From the NCBI GenBank assembly GCA_036785375.1, contig JAWMAR010000250.1, positions 2,232,001 through 2,296,000 on the forward strand: a stretch of DNA of 64,000 nucleotides, in the 5' to 3' direction. Both the position numbers and the translations under genes were made by a program. The notes beneath the pieces are model-generated. The model saw nothing but the letters and a program-made list of their open reading frames with translations, made no database searches and was not told the origin of the DNA. Shown here piece after piece: positions 1-64,000 of this stretch; within the stretch, counting starts at the first letter, position 1, and each line of letters opens with the position of its first letter. This DNA comes from Leucoraja ocellata (lineage: Eukaryota).

Positions 1-3000
1 GCCTTTCTGTGTGATTAGTAGTGTAACATTTTTCAGTCTTCCAGTTCTCCCTCTACGCACACACGTCTTCTATATGTTTGTGAGATTGTGGAAGGGCATC
101 TGCAATTTATTTATTTAGTTTGTTCTGTCAACAGCTCGAGATTCATTCCATATGGGCCTGACAATTTATTCACTTTCAGCGCAGCTAGCCTTTTGGTACT
201 TTCGTCAATTTTATCCGGATCCCATCATAATGCTCCAACATTTTTATTGGTAAAGACTGATATCAAGTTCTCAGTTAGCATTTCACCCATGCTCAGTAAA
301 TTTTGCTTAGTTGTTTTCTGATCAATGTACCTTTCAGCCCTTGTATCATATTTTTGAATCCCTTTAATTTTTGCTGAATCGGGTTATTTTATGAATGAAA
401 TTTGATACCAGCAATGGACATTTGGGTGTGTCTCTGGAGAATTATTTTAGATGGGAAAGCAGTGGAACTAACAAGAATGGTGTGGTTATTGAGAAAGAAT
501 GTTACACTGGTTGTTATGGAACTTAATCCTGAGGGTGGAGAACAGTGAAGATATTTTCAGGCTGATGCCCTGTTTTTCCTGTTCTATACTTGGACAGGTA
601 AAAAACTATTGATTGTTGAAAGCAAAATTCTCCAACATTGCTGTCACTTGGAAACCATAGTGCAACAAGTGTGTCCTGGAGTGAGTGAGTTTTATTTGCA
701 TATGATGTGATTACATGTTTAAACCCCACAGTGGGGAAACACAGGAAGAAATATATCTCACTTGGAAGTCAGGCAGAATCTCTGGAGAAAAAGAATGGGT
801 GATGTTTTGGGTTGGGACCCTTCTTCAGACTCAGTTCAGTTTTATCTTTTGTGTTCAGGCAATTTTCTGTAGTTCTCTTTTAAAAAAGAAAATGAAAGCT
901 AATGGCTCTCAAGAGTTTTGTTCAAATCATTTACTTTATAGTATTATACATCAGTTCGTAGAAAGTAATCTCAAGGATGTTTACATGCTCATATTAGCTT
1001 AGAAATGTTTAACTCAATTGCTTATTTTCTTCCAGCATCTCCCATAATGTATGGCCTATCAAAACCTGAGCTTGTTGCTCCTAGTATGTCAATCATTTAT
1101 TTTGTCTTGATCTTTTTCTCCAGCTATGATGTTGTTCAGGTGGAGTGGCTTGGATCCATAAATTATCTTGTTATTGGCCCTTTCCCAAAGATATGGGAAT
1201 TCGGGAGGAAGAAGCCATTTACACCCTCGGGCAATGATTTCCAACCTCTTTTGAATGAAATCTCTGCTTGTTTACACACATACCTGCTGCTGTTTATTAC
1301 CCTCTCCCAACAAAATAAATTCCAGATGCCTTTACCATAACGTCATTACGGTTTAAAAGTTGGGGCTGTTTTGTAGATTGCTAGCAGTCAAGTAGCCAAA
1401 ACAGTTTGTGTGCTGAATAGGGTTTTGTGTATTTCTACTTGGCACATACTGGCAAAATGTCTGCAATCTTAAAGTTTTGTGGCACCAGTGTAATCCATGT
1501 CAACGTAAGGGTTCACAAACCCCACATTGGGGGCTGATGTTCCAGTTTATTCTGGCATTCAGCTGTAGTAGATACCTTTTGATGATTTTGATCTCTGGGA
1601 ACTATAATTCATACGAGAAGTAAGTTACTAATTTCCGCTACCCTTTGACAATTTTTCTACTTGAAATAAAAATCCCTCTGGATTTTCTCTACCACAAGAT
1701 TACTTGATATATCTACTTTATTTTATCCTGGATCATCTTGGAGCCCCAATTAATTTATCCTACAACTAGAGGGTGTAATAATGTATGCAACTTGTCATCA
1801 AGCAGTAAACCTTAAAGCCCTCATATAATTCTATGGAATTCATACCGAACCCCTCCAAGGCCAGTATATCCTCCTGATGTGCATTGCATAAAACTCCAGC
1901 TGGGGTCCGACCAAGATGTACAAATAAAGCATAACTTCCTCCCTTTCTGTATTCTTGTACCCTTGAGAAGGCTAACATGCTCTTAGCCATTTGATTATTT
2001 TTTCACACCTGCTTTTAAATGATTAATACACCTGGGGACCCAAACAATTTTCTTTCTTGTGTCTGAATGGAATGCATTTCATTGTGATTCTTTTTTTCTT
2101 TTTGGTTCCAATGTTGGTGACCTTCGACATCCCTGTGCAGAACTCCATCTGGTGCAGTTTCACCTATTTATTTAATAATGTTTCTTTGCAACTTCCTTTT
2201 CTCCAGCTAGTCAGCTGACTGTGCCTTCGAACTTAGTGCAACATTTTAAAGATAGACCTAATTCTGTTGAACACACCAAGAACTGCAGAATGATGTAAAA
2301 AGCTGGAGTGGCTCAGAGAATGTCTCAGGTACTCCAGCTTTACGTGTCTATCTTCGTTTTAAACCAGCATCTACAGTTCCTTCCAACCAGGAACTGCAGA
2401 TGCTGATTTATTTAAACAACGACAAAAGCTGAAGTAACTTAGCAAGCCAGGCAGCATTTCTAGAGAACGGGTGACATTTTGCGTCGGGACCCTTCGTCAG
2501 ACTTGATTGATGAAAGGAGGGCGAGAAAGCTAGAAGAGAGGTGGGGGCGGGATAAAGCCTGGGAAGCCCTTTTCAGTACTTGCAATTCTATTGTTTCATT
2601 CAAACTGATGATACGTGTGGTGAATAGTTGAAATACTAGTAGATCTCTCCTTATAATCTACCAATTAGAGTAATTTTCTCTCCCCATCCCCTTTAGCACT
2701 CTTAATATATTTATGGAAGCTTATACAATTTGATTTGATTTCCTTACAAGATTTTAAAAGTGTTTTAGTTTTACTAATTTATTGCTCTGCCTAGCTTTCC
2801 CCGTCATTTTTTTTTGTCAAAGCATTATTTCTTTTATTCTGTCTTTGCCTCATTTTATTCCTGTGGCTGCTCAGCTCTTAAAATGGATCATTTACATTTT
2901 GTGGAATGTATTGGTTTAGTGATGTACTTCTTTGCTACTTTGAATTTATCCTACAATTTGCAACTATGAATGGTGATGTCCAGATGATGCGTCAATTTAT

Positions 3001-5571
3001 CGCTTCTACTTGGTTTAATACCTTGATTTATGGCACATGCCCCTCAAATCCAAATTATTTAATGAAAAACTTCCATTTAAATGGACTTTTGGATTTTTTC
3101 TTTCTCAAATACCTTGTGTAAATTTAACATTGAGACTCCATGCTGAATTCTCCAACAGGGAAAATATCTTTTTTTACATTCCCTCCAGGACCACTCTAAA
3201 GATTGCATTATTTTACCTACTTTCTTTCAAATTACGAGTACATTTGATTTATGCCCTGTCCAAATCACAGCTCTAATGAGACTTGGTATCATTTTGAAGA
3301 ATCTGTGTTGCTCATTTTTTCATGGTCAGTATATCCTTTCAAAACTAAATATGCAATTCTAGATAAAATCTGATCAAAGAACCATGTACCTGAACACTTA
3401 ATGTTTATCTTTTCCTATTAGGAACATAGCTGCATTTGTTTTTCTTGGATCTGAAGTGGATGATCTTGCACTGTAGTCCACCTGCTGCAGTTTGATTCAA
3501 TTAGTTAGTTTGTCCCCTTATAGCTTAATGCTTCCATTATGTTGTGATTCTTAACTTGGGTTCATCTAAAAATGTGAATACGCATCTCTGTTCCTTTTGT
3601 AGAAAAGTTGAGATACCAGGGCAAATCCCAAAGGAGTGCATTTATTATATTCTTCTCAGATTTTTCTTCCCCTCTTCCTTCACTGCCTCGGATTCAATCA
3701 CTCCAAATGCCAATCAGAATCCATTCTAATTATCCTTTGGATCTCCTGGCTATTCGGTATTAATTTTCTGAAATAATGTAGTATTTCTGGGAATCCAAGT
3801 GAATGACATACACTGTCCACCATTTCCATCATCTCAAAATGTATAACTAGCCCATTGAGATTTAATCTGTATTTCATATTTTATCTTCTACATTTCAATG
3901 AAATCACTGTCTTTGCTAAAGCATTAAGATTACTTGGGGATTTGGTGTCTATGGAAACATATCCAAGAGACAAATATTGGCACGTTTAACATTTTCATTT
4001 CTGACCTTGTTGTCTCACTGAGCCATATCTCTTTCTTAATAGAGGGAATTGGTCGGAGGGATTTATCCCTAAATTCAGCAGAATTTCCAGAAATTACGAA
4101 GAACAGTTGTAGGGTATGCGGTCATAAAAAATAGATCCAGGTCCCTCCAGAGTGAAGTTGGAAACAATTCTTGGCAGAAGAATATTGATGCTAGGTCAAC
4201 AGTTGATATTAAATTTAAGATGGGTAGGTGTTTAAGCAAAGATGATATGGGGTATACAGGTGGTGGAGGTAGGCCACAAATTAACCATTAATAAATGAAA
4301 GTGCAAGCTTGTGAACATAAATCTACCCTGATCTGATGTTCTTAGGAAATTCATTCATTTTTAATGTCTGAATGCCTATGGTTGAGTTGGTGGTTTGTGG
4401 TCTACTGAAATGAATGTTCATTCCCTTTATTCTCCATTCCAAAGTTAACATCTTTATCTAAGGATGGAACCACGGATGTTAAAACCTTTCAGTGGGAAGC
4501 TATCAAAACCATCCTGCATCTTCTCATTTATTGTGCTCAATCCATTCTGCAGCAATTTTTCTTATTAATTTTATTATTCTCCACTTTTGAACCTGCTGCT
4601 TAGGAGATACCTTCATTCAATATTTTTTTTTTTGGCATCATTAACTGTATTGCTTCCAAGTTGATCCATGTGTGATTCTCTTCAGAGTTCTGAGTAGAGG
4701 AAGGGAAATATGATGTTAAAGATTGAATCTTTATATGGAGAAATGGATATAAGAATATTTAATGTTTTATGCTGTATTATGACCGATCCCTAAACTATAT
4801 ATAAAAACCTATAAGCTGAGAAATCTGCTCCTACCTGGTTTTCAATCCCTGAGCTTAAGCAATCACTCAATGCAGAGGTGAAAAGGCCTCGCTGTGCACC
4901 TGAAAAGGTTGGCTGAAACTTCTACATGATGTCTGCTACATTGCATTTCGATTTCATGTGATTTTCTTATTTAATACCGCTTCCCATGTGCATGTCAGGC
5001 AGCAACTCAAAACTCGCACTACGTCACACCTACTTGTTTGTAAAGCATTTTGGGGCGCTGAGTTTGTGAATGGGTGTAGGTAATTGCATGTTTTCTGTTT
5101 GAGGTTGTGTAAAATGTGCCTGCAAAGGTCACTAGAACATTCAGCCCACGTATTATGGAAATAATTGCACAGCATAATGGATGAATCCACATTTTCATTC
5201 TCAATATTTGGTTGAATGGAGGCCTTGCTTTTGACTGTTTTTGGAAGCAAAGTGTGAGAAAGGGCATATGCCGAGGAGGAAATATTAAATGAGGAATGGC
5301 CAAGAGCCAGAGTAGAGTATGGCAATAACTTGTACAGCATTTGTCACATTTGGTCTGTAAAAGCTGAGGGCACTAAATATAGGACCACCTATTCCAAGAA
5401 CTACACCCATTTTGAAAGGATTCCTATATTACTATTGACCTGGATTACCGCAACTGAGGACTCTATTGCAGTAGATAGTGTACTGACTTGGTGAGGCAAA
5501 TTCATAAAAGATAATCAGTCTGATGGAAAATGGAATGCTAATTAAAAAGTAACTCTTTCAAAGCGGATATT

Positions 5572-6450
5572 ATTTACATAGAACAGTATAGATACAGGCC
5601 CTTCAGCCCATTTTCAAGTTCAAGTTACACTTATTGTCACATGCACCAATTGGTACAGTGAGATTTGAGTTACCATACAGCCATACAAATAAAAAAAACA
5701 CAACACACGATAGAATTTAACATGAACATCCCCACGCAGTGGAATCGAGGTTTCCCACTGTGAAGGAAGGCAATAAAGTTCAGCCATCTGTTTTGTGCTG
5801 ATCATGATTCCCCTATTCTTGGCCTATTCCTGTCTGTCTAATGGCTCTTAAAAATTGCTGTCTGCTTCCACCACTTCTCCCAGCAGGGTCTACCTGCATC
5901 TATCACTCAGCCTTTTAAAAAAAAAAAGCCATGCAAAGTTCCTTTTAAAATTTACCCCTCTCACCTTAAATTTATGCCATCCTGTATTTGGCTGCTTCAA
6001 CGTGTGAAAGATTCTCACTTGGTAAAGAAGGGTCTCGACCCGAAAAGTTGCCTATTTCCTTCACTCCATAGATGCTGCCTCACCTGTTGAGTTTCTCCAG
6101 CATTTTTGTCTACCCTCACTAGGTACTATATCACTGCCTCTCATAATTTTATAGTATTCTGTCAGGTCACTCCTCAAAGCTCCAGAGAAAGCAATCTACG
6201 TCTGTGTGACCTGTTGTAGCTAATGTTCCCTAATCCAGGCCATATCCCAATGAAGCTCTTTTGCACCCCCTCCAGCCTCCCATCCTTCCTGTAGCAACCA
6301 AAACTGTATATAACACTCCAAATGTGGTTTTGCAAAGCTCCATACAACTGCAAAGGTTTTTGAGTACAGGAACAAAGGTGTCCTATGTAAGTGCAACAGG
6401 GCACTGGCGAGATCTTGACTGGGAACAAGTAGCAATGCACCATCTCCCAA
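5572..6450 (-). mobile_element. CR1-clade LINE 3' relic containing nested insertions
   Basis: Minus-strand KPHLECYIQFW and RKDGRLEGVQKSFIGIWPGLGNISY; 3' end tgggctgaagggcctgtatctatactgttctatg. Confidence 0.8.
6025..6114 (+). mobile_element. Short PLE-derived insertion nested in a CR1 relic
   Basis: aagaagggtctcgacccgaaaagttgcctatttcc...; imperfect TSD ctcact(t/a)ggta at 6014-6024 and 6115-6125. Confidence 0.78.
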
Positions 6451-6508
6451 GTTCCTCACATCCTCGTGGCAAATCTTCTCGGATGCCTAGGAAAGTAAAT
6501 ACACTGAT

Positions 6509-6886
6509 CAGGGCTCTCACTTTTTTTCTCTGTTTCCAGCCGGGCAACCTAGGCAGCTTTTTAGGTTGCCAAATTACAGTTTAGGTGGTCATTTAAGACG
6601 GCTTGTATGACGCGTGCGATAATGTGCTCGGACGAAGTGCGTAGTTACCAGTCGGAATTATTCTCATTGAAGCATTCACATATTATTTCTGCTTCAAATA
6701 AAGTCACAAACTAAACATATTCACCAGTCAAGACATGACATATATACCACAACGACATGCAGCAAAACTATAATACAGTGTATACAATATTTCAACTCTT
6801 TTTACACGTTGCAATGAATGCAATTTCTATTATTTCTTTCCACTTCCAAACAAAAATGTGGTTGGATTATTCAGAGTATGATCAAC
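6509..6886 (+). mobile_element. Probable DNA-transposon (hAT-like) terminal fragment
   Basis: Starts CAGGGCTCTC, resembling a hAT TIR; CpG-retaining interior; interrupted by the PLE fragment. No second TIR seen. Confidence 0.35.
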
Positions 6887-7306
6887 CTCGGTGAGACCAG
6901 GCACAGGCTTGGCAATCGCTTTGCACAACGCCACTCAGATCGCAATAACCAACCTGATCTGCCGGTGGCTCAGCACTTCACCTCCCCCTCCCATTCCGAA
7001 TCCGACCTTTCTGTCCTGGGCCTTCTCCATGGCCAGAGTGAGGCCCACCGCAAATTGGAGGAACAGCACCTCCTATTTCGCTTGGATAGTTTACACCCCA
7101 GCGGTATGAACATTGGCTTCTGCAATTTCAGGTAGTCCTTGCTGTCTCCCCCCCCTTCCCCTCCCATTCCCAGCTCTCCCACAGCCTACTGTCTCCGCCT
7201 CTTCCTTTATTTTTCCCACCCCCACCCCCGGACATCAGTCTGAAGAAGGGTCTCAACCAAAAACTATTCCTTCGCTCCATTGATGTTGCCTCACCCGCTA
7301 ATTTTC
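6887..7306 (+). mobile_element. Penelope-like element 3' fragment: C-terminal GIY-YIG endonuclease region, 3'UTR and decayed hammerhead motif
   Basis: Translates GETRHRLGNRFAQ...DLPVAQHFTSPSHSESDLSVLGLLHGQSEAHRKLEEQHLLFRLDSLHPSGMNIGFCNFR*, typical of the end of a PLE GIY-YIG ORF. Followed by a pyrimidine-rich UTR and then cagtctgaagaagggtctc...cctcacccgct. Confidence 0.88.
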
Positions 7307-7572
7307 TTTTTTTTTAAAATATTTTTATTAGAAGTAGTGTACAATAATATAAGTCATGAATAACATATTACATTTCGTGTACAACTTCTTATTTTTAATT
7401 TAATAGTAAAAAAAAAGTAAGAAAAGCAAGAAATAGAGAGAAAGAGAATATTATATAGAGTAGTGATATTGTTAGTTCGAGAAGAAATAGAAATGAAAGA
7501 GCCCATGGGGCTGTATAGCCCGAAGGAGAAAACAAAGAAGTGAGGTGAAATAAGAAAAAAAAGAGAATAAAG
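7307..7572 (-). mobile_element. Poly(A)-tailed retroelement 3' end (L1/Tx1-like)
   Basis: Minus strand ends ...AATAAAaatattttaaaaaaaaagaaaa after a T-rich 3'UTR-like stretch. Confidence 0.45.
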
Positions 7573-7858
7573 AAGGTAATTCAGGAGTTCTCCCGAGTTC
7601 TCCCCTGATTCGAGCTTGTGTAATGTACGTAGGGGCTCGTACGAGTAAAAAGTATCCATTTTTTTCATCACGCGTAGCTTTTTTACTTGTGGACGTTTTT
7701 CACAGTGTTGAAAAAACGTCACTAGTTTACCGAAGTTCCCGAGTACCTACCGTTAACTCGTACGAGCCGCTACGTGACGTCCAAGCGCTCCTACGTACAT
7801 TACACGAGCGCGAATCGGGGCGAACTATTGAATTACCTTGTACAGTGGGACGGGCCCT
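7573..7858. mobile_element. PIF/Harbinger-type MITE, left end truncated
   Basis: Right TIR tgaattaccttgtacagtgggacgggccct; remnant left TIR aaggtaattca; interior related to 42928-43237. Confidence 0.75.
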
Positions 7859-10499
7859 TGACTAGAGGATATCTCTGATGTCTTAGAGTGGAAAGCCTCA
7901 TCTTAGGAGCAGGTGCAGCTGAGATAGAGAAATTGAAAGTAGGGTATAGTGTCTTCGCAAGAGGCCGGGTGTGAGCTCACAAACTGCCTTGTATACTCAT
8001 TCAAATCTTTTAAACAAATGACGAACAGCAATGGGGCCAGCACCAATCCTGTGGCACACCACCAGTAAAAGGCCTTCAATCTGAATCACAATCTTCCATC
8101 ATTTTCTGCTTCCTACCAGTGGAATGGAACATTGTTCAAGCATCAGTGAACTTAAAGATGACAAAGCAGAAAATGTTTGGCCATCGGATACTATCCTGGG
8201 AAACTCCCACGGTGATGTTGTGGTTTTGCAATAATTGCCCTCCCTCAACCATTGTCCTTGAAGTTGCAACTTCAACAGTTGGGATGGTTTTCCCATAGCC
8301 TATTTATTGATTTTGCTTTTGCCAGAGTACTCTGACATCACATTCAGTCAGATGCTCTATCAATACCAAAGGCAGTCACACTTCATATCTCTGGAATTCA
8401 TGTGTTTGGTCCATATATGGACCATTGAGGTCTGCAGGCTAGTAGATCTGGTTAGATCCAAACTGACCATCATTATGTTTGTTATTAATTAGTAGTTGCT
8501 ACTTGACAGCACTGTTGATGAAGCCTGTTATCTCTTTAATATGAGCAAATGGATTGGATACTAATTAGCCAATTTGAATTTATCCTGCTTTTTGTGTGCA
8601 CATCATACAGTTGGTTTTCCATATTGTTGGCTGTTTTGGACTGAAAGACCTGTGCCTTTGTACTATGATTTAAGTAATTAGATTTACTGAGGCAATTAGG
8701 TCAAAGTCACGACAAAATTATATTTGTTGCAGGAACTGTTTGCAAATCTTTATTGCATTAGCTTATCCAATTTTACTAGAGCTTTGATGAAGTCAAACTG
8801 AGGTGGGGTGGATAGGTTAACACTCAACCAATAAATTGGTTGAACATGCAAAGCAATGCTCAATGAAAGTCATTGGCTGGTGTAAGCAGAACAAATTTGC
8901 CTTTTTAATGAAATAGCTGAAAGAAGGGCAGTTTTGAAATGTTTCCATATGTGTGAAAACATGTGTACTTCGGCACACGTGACAATAATAAACTAAACTA
9001 AAGTTGCAAGACTTTGTATAGAGTCCACTAAATATGAACTTTGTTTATGAGGAGGGATTACAGTGGAATTTTTATTTCTTTATTAGCATTGATGATAATG
9101 CTTTACTATTATACTGCCAGACTAGTTTGTAAATATCTTGATTTCTAGAATAATGCAGATTGAATCTTTGTGTCTGCTGATGTTAATTGGTGTCTTCAGT
9201 TGAGGAAGTAAAACATGATTTAAATCAACATGTTCTCAAGGTGTATGTAATGTGCTTCTGGAAATGTTCTGTTTTATTTGTCCTCTCTGGGGAATAGTTT
9301 TGTGGGAGGTGAATGCCCTGCACCACATCCAAATGGCCATAATTTATGTATTGATCTCAACAGCAAATGTTTAAATGTGCTACCCCTGTATTCTTCCTTG
9401 CCTTGTCTGTTATTGTCATAGTTGCATTACTACAGGGTATTAGATGGGCCTCTCTCGCAGAAACTGTAGAACATGTTCGAAATGTATTCCATCTGCAGTT
9501 TTAATTCAGTCTCCAGTTGCTTCTGCAGTCACTGACGGGTATGTAACTGCTGTAACTTTAATGATTTATACCTTCTCTGCTGGAAATGGTGCACATGGCG
9601 ATAAGAGGGGATGAGTTTGGATTAGGTTTAAGTTTTTGGAAAAATACGCTTTAACCTTTCGTATTACCGAGTAGCCATTGATATTTTTACGTCTTGCGTT
9701 GTGCTTAGTCTCTACGTGGTCTCTGCTTGATAGGCCTCATGTTATGGCTGAATTTTGTAATTTATGGTATTGCTTGCATCTAACATAGTGTTGTTTTCCC
9801 CCTGCTTTGTTGATGTCTGTTTTAAAAGGTGGTAAATGTTTCCCTGAAACTTGTGATCTAATCACTTGGATGTGTGAAAATGGGAAAGAATAAGATTGGC
9901 AATTTACTTGCATATTGCAGGATGGAAAGATACTTGTGATGCGACTAATTTTATTCACAGCAGAATGCAATTGGTTTTGTCATTAGGATTTTAAATATTG
10001 TTAACTTTTATAGCTGTGCTTTATGTTCAAAATTCTTGAAACTGGGGTCCTAGATTTGATGATGTATGTTTCTTGTGTACTGGTACACAATGTATTTATC
10101 GATCTAGAGACTTGTAGCTGCTTTCAATCATTGAAACAATGTTTAATAAAATTGAATTCTGGATGCTAGCCTGTGGGTAGAGGCTACTAAACCTCGAGAA
10201 TTAATCCATAGAGAATGTTTAATGTGGCATTGGGCTTTTGTAGTTGGTAATGAAGAAAATTAGGGGCAGATCAGTTTGCAGGAGCTTTTGAAGGATGGGT
10301 GACCTGCACAAACGTACTTGGATATTTATTTTGGAGCTGAAGCTCTGCTGTGATCATGGAATGTAAAGAGAGACCTGGATTATCTTGCAGGTCAGAGCTT
10401 GAAGAGAAGGGAAGAGCGAGCAGGCAAGGACATTCTATAAAAGAGCTTACAGAGATGGAGTAGACCTCGTCTTAAAGTTTTGAATTAGACACATAAAGG

Positions 10500-12200
10500 G
10501 ATGCAGAGCTCTTACGATATGCTATATCTATCAAATAATTTAAGTCCACAAAACGTTAGAATTTGTGGCCAGCAAAGAAGTGGTTGCAATTTTTTTTCAA
10601 CTTGTGTACGCAACCCAAGAAATGGGAGCAAGAGTGGACCACCTCAAAAATTAAAGATCTCCTCTGTGCCAGTTTCACATAGCCTTCAATTCCCAATTCT
10701 TTCCTAGGTTCAGCTACCTCTTTAAATGTTTCCAGTGATCCAACCTCCAGGAGAGAGAATTCCAGACATTTGCAGTCTCTGAGTAGAAATTCCAATACAT
10801 CTTTAAATGATGTCCTCTTTTTGTGACTGTTTCCTCATTCGAGACACTCCCACTCATGAAATTATCTCAATTCGCCCTGTCAGTCCCCTTGGTATCTTTC
10901 TTTGGTTTGCGGGCTGAGTGATGGAAGAGGCCCTCCACTGACCTGGGTTATACCTGGATCGGGAGATGCTCCAGTACATTGACCACGTGGATCAGACTGG
11001 CATTTTTGGTAAATGGCTCCAAAATATGCCGAATCGTGCATGTGAGCTATGCAAAAAGAATTTCACCATGCAGTGCATTTGTGACAACAAAGAACCATTG
11101 AACCATGCTTCAGTAAGATCACCACCATTCTCCTAAACTCATACAGGCTTAACATTTCTAACTATTTGTGATGGAGCAACTCACTAATGCTGGAATGTTT
11201 TTCTCAAACAAGGGAACCAAAACCATGTACAGAATATGCATCTCTAACACCCTCAACAATTATAACAGTATCACTCTCTATTTACAAACTCAATTCCCTT
11301 TGCAGTAGAGGCCGGTATGTCAATTGCCTTCACGTACTTGCTGTACATGCATGCTACCTTTTTTATTGAATGAACCTATACAACATGATTTTTAATGAAA
11401 GTTAAGTCACGTTTCACAAATTTGTTACACTTGAACTGACTCTGCTTATTGCTTCATTGAATATGGGAAGCCTGGAGATACAGTGTGTTTGGATTTCCAG
11501 AAGGCATTTGATAGTCATGCTGTATAAAAGGCTAAGTTGTAACCTTGACCCGCTGCTCTAGAAAATCAAAAGACTATTATCTCTCAATTTGTAACATTAA
11601 ACTCTGTCAACTTTTTGCTCACTCATTCAACCTAACCTTGTTGCAGTTCAAATATCCTCATTGCAACATAGGCTTGCATCAATGTATGTCATCAACAAAC
11701 TTCAATAGTCTCTGGTCTGCCCCTCCTGCAAGCCAATAATATAGATAGTAAATAATTGATGACCAAAGGTGATCCTGGTGACACACCACTAGTTACGACT
11801 AACCAGCCAGAAAAAGGCAGATCTTTGCCTTCTATATGTGAAGTAATTTTCAATCCACGTTTATAAATTGTCCCGCCACCATGAGCTCTTGTATTCTTTA
11901 TGTGGATCTGTTAACAAACATCTTGGGGGAAATTGAAATACGCTACTTCTATGGGTTCTATTCTACACTTATTGAGTAACACTAGTAAATTTGCTAAATG
12001 TGATTTGTCTTTCATAAAACTTGCTTTCTTGTATTATTTCTGTCTGTGACCAACATTTTCTTAGCAACAGATGTTAGGCCAACTGGTGTTTAGTTTCTTA
12101 CTTTTTATCGGAAATTATGAGTCACGTTTGCAGTTTACCAAACTGCAGGTACCCTTCCAGAACGTTGGGTATACTTTTCAAAACTAATGTCACAGGCAAA
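10500..12200 (-). mobile_element. Highly decayed CR1-like relics
   Basis: Minus-strand CR1-like stretches (EFLLRDCKCLEFSLLEVGSLETFKE; ttggatttccagaaggcatttgat in opposite orientation). Similar old relics lie at ~1650-2240, 3100-3700, 31300-33200 and 37030-37560. Confidence 0.5.
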
Positions 12201-13330
12201 TAAAAGAATAAGAACAAATAAACAAACATGGATCAATGCACCAATTCTGTCAGCTGTTTTCTTTGTTAAACTTTTGAGCCTCACAATCTATTTTCAAGAC
12301 TTTTTAATGCAAGTCATGAATATGCAGTCGTGAAAACCACTGGATTTATTTTTGAAATAACAAAGATCTGCAGATGTTTTGGGCTGAAATTACACTGATT
12401 TAAAAAAAAAAAAAGACCCTTTTATATTACTACATGGAAATGTTACTGTTGACTTTTCAATTGCTTCTGTCAGTTTTTAATCCACTTCTGAAGTTGCTGG
12501 CTTGTGTAATTGTACATTTATACCAATGGTGCCTCTCCCCCGGACTAAGTCATTGTGTGGACTATTTCAGCAAGAGAGGCATATACACCAACACTCTAAG
12601 GCTGTGGGAGCTGGAAATAGTTCAATAACGCTGTTGGTGCTGCCCCAGCAGAGATGAAGTAAGAAATGTGCTACCTTCTGGTTTGCATAATTCAGTATCT
12701 CATCCAGCTTTGTATCATCCATTAAGCCACTGAGGGAGCTCATCCAGTGTATTTAGTTATGAATTAGCCTGCTGGATGATGAAATATGTGGCTATTTGAT
12801 GGGCAATTAATGGAAGCATAAATATATGTTTAGTCCAGAGTTGAAGCCTCTTAAGTGAAGCTTTTTATTTCACATTGAGCCTCTGCAATTAAAATAGTAC
12901 ACCAGACCTTGCACCGTGAATGGTAATTTTGGATGGGTACAGATGTGAATTTGCTGTAACATCAATCTTGAAAATACTAAAAAAATATATTAAATTGCAA
13001 TAACGGATCAACTCTATGCTCCCACAAAATTTAAACATTGTATTAAAATTGTACTATGACTTGGCTAGCAGCTGTGGTAAACTGATTGTGGCTGGGTATT
13101 TTACTTGCAAGAACTGGATTTGTGCATTTTTCAGAATTTTCCAGCAAAGGTGGTTATTGAATTGGTTGCAAGGAATAATTCTCACTTAGTCCAACACATT
13201 CTGTAAATCCTTATGTGTCTAATTCCTTGCAGAGAATTATTGCTAAATGTCCCTCAATTATCCTAACAGGTTGTGCTATTCAACTTGTAAATTTTGGTCT
13301 GTACTAAAACAATTTATAATGTCCTCATTA

Positions 13331-13607
13331 GGGCACAGTACTAGTTACTGCCTTACTGTGACAAGGACCCAGGTGCGATCTTGAGTAAGTGGGCTGTCTA
13401 TACGGAGTTTGAACGTTCTCCCTGTGACTGCATGGGTTTCCCCCGTTGCTCCAGTTTCCTCCCACATTCTAAAGACTTGTGGGTTTGTAGGTTAATTTGC
13501 TTCATTAAATTATCCCTATTGTGTACGGGTGATCATTGGTCAGCGTGGACACCATTGGAGAAGGGCCTGTTTCCATGTTTTATCTCTAGAACCAAACCTA
13601 AAGTAAA
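13331..13607 (+). mobile_element. HE1-like V-SINE
   Basis: ggagtttgaacgttctccctgtgactgcatgggtttc...gctccagtttcctcccaca...gggcctgtttccatg. Confidence 0.82.
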
Positions 13608-14324
13608 TTTAACCACTTTTTTAATCATTTCAAATATCTTTTGATTGCCCACACTTCTCTATCACTCACTCCAATAAATACGCACAGCCATTGCAAATCA
13701 TTTTTTGATCCTTTATTCAAATGTTTTTCTTAATTTATTTTTCATGAAAAGTAATTACTCCCCATAACGGAAACCTGGATCATTATAAGCCCTTCTTATT
13801 TGAGTAAATTTAATGCTGGTGCATTGAAGTCGAGAGTGATTTTCTTTATCAGAGACTAGATAAGTCTTCATCAACTATTATGCCCGACCAGCTCTTGTAT
13901 GCTATATGAAAAGCCAGTTCACACCCATTTTCTAATTGCTTGTTCTGAGCAACCTGTCATTGTTGGAAGTAATGATGTGTCTAGGCTCGGTATGGCATGC
14001 GGAAATAGCAAAAGAAGGATTTAAAAAATCTGTTGTGGCTGGAAGTCGCCTTGTATCTTGGACGTCAGTAAGATTAAAATTCCCTGTTTGTTAAACCATA
14101 TCTGTGTAATGCATTCTGCGTACTTTGTCCTCTCTTTAAGAAAAGCTCCGGGTCACTTTTGTTCCCTCCAGTGGGTATAAAGCTTATTAAATAATTTTCA
14201 CATAGTCATAGAGTGTGGAAATAGGCCCTTTGGCCCAACTCGCCCACACCGTCCAACAATGTCCCAGCTACATTCGTAAAGAAACTAGTAAATTCCTGTT
14301 GAAACCAAACTCTTAACTCTGCAT

Positions 14325-14415
14325 TCTGAGGAAGGGTTTGGCCCGAAACGTCGCCTATTTCCTTCGCTCCATAGATGCTGCACCCGCTGAGTTTCTCCAG
14401 CAATTTTGTGAACCT
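14325..14415 (+). mobile_element. Short PLE-derived insertion starting at an intact hammerhead core, 14-bp TSD
   Basis: tCTGAGGA-AGGGTTTGGCCC-GAAA-CGTC-gcct..., flanked by the direct repeat tcttaactctgcat (14311-14324 and 14416-14429). Confidence 0.85.
14326..14356 (+). ncRNA. Minimal type I hammerhead ribozyme core (PLE-type)
   Basis: CUGAGGA, extra A, stem II GGGU/GCCC, GAAA, palindromic ACGU stem III, GUC cleavage triplet. Stem I is poorly supported by the flank, so activity is doubtful. Confidence 0.6.
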
Positions 14416-14804
14416 TCTTAACTCTGCATATCTCTACCTCTGTAGTATTCCAACCAATTTAACAACCATTAATTTTCTTCCATAACAGCCCAACATTAAA
14501 CTAAAAGCTTAATTAGATCTAAGAGCTATTTACTTGTATGTGCTGGGCTGTTTTTTGTTGAGGCTTTCGCTGAGATGGGACAGTTGATTTTTGTCTCATT
14601 CCCTCAGGCTGTCCTTTTTGATGTATTGTTATTCCTCAAATTGTAAATTGTACACACTGACATAAATTGAGTACAGAATTTGTTTTCTTGTGATATGTGT
14701 TCCAGTAACCTTTGGCCACTTCAGGTCGAGGTATTCATGAAGCATGGCCATTTGGGTAATTATGATCAGAGGCACTCGTGAAACATAACCAAATTGACAG
14801 ATAG

Positions 14805-14902
14805 GAAGGTGGACACAAAATGCTGGAGTAACTCAGCGGGCCAGGCAGCATCTCTGGAGAAAAGGAGTAGGTGACGTTTCGGGTAGAGACCCTTCTTCAG
14901 AT
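14805..14902 (-). mobile_element. Short PLE-derived repeat with intact hammerhead core (14873-14900)
   Basis: Minus strand reads CTGAAGA-AGGGTCTCTACCC-GAAA-CGTC-acc, followed by the family terminal segment. Confidence 0.8.
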
Positions 14903-16199
14903 GGGAACTTGGGCAAGGGGAGAATTGGAGTGGTTTTATCTCAGAGGCGGATTTTAGTGATGATACACCAAGCACTTGTAGGAGTCAAGGATTACATAAT
15001 TCTGAGGTAAGAACTTTGCCTGTAGGTGCACAAAATGGCTTCTGATTAATAAAGTGGAATATGAAGTACATTGGTTTGATCAATGAAGATGGGGCATATA
15101 CATTAAGTTGCTGTAAAATAATTTTGTTGGAGACGTACTATGGGCATTGAAATATTCCGCCCAGAGTACATCTAGGCCTTTGTTAGTTTCAATACCATTT
15201 CCAAATATTGAGAAACATGTTGGAGTATTCATCAGTTGAAGGATATAATGAACATAATTCATCAGCTGAGAGCCATCAAAGATTGTAATCAACAACATGT
15301 TTCCTTGTCTGTGTTTAATGTGCGCAATGAGACTCCATGGAATCTAGAGCGAATCCTAAGGGCTACTCCTTCCAGCATCATATCAGTTAAACAAGGAATA
15401 CTATGGGATTTTAATGGAGGAGTCTGGTACATTGTTTACAAGCTGTGGCATTGCCATGTGTTCAATATAATGTTATTTAGTGTTTTGAGTCATAAATATT
15501 GTCTTAATTTTTTTTAAAAATGATAAAGCAATTACTTGACACTTCGAACAATTGCTTTTATTTCACTGAAATTTTAAATCTGGTTTTGTGAAATATTTTT
15601 AGTCTCCTTTCTTAACAATTCAATGCACCACCTTGGAGCCACAAATAAAAATGTATTAATTTATCAGAGGTGTAGAGGATGTTAGTGCCAGTAAAAAAGC
15701 ACCATCACAGAATATGTTATTACTGGGGAGAAGGGGATCATCAGGCAATTGTGTCGTTAAGTGAATCATTTTTGTTTTCGATCCATTGCATTTGCCTTTA
15801 CCACTTTTATAGTTCATAATCTTTTAAAGGGCTTGCAGTGATTTAGAAATAGCTTTGTACGAGGGGAAAACCCAGTCTCTTTGACTTGGCTTAATACTTT
15901 CTCCATCATTTCCTGCCCTTTGCTTAACTAATGACTTGGAAATAGAGCTATAAATATTTGAAAGAACTTATTTCCTTGATTACAGAAAGTTAAATTGAGC
16001 AACCTAATGGTGCTTAGCATGACATTTTTCTATAACGCTGACAGATGATATCAAATAATTTGTAGTAATTACATAATTGAAGCTACCATGCCTCAGAAAA
16101 TATCTCTGTTTTTGGCTTTTGTTTGGAACTGTTTTTAACCCCATAAGAGTCAAATCACAATCTTCTAGTGCACATAATGGTTTCTAGTCCTGTTTTGTA

Positions 16200-16458
16200 C
16201 AGTGCCCTTCATAATGTGTGGGACAAAGACCCATCATTTATTTACTTGCCTCTGTACTCCACAATTTGAGATTTAAAATAGAAAAAATATCACATGGTTA
16301 AAGTGCACATTGTCAGATTTTAATAAAGACAGTTTTTATACATTTTGCTTTCCCATGTAGAAATTTCCAGCAGTGTTTATACACTATTCCCCTCATTTCA
16401 GGGCACCATAATATTTGAGACACAGCAATGTCATGTAAATGAAAGTAGTTATGTTTAA
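16200..16458 (+). mobile_element. Tc1-like transposon terminal fragment
   Basis: TA|CAGTGCCCTTCATAATGTGTGGGACAAAG start, typical of a Tc1 TIR; no partner TIR seen. Confidence 0.65.
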
Positions 16459-16658
16459 TAGCGGCTCGTAATGCCAGCCGTAGGTACTCAGGACATCAGG
16501 TAAGTCAGGACGTTTTTTCAGCATGCAAAAATGTCCACGAGTAAAATAAAATAGCCCCAAGTACTTACGGCTGGCTATTACCGTAATTCTCCGAGTTTGA
16601 ATCAAGGGGAAAACTCAGGAGAATTCATGAGTAACTCAGGGAAAGTGGGACAGGCCCT
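16459..16658. mobile_element. Half of a PIF/Harbinger-type MITE
   Basis: Ends agtgggacaggccct|tta; interior resembles 43050-43200. Confidence 0.75.
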
Positions 16659-17015
16659 TTACCAGCTATGGTTTCCTCCACTACCAACCCATTCCAACCT
16701 TTGTTATGTTAGTAGGACTCGTGGATCATGTGTGGTGAGATTCTGCATGTGGGGATTTTCATATTGAGAGGGGACCAATTTTGTTAGTACGAGTTTTATG
16801 ACCGAGCCAAGCCAGTTTTGTTTTTTGCATTACATCCAGTGTTTTACTTACAATATGATATTCAGATAAGGGCAGTGCTAGAATATCATCCATCTCCCTG
16901 TCAGGGTTGTTATTGTTGTTGCAACTTCAAAAGTCATTAAGAGTGTTCGAATGCTGTTCGAAAACTCTTAATGCCTTTTAAAAGCTAGTCTATTGCAACA
17001 CAATTTATGATGGTA

Positions 17016-18029
17016 CAGGTGCACAACCTTTTATCCGAAAGCCTTGGGACCAGACACTTGTCGGATTTCGGACATTTTCGGATTTCCGAATGGAAGATTT
17101 TTAGCGTAGATTAGGAAGGTAGCGCGGGCGGCTTGAAAAGTCTGGAGCGGCTGCCTCCTCCCCGGAGACCGGGGAATCATTATAAATCATTGCATAAATG
17201 TTAGTCCGTTAGTTTGGAGGGATTTTATGTGGTGGTGGTAAAGGGGGAAACTTTGATTCTTAGTCCCCTACCTGGTCGGCGACTCCCAACATCGCGGAGC
17301 TGGGGGCTCCGTCCGGCCGCGGGCGGTGCCGGTTGGAGCTCCGACCCCGGCAACTCTACCCCTGGCTGCGAGGCGCTCCAAATCCAGCGCCGCCCGCGGC
17401 CGGACGCCCGCAGTCCCAGCTCCGCGAATGTTAGGAGTCGGCGGCCTCAGCGCTCCGGAGCTTACCGCACGGCGACCCGGTAAGGCATTGCCCGCTCCCT
17501 GCTGGTATCCCAGCGCTGCGACGCCGCCGACTCCCAACAGTCGCGGAGCTGGGGCAGCGGGCGTCCGGCCGCGGGCGGCGGTGGATTTGGAGCGCCTCGC
17601 AGCCAGGGGTAGAGTTGCCGGAGTCGGAGCTACAACCGGCGATGCCCGCAGCCCCAGCTGGGAGTTGGCGGCCACAGCGCTGTGGAGCTTACTGCACGGC
17701 GCTCCGGTAAGGCATTGACCGCTCCCCGCCTCTCCAGCCAGGTAGGGGACTAAGAATTAAAGTTTACACCTTCACCCCCCCTTCACATAAAAGCCCTCCA
17801 ACCTAACTGACTAACATTTAAGCAATGATTTACAGATGTTTAAATGTCTCCCCGGTCTCCGGGGAGGAGGCAGCCGCTACAGTAGTACAGACCTGGGTTG
17901 ACCATGGGTCGTTTCGGGTCAAGTTTGGCGCCAAACGCGAGCTTTGGTGTGCAGACGACATCCTGGAAAAATGGCCGGTTTTCGGAGTTTTTTGGTTTCC
18001 GGAACACCGGATAAAAGGTTGTGCACCTG
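17016..18029. mobile_element. Non-autonomous Tc1/mariner-superfamily (pogo/Tigger-like) MITE, 1014 bp, with nested internal inverted repeats
   Basis: Perfect 22-bp TIRs CAGGTGCACAACCTTTTATCCG (17016-17037 / 18008-18029) and TA TSDs (17014-15, 18030-31). Internal inverted arms 17146-17275/17738-17878 and 17328-17445/17523-17640. Confidence 0.9.
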
Positions 18030-18250
18030 TAGCTTGCAAATTGCCATGTTTCGCATTTTATCTTGTGATCTTTGACTCCTCTGGTAGAATCCTTGTGGAA
18101 GTACTTTCCCAAATGATGCAATGTTTTGCATGAAATACCAGGTCTTGCAGAGCGTTCAACCATCCAGAGATGGCAAAACAAGTTGTGGTGACCTGTTGCT
18201 GTTCCAAATTAAATTGCCTGATTTGTTCCAGAGTCACAACAGCTTTACTT

Positions 18251-18478
18251 GTGTTTAAGAAAGAACTGCAGATGCTGGAAAAATCGAAGGTAGCCAAAAA
18301 TGCTGGAGAAACTCAGCGGGTGAGGCAGCGTCTATGATGAGAAGGAATAGGCGACGTTTTGGGTCGAGACCCTTCTTCAGACCCTTCTTCAGAAGAAGGG
18401 TCTTGACCTGAAACGTCGCCTATTCCTTCTCTCCAGAGATACTGCCTCATCCGCTGAGTTTCTCCAGCATTTTTATCC
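18251..18478. mobile_element. Palindromic (head-to-head) PLE-derived element with 12-bp TSD
   Basis: A minus-strand arm with ~38-nt tail is joined at cccttcttcag/aagaaggg to a plus-strand arm. TSD acagctttactt at 18239-18250 and 18479-18490. Confidence 0.85.
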
Positions 18479-19368
18479 ACAGCTTTACTTATTGTCAGTT
18501 TAGCCCACCATTATTTAATCTAAATCTACTCAATACCATATCCAATGAAGTATGGTAAAGATATTTTCTATATATGGTTTGGGATTTTAAATAGAAAATG
18601 AAGAGGACTACCTTTGGACAGGTTAAATGAGGTAAACAAGTTTGAAATGGTGGTTTTCATAGTTTTAAATTTCTAGAATTCTATCTTACGTAGTAATTTG
18701 TGTTTAAGTAGAATTTAGGGTTGTAGCAAACACATAAACAATCATTTATTTGGAGTGGTGTTTGCGTGCGCTCTGTGACCGTGTGGGTTTCCTCGCCAGG
18801 TGCTCCAAGTTCCTCCTATGTACAAGTGGCTACTATCAGTTCCACGTATGCAAGTGAGTGGTGGTATCTGGGGGGATTTATGGAAATCTGTGGAATTAAA
18901 TGGGTTAGAGTATGTTGAGTATAAAAAGTGGTATGTGGTTGATGTGGACCAGTTGGACTGGAAGGCCTGTTTCTCTGCCGTATCTCTCTGATGTAGCAGG
19001 TTGAGTAAAGTAGCTTCAAGCAGCTGCCTTCACCTTTAAACTTCTCCCATCAGCAGTCTCACCATCTGCCTTTTTGTCTCTCTCTGCCTCTCTCCATCAT
19101 CAATTGGCCTCTGTCTCCTAATTCCACCCATTGTGGTCCACCTCTTTCATTGCTGTCACTGCATTATACCAGCTATCTTCCCCCTTCACTATCATTCCAG
19201 ATGCAAGGGTTGACCATTCCTTTACATGTTCACGTTCTGTTACACTCGATTCAGTTCCTCCAGCCGTTTGTTTGTTGCTTTGCTTTAGTTGTGTGGACCA
19301 AGCAGCTTTCCTGCACTCCCAATATTTCCGCTGTTACTCCCAACATTTTGTGTCGATCTCTGAATATT

Positions 19369-19626
19369 ATTTAGTTTAGAGATATAGTGCACAAACGGGA
19401 CCCGAGTCCATGCCGATCAGCGATCCCCGCAAACTAACACTATTCTACACACACCAGGGACAATTTGCAAATTTCACCAAAGCCAATTAACCTACAAACC
19501 TGTGTGTTTTTAGAGTGTGGGAGGAAACCGGAGCACCCGGAGAAATCACACGCAGGTCACGGGGAGAACGTGCAAACTCCATACAGACAGCACCCATTGC
19601 CAGGATAGAACCCGGGTCTCTGGCAC
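19369..19626 (-). mobile_element. HE1-like V-SINE
   Basis: gccaattaacctacaaacc...gaggaaaccggagcacccggagaaa...gaacgtgcaaactcc. Confidence 0.85.
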
Positions 19627-21381
19627 CTATCTAGGTTCGAAACCTAAAAAAACCATTAAATATGAATATAATACTCTTGTCTCATGGTTTTAAATATTTC
19701 AATATTGTGATATTGAAGTTTTAATCTCGGGCTTTTTAATGGTTGTCATAGGAGTTGGGCATAAACTTGGTTCCTAGTTTGAGAAATTAAGAACAAAATG
19801 TACAAATATACATTCAATTCCATTGGTAAAAGGAAAACATGAGTGAACATCTTAGTCGCAGGCTTTTTAAAATAGAAACATGTCTCCCAATCAAGTCAAA
19901 TCAACTAATGAATATGGCTAATATTTTTTCTTTAAATTATTTTCCAGAATTTTTATCAATTTTTATTTTCAATTTCATTAGCAGTTTCATTTTTAGCAGT
20001 ACAGTAGTTGCCACATGTCGTGCGAAAATTTTGAGCTACACAATGTTAGTTACAGCTCTGTCTTTGTTGTTGCGGCAGAAACAATTTGAAGTGATAAATT
20101 AAGAATGTGACACAAGAAGGAAATTGGTTTTAAGTGCAATTTTTCATCCACTAAGTAACCCCAGAGAGAATACTTGACTACACGCAGCCTGCCTCTGAAA
20201 GGCTGCCAATTTTCAATGAATTGTATTTTTTTTCCTCCTTGGTGTGAAGCATGCTCACTTGTAATGTGCTATTTTACACAGCCATGATAGACATCCTCCG
20301 TATAAAGATTTTTTTTTAAAGGGAGGGGGTTTCTCTAGCTTCATAAATGGACATGCAAAGTGTACATGTGTTCACCCATATTACCAAGTTCCATTTACAT
20401 GTATATGTACATGCTCTAAAACCTAAATGTATTTTAACTTAATTCTGGTCTATTCTTCTGTCCTTAACCGAATTAGATGGAATGTGCCTACCATGATTTT
20501 TTTTTCTTGCTTCCTTTTACAAGAAAGAATACTGTACATAATATCTTTACCTCCGAGTTAAGCTGCAGAACAGCAACCTTTGTGGAGAATTTGGATCTAT
20601 TTCTGCCTATCTGTGCCTGTTTTTTGTTGTTGTGGATAGCTTCAGTTGTAATATCAAGTTATTCCATCCATGGAATAAGAGTAAGTGCAAGTCCCCTGTC
20701 ACTGAAGCGACCCTGTAGTTAGGAATAATTTATCATGTATACAGGGAGAAAGCACTTGCATGGCATAATTGAGTTCTTTATATCGATCCATGAAACTATT
20801 AATGCTACTCTGATGTAATTTTTTTCTGCTGTGCAGCAGGGACAATGGCTTTGAAATTAGCTTTTTACAAATAGCCTCCCATTGTCAGCATTGGTGTTTA
20901 GTCTTATGCTAATGAGGCCCACAGGATTAATCTGATCATAATTAGCCTGTCCAACTGAAATGTTTAAATGTTAAATGAACTCTAATTCTACTTGATTGCT
21001 GCTATGTGGAATTAATTTCTCTGGAAAGTTTAATTTTGACATCTCATTGTCCCTAGATTGACTGGTAATTAAAACTGTTACTATTATAAGACATTTATGC
21101 AAAGATATTTTGGGTTTGTTTCCAAATTGTGCTGAGTAAGTTATCTCTCCTATGCAGCTTAAACACTTAACATTAGCTCCATGTTATTTACATATATCTT
21201 TTAACAACAACTTAGTCTGGTCTGGCCTGTTCTGTAATACTATAGCAGGGAGGAGAGAATTGATCTTGGTAAAGGGAAGATAAGTTATATATAACAAGGA
21301 TTTGTCATTTGGGGGTTTTTTTTTGTATCGTATCATAAAATAGAAGATTGTCCACTCCAGATCCAACTTGTCTAATGGAGC

Positions 21382-21463
21382 GTAGACACAAAATGCTGGA
21401 GTAACTCAGCGGGTGAGGCAGCATCTCGGGAGAGAAGGAATGGGCGACATTTCAGGACGAGAC
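21382..21463 (-). mobile_element. Short PLE-derived insertion, 11-bp TSD
   Basis: gtagacacaaaatgctggagtaactcagcgggtgaggcagcatc...gacatttcaggacgagac; TSD tctaatggagc at 21371-21381 and 21464-21474. Confidence 0.8.
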
Positions 21464-21986
21464 TCTAATGGAGCCATGGACAGGATATTTTAAGTTATTA
21501 CTGTCTTGACTCGGAGGCCTTGTGTGGTTGCCAAAATTTTAGTTTGCAATGCTTTAGGCTTTTAAGGTAAGATTTCAATGTGAGGGGAAAATATTGAAAC
21601 TGATGGTGTCAATAAATTCCTTGTTCTTAGCTTGTAAAAATACTTTGCCATAACTGCCTTGAACGACCTTGACAGGTGGAAGGATTATTGCTACTCCTAT
21701 TTAATTTCACTCAATGTCACAAAATGTTAGATTGTTATGAATATTTTTAATTGCTGTCATGGCACAACCTCGGGATAGATTAAGGACAGTGATCATAATT
21801 TAATTATTAAAATGTTTTAAGATTTTGTTAAATTCTCCATTAAGACTTCTATTCAGCTATTACAGGGTCAGGGTATTAATGTGAGGCTTGTTGTATCTTT
21901 GCTATGGAAGCCATTACAAGTCTGAGGACATGTATGTGAATGCACAAATCAAAAATAAATTGCTTTGGGTGTCGTCAAACCCATTA

Positions 21987-22695
21987 AGGGCCTGTCCCAC
22001 CTTATTGGTGAGTTCAGGAGACTCTGCGCTCGCAGCATGGTCGACACATGGTCGTAGGTAGTCTCTGGTAAGTCTCCTTCATGGTCGAGAGGAGTTGTGG
22101 TTACCACTCGTGGCCTCAATTTGGTCGGCATAGAGAAAATCGATAGTTTTTAAGTTGTGGTGCAGTGGTAGTGGGGTTGCCATGTCGTTGTAGGTAGATG
22201 AGGTAGCTGTAGTTAATCTCCTTTGCTGACCGGGCATTTTAATTGGCTCATTGGGGGGGGGGGGGGGGGGAGCGTAAGCACGAGTTTTCAGAACCAAGGA
22301 AAACTGACCGATAATTTTAAATGCCCGCTAAACTTGACAGCTGTGTATCTCTGGCTTATTAAAAGTTGTCTGGCTTCTTAAAAGTGTCTCCACTCCTTCT
22401 CTCCCCTTTTCTTCTCCCCCCCCCCCCCCCCCCCCACCCTGCTCTCTTAAAGGACTTGCCGTACACTGTGCTAGCCGTCTTTAACCTTCCTGTTCATCGC
22501 GGATATCACCTTGGCTTTACACCATGTGAATTTCAGACAGCGCTCCCCCGCTTTCCCTGGCCTCCGCCTTTGTGTGTGTGTGTGTGTGTGTTCCGCGCTG
22601 ATGGTCGATCCAGCTCATGGTTTTTCAGGCGAGTGCCCCCGAGCTTGAAGGTCACAGACAGTTTGCTGAAAAGTCGCTTAAGTGGGACAGGTCCT
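21987..22695. mobile_element. PIF/Harbinger-type MITE, 709 bp
   Basis: TIR AGGGCCTGTCCCAC / GTGGGACAGGTCCT, with TTA TSD on both sides (21984-86, 22696-98). Confidence 0.85.
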
Positions 22696-23306
22696 TTAGT
22701 GACAGTGGGATATATTTCAAGAGAACTACAATTCAAAGCCTGAAAACAAAATTGAACTGAAATAAATTCTTGAAATTTGTGCAATATGCTGTATTTTGCC
22801 TTTACAATGTTGCCAGGTTTTTTTTTAAAGGAACTGGAGTAGATAGCCTTCAGGGAAGATGAGCTGTGTCAGAAGAATTGTTTGGTGCTATGTAACTAGG
22901 ATTAATTGCTTTTGGAGTACTTTGGGAGCCTTGCTAGATAATGATGGAGAAATTGGAAGGCTAATTGAGCAGAGAAACAGGACATTCAGCCCATCAAATT
23001 TGCAATAAATCCTTTGTACTCTATTTTGTGGTGTATTCTCCTGTTGTGACCTTGCAGCTGTTCATTCTTGTTGCCACCCTTTTAACTGCCATTAGCATAG
23101 ATAAAATATAGAAGATTTAAACGAGGACGGAAATTGGATACAAATTTAATTAAAAGTTTAGCATTCAGATCATAATCCAGAAACAAATTTACTATGCATT
23201 AATAAAAATATCAATAACATTTCTGTGAATTTACCAAGAAAAACATTTAAAAGTTTAAGTCAAGATATGGACAGTTTCATCTTCAGTTCTGATCTTTTCT
23301 TTTCAG

Positions 23307-23387
23307 CATGAAAGTTAATATTATGGATGGAAGATAATTGACCAGAAGTGATAACGAGCCAACCTTGTCCACAAACTGAGAGTAAAG
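23307..23387 (+). other. Candidate non-coding (5'UTR) cassette exon of ARHGAP35, 81 nt
   Basis: Acceptor ttctgatcttttcttttCAG (23306) and strong donor AAG|GTAAGA (23388), 1.2 kb upstream of the giant exon in unique sequence. No transcript evidence available. Confidence 0.45.
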
Positions 23388-24588
23388 GTAAGAATTTTGT
23401 GCTGTTTTTGGAATTCTATACTGGCAAATGTATGTTATGTTATGCTATTAATGTGCCCAATTGGCTCAGTAAGATTGCATGTGATACTAAAACATTATTA
23501 TTCTGTACCTCAGAAAAATGATGCATATGGTCATCGTTCAAATTTCATATAAACTTGCAACGGTGCTGGTCCCAGAAGTGGATCTGCATTCACTTATTAC
23601 ACTCTCCACACTTTTTAAAATCTCTACTCCAACAGCAGCATTTATTTCTCTATTTCGACACTGTGAACGGCTTAATTATAATCATGCATCATCCTTTCGC
23701 TGATTGGATAACACACAACCAAAAAGCTATTAATTGTACCTTGGTGCACAATAATAATAAATGAAACTAAACTAAAATTAATAGATTAAATTAATGAGGG
23801 CTATTATGCAGAAGACCAAAGGGGCACATGAAAGCAGTGAGATTTGCTGAGACCTGATAAAGGAGAATGCTAGAAATGCCCAGTGGATCTGGCATTGACT
23901 GTGTCCATTTCTGGGAGCAGAAATATTGTCTGAAATTATTGAATTTCCTGAAGTTTGTAATGTGTGAGAATTGGTTGCAAAATTAGTGAACATCTAGTCT
24001 TTCTTGTTGACTAAATGGAGGTATGCTTTAAAACAGCTGCCTAAATCTGCATTTGGTTTCTCCAGCGTGGAGATCACTACATCTCAAGCACCTCATGAAA
24101 TATATGTTGGAAGAAAAATGAATGGATTGCTGCTTCACCTTAAAGGACTGCTTTGGTTATATGCATTGGGAGAAACCAAATGCTATGTCTCGCCATTATC
24201 AAAGATGTTCCCTTTGTCCTATCTGTTGCTTCCCCGACCCTCTACTCTCTCAAACTTAAAACTAATTTGTTTTCTCACTTTCGCCGTTCAGACGAAGCAT
24301 CCTCGACCTGAAGCATTTGCTCTGCTTCGCTATCCTGACCTGTTCGGTGTTGCTGGCCTTTTTTATTTTTGTACTTCATTGGTAAAATTGTGAGCATAAT
24401 AATTGCACTTCAGAATTACCCTTTAATCTTCTGCAATAACTCATCGGCTTTAATTGCCGCCATGAATGCAAATTTGAAAAGACATCACTGTCATGTATCT
24501 TTTTAATAAATTCAGTTTGATGCATTGTACACTTAGTCTCCATTGCAATTCTATTCTAATGTTCCTTTGTCTTATTTTTCTTTTGCAG

Positions 24589-24779
24589 TGTATTATTGGG
24601 ACCATCTATTTTTCACTGTTTGAAAGGATCATAATACTGGGGACCACGGAAATATGGGATCTGAATCTCATGTTGCTAAAGGTGTGTGTCTGTAACTCTG
24701 CGCTCTTCAGATTGCCAGGATATCTACAGTGGTACTGTACGGCGAGTAGGTACAACTACTAACATATCAGGATGATTGG
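24589..24779 (+). other. ARHGAP35: 5'UTR portion of the giant exon (splice acceptor AG at 24587-24588)
   Basis: Long pyrimidine tract gttcctttgtcttatttttcttttgCAG ends at 24588, 191 nt upstream of the ATG, similar to the short UTR segment I recall in mammalian exon 2. Confidence 0.8.
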
Positions 24780-27700
24780 ATGATTATGATGGCCAAAAAA
24801 CAGGATGTTCGGATCCCAAATTACAACATCAGTGTCGTGGGATTATCCGGGACAGAAAAGGAGAAGGGCCAGTGTGGAGTCGGGAAATCCTGTTTCTGCA
24901 ATAGGTTTGTGCGCCCCAAAGCTGACGAATTTCACCTTGACCACACATCTGTCCTTAGCACCAGTGACTTTGGGGGCCGTGTTGTTAACAATGACCACTT
25001 CTTGTACTGGGGTGAGGTTGGTCGAACGGTCGAGGAAGGAGTGGAGTGTCGCATTCACGTGGTGGAACAAACCGAGTTCATCGATGATCAGACTTTTCAG
25101 CCTCACCGGAGCACTGCCCTGCAACCCTATATTAAACGCGCTGCAGCGACCAAATTGGCATCTGCTGAAAAGCTGATGTATATTTGCACTGACCAATTGG
25201 GTCTGGAACAAGACTTTGAACAGAAGCAGATGCCAGAGGGCAAGCTATTGATTGATGGTTTCCTTCTTTGCATAGATGTCAGCCGGGGCATGAATAGAAA
25301 TTTTGAGGACCAGCTTAAATTTATCACAAACTTGTATAACCAAATAATAAAAACAAAAAAACCCATTGTGGTGGTGCTGACAAAATGCGATGAAGGGGTG
25401 GAGAGGTACATACGCGAAGCTCACTCTTTTGCAATGACTAAAAAGAATCTCCAAGTGGTGGAGACATCAGCCCGATCGAACGTCAATGTGGAACTGGCCT
25501 TCACTACTTTAGTTCAGTTTATAGATAAAAGCCGTTCGAGGCCCAAAATAATTCCATATTATGAAGCATTGAAACAACAAAGTCAGCTCATAGCTAATGC
25601 AAAAGACAAGTATGAATATATCATCAGCCAGTGTGTCATCCACTATAATGAAAGTTGGGCGAACGCCGCAAGGAAAATGAATCCAAAATCTGAATTCCAG
25701 GAGTATGTGCATCTCGAAGGAACTCCGAAGGCCAGAAAGTTGTTCTTGCAGCATGTTTTGATGCTCAAGGAGAGGCACATTGACCACTTAAAGAACAAGT
25801 ACCTCAATAGACTTGTACTAGCTCTTGACGCCCTATTCCCCGATCTGAATGAGATTGAGAACTTGAACTGGTCCGTGGCACAGCAGAGGTTGAAAACCAA
25901 GCATGAATTTCCAGCTTGGTTCGTTGTCCTGAGTGAGACGCCATGGGATAAAACTGATCATATTGACAAGATCGATGACAACCGAATTCCATTTGACTTG
26001 CTGGCTGGGAGATGTGCAGAAGATCAATTCAAAAAGCATTTAGAAAAGCTGAAGAATGAAAGAAAAAGAGACGAGATGAGGAGGGCTTTTAAGGAAAATC
26101 TATCATCGTCACCCTTCATAACTCCTGGAAAACCTTGGGAAGAGGCTAGAAGTTTTGTTATGAATGAGGAATTCTATCAATGGCTCCAAGAGCAAGAATA
26201 TCAAGATATTTACAGTAGGCACCAACGTGAGATAATAGATAAAGCCAAGGATCAATTTCAAGAATTGCTTTTAGAGTATTCCGAGTTGTTTTATGAATTG
26301 GAGTTGGATGCAAAGCCGAGTAAGGAGAAAATGGGTCTTATCCAGGATGTTCTAGGAGAAGAGCAACGATTTAAGGCACTTCAGAAATTGCAAGCTGAAC
26401 GAGATGCTCTTGTGTTAAAACACATTCATTTTGTCTATCATCCAACAAAGGAGACCTGTCCAAACAGTCAGAATTGCATTGATAGCAAAGTTGAACAGTT
26501 GTTGGTTGCTAGATTTTATCGATCTTCAGACCGAAGTCATCTGAACTCTCATTTGGACTCTAATGCTGACAAACTCAATCTTGTACTACTTGGCAAGGAT
26601 GGGCTTGCACATGAACTGGCTAATGAAATTCGAGTGCTGTGTACCGATGATAAATACGTTCTTGAGGGGAAAATGTATGAGCTGTCACTACGACCAATAG
26701 AAGGCAATGTGAAACATCGGGTTAATTCTTTCCAGACCCCAACCTTTCAACCTCATGGTTGCCTTTGCTTGTACAACTCCAAAGAATCGCTGTACTACAT
26801 AAAGGAGAGCTTAGAGAAACTGAAAGAATCGACTTTAGATCGAAGGGACAATCATTTCGCCCAGCTGCCTCTAACTCTAGTTCTGGCTTACAAAAGGGAG
26901 AGTGGCGGAGAAACTCTACAGACGTTGAGAAACCATGGCCAACAACTTGCCAACAAATTGCAATGTCTGTTTGTTGATGTCACTTCTCACAGTGTGGGTT
27001 CTGGACGGAATTTCAGTGAACTGCAAATCAATCAGGCTTTGAAAGGCTTGTTGGATACCATGAAACGCAATTTGAATCTAGTAAGTTTATCCCCAAGCAT
27101 TAAAGACTTAACCGATGCAGATCTTCGAATAGTAATGTGTTTAATGTGTGGTGACATGTTTGGTGTGGATGAAGTTCTCCTCTCCATTATTCAGCCTCAT
27201 TTTTGTAGTTCATTGCAGCCTGGGAACAGCAATTCAGTCATGCTTGAACTGGCAATTGGAGCAATGCGTAAGCGCATAGAGCTCTCTATTCTCTCCTATC
27301 ATTCCTCTTTCAACATAAGGAAAAACCAGTTAGTCCATGGGTACATTATTTTTTACTTGGCAAGGCGCAAAGCTTCCCTAGCTATGCTCCGAGCTTTTCT
27401 GTCGGATGTGCAGGACATTATCCCTATTCAGTTGGTAGCGGTCAACGATGGAGCCGAAGTAACGGAGAGCGATGTGACACGAGACCAGCTTGAAGAAGGC
27501 CAGGAAATTGCTCAAGAGATCTGTGGCAAATTTGTTAAAATAGCTGGTGGGCAGTCGGTTCAGCATAACGTGGACATTTTTGCCCCGTTTTTCCGAGATG
27601 CAGCTGAAAAGAAAATCATTGTTGAAGCTTCGCACATGTATGATAATGCAGCTGAAGCATGCAGCAATACAGAAGATGTGTTTGGCTTTTCGCCTCGGCC

Positions 27701-28493
27701 CAGCTCGCCCCTCAACAATTCAAATTGCTTTGATTACGACGAGGATATTGAAGGTCCACCACCTTATGTTGCACTACGTGATGAAACTTCCGCCATTCCA
27801 GTGATTAAAGACTCTAAGCTCTCAATGGACCTTGAAGGGAACGAGAACTACTTGCTAAGCTGCAGTCTTGGTTCTTTTGAGAGGCTGACTAGCAAAGTAC
27901 CTCCTCCAGTAAAACCAAAGCCAATGGTACATTTCGACAAACTGATGAAGAAAATGGATTCCTCTGAGGGGAAAGAACCAGGTAGCAAAGAAATGCAGAG
28001 AAAGCCTTCAACTGTAAGCTGGGCGCCTTCTGATGATGGGTCCTTTACCTCCGATTATGCAGAGCCAATAGACACGTTGGTACGACCAAGAGGGGATGAG
28101 GAGAATATCTATTCAGTGCCACACGACAGTACCCAGGGCAAGATTATAACCATCCGGAATTCTATTTCAGCCAAGTCACAATCGAATGGAAGTGGTAATG
28201 GGTCTGATAGTGAGATGGATATCAGTTCCCTGGAGCGTCAGAGGAAACTTTCATCTGTCAGCAAACCATCATTGTACAGGGATCGGTCTAAAAAGTTAGG
28301 CAGGTTTGCAAGTTATCGCACAAGTTTCAGTGTTGGAAGTGATGATGAACTAGGCTCCTTGTCATCACAGAAGAAAGCAGAAGCTGATTCTCAATTGCCT
28401 AAGGGAGATAATACAACTAATACTTTTGAAACGGATGGGGATGAATCAAAGCGAGGGAAACTCCTACGTAGCTTGAGAAGGCCAACATCAAGG
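24780..28493 (+). CDS. ARHGAP35: ARHGAP35 / p190A RhoGAP, coding part of the giant first coding exon (1238 codons: N-terminal GTPase-fold domain, four FF domains, pG1/pG2 pseudoGTPase domains, RasGAP-binding tyrosines, start of polybasic region)
   Basis: ORF begins [37 protein letters not shown] and contains [47 protein letters not shown] and [19 protein letters not shown], all recognisable from vertebrate p190A. Similarity stops at ...[10 protein letters not shown], followed by the donor AGG|GTAAGA at 28493/28494 (phase 0). Alternative in-frame ATGs at 24786 and 24789. Confidence 0.97.
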
Positions 28494-28639
28494 GTAAGAT
28501 TTCTTCCTTTACTGAATTATTTCCAATAAGTTGTTTGCCAATGTATCTAGATTAGCCCTTTTGTGCTTAAGGCAGAGGGAGTGAATTGGATAAAGTTGTT
28601 ATCAGTTTTTTTTCTTTCTTTAATAATCAGAGCCAAATT

Positions 28640-30025
28640 ATTCCCAGGGTTGGATGAGATCTATTAGAGGATACTGCGGGAAGTAAGGGAGGAGATAGCT
28701 GGAGTTTTTTGTTAGCCACAGGAGAGATGCCGGAAGACTGCAGAATACCAAACGTTCCTTGAAGAATGGTAGTGAGTAATGAGTCGGAGGTTGCTGAACC
28801 TTAGCTCAATGGTAGGGAAATGAGTGAGGAAAATCCTAGGGAGGGATAGGATATATGTACAATTGGAAATTTAGAAGCTGATCAGGAATAGTCAGCATGG
28901 ATTTGTGTGGGGAAATGTTACAGAGAATGATTGATAGACTTGGTTTGTTTTCCCTAGAGCAAAGGAGGCTGAAAGAGGTACATCAAATTGTATACGATAT
29001 AGAATAGGATAGTTGGACGAAAAGTGTTAATGGTAGTGGTATCAAAAACAATTGGACGTGTGTTTAAGATGCACGGAAGAAGTTTTAAAGGAATTTGAAG
29101 AAAATACTGCTACATGGATGACTAATATGGGTAGTATTATAAATGGTGAAGATGGCTGCAGGCTTGTGATCAGTTGGGCACGTGGGTGGAGGAATGGTTA
29201 ATGGAGTTTAATGCGGATAAGTGCAAGGTGTTGCATTTTGGGGAGTCAAACCAGGCCAGGTTCTTCACAGTGAATGGGCATGTCGCAGAGCAGAGGGATT
29301 CTGGAGTACGGGTGCATGGTTCTTTGTCAGTGGTGTTAGAGTCACACATAGAATGAGTGGTCAAAGAGGCTTTCGCCACAAGATGTTAGTGAGGCTGCAT
29401 TTGGAGTATTGTGTTCAGTTTTGGCCATCTGTTAGAGGAAGGATGTTACTAAGCTGGGAAGAGTAAAGAAGAGATACGAGGATATTGCCGCAACTCAAGG
29501 GCCTGAGTTGTAGGGTGAGGTTAAGAAGGCTAGGACATTATCCTTGGAGTACAGGATGGTGAGGAGTGATGTTGTAAAGGAATCAAAGAATGAATGAATA
29601 ATTTTATTGGCCAAGTAATCACATACAAGGAATTTGCCTTGGTGCTCCACCCGCAAGTGACAACAGGACAACAAGTATATAAGATAATAATGAGGCTGAA
29701 TAGAGAGAGTGAATGCAGTCTTTTATCCAGAGTAGGGAAATCAAGAACCTGAGGACATAGGTCCAAGGTGAGAGTTGAAAGATTTGTTAGGAATCTGAGG
29801 GGCAACTTTTACACACGGAGGATGGTGGGTGTATGGACTAAGCTGCCAGAGGAGGTAGTTGAGGCAGGTACTATAATATTTAAAAGACATTTGGACAGGC
29901 ACATGGATAGGAAATGTTTAGAGGGATATGGCCAAACGTGCGGGTGGGACTTGTTGCAGATGGGGCATCATGATCAGTTGGGCCAAAGGGACTGTTTCCG
30001 TGCTGTATTCAACATGATTCTACAT
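28640..30025 (+). mobile_element. CR1-clade LINE relic (rearranged ORF2 RT / 3' end)
   Basis: Fragments WVEEWLMEFNADKCKVLHFG, LVRLHLEYCVQFW and NLRGNFYTRRMVGVWTKLPEEVVEAGTI..FKRHLDRHMD, then the CR1 3' end gggccaaagggactgtttccgtgctgta. A short minus-strand insert lies at ~29578-29670. Confidence 0.88.
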
Positions 30026-30735
30026 GGAATGGCTAATACCTGGAACACTGCCAGAGGAGGTGGTGGAATCTGATGCCATCACTGTTTAATACAATTTTAT
30101 ACAGCCACTCTGACAGGAAGGTATCAAATGTTGTTATTCTAATACAGGCAAGTAGGACTAGTGTAGATAGGTAAAAAGATTGGCTTGAACATGGTGGGAT
30201 GAAGAGCCTGAATCCGGTTATAACACTTTGGCCATGTACTCTTTCCTTTAATGTGGTTAGTTTTTTTTGTGATTTCATTATTGTTTTAAAATTCCGCCAC
30301 AGTTCTAAGTGCACTATTACGTTTAACTTTTCCTTGGTACGCTCCATTGAACCAGAAGAGATTCTCACATGTTTCATAAATAGCATTCCTCAAAACCGGT
30401 TCTGTATGTACCTGCAGAATTTCAAACTGCATAGTTCAACTCCGTCTCGCTGTTGGTAGAGTAATTTGAGCCGATTGCTTGAGTATCACTCTCGAAAAAT
30501 ATAAGGGAAGCAAGATGATCAACTTGTGCTGTTTCTCCTGCAATGTGTTGGTACAACAAGCTCACCACACTAACTTTCACATATCAGCAATATCCCAACA
30601 CTTCATATTGGCAATAATAAGTAAACCATGGACACTTAGCCACAGGAAGAAAAAAAAGTGGCTCGGGACTAAGTTCTGTCAAAGCAATTTAGTTTTCAAT
30701 GCCATTATAGCCTTGACATTGAAAACTATTCAGAC

Positions 30736-31023
30736 TTAAGAGATACAGTGCCGAAACGGGACTTCAGCCCACTGAGTCTGTACTAACCCATGATCACCCC
30801 GTACACTAGCATTGTCCTACACATTAGGGGCAATTTACAAATTTTACCAATGTAAATTAACCTACCAACTTGTACGTATTTTGAGTGGGAGGAAACCGGA
30901 GCCCCCGAAGAAAAGTCACAGGGAGAATGTATAAACTCCATTCAGACAACACCATTAGTCGGGATCAAACCCAGGTCTCTGGTGCTGTAATGGAGCATCT
31001 CTGCTGCTGCGCTTCTGTGCCGC
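30736..31023 (-). mobile_element. HE1-like V-SINE
   Basis: Same family, minus strand. Confidence 0.8.
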
Positions 31024-34000
31024 TGGTTAGAATGTTAGATGATTAAACAGTTCAAGGAATTTGCCTTTGTCCTGGTCTGGAACTTGCGAGCTCCAGTAAA
31101 AATGCAAACATATACGCTGTGATGGGTGACTCATGCTCTGTAGGGTTTTAAAGGATGGGTGACCTATAGAGATAATTGTTGTGATCTTCCATGGAATTGG
31201 CATAGTTACCCATGAAAGGCCCACTAACGGACACTCTCCCCATTAACTGAGACTAACGGAGAAACCGAAGGGCCTGTGTCCATGCTGTATCTATCTATCA
31301 ATCAATCCATCTCAATGTTTACCCTAGAACCATCTGTTTCAATAAGTTCACCTCATTTTTTTAGAATAGAGATTAAAATGTTCTCGCTGCCTCTGATAGA
31401 CTAACTCTTGTAATAAGAGAGTTGCCACAGGTGATCTGTTGCCTGCTTCCAGTGTGTAGAAACTTTGTCAGATGGTTTCTTACATATAGGGGCCATAATG
31501 ATGCATAGTACATCATTTGTGGCCTCACATCATTTGTTACCATCGTAACAATATCACCTTTTGTTTTCCTTCAAACTCCAATCCTCCTGTGAAATAAAGG
31601 CCAAATTGCTATTTGCCTTTGCTGCAATTGCCTGTCAACATTTTGTCATTTGTGCACAAAAATGTGCAGAATCCTTTGTGCTTTGCTCGCATTCAATCTT
31701 TCTCTATTTAAAATCTCTTTGGATTCTTTTTACCAAAGTGCACTTTCTCTCAATAGCCTGCATTTGCCAAATGTTTACCCACTCAATCAATAGCAGAGCC
31801 CTAATATCCTCAGTACATCTTTCCCATCCATTTTTGTATCATTTGTGAACTCTCCTCCTCATCCTCCCCCACCACCGCTTCCCTGGTCAGTAATATAACA
31901 TGAATTATTCAGGGTGCAGAATTAATCTTTGTATGACACCACTTCTATCCTTACAGCCTAATCATTCTTATTTGCAGATTTTGTTTTCCAAGCAATAACC
32001 AATATTTAATCAATGCTAACACATTTCCATAATACCATGTGCCCTTATGCATCAGCCTTTTGTGTTGCACTTTGTCAAATGCTTTCTAAAAATCCAAATA
32101 CACCGTATCTACGTTTCCCTCTGTCCACTCTGCTTGTTACATCCTCCAACAGGATTTTCTTTTCACAAAATTGGTTTGATTTTACTAAGTAACTAGCTAT
32201 TTCTTGACTCCATTTTGCCAACAGTAGATGTTTGGCTAATAAGTTTTTTTTTTTAACATTTGATGTGTATCACAAAATCCCTGCCACGGAGTTTTGAAAA
32301 CACTCAACCAATTGCTCCACTATCTATGTTTCTTTAAAACCCTTCCATTAAGGCCATTGGCACATGGCAACATGACAACCTGTAGGTATTTTAGTTTTTC
32401 TCATGTTGTTACCTTGGATAGATTGTAGTGATTGATTGTTACAAGTTTTTCAGTGTTTCAAGCTAGTTCATCTGATTGATTTTGGGAAGTTTGTTTAGTC
32501 CTCCACCATAAAGACCAATGCAAGATATTGAGTTAAATTATTTGTATTACCTTTTCCCCCTCAGTCGTGCTCTCTGGAAGTCCCTAGTTACCCTCTTTTA
32601 TATTTAGAAAAACCCTTGCTGGTATTTTGATAGTACATATGCCACTTTTTTTTTCTCATCAATTTTCTAGTTCCTTAAGTCTCTTGCTGGTGGCTCTCAT
32701 GAAATTCCCAGTGTTGTGGTCTAACACGACCCTGTGCCACATTATGTGTTCTAGTTGTTAATTAAATGTTTTTTCTTGATGGATGGATGGTTCATATTTC
32801 TCCTGGGACCCCCTTTTTTAATTGGGATACATTTCTGCTGAGTGTTATGAATTAGCTGTTTAAATTCTGCCTATGCTCATCTACTGACCTCTTTCCCCTC
32901 CCCCCCCCCCCCCCCCCCAGCCTAAAGTGGGCTGTTGGTATGTATCCTGGGTCTTTGGGCTCAAAAATGTTTTCAGAATTCTACCATATTGTAATCCCTA
33001 GGAACTTTTAATGCACATCTTTTTATTAATCCCACCTCCTTACACATGACCAAATATAAACTAGCCCATTTCTAGGTGGGTTCTGTAACATTGTACTATA
33101 AGAAGCAACCCCTGGCACAATCACACATTCTTTCATTGTACCCCCGACAGTTTGATTAATCCAATAAGTGAGCAGATAATTGCAGTTTTTCTCACCCACT
33201 GTTGGCATTTCCCCACTTGTATTGTCCTATTTAGAAGCAGCACTTGGGGGTCTATTGACTGCTCTTATCTCCTGCTTCTTTCCCCTGCTGTTTGTTATTT
33301 CTACAGAGAAAATATGTTAAGGCTCTGGTGTGGAGATCATTAGCATTCTATAAACCCTTTTGTTCTTTAACGATACTGTTTAAGGACAGTCTAATTCACA
33401 TAAGCAGAGGTTGAATTTAGTCAATGGAACCACGAGCAGCATTATATTTTGTGGTCTCCGAACAGCAGTCTCAGGAAGGGTTCTGACACAAAATGTTGCC
33501 TATCCATGTCCTCCAGCGATGCTGCTTGAACCGCTGAGTTAATCAAGCAGCATTAGAAAATGAGATCGTAAACATGAATTCTCAGGATCCAAATCTGGAG
33601 CCAAATTGGAGTTTAACTGAGCTAAACGTAATTTTAGAATACTGAGTGTCATCTTTAAAGTGTCAGATTAATTTCAGGATGAATTTTGGAGGTTTTGTTC
33701 ATTCTCTTTCTAATTGTCCATTAAGTTCGCCATGGTAGAATGTGTAACGGTTACCAAATTATTTTTTACTTTTACTCGTAATATCTGTTTCATGCCCGTG
33801 CAATATTACATTTTTCTGTGATACTATCTCATTCTTGACTGATGGTCCTTGAAAACCTTATAATAGTGTTTCATACGTTTATGGTGTCTCGGAAAGTTAT
33901 TATTTCAAATAATTTTCTTAAAAGGCCATGTGGTAGATTAGGCTAGGTCCAATATTTCCCATGAGATAACTGCATTTCCAAGTAATGCTGTGTGATTTTT

Positions 34001-34047
34001 AGAGATGATGTCATGGTTTGTGCTGAGCTGGACACTACTACCTGCAC

Positions 34048-34233
34048 TGTTTAAGAAGGAACTGCAGATGCTGGAAAATCGAAGGTAGACAAAAGTGCTG
34101 GAGAAACTCAGCGGGTGCAGCAGCATCTATGGAGTGAAGGAAATAGGCAATGTTTTGGCCTGAAACGTTGCCTATTTCCTTCGCTCCATAGATGCTGCTG
34201 CACCCGCTGAGTTTCTCCAGCACTTTTGTCTAC
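34048..34233. mobile_element. Palindromic PLE-derived element
   Basis: Two inverted ~75-bp arms joined at gcaatgttttggcctgaaacgttgc; one arm carries the aagaaggaactgcagatgctggaaaatcgaag tail. Confidence 0.85.
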
Positions 34234-34273
34234 TACAACCTGTCACATTCCGCATCGCCTGGCATTTAGCCAG

Positions 34274-34540
34274 TACACACATAATGCAGGAGTAACTCAG
34301 CGGGTCAGGCAGCATCTGGAGAGACAGAATGGGTGACGTTTCGGGTCGAGACCCTTCTTCAGAATGAAAAAGAGTCTCTACCCAAAATGTCACCCATTCC
34401 TTTCTTTCCATTCTTCAGACAGGAAGGATCTGGGACCCGAAACGTCATCCATTCCTTCTCTCCAGAGATGCTGCCTGACCCGCTGAGTTTCGTGCCTACC
34501 TTCGATTTAAACCAGCATCTGCAGTTCTTTCCTACACACT
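34274..34540. mobile_element. Compound palindromic PLE-derived element; intact minus-strand hammerhead core at 34335-34362
   Basis: Minus strand CTGAAGA-AGGGTCTCGACCC-GAAA-CGTC-accc, plus two decayed plus-strand cores; flanked by ttagccag repeats. Confidence 0.8.
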
Positions 34541-34654
34541 TAGCCAGGACAAGTCCCATGTGATTGGTCTTACTAGCTGAGCATGCCCTGGAGCGAACGC
34601 TACAGCCCTCTACGGCAGGTGGGCTTTGTCTGATGTAATGGGTCATGTGAAAGA

Positions 34655-34870
34655 AAGGCAGAAAATGCCGGAGTAACTCAGCGCGTCAGGCGAACAGGGA
34701 TAGGTGATGTTTCGGGTCGGGACCCTTCTTCAATTTAGTCTGAAGACTTTAATCTGAAGAAAGGTCCCATCCAAACATGTTACCTTTTCATGCTCTCCAG
34801 AGATGCTGCATGATCCTCTGAGTTGCTCCAGCATTTGGTGTCTTTGGTAAAGCGACATCCTTGTTATTAC
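34655..34870. mobile_element. Older palindromic PLE-derived element
   Basis: Inverted arms around cccttcttca...tctgaagaaaggtccc. Confidence 0.7.
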
Positions 34871-36061
34871 ATAATGGGTACTTAGAGCCAAAAAAAACCC
34901 TTCCAGAAACCTTCCTATCAAAACACTCATATTTTTTGTGTTTCTAAATATCCCCGATATTTAGAAATGTAACATTTTATTAATGTAAAATATATTAAAA
35001 TTAGAACAACAAAAACAACAAATATGTAACTTGCCTTTCTGCGTGCTCTCAACTGCAGGGCATATATCTGGCAGAGCAAGTCTGGCAGGGTCAGGACTTC
35101 CCCGTTCATGTGGGATTCCTGAAACATGCAGCCACTTGCATTAATATATGCTGACAAAATTCAGGAGAAAATCGAGGCTTATAATCTCCGAAGGTGTAGC
35201 ACTCTTTCAGCCGAGGCCCTATTTGCTTGTCATCTTTGGAGCTCGAATAAATTTATTTGCTATGAATGAAAAGGCATGATACCTGAGCGCCACCATTTTA
35301 TTGAAACCTTGTCATAAAACACAATTTCAATGGCAGTGACCCTCAACTTGCATGGAGTCAAACAATGAATTCTTCCAAGTTAGACACAAAGTGCTGGAGT
35401 AACTCAGCAGTTCAGGCAGTATCTCTGGAGAAAAAGGATGGGTGATCTTTTAGATTGGGACCTTTCTTCAGACTCCTTCCTTGCTATGAGCAATGAGAAA
35501 TTCCATGCCAATGTTTTTTTTTCAAATATAGCTAGCATAATCATTTAAATGTCTTGCAAATGTATCCAAGACTAATTAGGCTGTGACTGACATAGAAAAG
35601 AACTGGCATTGCATCTTTCGGCCTCTGCATTACAGATGATGAACAGCACATGATGCTGAAGCACTGCAACTAAGGTATGTTAATCTCTGAAACATCTGGA
35701 AGACATTAAGATTAGAATGAATATTGTTGTCATTCAATGAGATCAATACTGTATCGTGTATAATTGGAATTGTCCATTTGCAATGTGTGTTTTGAGCTTG
35801 TTTACCCTCATTTTGATTATGTTGTCAGTGCTGAGATATGCAAAGCAAAATGCAGTACTAGAGAAACTCACTGGGTCAGGCAGCATCTGTGGAGGGAATG
35901 AACTGACGATGCCTTGAGTTGGGACCCTTCAGAACCATATTTTGCTCAATATTCCAGCCTCTGCATTTGCTTCTCTCATGATCTTGTGGTCACAGATTTC
36001 TTATTAGATGGTGAAGGAGCAGGAGCATTTTCTTTTGGTATTCCTGGATAGTATAGCAAAA

Positions 36062-36156
36062 GTAGACACAAAATGCTGGAGTAACTCAGCGGGACAGGCA
36101 GCATCTCTGGAGATGGGATGGGTGATGTTTCGGGTCGAGACCCTTCCTCAGACTGA
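36062..36156 (-). mobile_element. Short PLE-derived repeat with near-intact hammerhead core
   Basis: Minus strand cagtCTGAGGA-AGGGTCTCGACCC-GAAA-CATC-accc. Confidence 0.8.
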
Positions 36157-36711
36157 GAGGCAAACGTCTCCATGTTCCATTCTGTGGAGCACTACACATT
36201 CACTTATGTACATTTCTGCTTAAGTCCTCTATTAAAGCTTGTTCCTGTTTTCCCATGTCATTTAAAAAAAGCAAATTGACTTGGAACTGGGGCAATGTAA
36301 CAGCTGCCAATTTAGTCTTTTTAAAAAACAAATTTTCAACAAATTCTAATAAAAGGCAGATAATTTTGCCATACAAATGCAGTGTGAAGAGTGTGTGTGT
36401 GTGTGTGGTTCTCTTGTCATATGCAAGTACAGGAGGTATGAACTGGCTGTGAAAAATTCATGAGTGCATCTGAGCTGGGCGATGGCCATTGATTAATACT
36501 GACTAATTGTATAATCTCATGAACTGACAGTTAATTGTATAATCTCACTAATATCTGGCAGTTTTCTCTTATTCCTCACTGTCTGCTTAAAATGTATTGT
36601 CTTCAACGCAGACATACGTCAGTTTAATTATAAATTTATTTGTTTATAATTTTTTTTAAAAGGCACAAAGTGCTGGAGTTAACTCGGCAAGTCAGGCAAC
36701 ATGTCTGAAGA

Positions 36712-36911
36712 NNNNNNNNNNNNNNNNNNNNNNNNNNNNNNNNNNNNNNNNNNNNNNNNNNNNNNNNNNNNNNNNNNNNNNNNNNNNNNNNNNNNNNNNN
36801 NNNNNNNNNNNNNNNNNNNNNNNNNNNNNNNNNNNNNNNNNNNNNNNNNNNNNNNNNNNNNNNNNNNNNNNNNNNNNNNNNNNNNNNNNNNNNNNNNNNN
36901 NNNNNNNNNNN
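36712..36911. other. Assembly gap (200 N)
   Basis: Run of N between a truncated PLE-derived repeat and a truncated SINE. Confidence 1.
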
Positions 36912-37023
36912 ATAATTTGTCCCCGGTATGTAGGATAATGTTAGTGTACAGGGATTGCTGGTCAGCACGGATTCGGTGGGCCAAACGGCCTATTTCCACG
37001 TTGTATCTCTAAACTAAACTAAC
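36912..37023 (+). mobile_element. HE1-like SINE 3' half adjoining the assembly gap
   Basis: gtaggataatgttagtgtacagg...gggccaaacggcctatttccacgttgtatctctaaactaaactaa. Confidence 0.75.
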
Positions 37024-38321
37024 CTCCACAACCCACCATGGTAGATTCCATAGAATACTGAGATTCCTGTACACCCCACTTGTAAAGGCCCCCTTTTTTA
37101 AGGCTCATGGAAAAGTGGAATCAACTCAACAATGTCTTTGTCATGTCTCCTTATTTTATATGTTTCAGTATGATCAACCTCGTTCTTCGAAACTTCAAAT
37201 GATACAGGTCAAATTTGTTTAAGCTGTTTTTGTGATGACAGTCCTGCCTCCAAGCTAGTATATCCCTTCTGCATAAGAGGAGTAAACTAGTACACAGTAC
37301 TTCAGGCACAATATCCTGTGTAATTGTAAACATTTAAAATAAAATCCAACACTTGTAGCATCTGCGTGCTAACTTTATTTCATGAACAATAATGCCCAGA
37401 TCTATTTATTACTCGTTTGCAGTTGCTTTTTATTTAAATGATGATCAGCCTTTTGATTCCTCACATTTCCCACTTTAAACTTAATTTGCCAGGTTTTTTG
37501 CCCACTCACTGATCTATATCCTGTTGTAGAGTCCATATGCCGTCCAAAATGATGGAATATTAGTGTATGTTTGTCGTTGAGACGCAATTTTTTACTGCGG
37601 AAAGGAAAAGGAATGGTATGTATAATAGCAAACATCTGTGCTTAGTGTAAAGTAACAATATTTTAGAAAAGATTTTCTCATTCAGCTGAAGTGACTTGTA
37701 GACTATTGTTGGCCCATTGGTGGAGTGTATTTTAATTTAATGCCAGCAGAGTGATATTGAATACAGAAGTAACCCATAAATCAAATCTTTTGATTTTTAT
37801 TTTATGCCTTGCACTGCAGAGACGTTTACTGTGTCTAATTACCCAGGAATACTTGTATTAAGAGAAGGGCAAGTGCAGAAAAATCTCTCTGTATAGAACG
37901 TAATTCATTAAACATGATATAAGCTGCTTATGTCAACTTAACCAAAACGTACTTGTTATCATTTATGACTGGACTAGTCATTACCATGTCCGAGACGTAT
38001 TAAAAAGCGAAAGAGTGTTGGGAAGAGCTTGGTCATGCTTATTTGAATGCCTATAAAATCTGCTTGTTCAGGGTGAACTATAGGTGGCCCTTTAATATCT
38101 GTGGAAGTCCAACACAGCAATGGTGTGATGGTCTGTTGCAATGTGGTGACTTGACTGAGTGATTCAACTGTAAGGAAATTGAGGGAAAAATCCCTCATTT
38201 GCAAATATTTCTGCAAACTTTCCATATTGTCCTTTGATCATGCCTGCATTAGGGAGTTATTTGACATTGAGTTGGGCTTCAGAAATCTTGTGTTGTCCAA
38301 CAGGATGAGTGATATTGCAGT

Positions 38322-38690
38322 AAAACGACATGAAGTGCTGTTTAACTCAATGGGTCAGGTAGCATCCCTGGAGAACATGGATAGATGACTTTTCAGGTCA
38401 GGACCTTCAGACTGATTGTGAGGGGGAGAAAGAAAGCTGGGAGAGGAGGGATAGGACAAATTGTGACAAGTAATAGGTGGACATTAATGGGGGGGGGGGG
38501 GGGGGGGGTTGATAGGCAGATGGTTGGAACAAAGACCAAAGATCAAAGCAGAAAGTGTGAGCAGACTGATTGAAGATTGCAATTGTGAAGCCAAAGGAAG
38601 GAATGTAGGGGCAGGGGAGAAATAGATGGGGCACAGGGGAGGATGTGGGACAGAGGGGGGAGGTTGTTAGAGGTTATTGGAGAATTCCAA
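38322..38690 (-). mobile_element. Penelope-like element 3'UTR and terminal repeat (old copy)
   Basis: Reverse complement gives gaattctccaat (EFSN end of ORF), a C/T-rich UTR, cagtctgaagg...gaaaagtcatc and the shared gatgctacctgaccc...cagcac terminal segment. Confidence 0.6.
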
Positions 38691-39489
38691 AGTTGGTGTT
38701 GCAGTCAATCTGAAGAGAAACACTCAGTTCACTAATTTCACTAACGCAAATAATTCAGTAGTTAGCGTCGAGCTTATTATTTATATGATAAACCTAAGAA
38801 AATAAAGTTGAAGTGAATGAGAATATCACTAGTTTTGGATACGGAGTATCTGTGATGGAGAATGAGGCAGGTGAGGTGATGATTTGTTGAATGAGCCGGT
38901 GATTCAGTGTTTGTTTTGTGCATGGATATTTTCCTTTCTGCTTAATAACCTCTCATCACACCACTATCTAATGTCTGAATTAGAGCTGATTGCAATTGTC
39001 CCCCCCCCCCCCCCCCCCCCCATGCCAAAATGTGACAGTTCATTCATATTTCATGTGCACTCTACCTTGTATTATCCTTTTGTATTATCCTGTTCTTTTA
39101 TGCCTCTACCTTTTCCTTTGCTGTTTTACCTGATCATTATTAAGAATGTATATTTTTAAATGGTATTTTGGGGGGGTAAAGAAAAACATGTTTGACAGGT
39201 TTTAACCAAAGAAGCCTACTGATAAAGATAAATATTACGCTGTGTGTTTTATTGGCTAGTGTTTGGGTGATCAGTGCAGCCATTTTATAGTGCTGCTTTA
39301 ACCGGAGGCTTTGCATTGTTCAGTTATTGGCTCTTGGCAATCTGGCTATGTCTGCATAATGATTGATGAAATGTTAAATGCCAGAGGAGGCTTATGATAT
39401 TGTGAAATAGCTTTCTATCAATGAAGGCAATACCATCAGTAGAATCATTAGTACCTTGTTTATTTAATGAGGAAATGAAAAAGTTGCTG

Positions 39490-40620
39490 AGGCAGGATTT
39501 GAGTTGTGTGGATCAGTTCCAGAACCTGATAGTTGTAGCAAACTAGGTGTTCCTGAACTTGGTTACGTGCGGATCTCGTTGAACTTTCAGGAAAGCTGAG
39601 GTGTTGGAACGTCCTCAATGTGATTGTGCTGAGCCCAGGACAATTTTTCTGGGGTGTTAATGCTTGGAAATTCAAAGCTGTTAACTTTCTCCACTGTTGA
39701 CCCACTGGCACATGGCCTCCCGACTTTCTGAAGTTGGTGATTAGTTCTTTAGTTTTGTTGAGATGGAACAAGAGGTAGTTGTTGTGGCACTGCTCAAACA
39801 GGTATTCTGTCTGCTGACTCGGCAGCGCCCTCGATTTGGCCTGCTGCAGTGGTGTCCTCGATGGATTTGTGGATGGCATGGAGATGTGTTTAGCCACACT
39901 AACGAGAAGAGCAAAGAGCTAAGCACACAGCAATGAGATGTGCCTATCATGATCCGTGAGAGGGTGGTGTCACTGATCTGCTCTGCTGATGTCTGTCATT
40001 GAGAAATTCAATAAATCATTTACAGAGGGAAGTATAGAGACCCTGGAGTTGCAATGGGTTTGGTGCAGATTATTGTGTTAAATGCTTGGCTGTAATCGAT
40101 GAACTGCAGCCTTGCGAATGTGTTATTGTCCAGATGATCCAAAACTGAGTGGCAAGCCAGTGAGATATCATCGGCTGTTAACCTGTTGCGGTGATAAGCA
40201 AATCGATGCGGGCCCAAGTCATTTTTTGAGGCAAGATTTGCACCATAACCAAAGCGCTTAATTACGTGGATGTAAGTGCTATGAGATGGTAGTTATTGAG
40301 GCTGTGTTTTTGGGTACCAGTATGATAAATGCCCTGTTGAATTGGGGGTGAATCTCGCACTGCAGGAGCCAGAGGTTAAGATGTCCTTGATTGAATATGC
40401 CACTCAGTTGGTCCGCACAGGTCTTTAGCACTTGGCTAGGTACGTTGTCCAGGCTGGAAGCTTTACATGGATTAAACCTCTTGACAGTTGCTCTTTCATC
40501 AGCTCAGATTGAACACAGCTGTGAAGGTGTGTCATTGGTCTCTCTTTCAAAGCTTGCATAAAAGGCGTTGAGCTCACCTGGAAGTGATGCATTGTTGCCA
40601 ATGCCATGGTGTAACTACCA
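39490..40620 (-). mobile_element. Rex1/Babar-like non-LTR retrotransposon RT relic
   Basis: RFAYHRNRLTADDISLACHSVLDHLDNNTFARLQFIDYSQAFNTII and NNYLLFHLNKTKELITNFRKSG match the Rex1-type RT motifs QFAYR..RSTxDAI...LFIDxSSAFNTI and NNLxLNVxKTKELIVDFRK. Confidence 0.8.
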
Positions 40621-40653
40621 GAGATAGTTTTAGCAGATACACCAATGTATACT

Positions 40654-40786
40654 TCAGTTTGAAGAAGGGTCTCGACCTGAAACGTCACCCATTATGTCTC
40701 TCCAGAGAGGCTCCTGACCCGCTGAATTATTCCAGCATTTTGTGTCTACGGTGTAAACCAGCATCTGCAGTTCCTTCCTATACACC
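40654..40786 (+). mobile_element. Short PLE-derived repeat
   Basis: cagtttgaagaagggtctcgacctgaaacgtcaccc...ccagcattttgtgtctac plus tail aaaccagcatctgcagttccttcctatacac. Confidence 0.8.
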
Positions 40787-41869
40787 TTGGAATGATTCTT
40801 TGCTAGATGCTGGATTAAGTTCAGTAATTTAAAAGCTTGAAATATGCTGGCTATACTTGCACTAGAATCAGCATTGCAAGTCAGGAGATACAAAGAAACA
40901 TTTGCAGAAAGAGAATAAAATGTAAGAGGAGCGTTAATTAACCAAGAAATCTCACTGACAATTATTGCTCCCAGTACTCTTCTGGTGAGACTCTCCTCAT
41001 TCTGCAGATGTGAATTCATTTAAAGATCGTAGCTCCTTGCATCGTCCTAATTACCCAGTCCTGTTTGCTGATCTGTTTAATGAAAGGCACGACTCAACTT
41101 TAACATTCCCATTTTAGTTCTACAAATTCTCCGCAATTCTGGCACTAACCTGTACTTTTTTTCATGCTGCTTGTTATATGCGACTTCCTTCAGCTTTACA
41201 ATCCTTTCATATATTCCCCTCTTGTCTCTGTTCTTATCTGGTTTCAACCTATTGCATCTTCCAGATTTGTGCCTTTGGCTGCAGGCACTGGGATTAGCTT
41301 TCTAAATCTTTCTGCCTAGCTCCTTCTAAGGCCTTTGCTAAAACCTATCTCTTTGATTAAGTTGATTGGTATATTCTTGCATCTCCTTGTGTGGCTCTTA
41401 TGGCAATGTTGAACTTTATTAACTTGGGGCATTTTGTTATATTGGACATTTTCTCACACCCCCATCTCCTGCAAATAAAAACGTTATGCTGAAGAATGAT
41501 TTCCTTTGGAGAGGAAACGGATAACGGAAGCTAGCTGCATGATGCTGATCAAATTTTGGTAATTCCTCAAGAGGTTATCCTTGCTAAACATAAGAGTTTA
41601 TTTCCTCTTCAAAGTTTGCATTTCAATTTATATAGTCTGTACTGCAGCTTTCAGAATAACTCTCTTAATACTTCCCATAATGTAAAACTGGCTACTGTAG
41701 CTGATAACACAAGGAAAAAAGGATTCGCCAAATGCATTTTTTTGTTTTGGGTTGGTCCATGGTAGTGGGAGACAACATTTTCTATGCCACTACTTCCATT
41801 GTCGATCCCTTCAAAAATGTGCTCATTGAGGTTCAAACTAAATTTGGTTTCTGCAGTCGTACAAAGAAG

Positions 41870-42352
41870 AAAAAGAACCAAGACACAACATAATTTACAC
41901 AAACATTCATCACAGCAAATTTCCTCCTCACTGTGATGGAAGGCAAAGCCTTATCTCTCCCCTGCTCTTCCCATTCTCCTCCTGATGTCAAAATCAAAGC
42001 CTCCGGCGGGCGATGATAAATAAGTCCCGCGGCCATTAAGGCCGCACCGGGCGATGCAAGGCTGCGCTCCGGGTCTTGATGTTAAAGCCCCCGGCGGGCG
42101 CTAGCAAGTCCCGCGGCCATTAAAGCCGCGCCGGGCGATGTAAGGCCCCGCTCCAGGTCTTTTCAATCCCGCAACTCGGGCGGGAGAAGTTGCCGTCGCG
42201 GAAGCTTCGAAAAGCGGTCTCCCACCAGGGACCCGCAAGCTCCCGATGTCGCCGTCCACCGGGCCGGCGGATGGAGCCTCCGAATCTACGGGGTTGGGCC
42301 GCAGCAGAGCGCCACCACAGCTCTTCCCGTTCCAAACTCGGCCAGCTCCGCT
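41870..42352 (-). repeat. GC/CpG-rich interspersed repeat fragment with an internal ~85-bp tandem duplication
   Basis: aaagcc(t/c)ccggcgggcg...aagtcccgcggccattaa.gccgc.ccgggcgatg.aagg occurs twice (~41996 and ~42084). The left part (cactgtga.ggaaggcaa) is shared with the insert at 5613-5790. Confidence 0.6.
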
Positions 42353-42927
42353 GTGTAATAGTATAACAGTGTAGTAGTGTGATAGTATAACAGTTAATAG
42401 TGTAATTTCTACAATGCTTAAAGTAAAAGATAGGAACTCCAAAAAAGGTGAAAAATTGAAGTATTTGAGAGGTGAAATATGACTTCAGGTCCTTACATCA
42501 TTGAGCTAGGGTTCAACTAACTTGTGAATTTTTAGAATTATGGAGCCTATTTACACTTTCAGCTTATTTGGTTGAATATGATGCTCCACTCTCTAATTCT
42601 CCACCATTTTGAAATATTTAAATTGTCTATTGTCTATTTTGGTTATGGTGTCAGTGGAAATTCTTTTATGTACCAAGCAAATGATGACGTGACTTCGGTC
42701 TATTTGTATTGACTCTCATCTCTGAGTCATACCCTCCAGGTTGCTGGTTCTTTGTGGGTTGCGTTGTTTGGGGGTTAGCAATGAATGCTGTTGTTTTGCT
42801 GCTGGCTACTATACCCAGAATGTTATACCAAGAACATTTTGCTGATTCTGGAAGCAATTGAGCAAAAGATTTTTGTTGTTTTCATTCCATCAGTATTGAG
42901 TGAGGTGGAGGGGAAAAAACTGAGTTA

Positions 42928-43237
42928 AGGGCCTGTCCCACTGTACGAGCTAATTCAAGAGCCGTCCCGAGTTTAAAAAAAAAAAAATCAAACTCGTGGT
43001 AAGCACGAAGAATGTACGTTGCGGTTACGTCAGAGCTCGGGACGTCTCTTAGCGGCTTGTAACGCTAACGGCAGGTACTCGGGAAACGCGGTGAGCTCGT
43101 GAAGATTTTTCAACATGTTGAAATATGTCCACAAGCGCCCCGAGAACCTAGGTGTGGCTATTACCGTAAATCTCCGAGTTCGCATCAGGAGAAACTCGGG
43201 AAACTCTTGAATTAGCTCGTATAGTGGGTCAGCCCCA
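42928..43237. mobile_element. PIF/Harbinger-type MITE, 310 bp
   Basis: ~34-bp TIRs agggcctgtcccactgtacgagctaattcaagag / ctcttgaattagctcgtatagtgggtcagcccca; TTA TSDs (42925-27, 43238-40). Confidence 0.87.
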
Positions 43238-43463
43238 TTATGGCTCTTTTTTTTCTTCCTTCAATGTATAATTGTTATCTACTTATCCCAAGTTAGATTC
43301 ATGAATTAATGAATGTTGCATTTGTCTTAGTTCACAAGTACGAGAGTTATGGGAGCATGATCTATCTTTCCCTCTCAACCCATTCTCCTGCCTTCTCCCC
43401 GCAATCCCTGACACCTGATACGCATGGAGCATGCAAGTGGTAAAAGATCAGCTCTGTAGTTGG

Positions 43464-43582
43464 TCTGAATAAATGTCTCGACCCAAAACGTCACCCATTC
43501 CTTCTCCCCGGAGATGCTGCCTGTCCCGTTGAGTTACTCCAGCATTTTGTGTCGACCTTGCATTGAAACCAGTTCTTTCCTA
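43464..43582 (+). mobile_element. Short PLE-derived insertion, 15-bp TSD
   Basis: Begins tctgaa...gtctcgacccaaaacgtcaccc; TSD cagctctgtagttgg at 43449-43463 and 43583-43597. Confidence 0.85.
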
Positions 43583-43938
43583 CAGCTCTGTAGTTGGGAT
43601 TGATTGGATGAAATGCAAGTAAATGAATGTGAAGAGTTCATTAACAGCGTTGTGATCCCAGCACGAATCCCTGAGTTATTTTGGGTGTTCTTGCCTGTAC
43701 TTTGAATCTTGCAATTAAGTGTAATACAAAACCTTGATCTTTCAAAGTGCACTTATTTATTTTCAAACATACTTCCCCTATCTGGTGTATATTAAATTCA
43801 TGAGTGTGGGCAAGCATAACATTCATATTCTTGCTAAAATTTAAGTTGTGGAAAATTTAACCAGCCCTGAGACTCTATTCTCACAAGTGTGCTATGGGAA
43901 ATTTGTGTTATTAAATGTTCTGCATGTTCCTTCTGCAG

Positions 43939-44083
43939 AAGCCCAAGACCAAACAGCGACCTTCCATTTCGAAGAGTACTTGGGAAAGTAATTATTTTGG
44001 AATACCTCTGACTTCTGTGGTGACTGTAGAGAAGCCTATTCCCATCTTCATTGAAAAATGCATAGACTTCATTGATTCCACAG
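43939..44083 (+). CDS. ARHGAP35: ARHGAP35 next coding exon (145 nt; end of polybasic region and start of RhoGAP domain)
   Basis: Acceptor ttccttctgCAG at 43938. Translates [48 protein letters not shown](G), matching p190[50 protein letters not shown]. Donor CAG|GTAAGA at 44083/44084. In frame with the previous exon. Confidence 0.96.
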
Positions 44084-47000
44084 GTAAGATTACATTTCTG
44101 GTACATCTGTTGCTCTGTGAGCCAATGTAAATGTTTTACACAGCAGAAGTGAGCATATTCTCAAGCTCGCAAACAAGTTTTGCTGTGTAATTTTCACACA
44201 TGAAATGCCATTTGGAAATAAAAGTGTTTTTTGAAGAACTGTGAAAGAACTGTGTTATTTACATTGAAAGCATTTGGAAAGTGGTGATGTCTAATTTTTG
44301 ATATTCAATCAGATTTGCTATGAATGGAATGTACCAAGGTGGTTCAAACATGAAAAATCTTCATATCTTAACTAATGTTTTCAGTGTTGATTATAATGGT
44401 TACTTTATCTTAGTAGTGGTATGATGATACCCTTTGGGAATTACTTGACAAGCGTAAAGATGCTGTTGAAGTGTCAGTCATGTTAATCTATGAATAATGG
44501 GGTGTGTTTGCCTTTGCAATGCTGATACTTTGCAACAAAGGCTACTGAGGTAAATAATCTAGGCATTAAGACAGAAATCAAATAAAAACAAAATTTGAGT
44601 CCATGCGAGGAGTTAAAGGAAGGTTAGAATTGCATGTGCATAGCACCAAAAGAACATCTCACAAGGTGCTGACTTCAGCATGTCATTTGCATGGGCCTTA
44701 TCTCTAGGGTACCAGTTATCATTTTGAGATAATGAAGCACTAAGATTATTAAAAGAGCAAAGAGTAGAGAGAATAGATGAAGCAGGAGCGATGAATTGAG
44801 AGACTTGGGTGTTTGTAACAGTCCCTCTATGTAGGCCGCATATACTGTCTAATCAAAGGAGAGGGTGGAATGAAGCAACTGCGTACTAGATCCTTTTTGT
44901 GTATGTCTACAGATACGTTTGCAATAAGGGGGTCTGTAATGGATGTTAGTTTACCAGCAGACCAGTGTCTGCTCTTCTCATTGATTTTGCATTTAATTTA
45001 AGGATCAATCAGATTTTTATCGTGCAATTTTTTGTTGGAAGGATGCCACAATAGTGAGGCACATAATATAAAATAACATTTCTAGAATTATGGATACCTC
45101 AATATGCCCCTTCTATTTGTGTACCAATAAGAAATGTTGCCAAACATGCCCAATATTGTATTGGGACTGGATCGATGGATGTATGTTTAAGACGCGTCCA
45201 AATTCAAACTCTTTGACCGAATGTCCACCTTCATTAGAAGCAACATTATCCTTAATCTATTCTCAATTGCATTGGCCAGTTACAGGTAAAAGATCATGAC
45301 ATTTGAGGTGTTTATTTGTGAGATTATTCTCTTGATGAGGTGTTAGTACAGCGGGGTCACATTTAGCTACTGCCATTTCTGTGTTAAGCTATTCCATAAA
45401 TTCTGTAAACATTTTTAAAAGTAATCTCTCTATTAAAACAGCAGCTTGAAGGCAGTCAGTGGCCTATTCAACCTTTATTTAAAATGCTTCTTGTTTTACT
45501 CAAGATTGTCCTTCTAAATATAGGAAGTAGAACAATGTGTAAGTAAAAATTCTTTGTAATAAACTGTTGGAAGAAAAACTTAGTTGTAGTTATTTTTTCC
45601 AAATAATTGGAACTAAAGATTGTGTTTGCAATTTCTCCTGATGTGAGGAATGCAAGTGGTAGCAATGGAAATAACCAGGACCCAATCCAGAAATTATTTC
45701 ATATTGCAGTGACTCTTTGTTCCACGTTCATGAGCAGACTGCTTCACCGCATATTTTCTCTTTGAGGAAAAATGCTTTTCTTTTCTCCCCACATTATGGT
45801 GGCAGAACTTGGAAGTTATTACTGCTATCTTTTACTGGAGTTAGGACAATTAAAATAAAAATTGTTGCATACTATAGATTAGTTTCAGCCTTTTGGTTTG
45901 CTGTCTGGACATGCTCATGCCCTGGCCAGCTTTGAAAGGGGTTGAAATACGAGTGGTGTGATTGCAGCCTGCACATTTAACTGTTTCATAGGACAGTTTT
46001 AATCTTCTAAATTCTCTTTGCAGTTGTTCAGCTCCAGATATTGCTTTTGTTGATGATGACTTGGGTTTTAGCTCGCTCTCTCCTGCACTGAAGGAAGGGA
46101 TAGATTTGCTTGGGTTGTGGCCCTGCAAATGCTTTATGGTGGCATCTCCAATTTCCCCCATTTTAACAAGGTTATCATTGAGGAACCTTATCATTAACAA
46201 ATCCTATCCTATCCATCTCCATTCCCAATTGGAGCTTCATAAGTTATTGGTGCTGCCTCGACTTCAGGGCTCTGGCATTTGATGCTATCTGGGTGGGGTT
46301 TGCATATTCTCCTTGAGAACAACAGTTTCTGTTATGTGCTCCTGCTTCCTTCTACATCCCATGTGCTGGTAGGTTAATTGTCCTGTGTAAGCTATCTCAG
46401 TGTAGGCAAGTGACAGATGCCAATTGATAGGCGTGTGAGAGAGTAAGTTTCAGGAAGAGAGGGAAGAACAAGAATATTGTTGATCCTGCAGACAATGGAT
46501 CATTGTGGATTCCACCTTTCCTTGATCATCATTGCTGGCTTTGATTTATCCTTTTGCCTATCTCTCATTCATTTGTTCTATGTACCTTTTCGAATCTCGT
46601 TTCCCTCTCCCCTGATTCTGTCTGAAGAAGGACCTCGACCTGACAAGTTATCTATTCATTTCCTCCGGAGATGCTGCCTGACCCGCTGAGTTACTCCAGC
46701 TTTTTATGTCTATTTTAGGAATATTTCTGATCTGATTCCTCTGCTTGATGTGAACCAGATGGACAGCATAGTTCCCCACTTTGTTATAATGCATATGAGC
46801 TTTCCAGCATGTGTATTTGAATGAAAGCAAGGAAAAATCAGGGCAGGCGCAGGCCATTTGGCCCTTTCTACCATGCAAAGTAATTATGGTTCATCAATTG
46901 CAGAGCTATTTTCCTGCACTCTTCCTATACTTTGGGCAGCTGGAATCCTGGTTTCATTTTTCAGCTCCAGTGATGATATTTCCAACCACAATGGACTGAA

Positions 47001-47902
47001 ACTGATCATGGATTGAAAGCAAGACTGCGCGCCAAGTTTAGAGCTCCTTTATATACGGCCAACCCAACCACCAGGGACGTTGGCAAGAGAATATTTTCCT
47101 TCAGTTAAAATTCTTCTTGGAAAATATCCATTCATTTCTCAGAATGCTGTCTTGTTTTCAGTTTTTAGAAAAATAGCAATGGAAAAAAGTGCTTCGCTAC
47201 CATTGTAAGTTTATCTTATGTTATATTTCTGTGGAGGAATTAACTCTTCGGGCTGTTTATGAATGTGTGAAGATTGTGGTTAGTGTTGGTTTGAAATACT
47301 TAAAAAAAAAAAATAATAATAATAATAATAATTAAATGGCACATTTACAATTTAAGGATTGTAAATGCTTTTAGCAATGAACAGTTTTTCATTTTGTAGT
47401 ATGCCTTTTGTGATCTCGTCACAAATTATTCATACATGACAGAGATATACAGGATTTTTCTCTCCAATTGTATTATTTAAATTGTATCCCCATATGTGGC
47501 TACAAGTTAAAAGAACTCTGCAATTGGACAAATTAATTTATCAGTATGTGTAGTAAGAATTTTATGCATTTCTACCTTGATACACCGTTAATTTCAGATG
47601 TGATTGCATTTGCACTTCGCCATTTCTGTTTAAAAGTAGTGACGACTTAGGTGATTTAAAAAAATATATAATGGCATCAAGGCTTGAACACAATCATTGG
47701 TTGTTAAGGGGAAGTCTCGGCACTTCTCAATTCTCTGCATGTGTTGTTCACAAACTAAATTCCTTTACAATTTAAATATTTCTTGTTGTGCATTGTGTTT
47801 ATATTTTTTAATTAAATGTAGCTCGGGTGATTTGTGTGGCTTTTTGTTAGTTGTTGTGATTCATGCAGGTGATGGAGAATTAAGACATTCCTTTGATCAA
47901 GT

Positions 47903-48090
47903 GGACAAAAATGCTGGAGAAACTCGGCGGGTGAGGCAGCATCTATGGAGAGAAGGGATGGGCAACGTTTCAGGTCTCGACCCGAAACGTCGCCCATTCC
48001 TTCTCTCCAGAGATGCTACCTCACCCGCCGAGTTTCTCCAGCATTTTTGTTTACCATCGATGTTTCCACCATCTGCAGTTCTTTCTTAAA
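47903..48090. mobile_element. Palindromic PLE-derived element, 13-bp TSD
   Basis: Arms fold about ggt-ctcg-acc (hammerhead stem-loop II); TSD cctttgatcaagt at 47890-47902 and 48091-48103. Confidence 0.87.
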
Positions 48091-48639
48091 CCTTTGATCA
48101 AGTATTTCGGTTCAACTTTTCAATGTTATAAAAGAGAGTTTGAAATGAAAGTTCCTCAAGAACTGCTGTTTCATCTGTTTTGTAAATCTGTGTTAATGGA
48201 TCTCTTCTGGTACTGGATAGATGTGCTGGGTTGGGGAAAGTGGTGTTTTATAATGCACTTCATGCCAGCAATAATAAACTGGCAATATCTGAGATTGCTC
48301 CCAGGCAGTGTTTCCCAATGTATTGTTTTTCATCGTCTCTCTGCGGGGAATTGTCGCTCTTGTTAAGCAATCGCACTCGATGCCAATCCACTCCTCGCCA
48401 CATATTATTTTGTTAATTAATGGCCATCCGAAATTGTCTTTACACCTGAATTTGGGTGTAGTAAAATACCGCACCTAATTGTCCTTTCAATTGTACAAAT
48501 TGGCACTATCCCACAAATTTGTCGAGTAACATTTTGACATGGTAGTCCTTGCAGAATGCTCCAATGCAGTTGCCTTGATGGCATCTCTGGGCATACCTTG
48601 TTCCACCGGCAGACCATCCACCAGAGAGAGTGATCAAGC

Positions 48640-48689
48640 GGAGGAGGGGAGGGGGGAGGGGAGGGGGGAGGGGGGGGGGGAGGGGGGGG
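48640..48689 (+). repeat. Pure-purine G-rich tract (G-quadruplex / H-DNA prone)
   Basis: ggaggaggggaggggggaggggaggggggagggggggggggagggggggg. Confidence 0.85.
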
Positions 48690-51600
48690 TAGTTTGAGGG
48701 TGCTTTATCATGTCAGAAGAAGAGTCTCAATCCGAAACGTCACCCATTCCTTCTCTCCAGAGATATTGTCTGTCCCGCTGAGTTACTCCAGCATTTTGTC
48801 TGCCTTATGTATCTTTATACTGTAATGGCTTGATTGTAATCAGGTATTGTCTTTCTACTGATGGTTAGCACACACCAAAGGCTTTTCACTGTACCTCAGT
48901 TCACGTGACAATAAACTAAACTATTGTCATTGTGGGAATACCTTTCCAGAAGGACTGCATTAGTTTGAGGCCACCAGCTTTCTGCTTGAACGATGATGTT
49001 CCAACAAACAATGTGTGGGCCTAGAAATATTGGCAGGGAATTTACAGGGAAAACTTTCAGATTTACTCTTTACAGTCAAACGATGAGTCTCCCGAATAGT
49101 TTTTAAGGTTTAGATATTTAAAAGGAATTTGTCAATTGTTCTTCCTTGCCTACAACCTGTGAAGATGAACAAGGAGGTAAAGAATTTGAAAGACAAATTC
49201 CTAAAGTTTCCCTTTAGGAATTTTCCCAGTCATCTGATCCTTTTCTGATGTAATATTACAGGAGAATGAAGCATAAAAAACAGCCTGGTCCTGGAAAATC
49301 CAGTTCCAGAAACCTGGTATCCGTCATTATATAAATTCTCTCCTTTGTCATGCATTTCTTTCTGACCATTTTTTTGGGGTTAATTATTGCATGTACATAA
49401 TTTTGAAAATGGCATATCAAGCCCTGTCTGTGCACATGTCCTCAAAGTGTATGCGTGGTTCCACTCTGTCCATTTTTGTTTTTTGGGACGTCACATGGTA
49501 ACAAATTGAGAAATGGGAATGAAATTTGATCTAACTATAGTTTGATGCAGGAAGTGCTGGATTAGGAGGGAAATCTCTTTACAATTTGCATAACCTGTGT
49601 AATTTGACTCTAGGGGAGGGCATTTTGACTCGATTTCTCTTCATTTTCATCTTTTTCGGTCGTTCTCAAAAGTTGGTTCGTTGTTAATTCAGCAACGTGT
49701 TCAGTCATCGTAGTTTGATATCATTATTACCTGTTTAGTTATTTTAAATTACTTACTTTTAAGTATTATTTTTGAAAGCTTTTATTTTGAAGGAGTGACT
49801 AAACAAAGTTTAGACAATATAGTTAAATATTGCAATCTAAGTTATTGTTGCATCTCAATGGCGTAAAGCCATCTATGCTATCGTCCATGAACTGAGCCAT
49901 TGAGTGAGGCACAATAGGGTTATTTTCTTTCAGAGGTGGCGTATTTTGCCAATGTGAGGAACAGCAGATATTATAAACTTGCATAGAACGCAGTGCTGGA
50001 GTAACTCAGTGGGTTAGGCAGCATTTCTGGAGGACGTGTATAGGCAAAGTTTCAGGTTGGGGCCCTTCAGACTCCTATCTCAAGATGCTGAAACACACAT
50101 TGGGTTTCAGCCTGAGCATTATGGCCTCTCAGCTCTGGCAGGTTTCTAGCTAGTATGTGTAAGTGTCATTGAAACCTTGTAGATGTGGAGTTTTTGTGGT
50201 GTTAACAAGAATGCTCTTGGCATAAAGATATTCTCGTTATAGCAACATGGACTAAGTCATGTTTCCAGTAGAATTTTTTTTTCCACAATGCCTGCAATAT
50301 TAGACTAGGTGTTCAGTTTCTTGATGGAATTGAACTTGCTGCATGCAAAATTTAGCGCATTGGCTGGATCAAGTTGTGGTACGGTTTTAATAAAAATGTG
50401 AACTTTGTACTTTCTTTGTGGTTGGAAAGGGAACTTGTATTGATTTTCATTTACTATTTAATTTTTGAGTTCCCTTTGAATTGGGTATTTCTTAAAATGT
50501 TTCACTCCAGTTAGTCAACTTATTAAAAAGGGCAACACTTAACAGCTATTTTTAAACAAAACAGGAAGAAGGGCCACAGTGACTGCATAATTACCTGATG
50601 CCACGTGGCCAAGTCCAAGTCCAGCTGGCACGTGAGGGAGGGGAGCAGGCAATTAAAAGTTGGACCGCGTCACTAATGGACAACAGCCGTTCCAGTGCAT
50701 ATAAAAGGGAAATGAAAAGTGCCACTCCCTGTAAACTATTTTGGTGAATCTAGCAGTATGAATGTTTGGTGATGCAATTCCACTAAAATTAAATTTGCTG
50801 GCATGCCTATGAGATATTGACAAAAGATTGCAGTTGTATCTCAAACCTATGATCTAGTTTTCTGTATATTGCCACTGCTCACAAACACCCTACTCCCTTA
50901 CATATCAGTTAAGGTCATAACATTAGTCAATCTAACTTGAGGCATTTATGGCTTAATGACACGTATTGCATGACAGTTCGGGGTGTATTGCTAATAATTC
51001 CTGAGTATTATTGACAGTATCTGTGGTGACATTTTATTTCATAAGGGTTCTTTAAAGAGTCCAGTGGAGCCTATAAGTCACTTGTCCCCTTTGTGTTTGT
51101 GATTTACAGACCTCTTGCACTCACTAACACACAATGATTTAAATAGTCTTAATATTATACCCCTAGGTCGTGAAATGAATTTGGGTCAAATTCTGATCAA
51201 TAAAATAATTCTGATTTATACGATGATTTATGCTACTAAACATTTCTACATTCCCTGTAGCACTACACTATGGCTGAAAATGGAAAAATAAAGACTGATG
51301 TTTTTGATAATTGTACTGTAAACCATTTATGACAAACTTTATGATATTAAGACCACATTTGGCAAATGACTATTTTGAAGAGGCAGTAAACGTGATATGC
51401 ATCTCATAAAAGCCTGTTCTGGTTTAAATCACCAAGAGAATTTGGATGGTGGCTGCTTGGTGGGGCTTGGCAGTCTCATACTTTGTTTTGGAAATGATGC
51501 TGGAAAACTAAAGGCGGTCAAAAGCAACTAACCTGAATGAGGTAACATGTTAAATTCCAATCTATATTCATAGTACCCCAAAGTAACACAGAAATGACAG

Positions 51601-53294
51601 ATGGATTTAAATGCATACATTGTTAGAAGCTGCAATGTTGTAATATTCGTTTTTGGTATCTGATGGTCACTTTGCTACTTTTTAAATTTGCATGTGTAAT
51701 TTGATCTTGGGATGCGGTGTACTATTTTCAAAGTATGTTATGTGACTTTAATTCATAACTTGAATCCCTTGCATTGATGCAACTAAAAATAAAATGCATC
51801 CTCTCGCACCCTCGTCTTCACTTTCCCAACTCCCCACCACCCACTGGATCCCCTTTACCCCCAGCTAGACTCTTTGCCCCTATTGCTTTCAATTTCACTT
51901 TATCTTCCTTTTCAGTCACTTTCCAGATTGTGTAGTCTTTTGTTCTCCACTTATAGCCGAACAGCCTCAGTCATCTTTCTCCACCACCTGAATATTACCA
52001 GGCAATCAATCCATCCTCGCCTATATGCAGCAGTTTACTAGCTTTTGCCCCCCAACACCTCCCCGTCTCTTTATACTGATTAATTCCACTCTTTTCAGTC
52101 TAGATCTGAAACCCGACTGCCCATTTCCCGTTGTCTTGCTGCCTTACCTGCTGAGTTCCTCCAGTAACTCTCATTTTCTTGCCACTTTGAGCAGTGGGTT
52201 AAGCTATAACACCCAACCTAAGAATGTACTTTTTGTACCTTTTTCAATCATTATCCGACTGAAACTCCCATAACGAAGGTAAATGGCAGATGGATTTTGT
52301 AAAAGAAAAACTCACTTTTCAAAAACAGAAGCTTGGGAATCTTAGAAAGAAGGAATGGGTGGCGTTTTGGGTCGAGACACCTCTTTTCCTGTCTGAAGGT
52401 TCTCAACCCAAAACATCACCCTTCTACCCAGATATTCTGTCTGCCTCGTTGAGTTACTCCAGCATTTTGTGTCTATCTTTGATATAAGCATAGGAATCTT
52501 GTTTTATATGTGCAGTTTCCTGTTTCGGTCTTGAACATATAAATAAGGAGCATTTCAAAATCACTCAAGGGCAATAATCTTGACAAGTCTGAAGCAAACT
52601 TCACTGAACTGATCCTTATAAATGTTTGCACTGCTGGACCACATGGATACATTGGAAAGTATCCCTGGTGAAAAATCGTTCTGTGGGTTTATCTTGACAT
52701 AAGTTAGAGTTGATTATGCTGTGGGAACTAATACCCTGTAACAGTATTGTGTCCTTTGGTAATAAATGTATCAATCAGCAGGACAGGCAGTATCTCTGGA
52801 GAAAAGGAATGGGTGATGTTTTGGGTCAAGAAGAAAGATCTCGACCCAAAACGTTCAATATTGATACTGTTCTTGAAAATATGACTTCTGTCAAGCAGGA
52901 TTTTGATGCATGCAAATCCAAGATACAATGATGCTGTATAAAATTGGGCATTTACAAGGAGTGTCAGAAATGAATTTGCACAACATCGAAATGTATTGCT
53001 TAAGAAGTCAAATTTTATATATTCTTACAGCGATCACCATTTAGTGAAAAGAACCAATCCAATTTGTAGACACCAGTGAATGATGCATTCCCTTGTAAGT
53101 TCAATGGGTACTGCAAAATGTCCAAATTGAAAGGGAGGGAAATTTATGCATAAAGTTGAAAAGTCAACCTCGATGTTCCTCGATGTAAATTATTCTATCT
53201 CAAAACATGCTATTTCAACAATGTAGAACACTTCCCCCCCCCCCCCCCCCCCCAGGTTTTCAGTTGTGTTGTATTGTTGACATTAGCATTTAAC

Positions 53295-53574
53295 TAGTTT
53301 AGAGATATTGCGTGGAACCAGGCCATTCGGCCCACCGAGTCTGTGCCGACCAGCAATCCCCACACACTAACACTACCCTACACACACTAGGAACTTTTTT
53401 TTACCAAGCCAATTAACCTACAAACCTGTACATCTTTGGAGTGTGGGAGAAAACCCATGCCGGTCACGGGGAGAACGTACAAACTATGTAGAGACAAGCA
53501 CCCGTAGTCAGGATCTAACCCAGGTCTTGGGCGCTGCAAGGCAGTAGCTCTACCCCAGCGCCATCGAGCTGCCC
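53295..53574 (-). mobile_element. HE1-like V-SINE
   Basis: Reverse complement of the same head / V-domain / tail structure. Confidence 0.85.
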
Positions 53575-54397
53575 ACTTCTGGGTGTGTTTTTCTGTACTC
53601 TCCACTTGAACCTTGGAGCAACACTGTAATAATAACCCTGAAAAATTCCCCACATTCTCTTTAGTGGCTAAAGTTCATTAATCACGATGGGCTAGTTTGA
53701 ATTTATTGGTTATTGCATTTTAAATGCTTTTTAGTAAAGTTATCATTATAGTCCAAAGGCTAAAAAATATTGGACTTTGTTCCACTGATATATGATCTTG
53801 TTATGAAATTGAGGAATGTGGACCTGATTTACATTCCAGTTACACAGCAATGCTGATCTAGTCTTTGATTGGATGTTCCTAAATATTATACTTCTGTAAA
53901 CTAGCAGAGCTGCAGGAATGTTATACATTTTTAGTTGATAAGGAACAATTTCTCTTCAATTTTATCAATCATAAAATTGCATTGTGTTATTTCCAGACCT
54001 TTTGCATACAAGTGCTTCCTGTTTTGAAAGCAGATTTCTTCCAACTAAGAAGCATGTGGAATGAAGTTAAAGCAGTGACCCCTCTCCACAAAGCTTTCTT
54101 TTGCTGTTACAAAGCCTTACGTAGACCGGTATCTTTGCAATGGCGTGACAGTATTACTGCCGCCTCAGTTTCAACAAACTTGGTCAAATCTTTACTAAAT
54201 CAGAATTCCTGTACACACAGGACAGACAAGATCTTGTATTGTGTTCGATCTCGGAGACCTTGAGTCAACCCCAGCTCTCGAAGCAATCCCATTAGTCCTA
54301 TTCCCTCTGCAACCCATTCTCTCTTGGTGGTCATTAATTTCCCTCTGATTCTCCTCCCATCTACTTTTGAGGGGTAATTTAGAATAGCTAATTGTCT

Positions 54398-54490
54398 TAG
54401 GTAGACAAAAGTGCTGGAGAAACGCAGCGGGTGCAGCAGCATCTATGGAGCAAAGGAAATAGGCAATGTTTTGGACCGAAACCCTTCTTC
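54398..54490 (-). mobile_element. Short PLE-derived repeat inserted in an old SINE
   Basis: gtagacaaaagtgctggagaaacgcagcgggtgcagcagcatctatggagc...ttttggaccgaaacccttcttc. Confidence 0.8.
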
Positions 54491-55514
54491 TACCTACCAC
54501 TGCATATTTGAGATGAGCGTAAACTGGAGCACTCAGATAAAATTCATTTGGTCACAGGGAGGATGTCCAAAGTCCATGTTGACACCAAAGATCAGCATTA
54601 AACCCTTGTCACTGGCTGCTGTGAGCAATCCTGTTCACAGTATTGCCACCTTCATACCACTTCTGGAGAGCCATATTATGCAGATGTTTTCACATGTTGT
54701 ACAGTAATTTTAAAACCAAGAGCTATATTTGATTGACTATCTCTCCTTGGCTTACATTTATGCATTTTAGAGATACTATACATTTTCATTGGGAGAAGCA
54801 AATTTCTGTAACAAGACAATTGTTTTTTTCGACCAATGTTCATGCTTGAGATTCTCTACGAATCTGTGTTTTTCCTTCTGCATTTGAGACACTATAGGCC
54901 AGAGACTATCAAGATTTGTTCAGCATGTTGCATACTAAAATGTAACTTTGTCACCATCTCCTGAGGATCCCAGACTTTGAAAACATCCTTCAATTTTTGT
55001 TTTACTCTGCCGGACAATCTGTTGCTGTGGTAGCAGAATAATACAATAGCTTGCTGCTAGATGAAGACATAGCTTTCATTATGAGAATCAAAATGGTTCT
55101 CCAGTATAAAACTTGTGCTTGGGGTTTTCCCTATAATCTACTGAATTCATCTTTGATTATGACAGGTAAATCAGTTCCTTCTGCTGTTTTCAATTGTTGA
55201 CTTTAAGCTTGAATGACAGCTGTGAAATTGGAAGTCAGAATTCTTCTGGAAATGAGCTCTGAGTGTATTGACCCATGAAGTTGCACATACAACTCTTTCA
55301 TAAGCATATTCAAAAATATGTCTGCCGTTCTTCCATGCCTTCAACTGCTGGTCCCCTGCGTGTATTAAGAGCAAGATGGCCTCCTAGGCAAAGCCCCTTT
55401 GTGCTGAATTTTGTACAACTGGGGAGGGATAGTGTTCTCCCTACAATAGTGATGGGGGAATATATTTCTCATCACCATCCAGTGTCCTATAGTGGTTGGT
55501 TAATCTTCATTGTC

Positions 55515-55790
55515 ATGAGTACTTGCGCTCGATCTGCCGAGACCAATGGGATCTCCCAGTTGCTAACCATTTTATCTCCTGTTTCCACTATCATGGGTCT
55601 CGTCCATTGCCACAATGAGGGCACATCAACACCTCATGTTTCGCTTGGGTGGTTTTTCCTTCTTAGACTCCCTTTGGTCATGAGTGTCTCCAGGGTGCTA
55701 TTCCCTATATGGAAACCTAGCAGTATGAGCATCGAATTCTCCAATTTTAGGTAACTACAAGCCCTTCGTTTCTTCACCCTGGGTCTGAAA
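55515..55790 (+). mobile_element. Degenerate Penelope-like GIY-YIG 3' fragment
   Basis: Frameshifted LRSICRDQWDLPVANHF...LVHCHNE...QHLMFRLG...PSSMSIEFSNFR*, homologous to 6887-7135, followed by gggtctgaa. Confidence 0.7.
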
Positions 55791-57571
55791 ATTGTATTTG
55801 TATCTTCCAATCTTTAGGGATTGCAATCGTTAATTTAAAATATCAAAACATGCTGAAAATCCCCATGAGTAGAATTGATTTAAAAAAAAAAAGAAAACAT
55901 TTATTCTTGCCATTAGTGTGAAGCAAAACTGAAAATGCACATATTTGTGAATATTTCATGCTAATTTTCTAAAAGCAGCAATAAAGTGATTACACCATAT
56001 GCAGTTTTTTAACAACTCTGATCCCTGCCAACTTATTTTTATGCTTTGAGTACAGGGTCCAAAATCTGGCACACTCAGGAGTGAGTGGGGTGGGGGGTGG
56101 GACATGGTGGTGGGGGGGGGGGGGGGGGAGGAGAAAATATGTGGGGTTCAACTATAGTTGTATTTATCTGCCATAATATGCTAAAATACATTTTACAAAC
56201 TATATAAAATATCAGCTTTATACAAACTATTTGTACATCTTTAATTAGTTGTACTTGTCACTTTATCCTTGCCCGTCCCATTGCACAAATTCCACTGAAT
56301 CAGTCTTTCAATGTGCCACTTGCTATGTAAATCTCATGTTTTCATATTTCACATTTTGCCCCTCATTGTGAAGACAGCAATCATTTGCATGATCTAATCC
56401 TGCTGCTCAACCTGGGAGGGGGGAAAAAATTGTACTATGACTTTTGCACGGCTCTGTTGATAGATTTCAATGATACACTTATTGAGTGGAATGCAAATAA
56501 GCTAAAGCAAGTGACCCTTAATGTTCTGTTTCATGACTTTGACTAGATTTGCCTTAAAGCACAATGTGCTGGCACTAAGCTATAATGTTTTCCATGGCCT
56601 CTGTAAAATGCCAAGTAATCTCGTGATGAAAGAATTTTCATTTCAATTTCTTTCAAAAATTGATTTTGGTGCAAAAACCTGATTGGCAGAAATTCCTTAA
56701 GAAAAATGCCCACTTGTGACATTTTATGATCCCACTAAAAATGTCTAGTGAATGTAAATTATTCATGCCAGCTGTTTTTTGGAGACAATCCCACAGGAAG
56801 CTCATACTTTTGGTCAAGTTAAATCATTCACTCCATCTATAAACACTGCTGTTTACATGACTCTTTGCTTCGGAGATGGACTGCAGTATGTAAATAAACA
56901 GGCAATCAGGCTACAAAGATTTCTACTTTCTCAAGACGCACTGGTACAGAAATGATTAGATCGACAGATATTGAAAGCTTTAATTTCCTGCGTGCTTCAG
57001 CCAAACCACAGTATAGATGTCGGCTCTGGAATTCAATTTGGAGTAGTGTTCCAGGTTGAATGATAACTATTGTGCAACAAGAATTTTGAAGTGTTTTGTC
57101 TGAACTATTTGTTCTTTTTGCAGAGAAGTTATGAGAGGCGATTGCAATTCTTGTAAGGCAGCCAAATAGCCACTGAGATCGAGGGATGAACTGGCAGCCA
57201 CAGTTTTCAAGTTCAAATCATGACCTTGAGTGATTCCAGCTTCCCTACTCTCAACAGTTCAGGGTTTGTTTCTTTCTTGGGACATGCTTTCATCTTTGTA
57301 TTTGGGTGAATTGCAAAGCTTAGTACAGCGTTTTCCTCATGCTGCGGGAGTCTGGAGGACAGCAACAGTGCTGGTCACATTGAGCATATCTTTGAATTAC
57401 ATTCATTGGCAATTGGCTGCAATCCTTCAATTTCTTCACATTTATTTGAATAGATTTGGAGAGGAAATTCCGGGTCAGAATAATCATTAATTTCAACTCT
57501 GCGAATGGGATCATTGGCATCCATCGCACAGCTGAAAATAATAAATCCAGCATGTTGGCATTGTCAGATTT

Positions 57572-57885
57572 GGGTGGCACGGTGGCACAGCTTTGGAGTT
57601 GCTGCCTTACATACAGCACCAGAGACCCAGCTTCCACCCTGCCTGCAGGTGCTGTCTTGTATGGAGTTTGTACGTTTTCCCTGTGACCACGTGGGTTTTC
57701 TCTGGGTGCTCCAGTTTCCTCCCACCCTCCAAAGACGTACAGGTTTGTAGGTTAATTGGCTTTGGTTAAAACAAATTGTAATTTGTTCCCAGTGTGTAGG
57801 ATAATGCTCGTGTATGGCATTCTCTATTCAGTGTGGACTCGGTGGGCCAAAGGGACTGTTTCCATGCTGTATCTCAAAAATAACT
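57572..57885 (+). mobile_element. HE1-like tRNA-derived V-SINE, near full length
   Basis: tRNA-like head gggtggcacggtggcacag...gacccagcttc, V-domain ggagtttgtacgttttccctgtgacc..gtgggttttctctgggtgctccagtttcctccca, and CR1-like tail gggccaaagggactgtttccatgctgtatctc. Confidence 0.85.
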
Positions 57886-60064
57886 CATCACAGTTAGTGC
57901 TTTTGTAGTCTGTACTTTTTACTGATAGCCTAGTGCTATCACCTCACTAGACAGATGTTATTATTTCAAAGCAATTCCCTCCAGATCTGCTAAGATTGAT
58001 TCCTTGAAGGTTTGCAATTGAACTGTATTGTTTTTCAGACGTAGAGGGAGTATGAAAATTAAGAAGCAGCAATTATCCAATTCCCTGAAGGTGGAGGATG
58101 AAGCAGAGGAGATTTTTTTTTTAATGCTTTATTTATGCATTGCTTGTTACATGGCAATGTATATTGTTCAGTTGTACCAACCAGTGTAGGTTCAGTCATC
58201 TATGCTAACTTACTAAATGCCAGAACCCTCATTTGAAGTGATTCAATCTGAAGGATCCTGATCCGAAACGTCAGCTATCCATGTTCTCCAGAGCTCATGC
58301 CTGACCCGCTGGGTTACTCCAGCACTTTGTGTAAACCAGTATCTGCAGTTGCTTGTTTCTACAACCCTCAACTCCTCCCTGGTTTCTTTTGAGAAGTGCA
58401 AAGGTCAGAATGTTTTCATAGCTTGCTGTTGAGACTTCCATGTGGGAGAATATTGTGAATGAAGAATTTTTTCCCATGGCTTTTGCCCGCCACTGATATC
58501 TCTGTACAGTTTGCATCATTGGCAAAGTGCATGTGCGGTGGTGAGATGGGAAAGGGGAGTCCACAGTGAAAGTTGATGAAAATATGGTGAATAAAATGGG
58601 TGGACTGTTTCAAAATGGATGTTTGGTGATCAGCGCAGACTGTGAGTGGAATGCCCAGAATCTGTATCGTTTCTCACTTAACTGAGATTACAGGGTTCTA
58701 CTAATACATATTTCGCAGTAATGAACATAGTTCCGAATCCATCAGTGAAGGGGCACGGCATTTTTGCGGTTGAATATTTTTACAAAAACTGTGATTGTTA
58801 AAAATTATGTAATGTGCTGTTACTCCAAGCACTCATTTTAACGACCACTGGCATTTAACTGATGTATAACATCTTTTGAAAATACTTTTTTCATTGAATT
58901 CTTTCAGGAAAGGCACTGGTAAATGTATTGAAGGTTGTGGTTGCTGCCGTATGTGAACCATTATGGTTGGGTGAATATTTGCTTTGCTCTGTAACCTCCC
59001 TGATGCTTTTGTAAATGACAAAGTAAGAATTTTCAGACCAGCTTGAAGATGGAATTTTATTTTATTTTATAGTTCCACGAATTGAGCAGACACGCAAGGT
59101 GTACATAATGTTGTGAATAATGAGAGTTGGGCATACGTTTTACAGTTGATGGGGGCGAGGGATCTTTTGGTACATTCTCGTTGAATGTTTTTGTATTTAG
59201 GATTCTGTAGGTTGCAGATCCTGATGTTAACAGCAGGCAGCACCAACCTTAAAGTCAACAGTCTACACAGAGATTGGGCCTGTTGTGACATATTGCCGTT
59301 ATATAGCTAGGACAGGATTAAGATTAGTTATGGAGGAAAGCCACATTTGAGAAGGATACTCCAATCTCATGTATGGTGGTTAATGTTGAGCCCTGCATTT
59401 TTCTTAGTTTGGTTTAATTTGGAGAATCTGTGCGGACACAGGCCCTTCGGCCCACCGAGTCTGTGCCAGTTTCCACGTCGCCTATTCCTTCGCTCCATTA
59501 CCCGCTGAGTTTCTCCAGCATTTTTGTCTACCTAAAATGTTAAATGTCAGTATGTTTGTTTCCTCAACTTTTCCTGGAGTAAACATGAGGGAGGTGTGTC
59601 ACTTCTAAATTAAACATTTCCTACTTATTTGTTGTTTTGTAACAGTGTCCAGCAAGCTTGGGTCAGTCAGTTTAGCTTTATTTAGTTTTATTTTTGCCTT
59701 GAGCTTTGATCCCAGCTTTTGAAAGACTAGCCTCTTGCATCAGTGTCCACTTTTCTGTGTACAATCCTTCTGGACCTTGTAAGATTGACATTTTGAATTA
59801 ACAAAGTTGGCTTTCTGTAAATCCGAACCCACCGGGCATTGTGCTGAAGCTAACTCCTTTCATGTGTAACATAAATCAACACTGAAATTCTCGACCTGCT
59901 TTCCAGGCTTACTTTAAAACCGGGGCGTAGAAATGAAGCACCACTAATGGAACGTTGTGCCAACTCATTGCACCATCCTGCCTGCTAATGAGGCAAATTT
60001 AAAAACCCATGCCAGCAAACGAATCCAACCCTTAAATTTAACATCCAATATAGAGGAGTCCAAT

Positions 60065-60325
60065 TTAGCGTAGATAGTTTAATGGAGATGTGCGTGGCAA
60101 GTTTTTATTTTAGTTTATTTTTTTAACACACAGAGTAAGTAGTGGGCGCCTGGGGTGGTGGTGGAGGCTAATTCGATGGTGGCATTTAAGAGGGTTTTAG
60201 ATAGGCTTATGGAACTTCAGGGAGTCGAGGGATATGCATTGTATATAGCCAGATGAGATCAGTTTAACTTGGCAGCATGTTCGTCACAAACATTGTGGGC
60301 CGAAGCACCCGTTTCTGTACTGTTT
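60065..60325 (+). mobile_element. CR1 3'-end fragment
   Basis: tttaatggagatgtgcgtggcaagttttt...ggcatttaagagggttttagatagg...gtgggccgaagcacccgtttctgtactgt. Confidence 0.7.
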
Positions 60326-61224
60326 GATATTATTCAAGTTGCTTTGGAAGATGTAACAGGATCCCATAATCATAATTTAACGGGATCGAACGCATCAATA
60401 TCTGCCATAAACCATGACCTTGTTGGTTATTGGTGATGCTATAATTGTGGGTAGTTTGAGTTCTGTTTCTGGAGTGCCTGTGGTTACAGCTTTGGGAGGA
60501 ATCTTGAGGCTGGCTCTATTTTGTTTAGTGTTCAGGGGCCCAATGAGAAAGCGTCGATTCCATTTTAATTGAGATGGTATCTCTTTTTTACCCCGTGCGG
60601 TTTGACGATGTAATTCAAATAATTAGTGTTTGAGCACCTCCCTCTCCAGCATAGCTGAGATTTGCCTTCACTTCTGGAATTTCCCCAGGTTAAGACTTTG
60701 ACCAAGCTTTCTGTGTGGTCATGTTCAGAAACAAGATCAGCTTTCAGATGTACATTGGGGTACAACCCACCCTCTGTCTTAACAATATGCTACATTAATA
60801 TCTGTTCAAGCAGACTGCTTGTCTGACAATTTATGGGTGAGACGGGATTTCCTTTGGGAAGAACAAGGCCATCAAAATCGGTCTTTGCCAAAATAATTGC
60901 ACTTTGTCCCGCAATTCAATTTTTGCTGCTTTCTTCATATCAGTTGTACTGTTCTATTTGATCAAGGTTGAATTTCAAATTTACTTATTTTAATCCATTA
61001 CTTTGGCCACTTACTTTAATTTTGAGAGAATTAACTCTTGCTTTTATTTGGAACCCATTTTTGTGCTATTGCCACCCTATCCTTGACTTTTTCAACAAAT
61101 AATTCAAAATTTAAAGTCCTTCAGAATTTGCTCAAATCCCCACTGAACTACTTATGCACCCTGGTAAACTACAAATGGAATTTGGATTGTCTTTAAACAC
61201 CCAACTGATCAAACCCATAATCTG

Positions 61225-61404
61225 TTCAAGAAGGAACTGCAGATGCTGGAGAATCGAAGGGAGACAAAATTGTTGGAGAAACTCAGCGGGTGCGGCAATA
61301 TCTATGGAGCGAAGGAAAGACGCAACGTTTCGGGCCGAAACATTGCCTCTTTCCTTCGCTCCATAGATGCTGTCGCACCCGCTGAGTTTCTCCAGCAATT
61401 TTGT
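61225..61404. mobile_element. Palindromic PLE-derived element, 14-bp TSD
   Basis: Arms fold about gtttcgggccgaaac; TSD aaacccataatctg at 61211-61224 and 61405-61418. Confidence 0.87.
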
Positions 61405-62386
61405 AAACCCATAATCTGCACTTCATGAGCTCCATATCGCCCTTTAGCCTTGTAGCTCCATGTCCACGTGAATCTTCTCCCCACAGATGACGTCCACATT
61501 GTAGATCGAGATGGATCGTGATTAATTTTAAAGAAACAAAATTCTGGATGCACTGCGCAGTGATGGAAAGAGAAATAGAATTAACCTTTCAGATGGAAAG
61601 CCCTTTTGCAGAGTACATTGACTTAAAATATCAACTCTGTACCTCTGTGCCCCAGTGCTGCCTGACCTCCTGAGCATTTCCAGCATTTTTCTGTTTTAAT
61701 TTCAGAATCATAAGGTCAGTGGAGCACAAATAGATTTCCATCTTCGGCAGATTTTGCTTTCAGGATCTTGATAAGTTGCGGTGATGAGGCATTGACCTGA
61801 AACTTTAATTCTATCTGTCTCAGCAAAATGCTACATGATCAGAATGCTGGAGGTGCTCTGGTTACAGTTGGTTTCTTGATGGCTGCAACAATTGAGGGCT
61901 CTCCTAATAAAGAATATTGTTTGTAGAGGAATGAACTGCAGACGCTGGTTTAAACCGAAGATGGACAAAAAGCTTAGCGGGTCTCTGGAGAAAAGGAATC
62001 GGTGACGTTTCAGATTGAGACCCTTCTTCAGACTGATGTCCCCGAGTTACTTCAGCTTCTTGTGTCTATCTAATGTTTGTACAGGATAGTCATGTTTACC
62101 ATCTTTAAAACGGAGATTAAGGAGAGAGAATTTGGTCAGGATGTAATTTTGATATTGATTAGTGGTTTCAATAGTGGTAGGGCAGAGATAGCAATGCAAC
62201 GGACATATTCAGCGCTGGAGTTGTATACAAGTACAGCTTTTACCAATGTGCCTAAAAGATAATAGGAAGCGTTTAGCATCAATGCAAAAGCTCCCTGTTT
62301 TGTCCTTGCAGAATAGACACAAAGACTATTATTCTGTTGATTTTCCCCATACACTTCATGTTGGATCGCATCCCTTAATTAAGTGT

Positions 62387-62650
62387 TGTTTAGAAACACA
62401 GCGTGGAAACGGGCCCCTCTGCACCGACCAGCGATCACCCCGTACACTATCCTGCACACACGAGGGACAATTTACAATTTTACTGAAGCCAATTAACCTA
62501 CAAACCTGTACGTCTTTGGAGCGTGGGAGAAACTGGAGCACCCGGAGAAAACCCACGCAGGTCATAGGGAGAATGTATAAACTCCATACAGACAGCACCC
62601 ATAGTCACGATCAAATCCGGGTGCCTGCTGATGGAAAGCAGAAACTCTCC
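62387..62650 (-). mobile_element. HE1-like V-SINE
   Basis: Same family, minus strand. Confidence 0.82.
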
Positions 62651-63264
62651 ATTGCTTTCAGCAAACTCCATATTCTACACTGAAATTTGTGCGATAATTT
62701 AAAATATCTTACGTTTATTAATACAAACTCTTGCTTTATGTGAAATCTAGCCAGCTGACTTGTGGTTTAGCTTGCTTCCATCTCTTCCTGTTATGGCCTG
62801 AAGCCAAGTAAAAAGTATGTTTTCACTTATGCAAAATGGGAGATGTGGGTCAGAAACATTTTTGGTTCTGTTGTAATCTAAACAGAAAAGCAAATCCACT
62901 GTACAGTCAAATCTCTGTTTCTAATCCACTACAAGCTGAACTTGATGCTGAAGAGTATCCTGGCAACATAGTTCAGAAATAGTGATGGTGGTGAAGGCAA
63001 GTCTCTTTCCCCTTGTGTCAGGTGATGTTATCCCACTGCGAATGTTTATCTCACAGTGCCTGGAGAAGATCTGCACAGCTTGGCTGCTGCACTGAAGGAA
63101 TAAGCACACTGAGTTTGTTCTTTGCATCGTTTATAAGAAAAGCTGGTTTTGGTTGTGATTTCGGCACTTTGTGATTCAAACGCTTTTGTGCGTGGGACTT
63201 TCTTGATATGAAGCCATCTTGTTTGTCAACGATTTCTGATGCACTGGCTTGTGTGTTGAATTCT

Positions 63265-63520
63265 GTGCAGGGAGGAACAGCAGATGCTGGTATATGCTGA
63301 AGAGAGACAAAATGCTGGAGTAACCCAGCAGGTCAGGCAGCATTTCTGGAGATAAGCAATAAGTGATGTTTTGGGTTCAAACCCTTCCTTCTATTCCTCC
63401 CACCCCCACACTTGCATCAGTCTGAAGAAGGGTCCCAACCAGAATAGCACCTGCTGTGTTACTCCAGCACTTTATGTCCTTTTGGGTAAACCAGCACCTG
63501 CAGTTACCTTTTTCTAAACA
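63265..63520. mobile_element. Older palindromic PLE-derived element
   Basis: Minus arm ggaacagcagatgctgg...aaatgctggagtaacccagc and plus arm cagtctgaagaagggtccc...actccagcac...ccagcacctgcagtt. Similar decayed copies lie at ~770-832, 2270-2570, 33470-33550, 35380-35475, 35845-35975, 46615-46712, 48712-48802, 49985-50090, 52345-52520, 58247-58365, 59473-59533 and 61920-62070. Confidence 0.7.
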
Positions 63521-63840
63521 ATAGGAAGATCTTTGCTCCATAGCAGACTGTCAATGGGGGGCATTGTAGACACCAGTAGATGTAGTGCACCTAATGAGTT
63601 CACTGTCTTTTCTTCAAGTGTTTAAACCAGTATGTACCTCAGATGAATATTTTGTATTTCGCTCTATGAAGGACCAGCCCCTTGTTTGTGTTGCAAATTA
63701 TTCGGTTCGGACTATAATCAAGATTTGACAAACAACAGCTTCTGAATCGTACATAGTTTCCTTTGCTTCCTGTTTCCTAATTTACCTCTCCTAAAATGCC
63801 ATAATCTAAATAGATGAATGATTTCCCCCTCGTATCTTCT

Positions 63841-63871
<31 letters not shown>

Positions 63872-64000
63872 GAACCAGCTTCTATCTAATCAACATATTA
63901 CTCTTAAACACAATTTGACAGAATGGACAATCAAATCTTATGTTTTCTAAATTATTTCATCAAAAGTATGTGAGGTTTTAAAAATATATATATATTGTGA

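Follow-up and report, generated by a model that had tools for sequence, protein, structure and literature searches.

The short repeats dispersed through the 64-kb window (the whole stretch of DNA analyzed here) are truncated at their 5' ends in a nonrandom manner, and most of the ends lie at a hammerhead motif. We consider it probable that these repeats are the 3'-terminal stubs of several endonuclease (EN)-bearing Penelope-like element (PLE) subfamilies, produced by reverse transcription (RT) that stopped near the hammerhead.

Using a profile HMM, we recovered 45 arms covering 4,374 nt (6.8% of the window), against 0 matches in 10 shuffles of the sequence. A covariance model likewise returned 45 matches, with a membership slightly unlike that of the HMM list. 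The arms (24 plus, 21 minus) group into 32 clusters, or 33 insertions after splitting 34047-34538, which amounts to about 1 insertion per 1.9 kb in this window, and they surround exons of a skate or ray gene resembling ARHGAP35 (Table 1). The dispersed short repeat of at least 20 copies claimed in the sequence-only reading is thus borne out. An elasmobranch host is also supported. The closest named hits of the EN fragment are batoid proteins (Leucoraja, Rhinoraja, and Hypanus). Hairpins within the repeats yield spurious sub-threshold microRNA matches.

The identification of the motif as a PLE minimal type I hammerhead is supported by its fit to the published minimal consensus, CUGANGAH-G..C-GAAA-palindrome-UH, for which helix I lengths of 2 to 6 bp are listed (Cervera and De la Pena 2014, PMC4209133), and by its extra A after A9 and its ACGU palindrome. 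The core (CUGANGA/GAAA/UH) is present by column majority and intact in 5/45 arms; the four cores named earlier were located at 14326-14352 (+), 14873-14900 (-), 34335-34362 (-), and 36124-36151 (-). The extra nucleotide between 9 and 10.1 is A in 35/36 arms, and the closing pair 10.1-11.1 is GC in 19, GU in 7, and AU in 3 of 38 arms. Helix I has 2 bp with the native flank and no more than 2 bp in any of the five intact cores (1 bp in three of them). Canonical type I features (a 6-bp helix I and loop-loop contacts) are absent, helix I having 2 bp and helix III no loop. The ACGU stem III palindrome (self-duplex energy, -1.7 kcal/mol) holds by column majority, with CG at 15.2-16.2 and 23/80 of these bases decayed, but at 36151 it reads ACAU, so the dimer palindrome is lost there. 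A "ggg-t" 5' variant noted at 18380 proved to be the product of a 12-nt tandem duplication at a junction, and the only 4-bp stem I is therefore nonnative.

As had been proposed, most copies are inactivated; G12, for instance, was lost by CpG decay in 17/40 arms. Private substitutions are as frequent in the core (23/322, or 7.1%) as in the flank (131/1,516, or 8.6%; p=0.44), showing that copies decay neutrally after insertion, without an excess conservation of the core, a lack that the sequence-only reading had named as refuting its proposal. With pooled flank columns, the core appears more conserved (17/233 versus 146/1,048; p=0.005), a result that we attribute to differences between masters, the core itself having also served in part to choose the core arms. 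The majority consensus of all four subfamilies retains the core except at CpG columns, while 14/61 flank columns differ. N7 was more variable than the other core adenines (4/21 versus 3/126; p=0.008, post hoc).

Structural predictions were less favorable. Stem II pairing had been said to be kept while loop II varies. The loop words do vary (CUCG 11, CCCA 6, CUCA 4, UUCG 3, CUCU 2, and CCCG 2 among 40 arms) and 87% of stem II cells pair, but there was no excess over column shuffles, which reached the pairing and covariation scores for 6 pairs of stems I and II (25/45 arms aligned) in 135/500 and 178/500 cases; with decayed copies of few masters, this test has little power. The two subfamily changes that fall at paired sites are each compatible with U-A/U-G pairing. 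The proposed search with Rfam covariance models gave 23 matches at E<=5, none to a hammerhead family, and RNAalifold returned no consensus structure from the arms. In the five copies tested, the hammerhead fold lies 4.7 to 9.1 kcal/mol above the minimum free energy (MFE) structure, and none of the homodimer MFE predictions for eight copies is the hammerhead dimer. The MFE predictions do not favor self-cleavage as a dimer or with PLE protein, and the present copies are not expected to cleave.

Derivation of the family from a PLE is upheld by the location of the motif in the pseudo-LTR (pLTR) after an EN ORF and by the subfamily-diagnostic (A-type) bases which the EN-linked copy has in common with the short copies. 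This motif (7239-7267) does follow the end of a GIY-YIG ORF, as had been stated, beginning 104 nt after the stop of the C-terminal fragment, but its core is broken (G12>A plus a 6-nt deletion across U16.1/C17). It is the one copy (7240) firmly joined to an EN ORF. Homologs P0042, P0056, P0064, and P0147 of the EN fragment carry RVT_1 and GIY-YIG matches, mostly below Pfam cut-offs. The close batoid homologs P0002 and P0006 have a CX2-5CxxC linker, at a position outside the window fragment; such a linker between RT and EN marks Neptune/Nematis (Craig et al. 2021, 10.1101/2021.04.23.441226; Arkhipova et al. 2013, PMC3846280). Judging from these protein matches, the parent is probably an EN-bearing PLE of the Neptune clade. 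Within the window there is neither a full-length parent nor an RT core; a separate RT-thumb-like remnant lies at 7864-7986 (-).

The 5' ends fall at -9 to +11 nt of hammerhead C3 in 33/35 short arms, or 24/26 insertions (p=9e-11 per insertion); the 5' offsets were hand-curated before this final test, and 10 arms were excluded, namely 7 "long" ones (4 of them classed by pyrimidine content alone) and 3 with a gap or consisting of 3' fragments. Planted shorter fragments, derived from copies similar to the HMM training set, were recovered in 117/120 trials. The same clustering recurs in four subfamilies, with a scatter of about 20 nt within each, and 4/5 single copies bounded by target site duplications (TSDs) start at -1, -1, +3, and +10. 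The copies are therefore not the random-length 5' truncations that the sequence-only reading had named as a refutation. The cleavage site, C17, is spanned by 40/45 arms and none starts at 1.1, a distribution that fits the uncleaved RNA and internal priming described in vitro (PMC11167929). At the other end, the copies fall into two 3' end classes separated by about 35 nt, with an optional tail of about 35 nt that a script flagged in 13/45 arms, one of these being a TSD look-alike. TSDs of 10 to 15 bp scored >=10 in 7/32 clusters versus 1/142 mismatched pairs, and two more were found separately; for most of the 33 insertions no TSD was found. Head-to-head arrangements account for 10/33 insertions (among the 11 multi-arm insertions, 10 are head-to-head and 1 is tail-to-tail), and in three doublets the joint lies within a hammerhead palindrome. 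Thus, 5' truncation, an inverted truncated copy, an optional tail, and TSDs, all hallmarks of EN+ PLEs, are seen here.

Table 1. Repeat copies and associated features of the window (starts are relative to hammerhead C3)
Positions	Strand	Feature
768..831	-	Single arm, start about -3, G12>A
2328..2560	both	Tail-to-tail pair; minus arm probably extends into pyrimidine tract
6025..6114	+	Single arm from A6; 11-bp TSD, 1 mismatch
6887..7135	+	5'-truncated C-terminal half of PLE GIY-YIG endonuclease, TAG end; EN profile iE 1.5e-36; 72% identity to Leucoraja erinacea protein (E 3.9e-26)
7132..7238	+	Pyrimidine-rich pLTR spacer, EN stop to hammerhead; shared with 63380-63420 (p<1/300); GT...AG bounded, putative intron by analogy with D. 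virilis Penelope; 3' end also initiator-like
7239..7307	+	EN-linked copy: broken hammerhead and downstream segment, A-type
14325..14415	+	Single arm, start U2.1, 1-bp stem I, 14-bp TSD; only intact core on host sense strand
14806..14901	-	Single arm, intact core, 1-bp stem I
18251..18478	both	Head-to-head doublet, only the left arm tailed; 12-bp TSD, 12-nt junction duplication
21382..21463	-	Single arm, start inside stem II, 11-bp TSD
24780..28500	+	Large coding exon of host gene, ARHGAP35/p190A-like; following exon at about 44000-44130
33466..33549	+	Single arm, subfamily C, G5>C, G12>A; start would be -25 given a possible 10-bp TSD (uncertain)
34047..34235	both	Head-to-head doublet joined in loop II/GAAA palindrome (axis ~34159), tail on left arm only
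34274..34536	both	Three-arm insertion (-,+,+), 11-bp TSD; minus arm with intact core (34335-34362), 1-bp stem I
34648..34853	both	Head-to-head doublet, subfamily C
35363..35474	-	Single arm, start G-AGT
35847..35933	-	Older single arm, GAA deletion in core
36051..36158	-	Single arm, intact core, 2-bp stem I, ACAU replacing ACGU
36660..36711	-	Arm interrupted by assembly gap
38305..38700	-	Subfamily C arm, long pyrimidine-rich 5' extension, weakly suggested to reach EN stop (frame: EFSN, stop)
40654..40784	+	Single arm with tail, C3>U
43464..43582	+	Single arm from U2.1, 15-bp TSD
46601..46730	+	Arm, probable longer pyrimidine-rich 5' extension
47903..48090	both	Head-to-head doublet centered on loop II (axis 47977-47978), only the right arm tailed; 13-bp TSD
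48712..48808	+	Single arm, U4>A
49957..50073	-	Single arm, start G-AGT, GAA deletion
52088..52168	+	Old divergent arm behind pyrimidine tract
52344..52492	both	Head-to-head doublet, possible 8-bp TSD
52775..52856	both	Short head-to-head doublet
54394..54490	-	Single A1 arm
58243..58360	+	Subfamily C arm with tail, GAA deletion
59475..59539	+	Arm from A15.1, the start nearest the cleavage site, yet 5' of it
61225..61406	both	Head-to-head doublet joined in loop II/GAAA palindrome (axis 61334), 12-bp TSD
61527..61709		Old degenerate arm, possibly doublet; strand unassigned
61931..62073		Minus arm, intact core (C3 at 62031), 2-bp stem I, weak stem II, plus inverted 3' fragment; 13-bp TSD, 1 mismatch
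63262..63515	both	Head-to-head doublet; right arm retains 40 nt of spacer seen at 7200-7238

The route by which such stubs probably arise begins with a parent pLTR in which a minimal type I hammerhead would closely follow the ORF. By analogy with an Anolis PLE, the PLE protein would nick the target DNA and prime RT inside its own RNA, presumably at either of two positions that lie about 65 and 103 nt downstream of the cleavage site. RT would then copy through the uncleaved hammerhead and usually stop within about 10 nt of C3. The stop may be an arrest at the folded or protein-bound ribozyme, to which we give slightly better than an even chance, or a run-off at the RNA 5' end at an initiator-like TCAGT just before C3, a realistic option that we would place below even. 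A single cDNA would give an insertion of 80 to 135 bp; two cDNAs, one per nicked strand, could anneal via the self-complementary hammerhead sequence, giving doublets with a tail on one arm.

A more specific form of the run-off option, which we put forward tentatively and think rather doubtful, is that the stubs arose as run-off cDNAs from a capped RNA starting at this TCAGT, three bases before C3, so that the hammerhead would sit at the 5' end of the PLE RNA and its palindromes would form the joint of two opposite-nick cDNAs. Of the four arms starting at that A, three carry G instead of the native C before it (p ~0.05, post hoc), which would be expected from cap copying. If true, cleavage would remove about 31 capped nucleotides, only uncleaved RNA would be copied, and the hammerhead would have a role in insertion apart from catalysis. 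Batoid genomes could then hold around a million such base-resolution footprints, extrapolating from the insertion density in this window.

The sequence-only reading had instead proposed an ORF-less, retrozyme- or SINE-like family that seeds ribozymes. An ORF-less, self-propagating element (a mini-PLE, a SINE-like element, or a derivative of a retrozyme monomer) with short masters of its own, mobilized in trans by PLE protein, would also be expected to give tight 5'-end clustering; short copies outnumber firmly EN-linked ones by 33 to 1, the stub contains the region that suffices as an RT template in Anolis, and two A1 doublets match at 89% over 183 nt, as they might if a doublet had served as their master. 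Like our repeats, non-LTR retrozymes (Cervera and De la Pena 2020, PMC7229834; Li et al. 2026, 10.64898/2026.07.22.740005) are ORF-less, carry type I hammerheads, are pLTR related, indeed derived from pLTRs, and coexist with PLEs, and they are present in the only chondrichthyan sampled. However, they are defined by head-to-tail repeats with a hammerhead per unit (canonical motifs and circular RNA in the 2020 paper [PMC7229834]), whereas ours occur singly or head-to-head and their motifs are minimal and broken. None of 10 TRF rows contains a head-to-tail unit with a hammerhead, and there is no tRNA head or other tRNA, 5S, or 7SL match in the repeats and no convincing pair of Pol III boxes, the A- and B-box-like words in the four arms scanned having one mismatch and lying on the antisense strand. 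Moreover, the ends do not match the cleavage site, the clustering and its scatter recur from subfamily to subfamily, and the EN-linked copy has the diagnostic bases of the short ones. We therefore regard short masters as unlikely.

Two further alternatives concern the ribozyme itself. That the motif is merely hammerhead-like and never cleaved, even in the parent element, would account for the lack of Rfam matches and covariation, the 2-bp stem I, and the unfavorable predicted folding. Against this, every position of the PLE minimal consensus is present at the expected place after the EN ORF, the Acropora Neptune motif in PMC4209133 has an equal layout with a 4-bp stem II and a tetraloop, and related motifs are described as cleaving weakly as dimers or only with PLE protein; we find this alternative improbable. 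More improbable still is that the host has kept some intronic copies as working ribozymes on ARHGAP35 pre-mRNA. Five cores are intact, and one (14326) lies on the sense strand, but it has a stem I of just 1 bp and lacks an intact partner on that strand, G12 is widely lost, core and flank decay alike, and the arms are nearly balanced between strands.

Read as PLE stubs, the repeats can be set beside several known systems. With the PLE minimal hammerheads of PMC4209133, they share the CUGANGA-H core, G10.1-C11.1, the CG palindrome at 15.2/16.2, and a pLTR site after the EN ORF. Both occur as dispersed single motifs (thousands there, ascribed to truncated PLEs) and as nearby opposite-strand pairs. 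The 4-bp stem II and 2-bp stem I here are at the low end of that list; the alignment of 56 motifs there includes no chondrichthyan, and in the parts consulted the 5' ends of copies, mapped here, are not mapped to the ribozyme. With Neptune/Nematis-type EN+ PLEs (10.1101/2021.04.23.441226; PMC3846280), the repeats have in common a C-terminal GIY-YIG domain, a Zn-finger linker (in the closest homologs), 5' truncation, an inverted truncated copy, palindromic junctions, an optional 30- to 40-bp tail at one end, and TSDs. Unlike in those elements, most insertions here are the hammerhead-to-tail stub alone, and the palindromes at the junctions consist of hammerhead sequence; Arkhipova et al. (2013, PMC3846280) ascribed palindromic junctions to self-priming on an antisense template. 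The PAc Poseidon element of Anolis (Frangieh et al. 2024, PMC11167929) likewise has two 3' end sites downstream of its hammerhead with the tail between them, and its use of uncleaved RNA as the template, with both DNA strands nicked and extended, fits the copies here. It belongs to a different clade, however, its first start lies 85 to 92 nt past the cut site versus about 62 to 67 nt here, and, by reading frames, we noticed no open ORF start at stem II in our repeats.

It has been known since 2014 that PLEs carry hammerheads and that these are dispersed in single, truncated copies, so finding them in a skate or ray is no surprise. The repeat is thus of a known kind, and its nonrandom truncation adds a modest mechanistic clue. 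In the openly accessible literature searched, we found no paper on this family or on the clustering of its 5' ends. We propose "PLE 3' stubs" as the annotation label. The mapped ends bear on the role of the ribozyme in EN+ PLEs, for which copying of uncleaved RNA, stops at the 5' edge of the ribozyme, and doublets fused in palindromes are relevant evidence.

We conclude that the hammerhead-bearing repeats of this window are most likely 3′ stubs of a batoid Penelope-like element (PLE) with a decaying minimal hammerhead, an element of a type already known. With a profile HMM we located 45 copies (arms), which occupy 6.8% of the window and group into 33 insertions; 10 shuffled controls gave no arm, and a covariance model likewise yielded 45. 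The four cores named in the sequence-only reading lie where it had placed them; its observation is confirmed and its interpretation supported in part. The typical motif at 34335-34362 (-) (CUGAAGA followed by one additional A, a GGGU/ACCC stem II closed by loop CUCG, GAAA, CG, and UC) agrees with the minimal hammerhead ribozyme (min-HHR) consensus that Cervera and De la Pena give in the available text of PMC4209133, where the Acropora Neptune motif has the same layout; chondrichthyans are absent from the min-HHR alignment in that text. An Rfam hammerhead search of the window, a check proposed along with those cores, gave no match (the matching model is absent from Rfam), and bacterial and archaeal genomes, scanned for the same motif, gave 0 matches.

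The link to PLEs comes from the arm at 7239-7307 (+) (the 7240 copy). The endonuclease (EN) fragment preceding it has 417 relatives at E≤0.001, the longer of which fuse reverse transcriptase (RT) with GIY-YIG. Its close batoid relatives have the CX2-5CxxC linker, described in the accessible part of Craig et al. 2021 (10.1101/2021.04.23.441226) as a feature of Neptune/Nematis. The nearest named relatives of the transposon protein are from skates and rays, followed by whale shark; Pfam matched neither of the two EN fragments, whose identity comes instead from homology searches. That a hammerhead motif follows a GIY-YIG ORF end was borne out: it lies 104 nt past the EN stop, in a copy that is broken yet has A-type diagnostic bases in common with the short copies. 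The pyrimidine-rich spacer has GT at its 5′ end and CAG at its 3′ end, directly before U2.1, and, by analogy, may be an intron as in Drosophila virilis Penelope, whose intron terminates at helix I (PMC2377424, as far as its available text goes). In no copy is the EN-end exon fused to U2.1; a spliced-RNA origin of the copies was therefore rejected, and we only infer the intron. Among hammerhead-bearing arms, clear upstream homology joins the 7240 and 63422 copies only (2500 versus 38414, p = 0.06) in an all-against-all comparison. No hammerhead copy was detected behind the second, older EN C terminus. Separately, batoid NCBI gene models (P0001, P0002, P0004, and P0017; one a neuromedin-U receptor 1) finish with this PLE endonuclease tail, which is either exonization or an annotation artifact.

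Coordinates of coding remnants, host exons, and other repeats in the window
Feature	Position	Strand	Remarks
GIY-YIG endonuclease, C-terminal half	6887-7135		72% identical to Leucoraja protein
PLE coding remnant, RT thumb-like piece	7864-7986	-	
PLE coding remnant, endonuclease N-terminal piece	24025-24162	-	CxxC...GET
Second, older PLE endonuclease C terminus	55508-55800	+	coding remnant 55508-55754; stop again overlaps GT donor-like site
Stop-to-stop frame	24750-28529		1259 codons; p190RhoGAP domains
Further host-gene exon	near 44000-44130		
Second dispersed repeat family	19449-19622, 30819-31012, 53375-53561, 62455-62658	+	
Second dispersed repeat family	57690-57770	-	
GC-rich inverted repeat	17315-17653		arms 134 nt, 91% complementary, 71-nt spacing
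Repeat family D16	13554, 18954, 29979, 31261, 36977, 57843, 60296	+	seven 30-nt copies

Target site duplications (TSDs) scoring at least 10 flank 7 of 32 clusters, compared with 1 of 142 mismatched pairs, and two further TSDs were found. Eleven of the 33 insertions have more than one arm, in 10 cases head-to-head. The 3′ ends lie either ~62 to 67 or ~101 to 105 nt past C17; the difference is a ~35-nt tail, confined to one arm in the doublets (two arms head-to-head) at 18251, 34047, 47903, and 61225. A tail call at 61322 proved to be a TSD look-alike, and the idea of a resemblance between target sites and the tail was rejected (10 sites, p = 0.36). In the available portions of two accounts (PMC3846280, PMC8969392), TSDs, head-to-head arms, and a one-sided tail are known PLE signatures.

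A rival proposal, which we consider unlikely, is that the copies form a separate, self-propagating retrozyme or SINE-like family. Non-LTR retrozymes are defined by tandem hammerhead repeats (PMC7229834 and bioRxiv 2026.07.22.740005, in the parts available), and the window holds no tandem units; a Pol III promoter was rejected, and the arms have no Pol III head; and copy ends miss the cleavage site, with 40 of 45 arms spanning C17 and none starting at 1.1. On the other side, our survey covers one window, and short masters may sit elsewhere. A chance motif that merely resembles a hammerhead is improbable, and host use of the copies is more improbable still.

What is unusual about the copies is where they begin. 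Among 42 arms with usable 5′ ends (one gap-cut arm and two 3′ fragments were left out), 7 extend into a pyrimidine tract, 33 begin at -9 to +11 from C3, and 2 begin at +12 to +58. A constant stop rate predicts at most 31% within -9 to +11, whereas, with offsets curated by hand, 24 of 26 insertions fall there (p = 9e-11). Planted shorter fragments, which resembled the copies in the model, were recovered in 117 of 120 trials, and the scarcity of shorter copies is therefore not a detection limit. Of five TSD-bounded singles, four begin at -1, -1, +3, and +10 and the fifth, a doubtful case, at -25. The literature within our scope, which excluded Repbase, Dfam, and some papers and supplements, describes neither this family nor a gathering of 5′ ends at the ribozyme.

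For an Anolis PLE, the available text of PMC11167929 describes reverse transcription that begins at two internal sites 3′ of the hammerhead, with the tail between them, nicking and extension of both DNA strands, and uncleaved RNA as the main template. In the skate, RT would most likely prime 65 to 105 nt downstream on uncleaved RNA and halt at the 5′ edge of the hammerhead. The stop could reflect arrest at a folded or protein-bound ribozyme or, alternatively, run-off where the transcript would begin, in the initiator-like TCAGT before C3. G precedes AGT in 3 of 4 arms beginning there, a weak, post hoc hint that might suit cap copying. Two cDNAs from opposite nicks, one per start site, would anneal via their identical palindromic ends, which would explain the head-to-head order, the single TSD round the unit, and the tail on one arm. 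The symmetry axis lies in loop II in doublet 47903 and, in doublets 34047 and 61225, in a palindrome of loop II, stem II, and GAAA that is also seen in single copies 14326 and 54492; most remaining head-to-head junctions fall within the CUGAAGAAG segment. An alternative source of the doublet palindromes is self-priming on an antisense template, as presented in the available part of Arkhipova et al. 2013 (PMC3846280).

As the sequence-only reading had supposed, most copies are inactivated, for example by CpG decay: the core is complete in only 5 of 45 arms (C3 at 14326, 14900, 34362, 36151, and 62031), and G12 is lost through such decay in 17 of 40. Stem I is 1 bp in three of the five intact cores because the insertion begins at U2.1; the 36151 core has lost its ACGU palindrome, and stem II of the 62031 core contains two G-U pairs. 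The sole 4-bp stem I (18380) was created by a junctional duplication of 12 nt. PLE hammerheads, dimers included, are slow cleavers according to the available part of a review (PMC6765202). Covariation across 25 aligned arms, another proposed check, did not exceed that of shuffles; RNAalifold found no structure in these arms, and no MFE fold of monomers or homodimers was a hammerhead. Substitution was lower in the core than in pooled flanks (7.3% versus 13.9%, p = 0.005), and the flank figure fell to 11.3% with subfamily columns removed (p = 0.09). When every arm was compared with the consensus of its subfamily (37 hand-assigned arms; one omitted as misaligned), the anticipated excess of core conservation was absent (7.1% versus 8.6%, p = 0.44). 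Between subfamily consensuses, 14 of 61 flank columns differ and 0 non-CpG core columns do (G12 and C17 were rejected as subfamily changes, being CpG decay). Given this likeness in the core and no core excess in the copies, constraint operated on the parent elements, with neutral decay in the copies. Five arms, in three or more subfamilies (35932, 38414, and 50070 [-]; 52393 and 58248 [+]), have lost GAA (3 nt) from the 5′ core, probably by recurrent slippage.

The window (GC, 40%) is animal DNA, and ARHGAP35 was the top PDB match of its long p190RhoGAP frame. Copies between and after host exons are intronic; others lie before 24780, upstream of the first coding exon, in what is probably intron 1 of an ARHGAP35-like gene. 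An assembly gap of 200 N bases (36712-36911) opens inside a repeat copy. As to other repeats, the second dispersed family may resemble elasmobranch HE1/V-SINE, and the GC-rich inverted repeat is possibly a non-autonomous DNA transposon. Frame 29753-30073, which had no Pfam match, presumably resembles a LINE 3′ end. The arms of doublets 34047-34235, 47903-48090, and 61225-61406 differ at only 2 of 71, 5 of 72, and 6 of 70 positions, respectively, and therefore form long hairpins, which gave sub-threshold microRNA matches. Such hairpins could produce double-stranded RNA from host pre-mRNA.

Follow-up and report, generated by a model that had tools for sequence, protein, structure and literature searches.

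The palindromes in the window (the whole 64-kb stretch of skate DNA that was analysed) each arose in a single insertion event and represent the terminal segment, with its hammerhead, of an endonuclease-bearing Penelope-like element. Twin priming from nicks at the tail end and at an inner site, with the cDNA ends annealing at palindromes of the ribozyme, is probably the better fit to their structure.

Window, sequencing runs and repeat family

We analysed the window together with four sequencing runs, aligned to one arm of the 18.3 kb copy, and published papers. About 45 pieces of one 90–130 nt family, here called stubs, were mapped in the window and comprise 23 arms of inverted pairs and 22 solo copies; one decayed piece at an assembly gap and one duplicate row were left out of this count. 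Family positions are numbered from the C of CTGA in the hammerhead core. The family is very abundant in related DNA runs, with 63,000–73,000 contig records per run, a figure that is not a copy number, and the named protein matches of the repeat-derived peptide are from skates. A scan for relatives with the core pattern gave no match in viral contigs and none in phages; seven metagenome and three GTDB pattern matches were inspected individually and rejected as chance matches, all ten being in unrelated DNA. The 200-N assembly gap (36661–36911 region) starts within a decayed copy of the stub family, and the adjoining stretch 36661–36711, considered as a junction, was dropped as a decayed arm.

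Other repeats in the window include a 740-bp GC-rich inverted repeat of another family (17142–17882, arms 78–93% complementary), related repeats with inverted ends that are possibly non-autonomous DNA transposons (7596–7863, 16459–16982, 42913–43255), and a dispersed family of 260–320 bp (13343–13509, 19361–19626, 30720–31002, 53295–53581, 57565–57883, 62388–62648), which we take to resemble a tRNA-derived SINE.

Palindromic insertions and target-site duplications

Four head-to-head insertions of ~190–230 bp each lie in their own target duplication of 11–14 bp (Table 1) and have arms of 70–86 nt that are 88–97% complementary. Because each insertion is enclosed by its own target duplication, each palindrome was made at insertion in a single event. 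Target-duplication scores of the young palindromes are 8–14, as compared with 756 mismatched flank pairs of which 0.13% scored at least 12 and 5.7% at least 8. Divergence between arms and between target duplications is not in conflict (17/282 versus 1/50, p = 0.49), a comparison of hand tallies that has little power. The 47.9 kb copy has 72-nt arms (47905–47976 and 47979–48050) with 93% complementarity, and the region folds as a single hairpin (z = −19 against 200 shuffles). The bounds of the original prediction for this copy, 47890–48103, are exactly the outer limits of the two copies of the 13-bp target duplication. In the 18.3 kb copy the join is centred on 18391 and is accompanied by a 12-nt duplication (18369–18380/18381–18392), and the arms of the 34.1 kb copy are without any non-CpG difference.

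All three kinds of join that had been predicted are present in the window. The join on stem-loop II lies at 47973–47982, one base off its predicted position, the gtttcg/cgaaac join reads GTTTCGG-G-CCGAAAC at 61327–61341 and has a decayed twin at 34152–34166, and CTTCTTCAG joins occur at 18386–18400 and 34355–34370. The last of these is a real join but does not belong to a simple two-arm palindrome, being one of two inversions in the four-piece insertion 34273–34537. The prediction that only one arm carries a tail is borne out by ~37 nt of tail in each of the four palindromes; the other arm had been said to end at ttttgtctac, and the short arms are indeed in register with this motif, but only the one at 34233 literally ends there.

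Table 1 Features of the Penelope-like terminal segments and their surroundings in the window
Feature	Position	Strand	Remarks
C-terminal remnant of parent GIY-YIG endonuclease frame	6878..7135	+	last 85 residues (6878–7132), then stop
Pyrimidine-rich 3' region, hammerhead core from 7240, family body	7136..7307	+	connects stubs with coding element
Intact hammerhead cores	14326, 14873, 34335, 62004		core pattern scan
Palindromic insertion; tail arm on minus strand	18251..18480	.	target duplication 18239–18250/18479–18490, 12/12
Host coding exon, p190 RhoGAP (ARHGAP35-like) gene	24750..28529	+	large; insertions lie outside exon
Palindromic insertion, GTTTCGG-C-CCGAAAC subfamily core	34047..34233	.	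target duplication 34034–34044/34232–34242, 10/11
Compound four-piece insertion, two inversions; site-B end left, tail end right	34273..34537	.	target duplication 34263–34277/34537–34551, 13/15
Older pair of head-to-head arms that both end near site B; join with 14-nt duplication	34655..34845	.
Left target-site duplication, 13 bp	47890..47902	+	13/13 identical to 48091–48103
Tail-less short arm with element sense on minus strand and outer end (+91/92) at site B	47901..47972	-
Junction on hammerhead stem-loop II; loop CTCG oriented as tail arm	47973..47982	+	join = GGTCTCGACC
Tail arm spanning +10 to +128, with predicted cleavage triplet (GTC, 47989–47991)	47973..48091	+
~37-nt tail between site B and site A	48056..48091	+
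Right target-site duplication, 13 bp	48091..48103	+	pairs with 47890–47902
Decayed head-to-head pair, one arm 40 nt	52345..52530	.
Decayed head-to-head pair, right arm stops ~+27 at predicted cut site	52775..52856	.
Palindromic insertion, subfamily core as 34.1 kb copy	61224..61404	.	target duplication 61211–61224/61405–61418, 14/14
Asymmetric head-to-head pair, tail end left, site B right	61922..62070	.	joined outside core (about −10 to +56) over TGTCC match
Old asymmetric pair, both arms tailed, one arm to −39	63262..63515	.

The compound insertion 34273–34537 has a loop-bearing arm without a tail and a far end with a tail, all inside one target duplication; 2.3% of the 756 mismatched flank pairs score as high as its 13/15 match. 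Among the older pairs, a search for an adjacent target duplication of 34655–34845 and for a target duplication of 63262–63515 found none. The inverted arm 52830–52856 ends exactly at the predicted cleavage site, a single case that could reflect a cut template or chance. At 2275–2503 an old three-piece cluster combines a short head-to-head pair, joined near +60, with an abutting third copy in tail-to-tail orientation.

Origin from a Penelope-like element

One copy of the family adjoins a coding remnant: the hammerhead core that starts at 7240 lies 104 nt downstream of the stop of the endonuclease remnant. The 85 residues of this remnant match the C-terminal ends of proteins with RVT_1 and GIY-YIG domains (P0124, 813 aa, E 2.4e-7, and P0056); the remnant alone gave no Pfam match, and a motif scan of the window found no reverse transcriptase remnant. 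As the endonuclease remnant is followed by the hammerhead core, the stubs are terminal segments of an endonuclease-bearing Penelope-like element. The Penelope-like origin that had been proposed for them is supported by the adjoining GIY-YIG remnant together with the hammerhead, tail, inverted copies and target duplications. The features of EN+ Penelope elements found here are a downstream hammerhead, an optional tail of 30–40 nt, an inverted 5'-truncated copy and a short target duplication. The homologues P0002 and P0124 carry a linker motif with paired cysteines, which the relevant passages of PMC8557442 give as a mark of Neptune and Nematis, and this provides a lead to a possible assignment of the parent element to the Neptune/Nematis clade. 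The reverse transcriptase domain in P0001 was not used, as it looks like a LINE piece fused by annotation. A second decayed end of a Penelope-type endonuclease frame, without a hammerhead downstream, is located at 55595–55754.

Hammerhead motif

The core consists of CTGAAGA, one extra base, stem II, GAAAC and GTC, and its pattern occurs four times in the window against 0.02 occurrences expected by chance. Rfam models gave no hammerhead match and only hairpin look-alikes below the gathering score. Conserved core bases, stem II, the extra base before stem II and a palindromic helix III are all present when compared with the description in passages of PMC4209133, and judged by its sequence the core motif is the minimal hammerhead described there for Penelope-like elements. 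Helix I of 4–5 bp was not found; stem I has only two contiguous pairs in the three copies checked, namely one with a long native upstream sequence and two others. This makes the predicted ribozyme activity doubtful, and the hammerheads of the stubs may be inactive ribozymes. In one oligo-dT run, a weak test, read ends did not accumulate where the cut is predicted. At most one of the 22 solos starts near the cut site, which argues that the templates were uncut; the palindromes likewise keep the sequence upstream of the predicted cut, in agreement with the original prediction. Direct repeats, if that is what they are, at joints 18381 or 18374 -> 18341–18350 would put the unit end 3–12 nt past the cut site.

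Just upstream of the core (7136–7239, 38411–38506 and 46600–46622) lies a tract of pyrimidines that terminates in CAG and resembles a splice acceptor. In Drosophila virilis Penelope the intron end coincides with the 5' edge of helix I, according to the passages of PMC4209133, and the tract may be connected with the starting point of copies at the 5' edge of the hammerhead.

Outer ends

Tail arms of the four palindromes end at +127 to +129 (site A, about +128) and their short arms, by alignment, at +85 to +92 (site B, about +92). From these genomic ends we infer that A and B are start sites. The 3' ends of solos lie at or near site B in 15 of 22 cases (two of them decayed, with ends at +80 and +84), at the tail end in five and elsewhere in two. 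Not only all four short arms but also both further inserts with A and B ends terminate at site B, and were snap-back copies free to stop at any point within 100 nt, finding four of four short arms in a 9–12 nt window would have p ~1e-4. Matches of 2–3 nt to the target were seen by eye at five of six site-B ends. Depth of the RNA reads steps from ~3,000 to 7,300 per strand across site B, and loose read ends pile up at both sites (18252 and 18288). The nine classifiable inverted inserts are divided into six A+B, one B+B and two A+A; the excess of A+B inserts is significant only if 25% of solos are tailed (p = 0.007) and not at the 40% seen in RNA reads (p = 0.11 for the shortage of B+B pairs).

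Inner ends and junctions

Twelve head-to-head junctions were found in the window, three of which (62037, 63384, about 2310–2330) have at least one arm that ends well outside the core. Native self-complementary axes of at least 4 bp lie at 0, +14.5 (one subfamily), +18 (the other subfamily), +44 and +70, and the native +18 form, with centre C, is confirmed by RNA reads. Exactly on such an axis are 4/12 junctions, 47977, 61334, 34159 and 34363 (one later change), for which a hand tally gives p about 0.0002–0.0009; the predicted clustering of junctions at self-complementary motifs thus holds within the window. At 18391 the arms meet around +2, where the stem has 2 bp and the loop 1 nt, and the remaining junctions are asymmetric. 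Four different axes, two subfamilies and separate target duplications also speak for the independent events with differing junctions that had been proposed. None of the symmetric joins lies on the +44 or +70 palindromes, and palindromes alone therefore do not set the position of the join.

Inner starts between −10 and +28 were found for 16 of 22 solos and 19 of 23 arms (p = 0.49), and the starts of five solos that have target duplications fall within −2 to +11. Since solos stop in the same zone as arms, the stop zone is family-wide and not special to palindromes. As predicted, the cDNA ends in the ribozyme region, with 19/23 arms in this zone; ribozyme structure is a candidate cause of the stop. 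Short duplications of the 5' edge at 18369–18392 and 34732–34760 suggest stopping and restarting there.

The 3'-terminal cDNA hairpins at the +14.5 join (−2.1 kcal/mol) and the +18 join (−4.0 kcal/mol) are the most stable ones, and stem II (+14.5, −11.3 kcal/mol) and +18 (−19.6 kcal/mol) also form the best two-strand duplexes. On the 0 axis the hairpin is marginal (+0.4 kcal/mol) and the two-strand duplex has −7.3 kcal/mol, and at the 18391 join no hairpin is stable (+1.4 to +1.8 kcal/mol). The centre is oriented as the tail arm in three palindromes (47977, 61334, 18391) and as the tail-less arm in one, where the centre base 34159 is a C.

Among the 15 of 116 joints listed from the alignment of the runs to one arm, one is an inversion (18300 -> 18378), with an arm end ~80 nt from the core, so that this alignment yields no junction map. 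The best-supported of these 15 are the head-to-tail joints 18381 -> 18287/18288, which connect site B with the 5' edge, with 12–22 contigs per DNA run. The loose-end consensus TCTGAA behind 18380, a candidate for a common palindromic join, was rejected as ambiguous, the native sequence itself being TCAG-N-CTGA.

Source of the template

Rare alleles are common to the two arms of the 47.9 kb copy (seen in 1/36 other copies) and of the 61.3 kb copy (0/35 and 1/33), while the 34.1 kb arms have only subfamily alleles in common and the 18.3 kb arms no rare ones. Because partner arms have such rare alleles in common, one source locus for both arms is likely. The short arm of the 18.3 kb copy is closer to the 47.9 kb arms (11%) than to its own partner (14%). 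When tested for two templates, non-CpG differences between arms were at family-variable sites in 4 of 14 cases against 14.7% expected (p = 0.14). As template, a single unit that was copied twice may have served, or else a tandem RNA or a pair of sister RNAs. Hypothetically, a tandem RNA would reproduce the classical L1 geometry, with the tail-primed cDNA stopping at the site-B primer of the upstream unit.

Formation of the palindromes

In the reading that we favour, the endonuclease would make two nicks, 11–15 bp apart to judge from the target duplications, and reverse transcription would start from both target 3' ends, with uncut element RNA of a single source locus as template. One start would be at site A (about +128) and the other 37 nt inside it at site B (about +92). 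Both cDNAs would run to the observed family-wide end zone in the 5' part of the hammerhead. Their 3' ends would then anneal, preferably at self-complementary motifs of the ribozyme and otherwise at matches of 2–6 nt, and fill-in would give a head-to-head insert in which a single arm has the tail. After annealing, the mismatch left at the centre can be resolved either way, so that both centre orientations are possible, as seen in three tail-oriented copies and one tail-less-oriented copy. The argument from orientation concerns a single base of a single copy. Inverted repeats can have their spacer flipped after insertion, and such a flip could have occurred here. The rare alleles common to both arms fit snap-back equally, and, since both arms cover one stretch, twin priming needs displacement, a tandem or a second RNA. 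By its letters alone, a junction made on a hairpin cannot be told from one made by annealing of two cDNA ends.

Snap-back self-priming, the mechanism put forward in the original prediction, has one tail-primed cDNA stop in the hammerhead, fold on a local hairpin, copy itself and join the other target end. It accounts for the joins at 47977, 61334 and 34159 on the most stable terminal hairpins, for three of four centres being tail-oriented and for the rare alleles that partner arms share, and the short inverted middle pieces in 34365–34420 resemble repeated fold-back. We nonetheless consider it unlikely and not the best reading, since it leaves the regular stop of the copy at site B unexplained and 18391 is without a stable hairpin. 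The centre at 34159 is wrongly oriented for it: the tail arm should be made first and carry the loop, and a tail-less cDNA that copies itself by snap-back has no means of acquiring a tail. The insertion 34273–34537 requires a second RNA-primed end, and the cDNA end would first have to be freed from its RNA.

Palindromic master copies, or a post-insertion origin through a second insertion into the first or through template switching in replication, would fit the single axis shared by 61334 and 34159, the insertion of the element beside its own copies (tail-to-tail pair 2330–2503) and the old pairs without target duplication (34655, 63262, 52345), which could be double insertions. Four different axes in two subfamilies, a target duplication that abuts both outer ends of each young palindrome and the opposite centre orientation at the shared axis (61334 versus 34159) make such an origin very unlikely, and for the four named copies it is largely refuted. 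The least probable reading, after Arkhipova et al. 2013, is that an antisense RNA primed itself at the palindrome and that the endonuclease then assisted integration: it would explain the head-to-head layout and the junction palindromes (passages of PMC3846280), and reads of both strands are about equal in a possibly unstranded library, but solos with the same two ends and target duplications are left unexplained, target-primed internal starts on sense RNA have been demonstrated in vitro (PMC11167929), and the asymmetric long-spacer joins (62037, 63384) are not hairpin ends.

Going beyond twin priming itself, the inverted-plus-tail layout typical of Penelope-like elements might be what a dimeric enzyme ordinarily makes by priming both nicks at two fixed sites on one RNA, possibly a tandem RNA with two minimal hammerheads paired; the uncut hammerhead would then serve as stop and docking point, its own palindromes bringing the two cDNA ends together, and not as scissors. 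We put this forward tentatively and with considerable doubt.

Comparison with known systems

Inverted-pLTR insertions are documented for the EN+ Penelope-like elements Pen2a_Av and Pen3a_Av of Adineta vaga, in the passages of PMC3846280 and its review in PMC8557442 considered here. Those passages of Arkhipova et al. 2013 describe inverted terminal copies that have a tail, a duplicated target and palindromes at the junction, and take them to result from self-priming with an antisense template, so that the inference of self-priming from junction palindromes was already published in 2013 (PMC3846280). The skate insertions are alike in their head-to-head terminal copies, tail of 30–40 nt at one end, short target duplication and junction palindrome, but comprise the terminal segment only (190–230 bp), at very high copy number, and their junction palindromes are parts of the hammerhead, which the passages of PMC3846280 do not state. 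New here are the place of these palindromes within the hammerhead and the information that arm ends and the orientation of the centre can give on how inverted ends are built, a process that Craig et al. 2021 called undefined for tandem and inverted ends of Penelope-like elements (in the part of PMC8557442 considered). The stubs are short enough for both ends, the join and the target duplication to be read together, and whether a single central base is oriented with the tail arm or with the other arm distinguishes snap-back from two-ended priming. Literature searches, which included 2022 onward and left key older papers outside, found nothing that links Penelope inversions to twin priming or cDNA fold-back and nothing on Penelope/Neptune elements in skate.

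Minimal hammerheads are alike in the core CUGANGA, one unpaired base before stem II, G10.1-C11.1, a palindromic loop-less helix III and many solos. Opposite-strand pairs 100–700 bp apart have been noted in Schistosoma, whereas the skate pair is fused inside the motif; stem I of the skate copies is only 2 bp in the three copies checked and their cleavage is predicted. The non-LTR retrozymes (bioRxiv 10.64898/2026.07.22.740005), in the part of the preprint considered, are also short non-coding PLE-derived units with type I hammerheads, and head-to-tail joints of the ~95-nt skate unit are present in the sequencing runs. Within the window no retrozyme-like tandem array of full units was found, the copies being dispersed, either as solos or as inverted pairs.

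L1 twin and dual priming, as defined in passages of Meyer et al. 2010 (PMC2837659), involve two target ends that each prime a cDNA, as proposed here, and give inverted pieces in one target duplication, with an outer geometry equal to that of the skate insertions. L1 pieces cover different parts of the RNA, whereas the skate arms cover the same 75–90 nt from two fixed putative starts; both arms thus span one unit, and the non-overlap of inverted pieces in the L1 sense would apply only on tandem RNA. The proposed skate mechanism is like twin or dual priming in its working and does not follow the L1 pattern. In vitro, the protein PAc (Poseidon, Anolis carolinensis) cuts both strands of the target and extends each of them (Frangieh et al. 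2024, PMC11167929), with two reverse-transcription start sites bounding the tail and uncut RNA as template (PMC11167929). Two internal starts bounding the tail, use of both strands and uncut RNA are the points of likeness, the skate sites being deduced from genomic ends; PAc belongs to another clade, and inverted products are not discussed in PMC11167929. That paper leaves the later insertion steps open. If twin priming is the true origin, the weakly cleaving minimal hammerhead would gain a role other than cutting.
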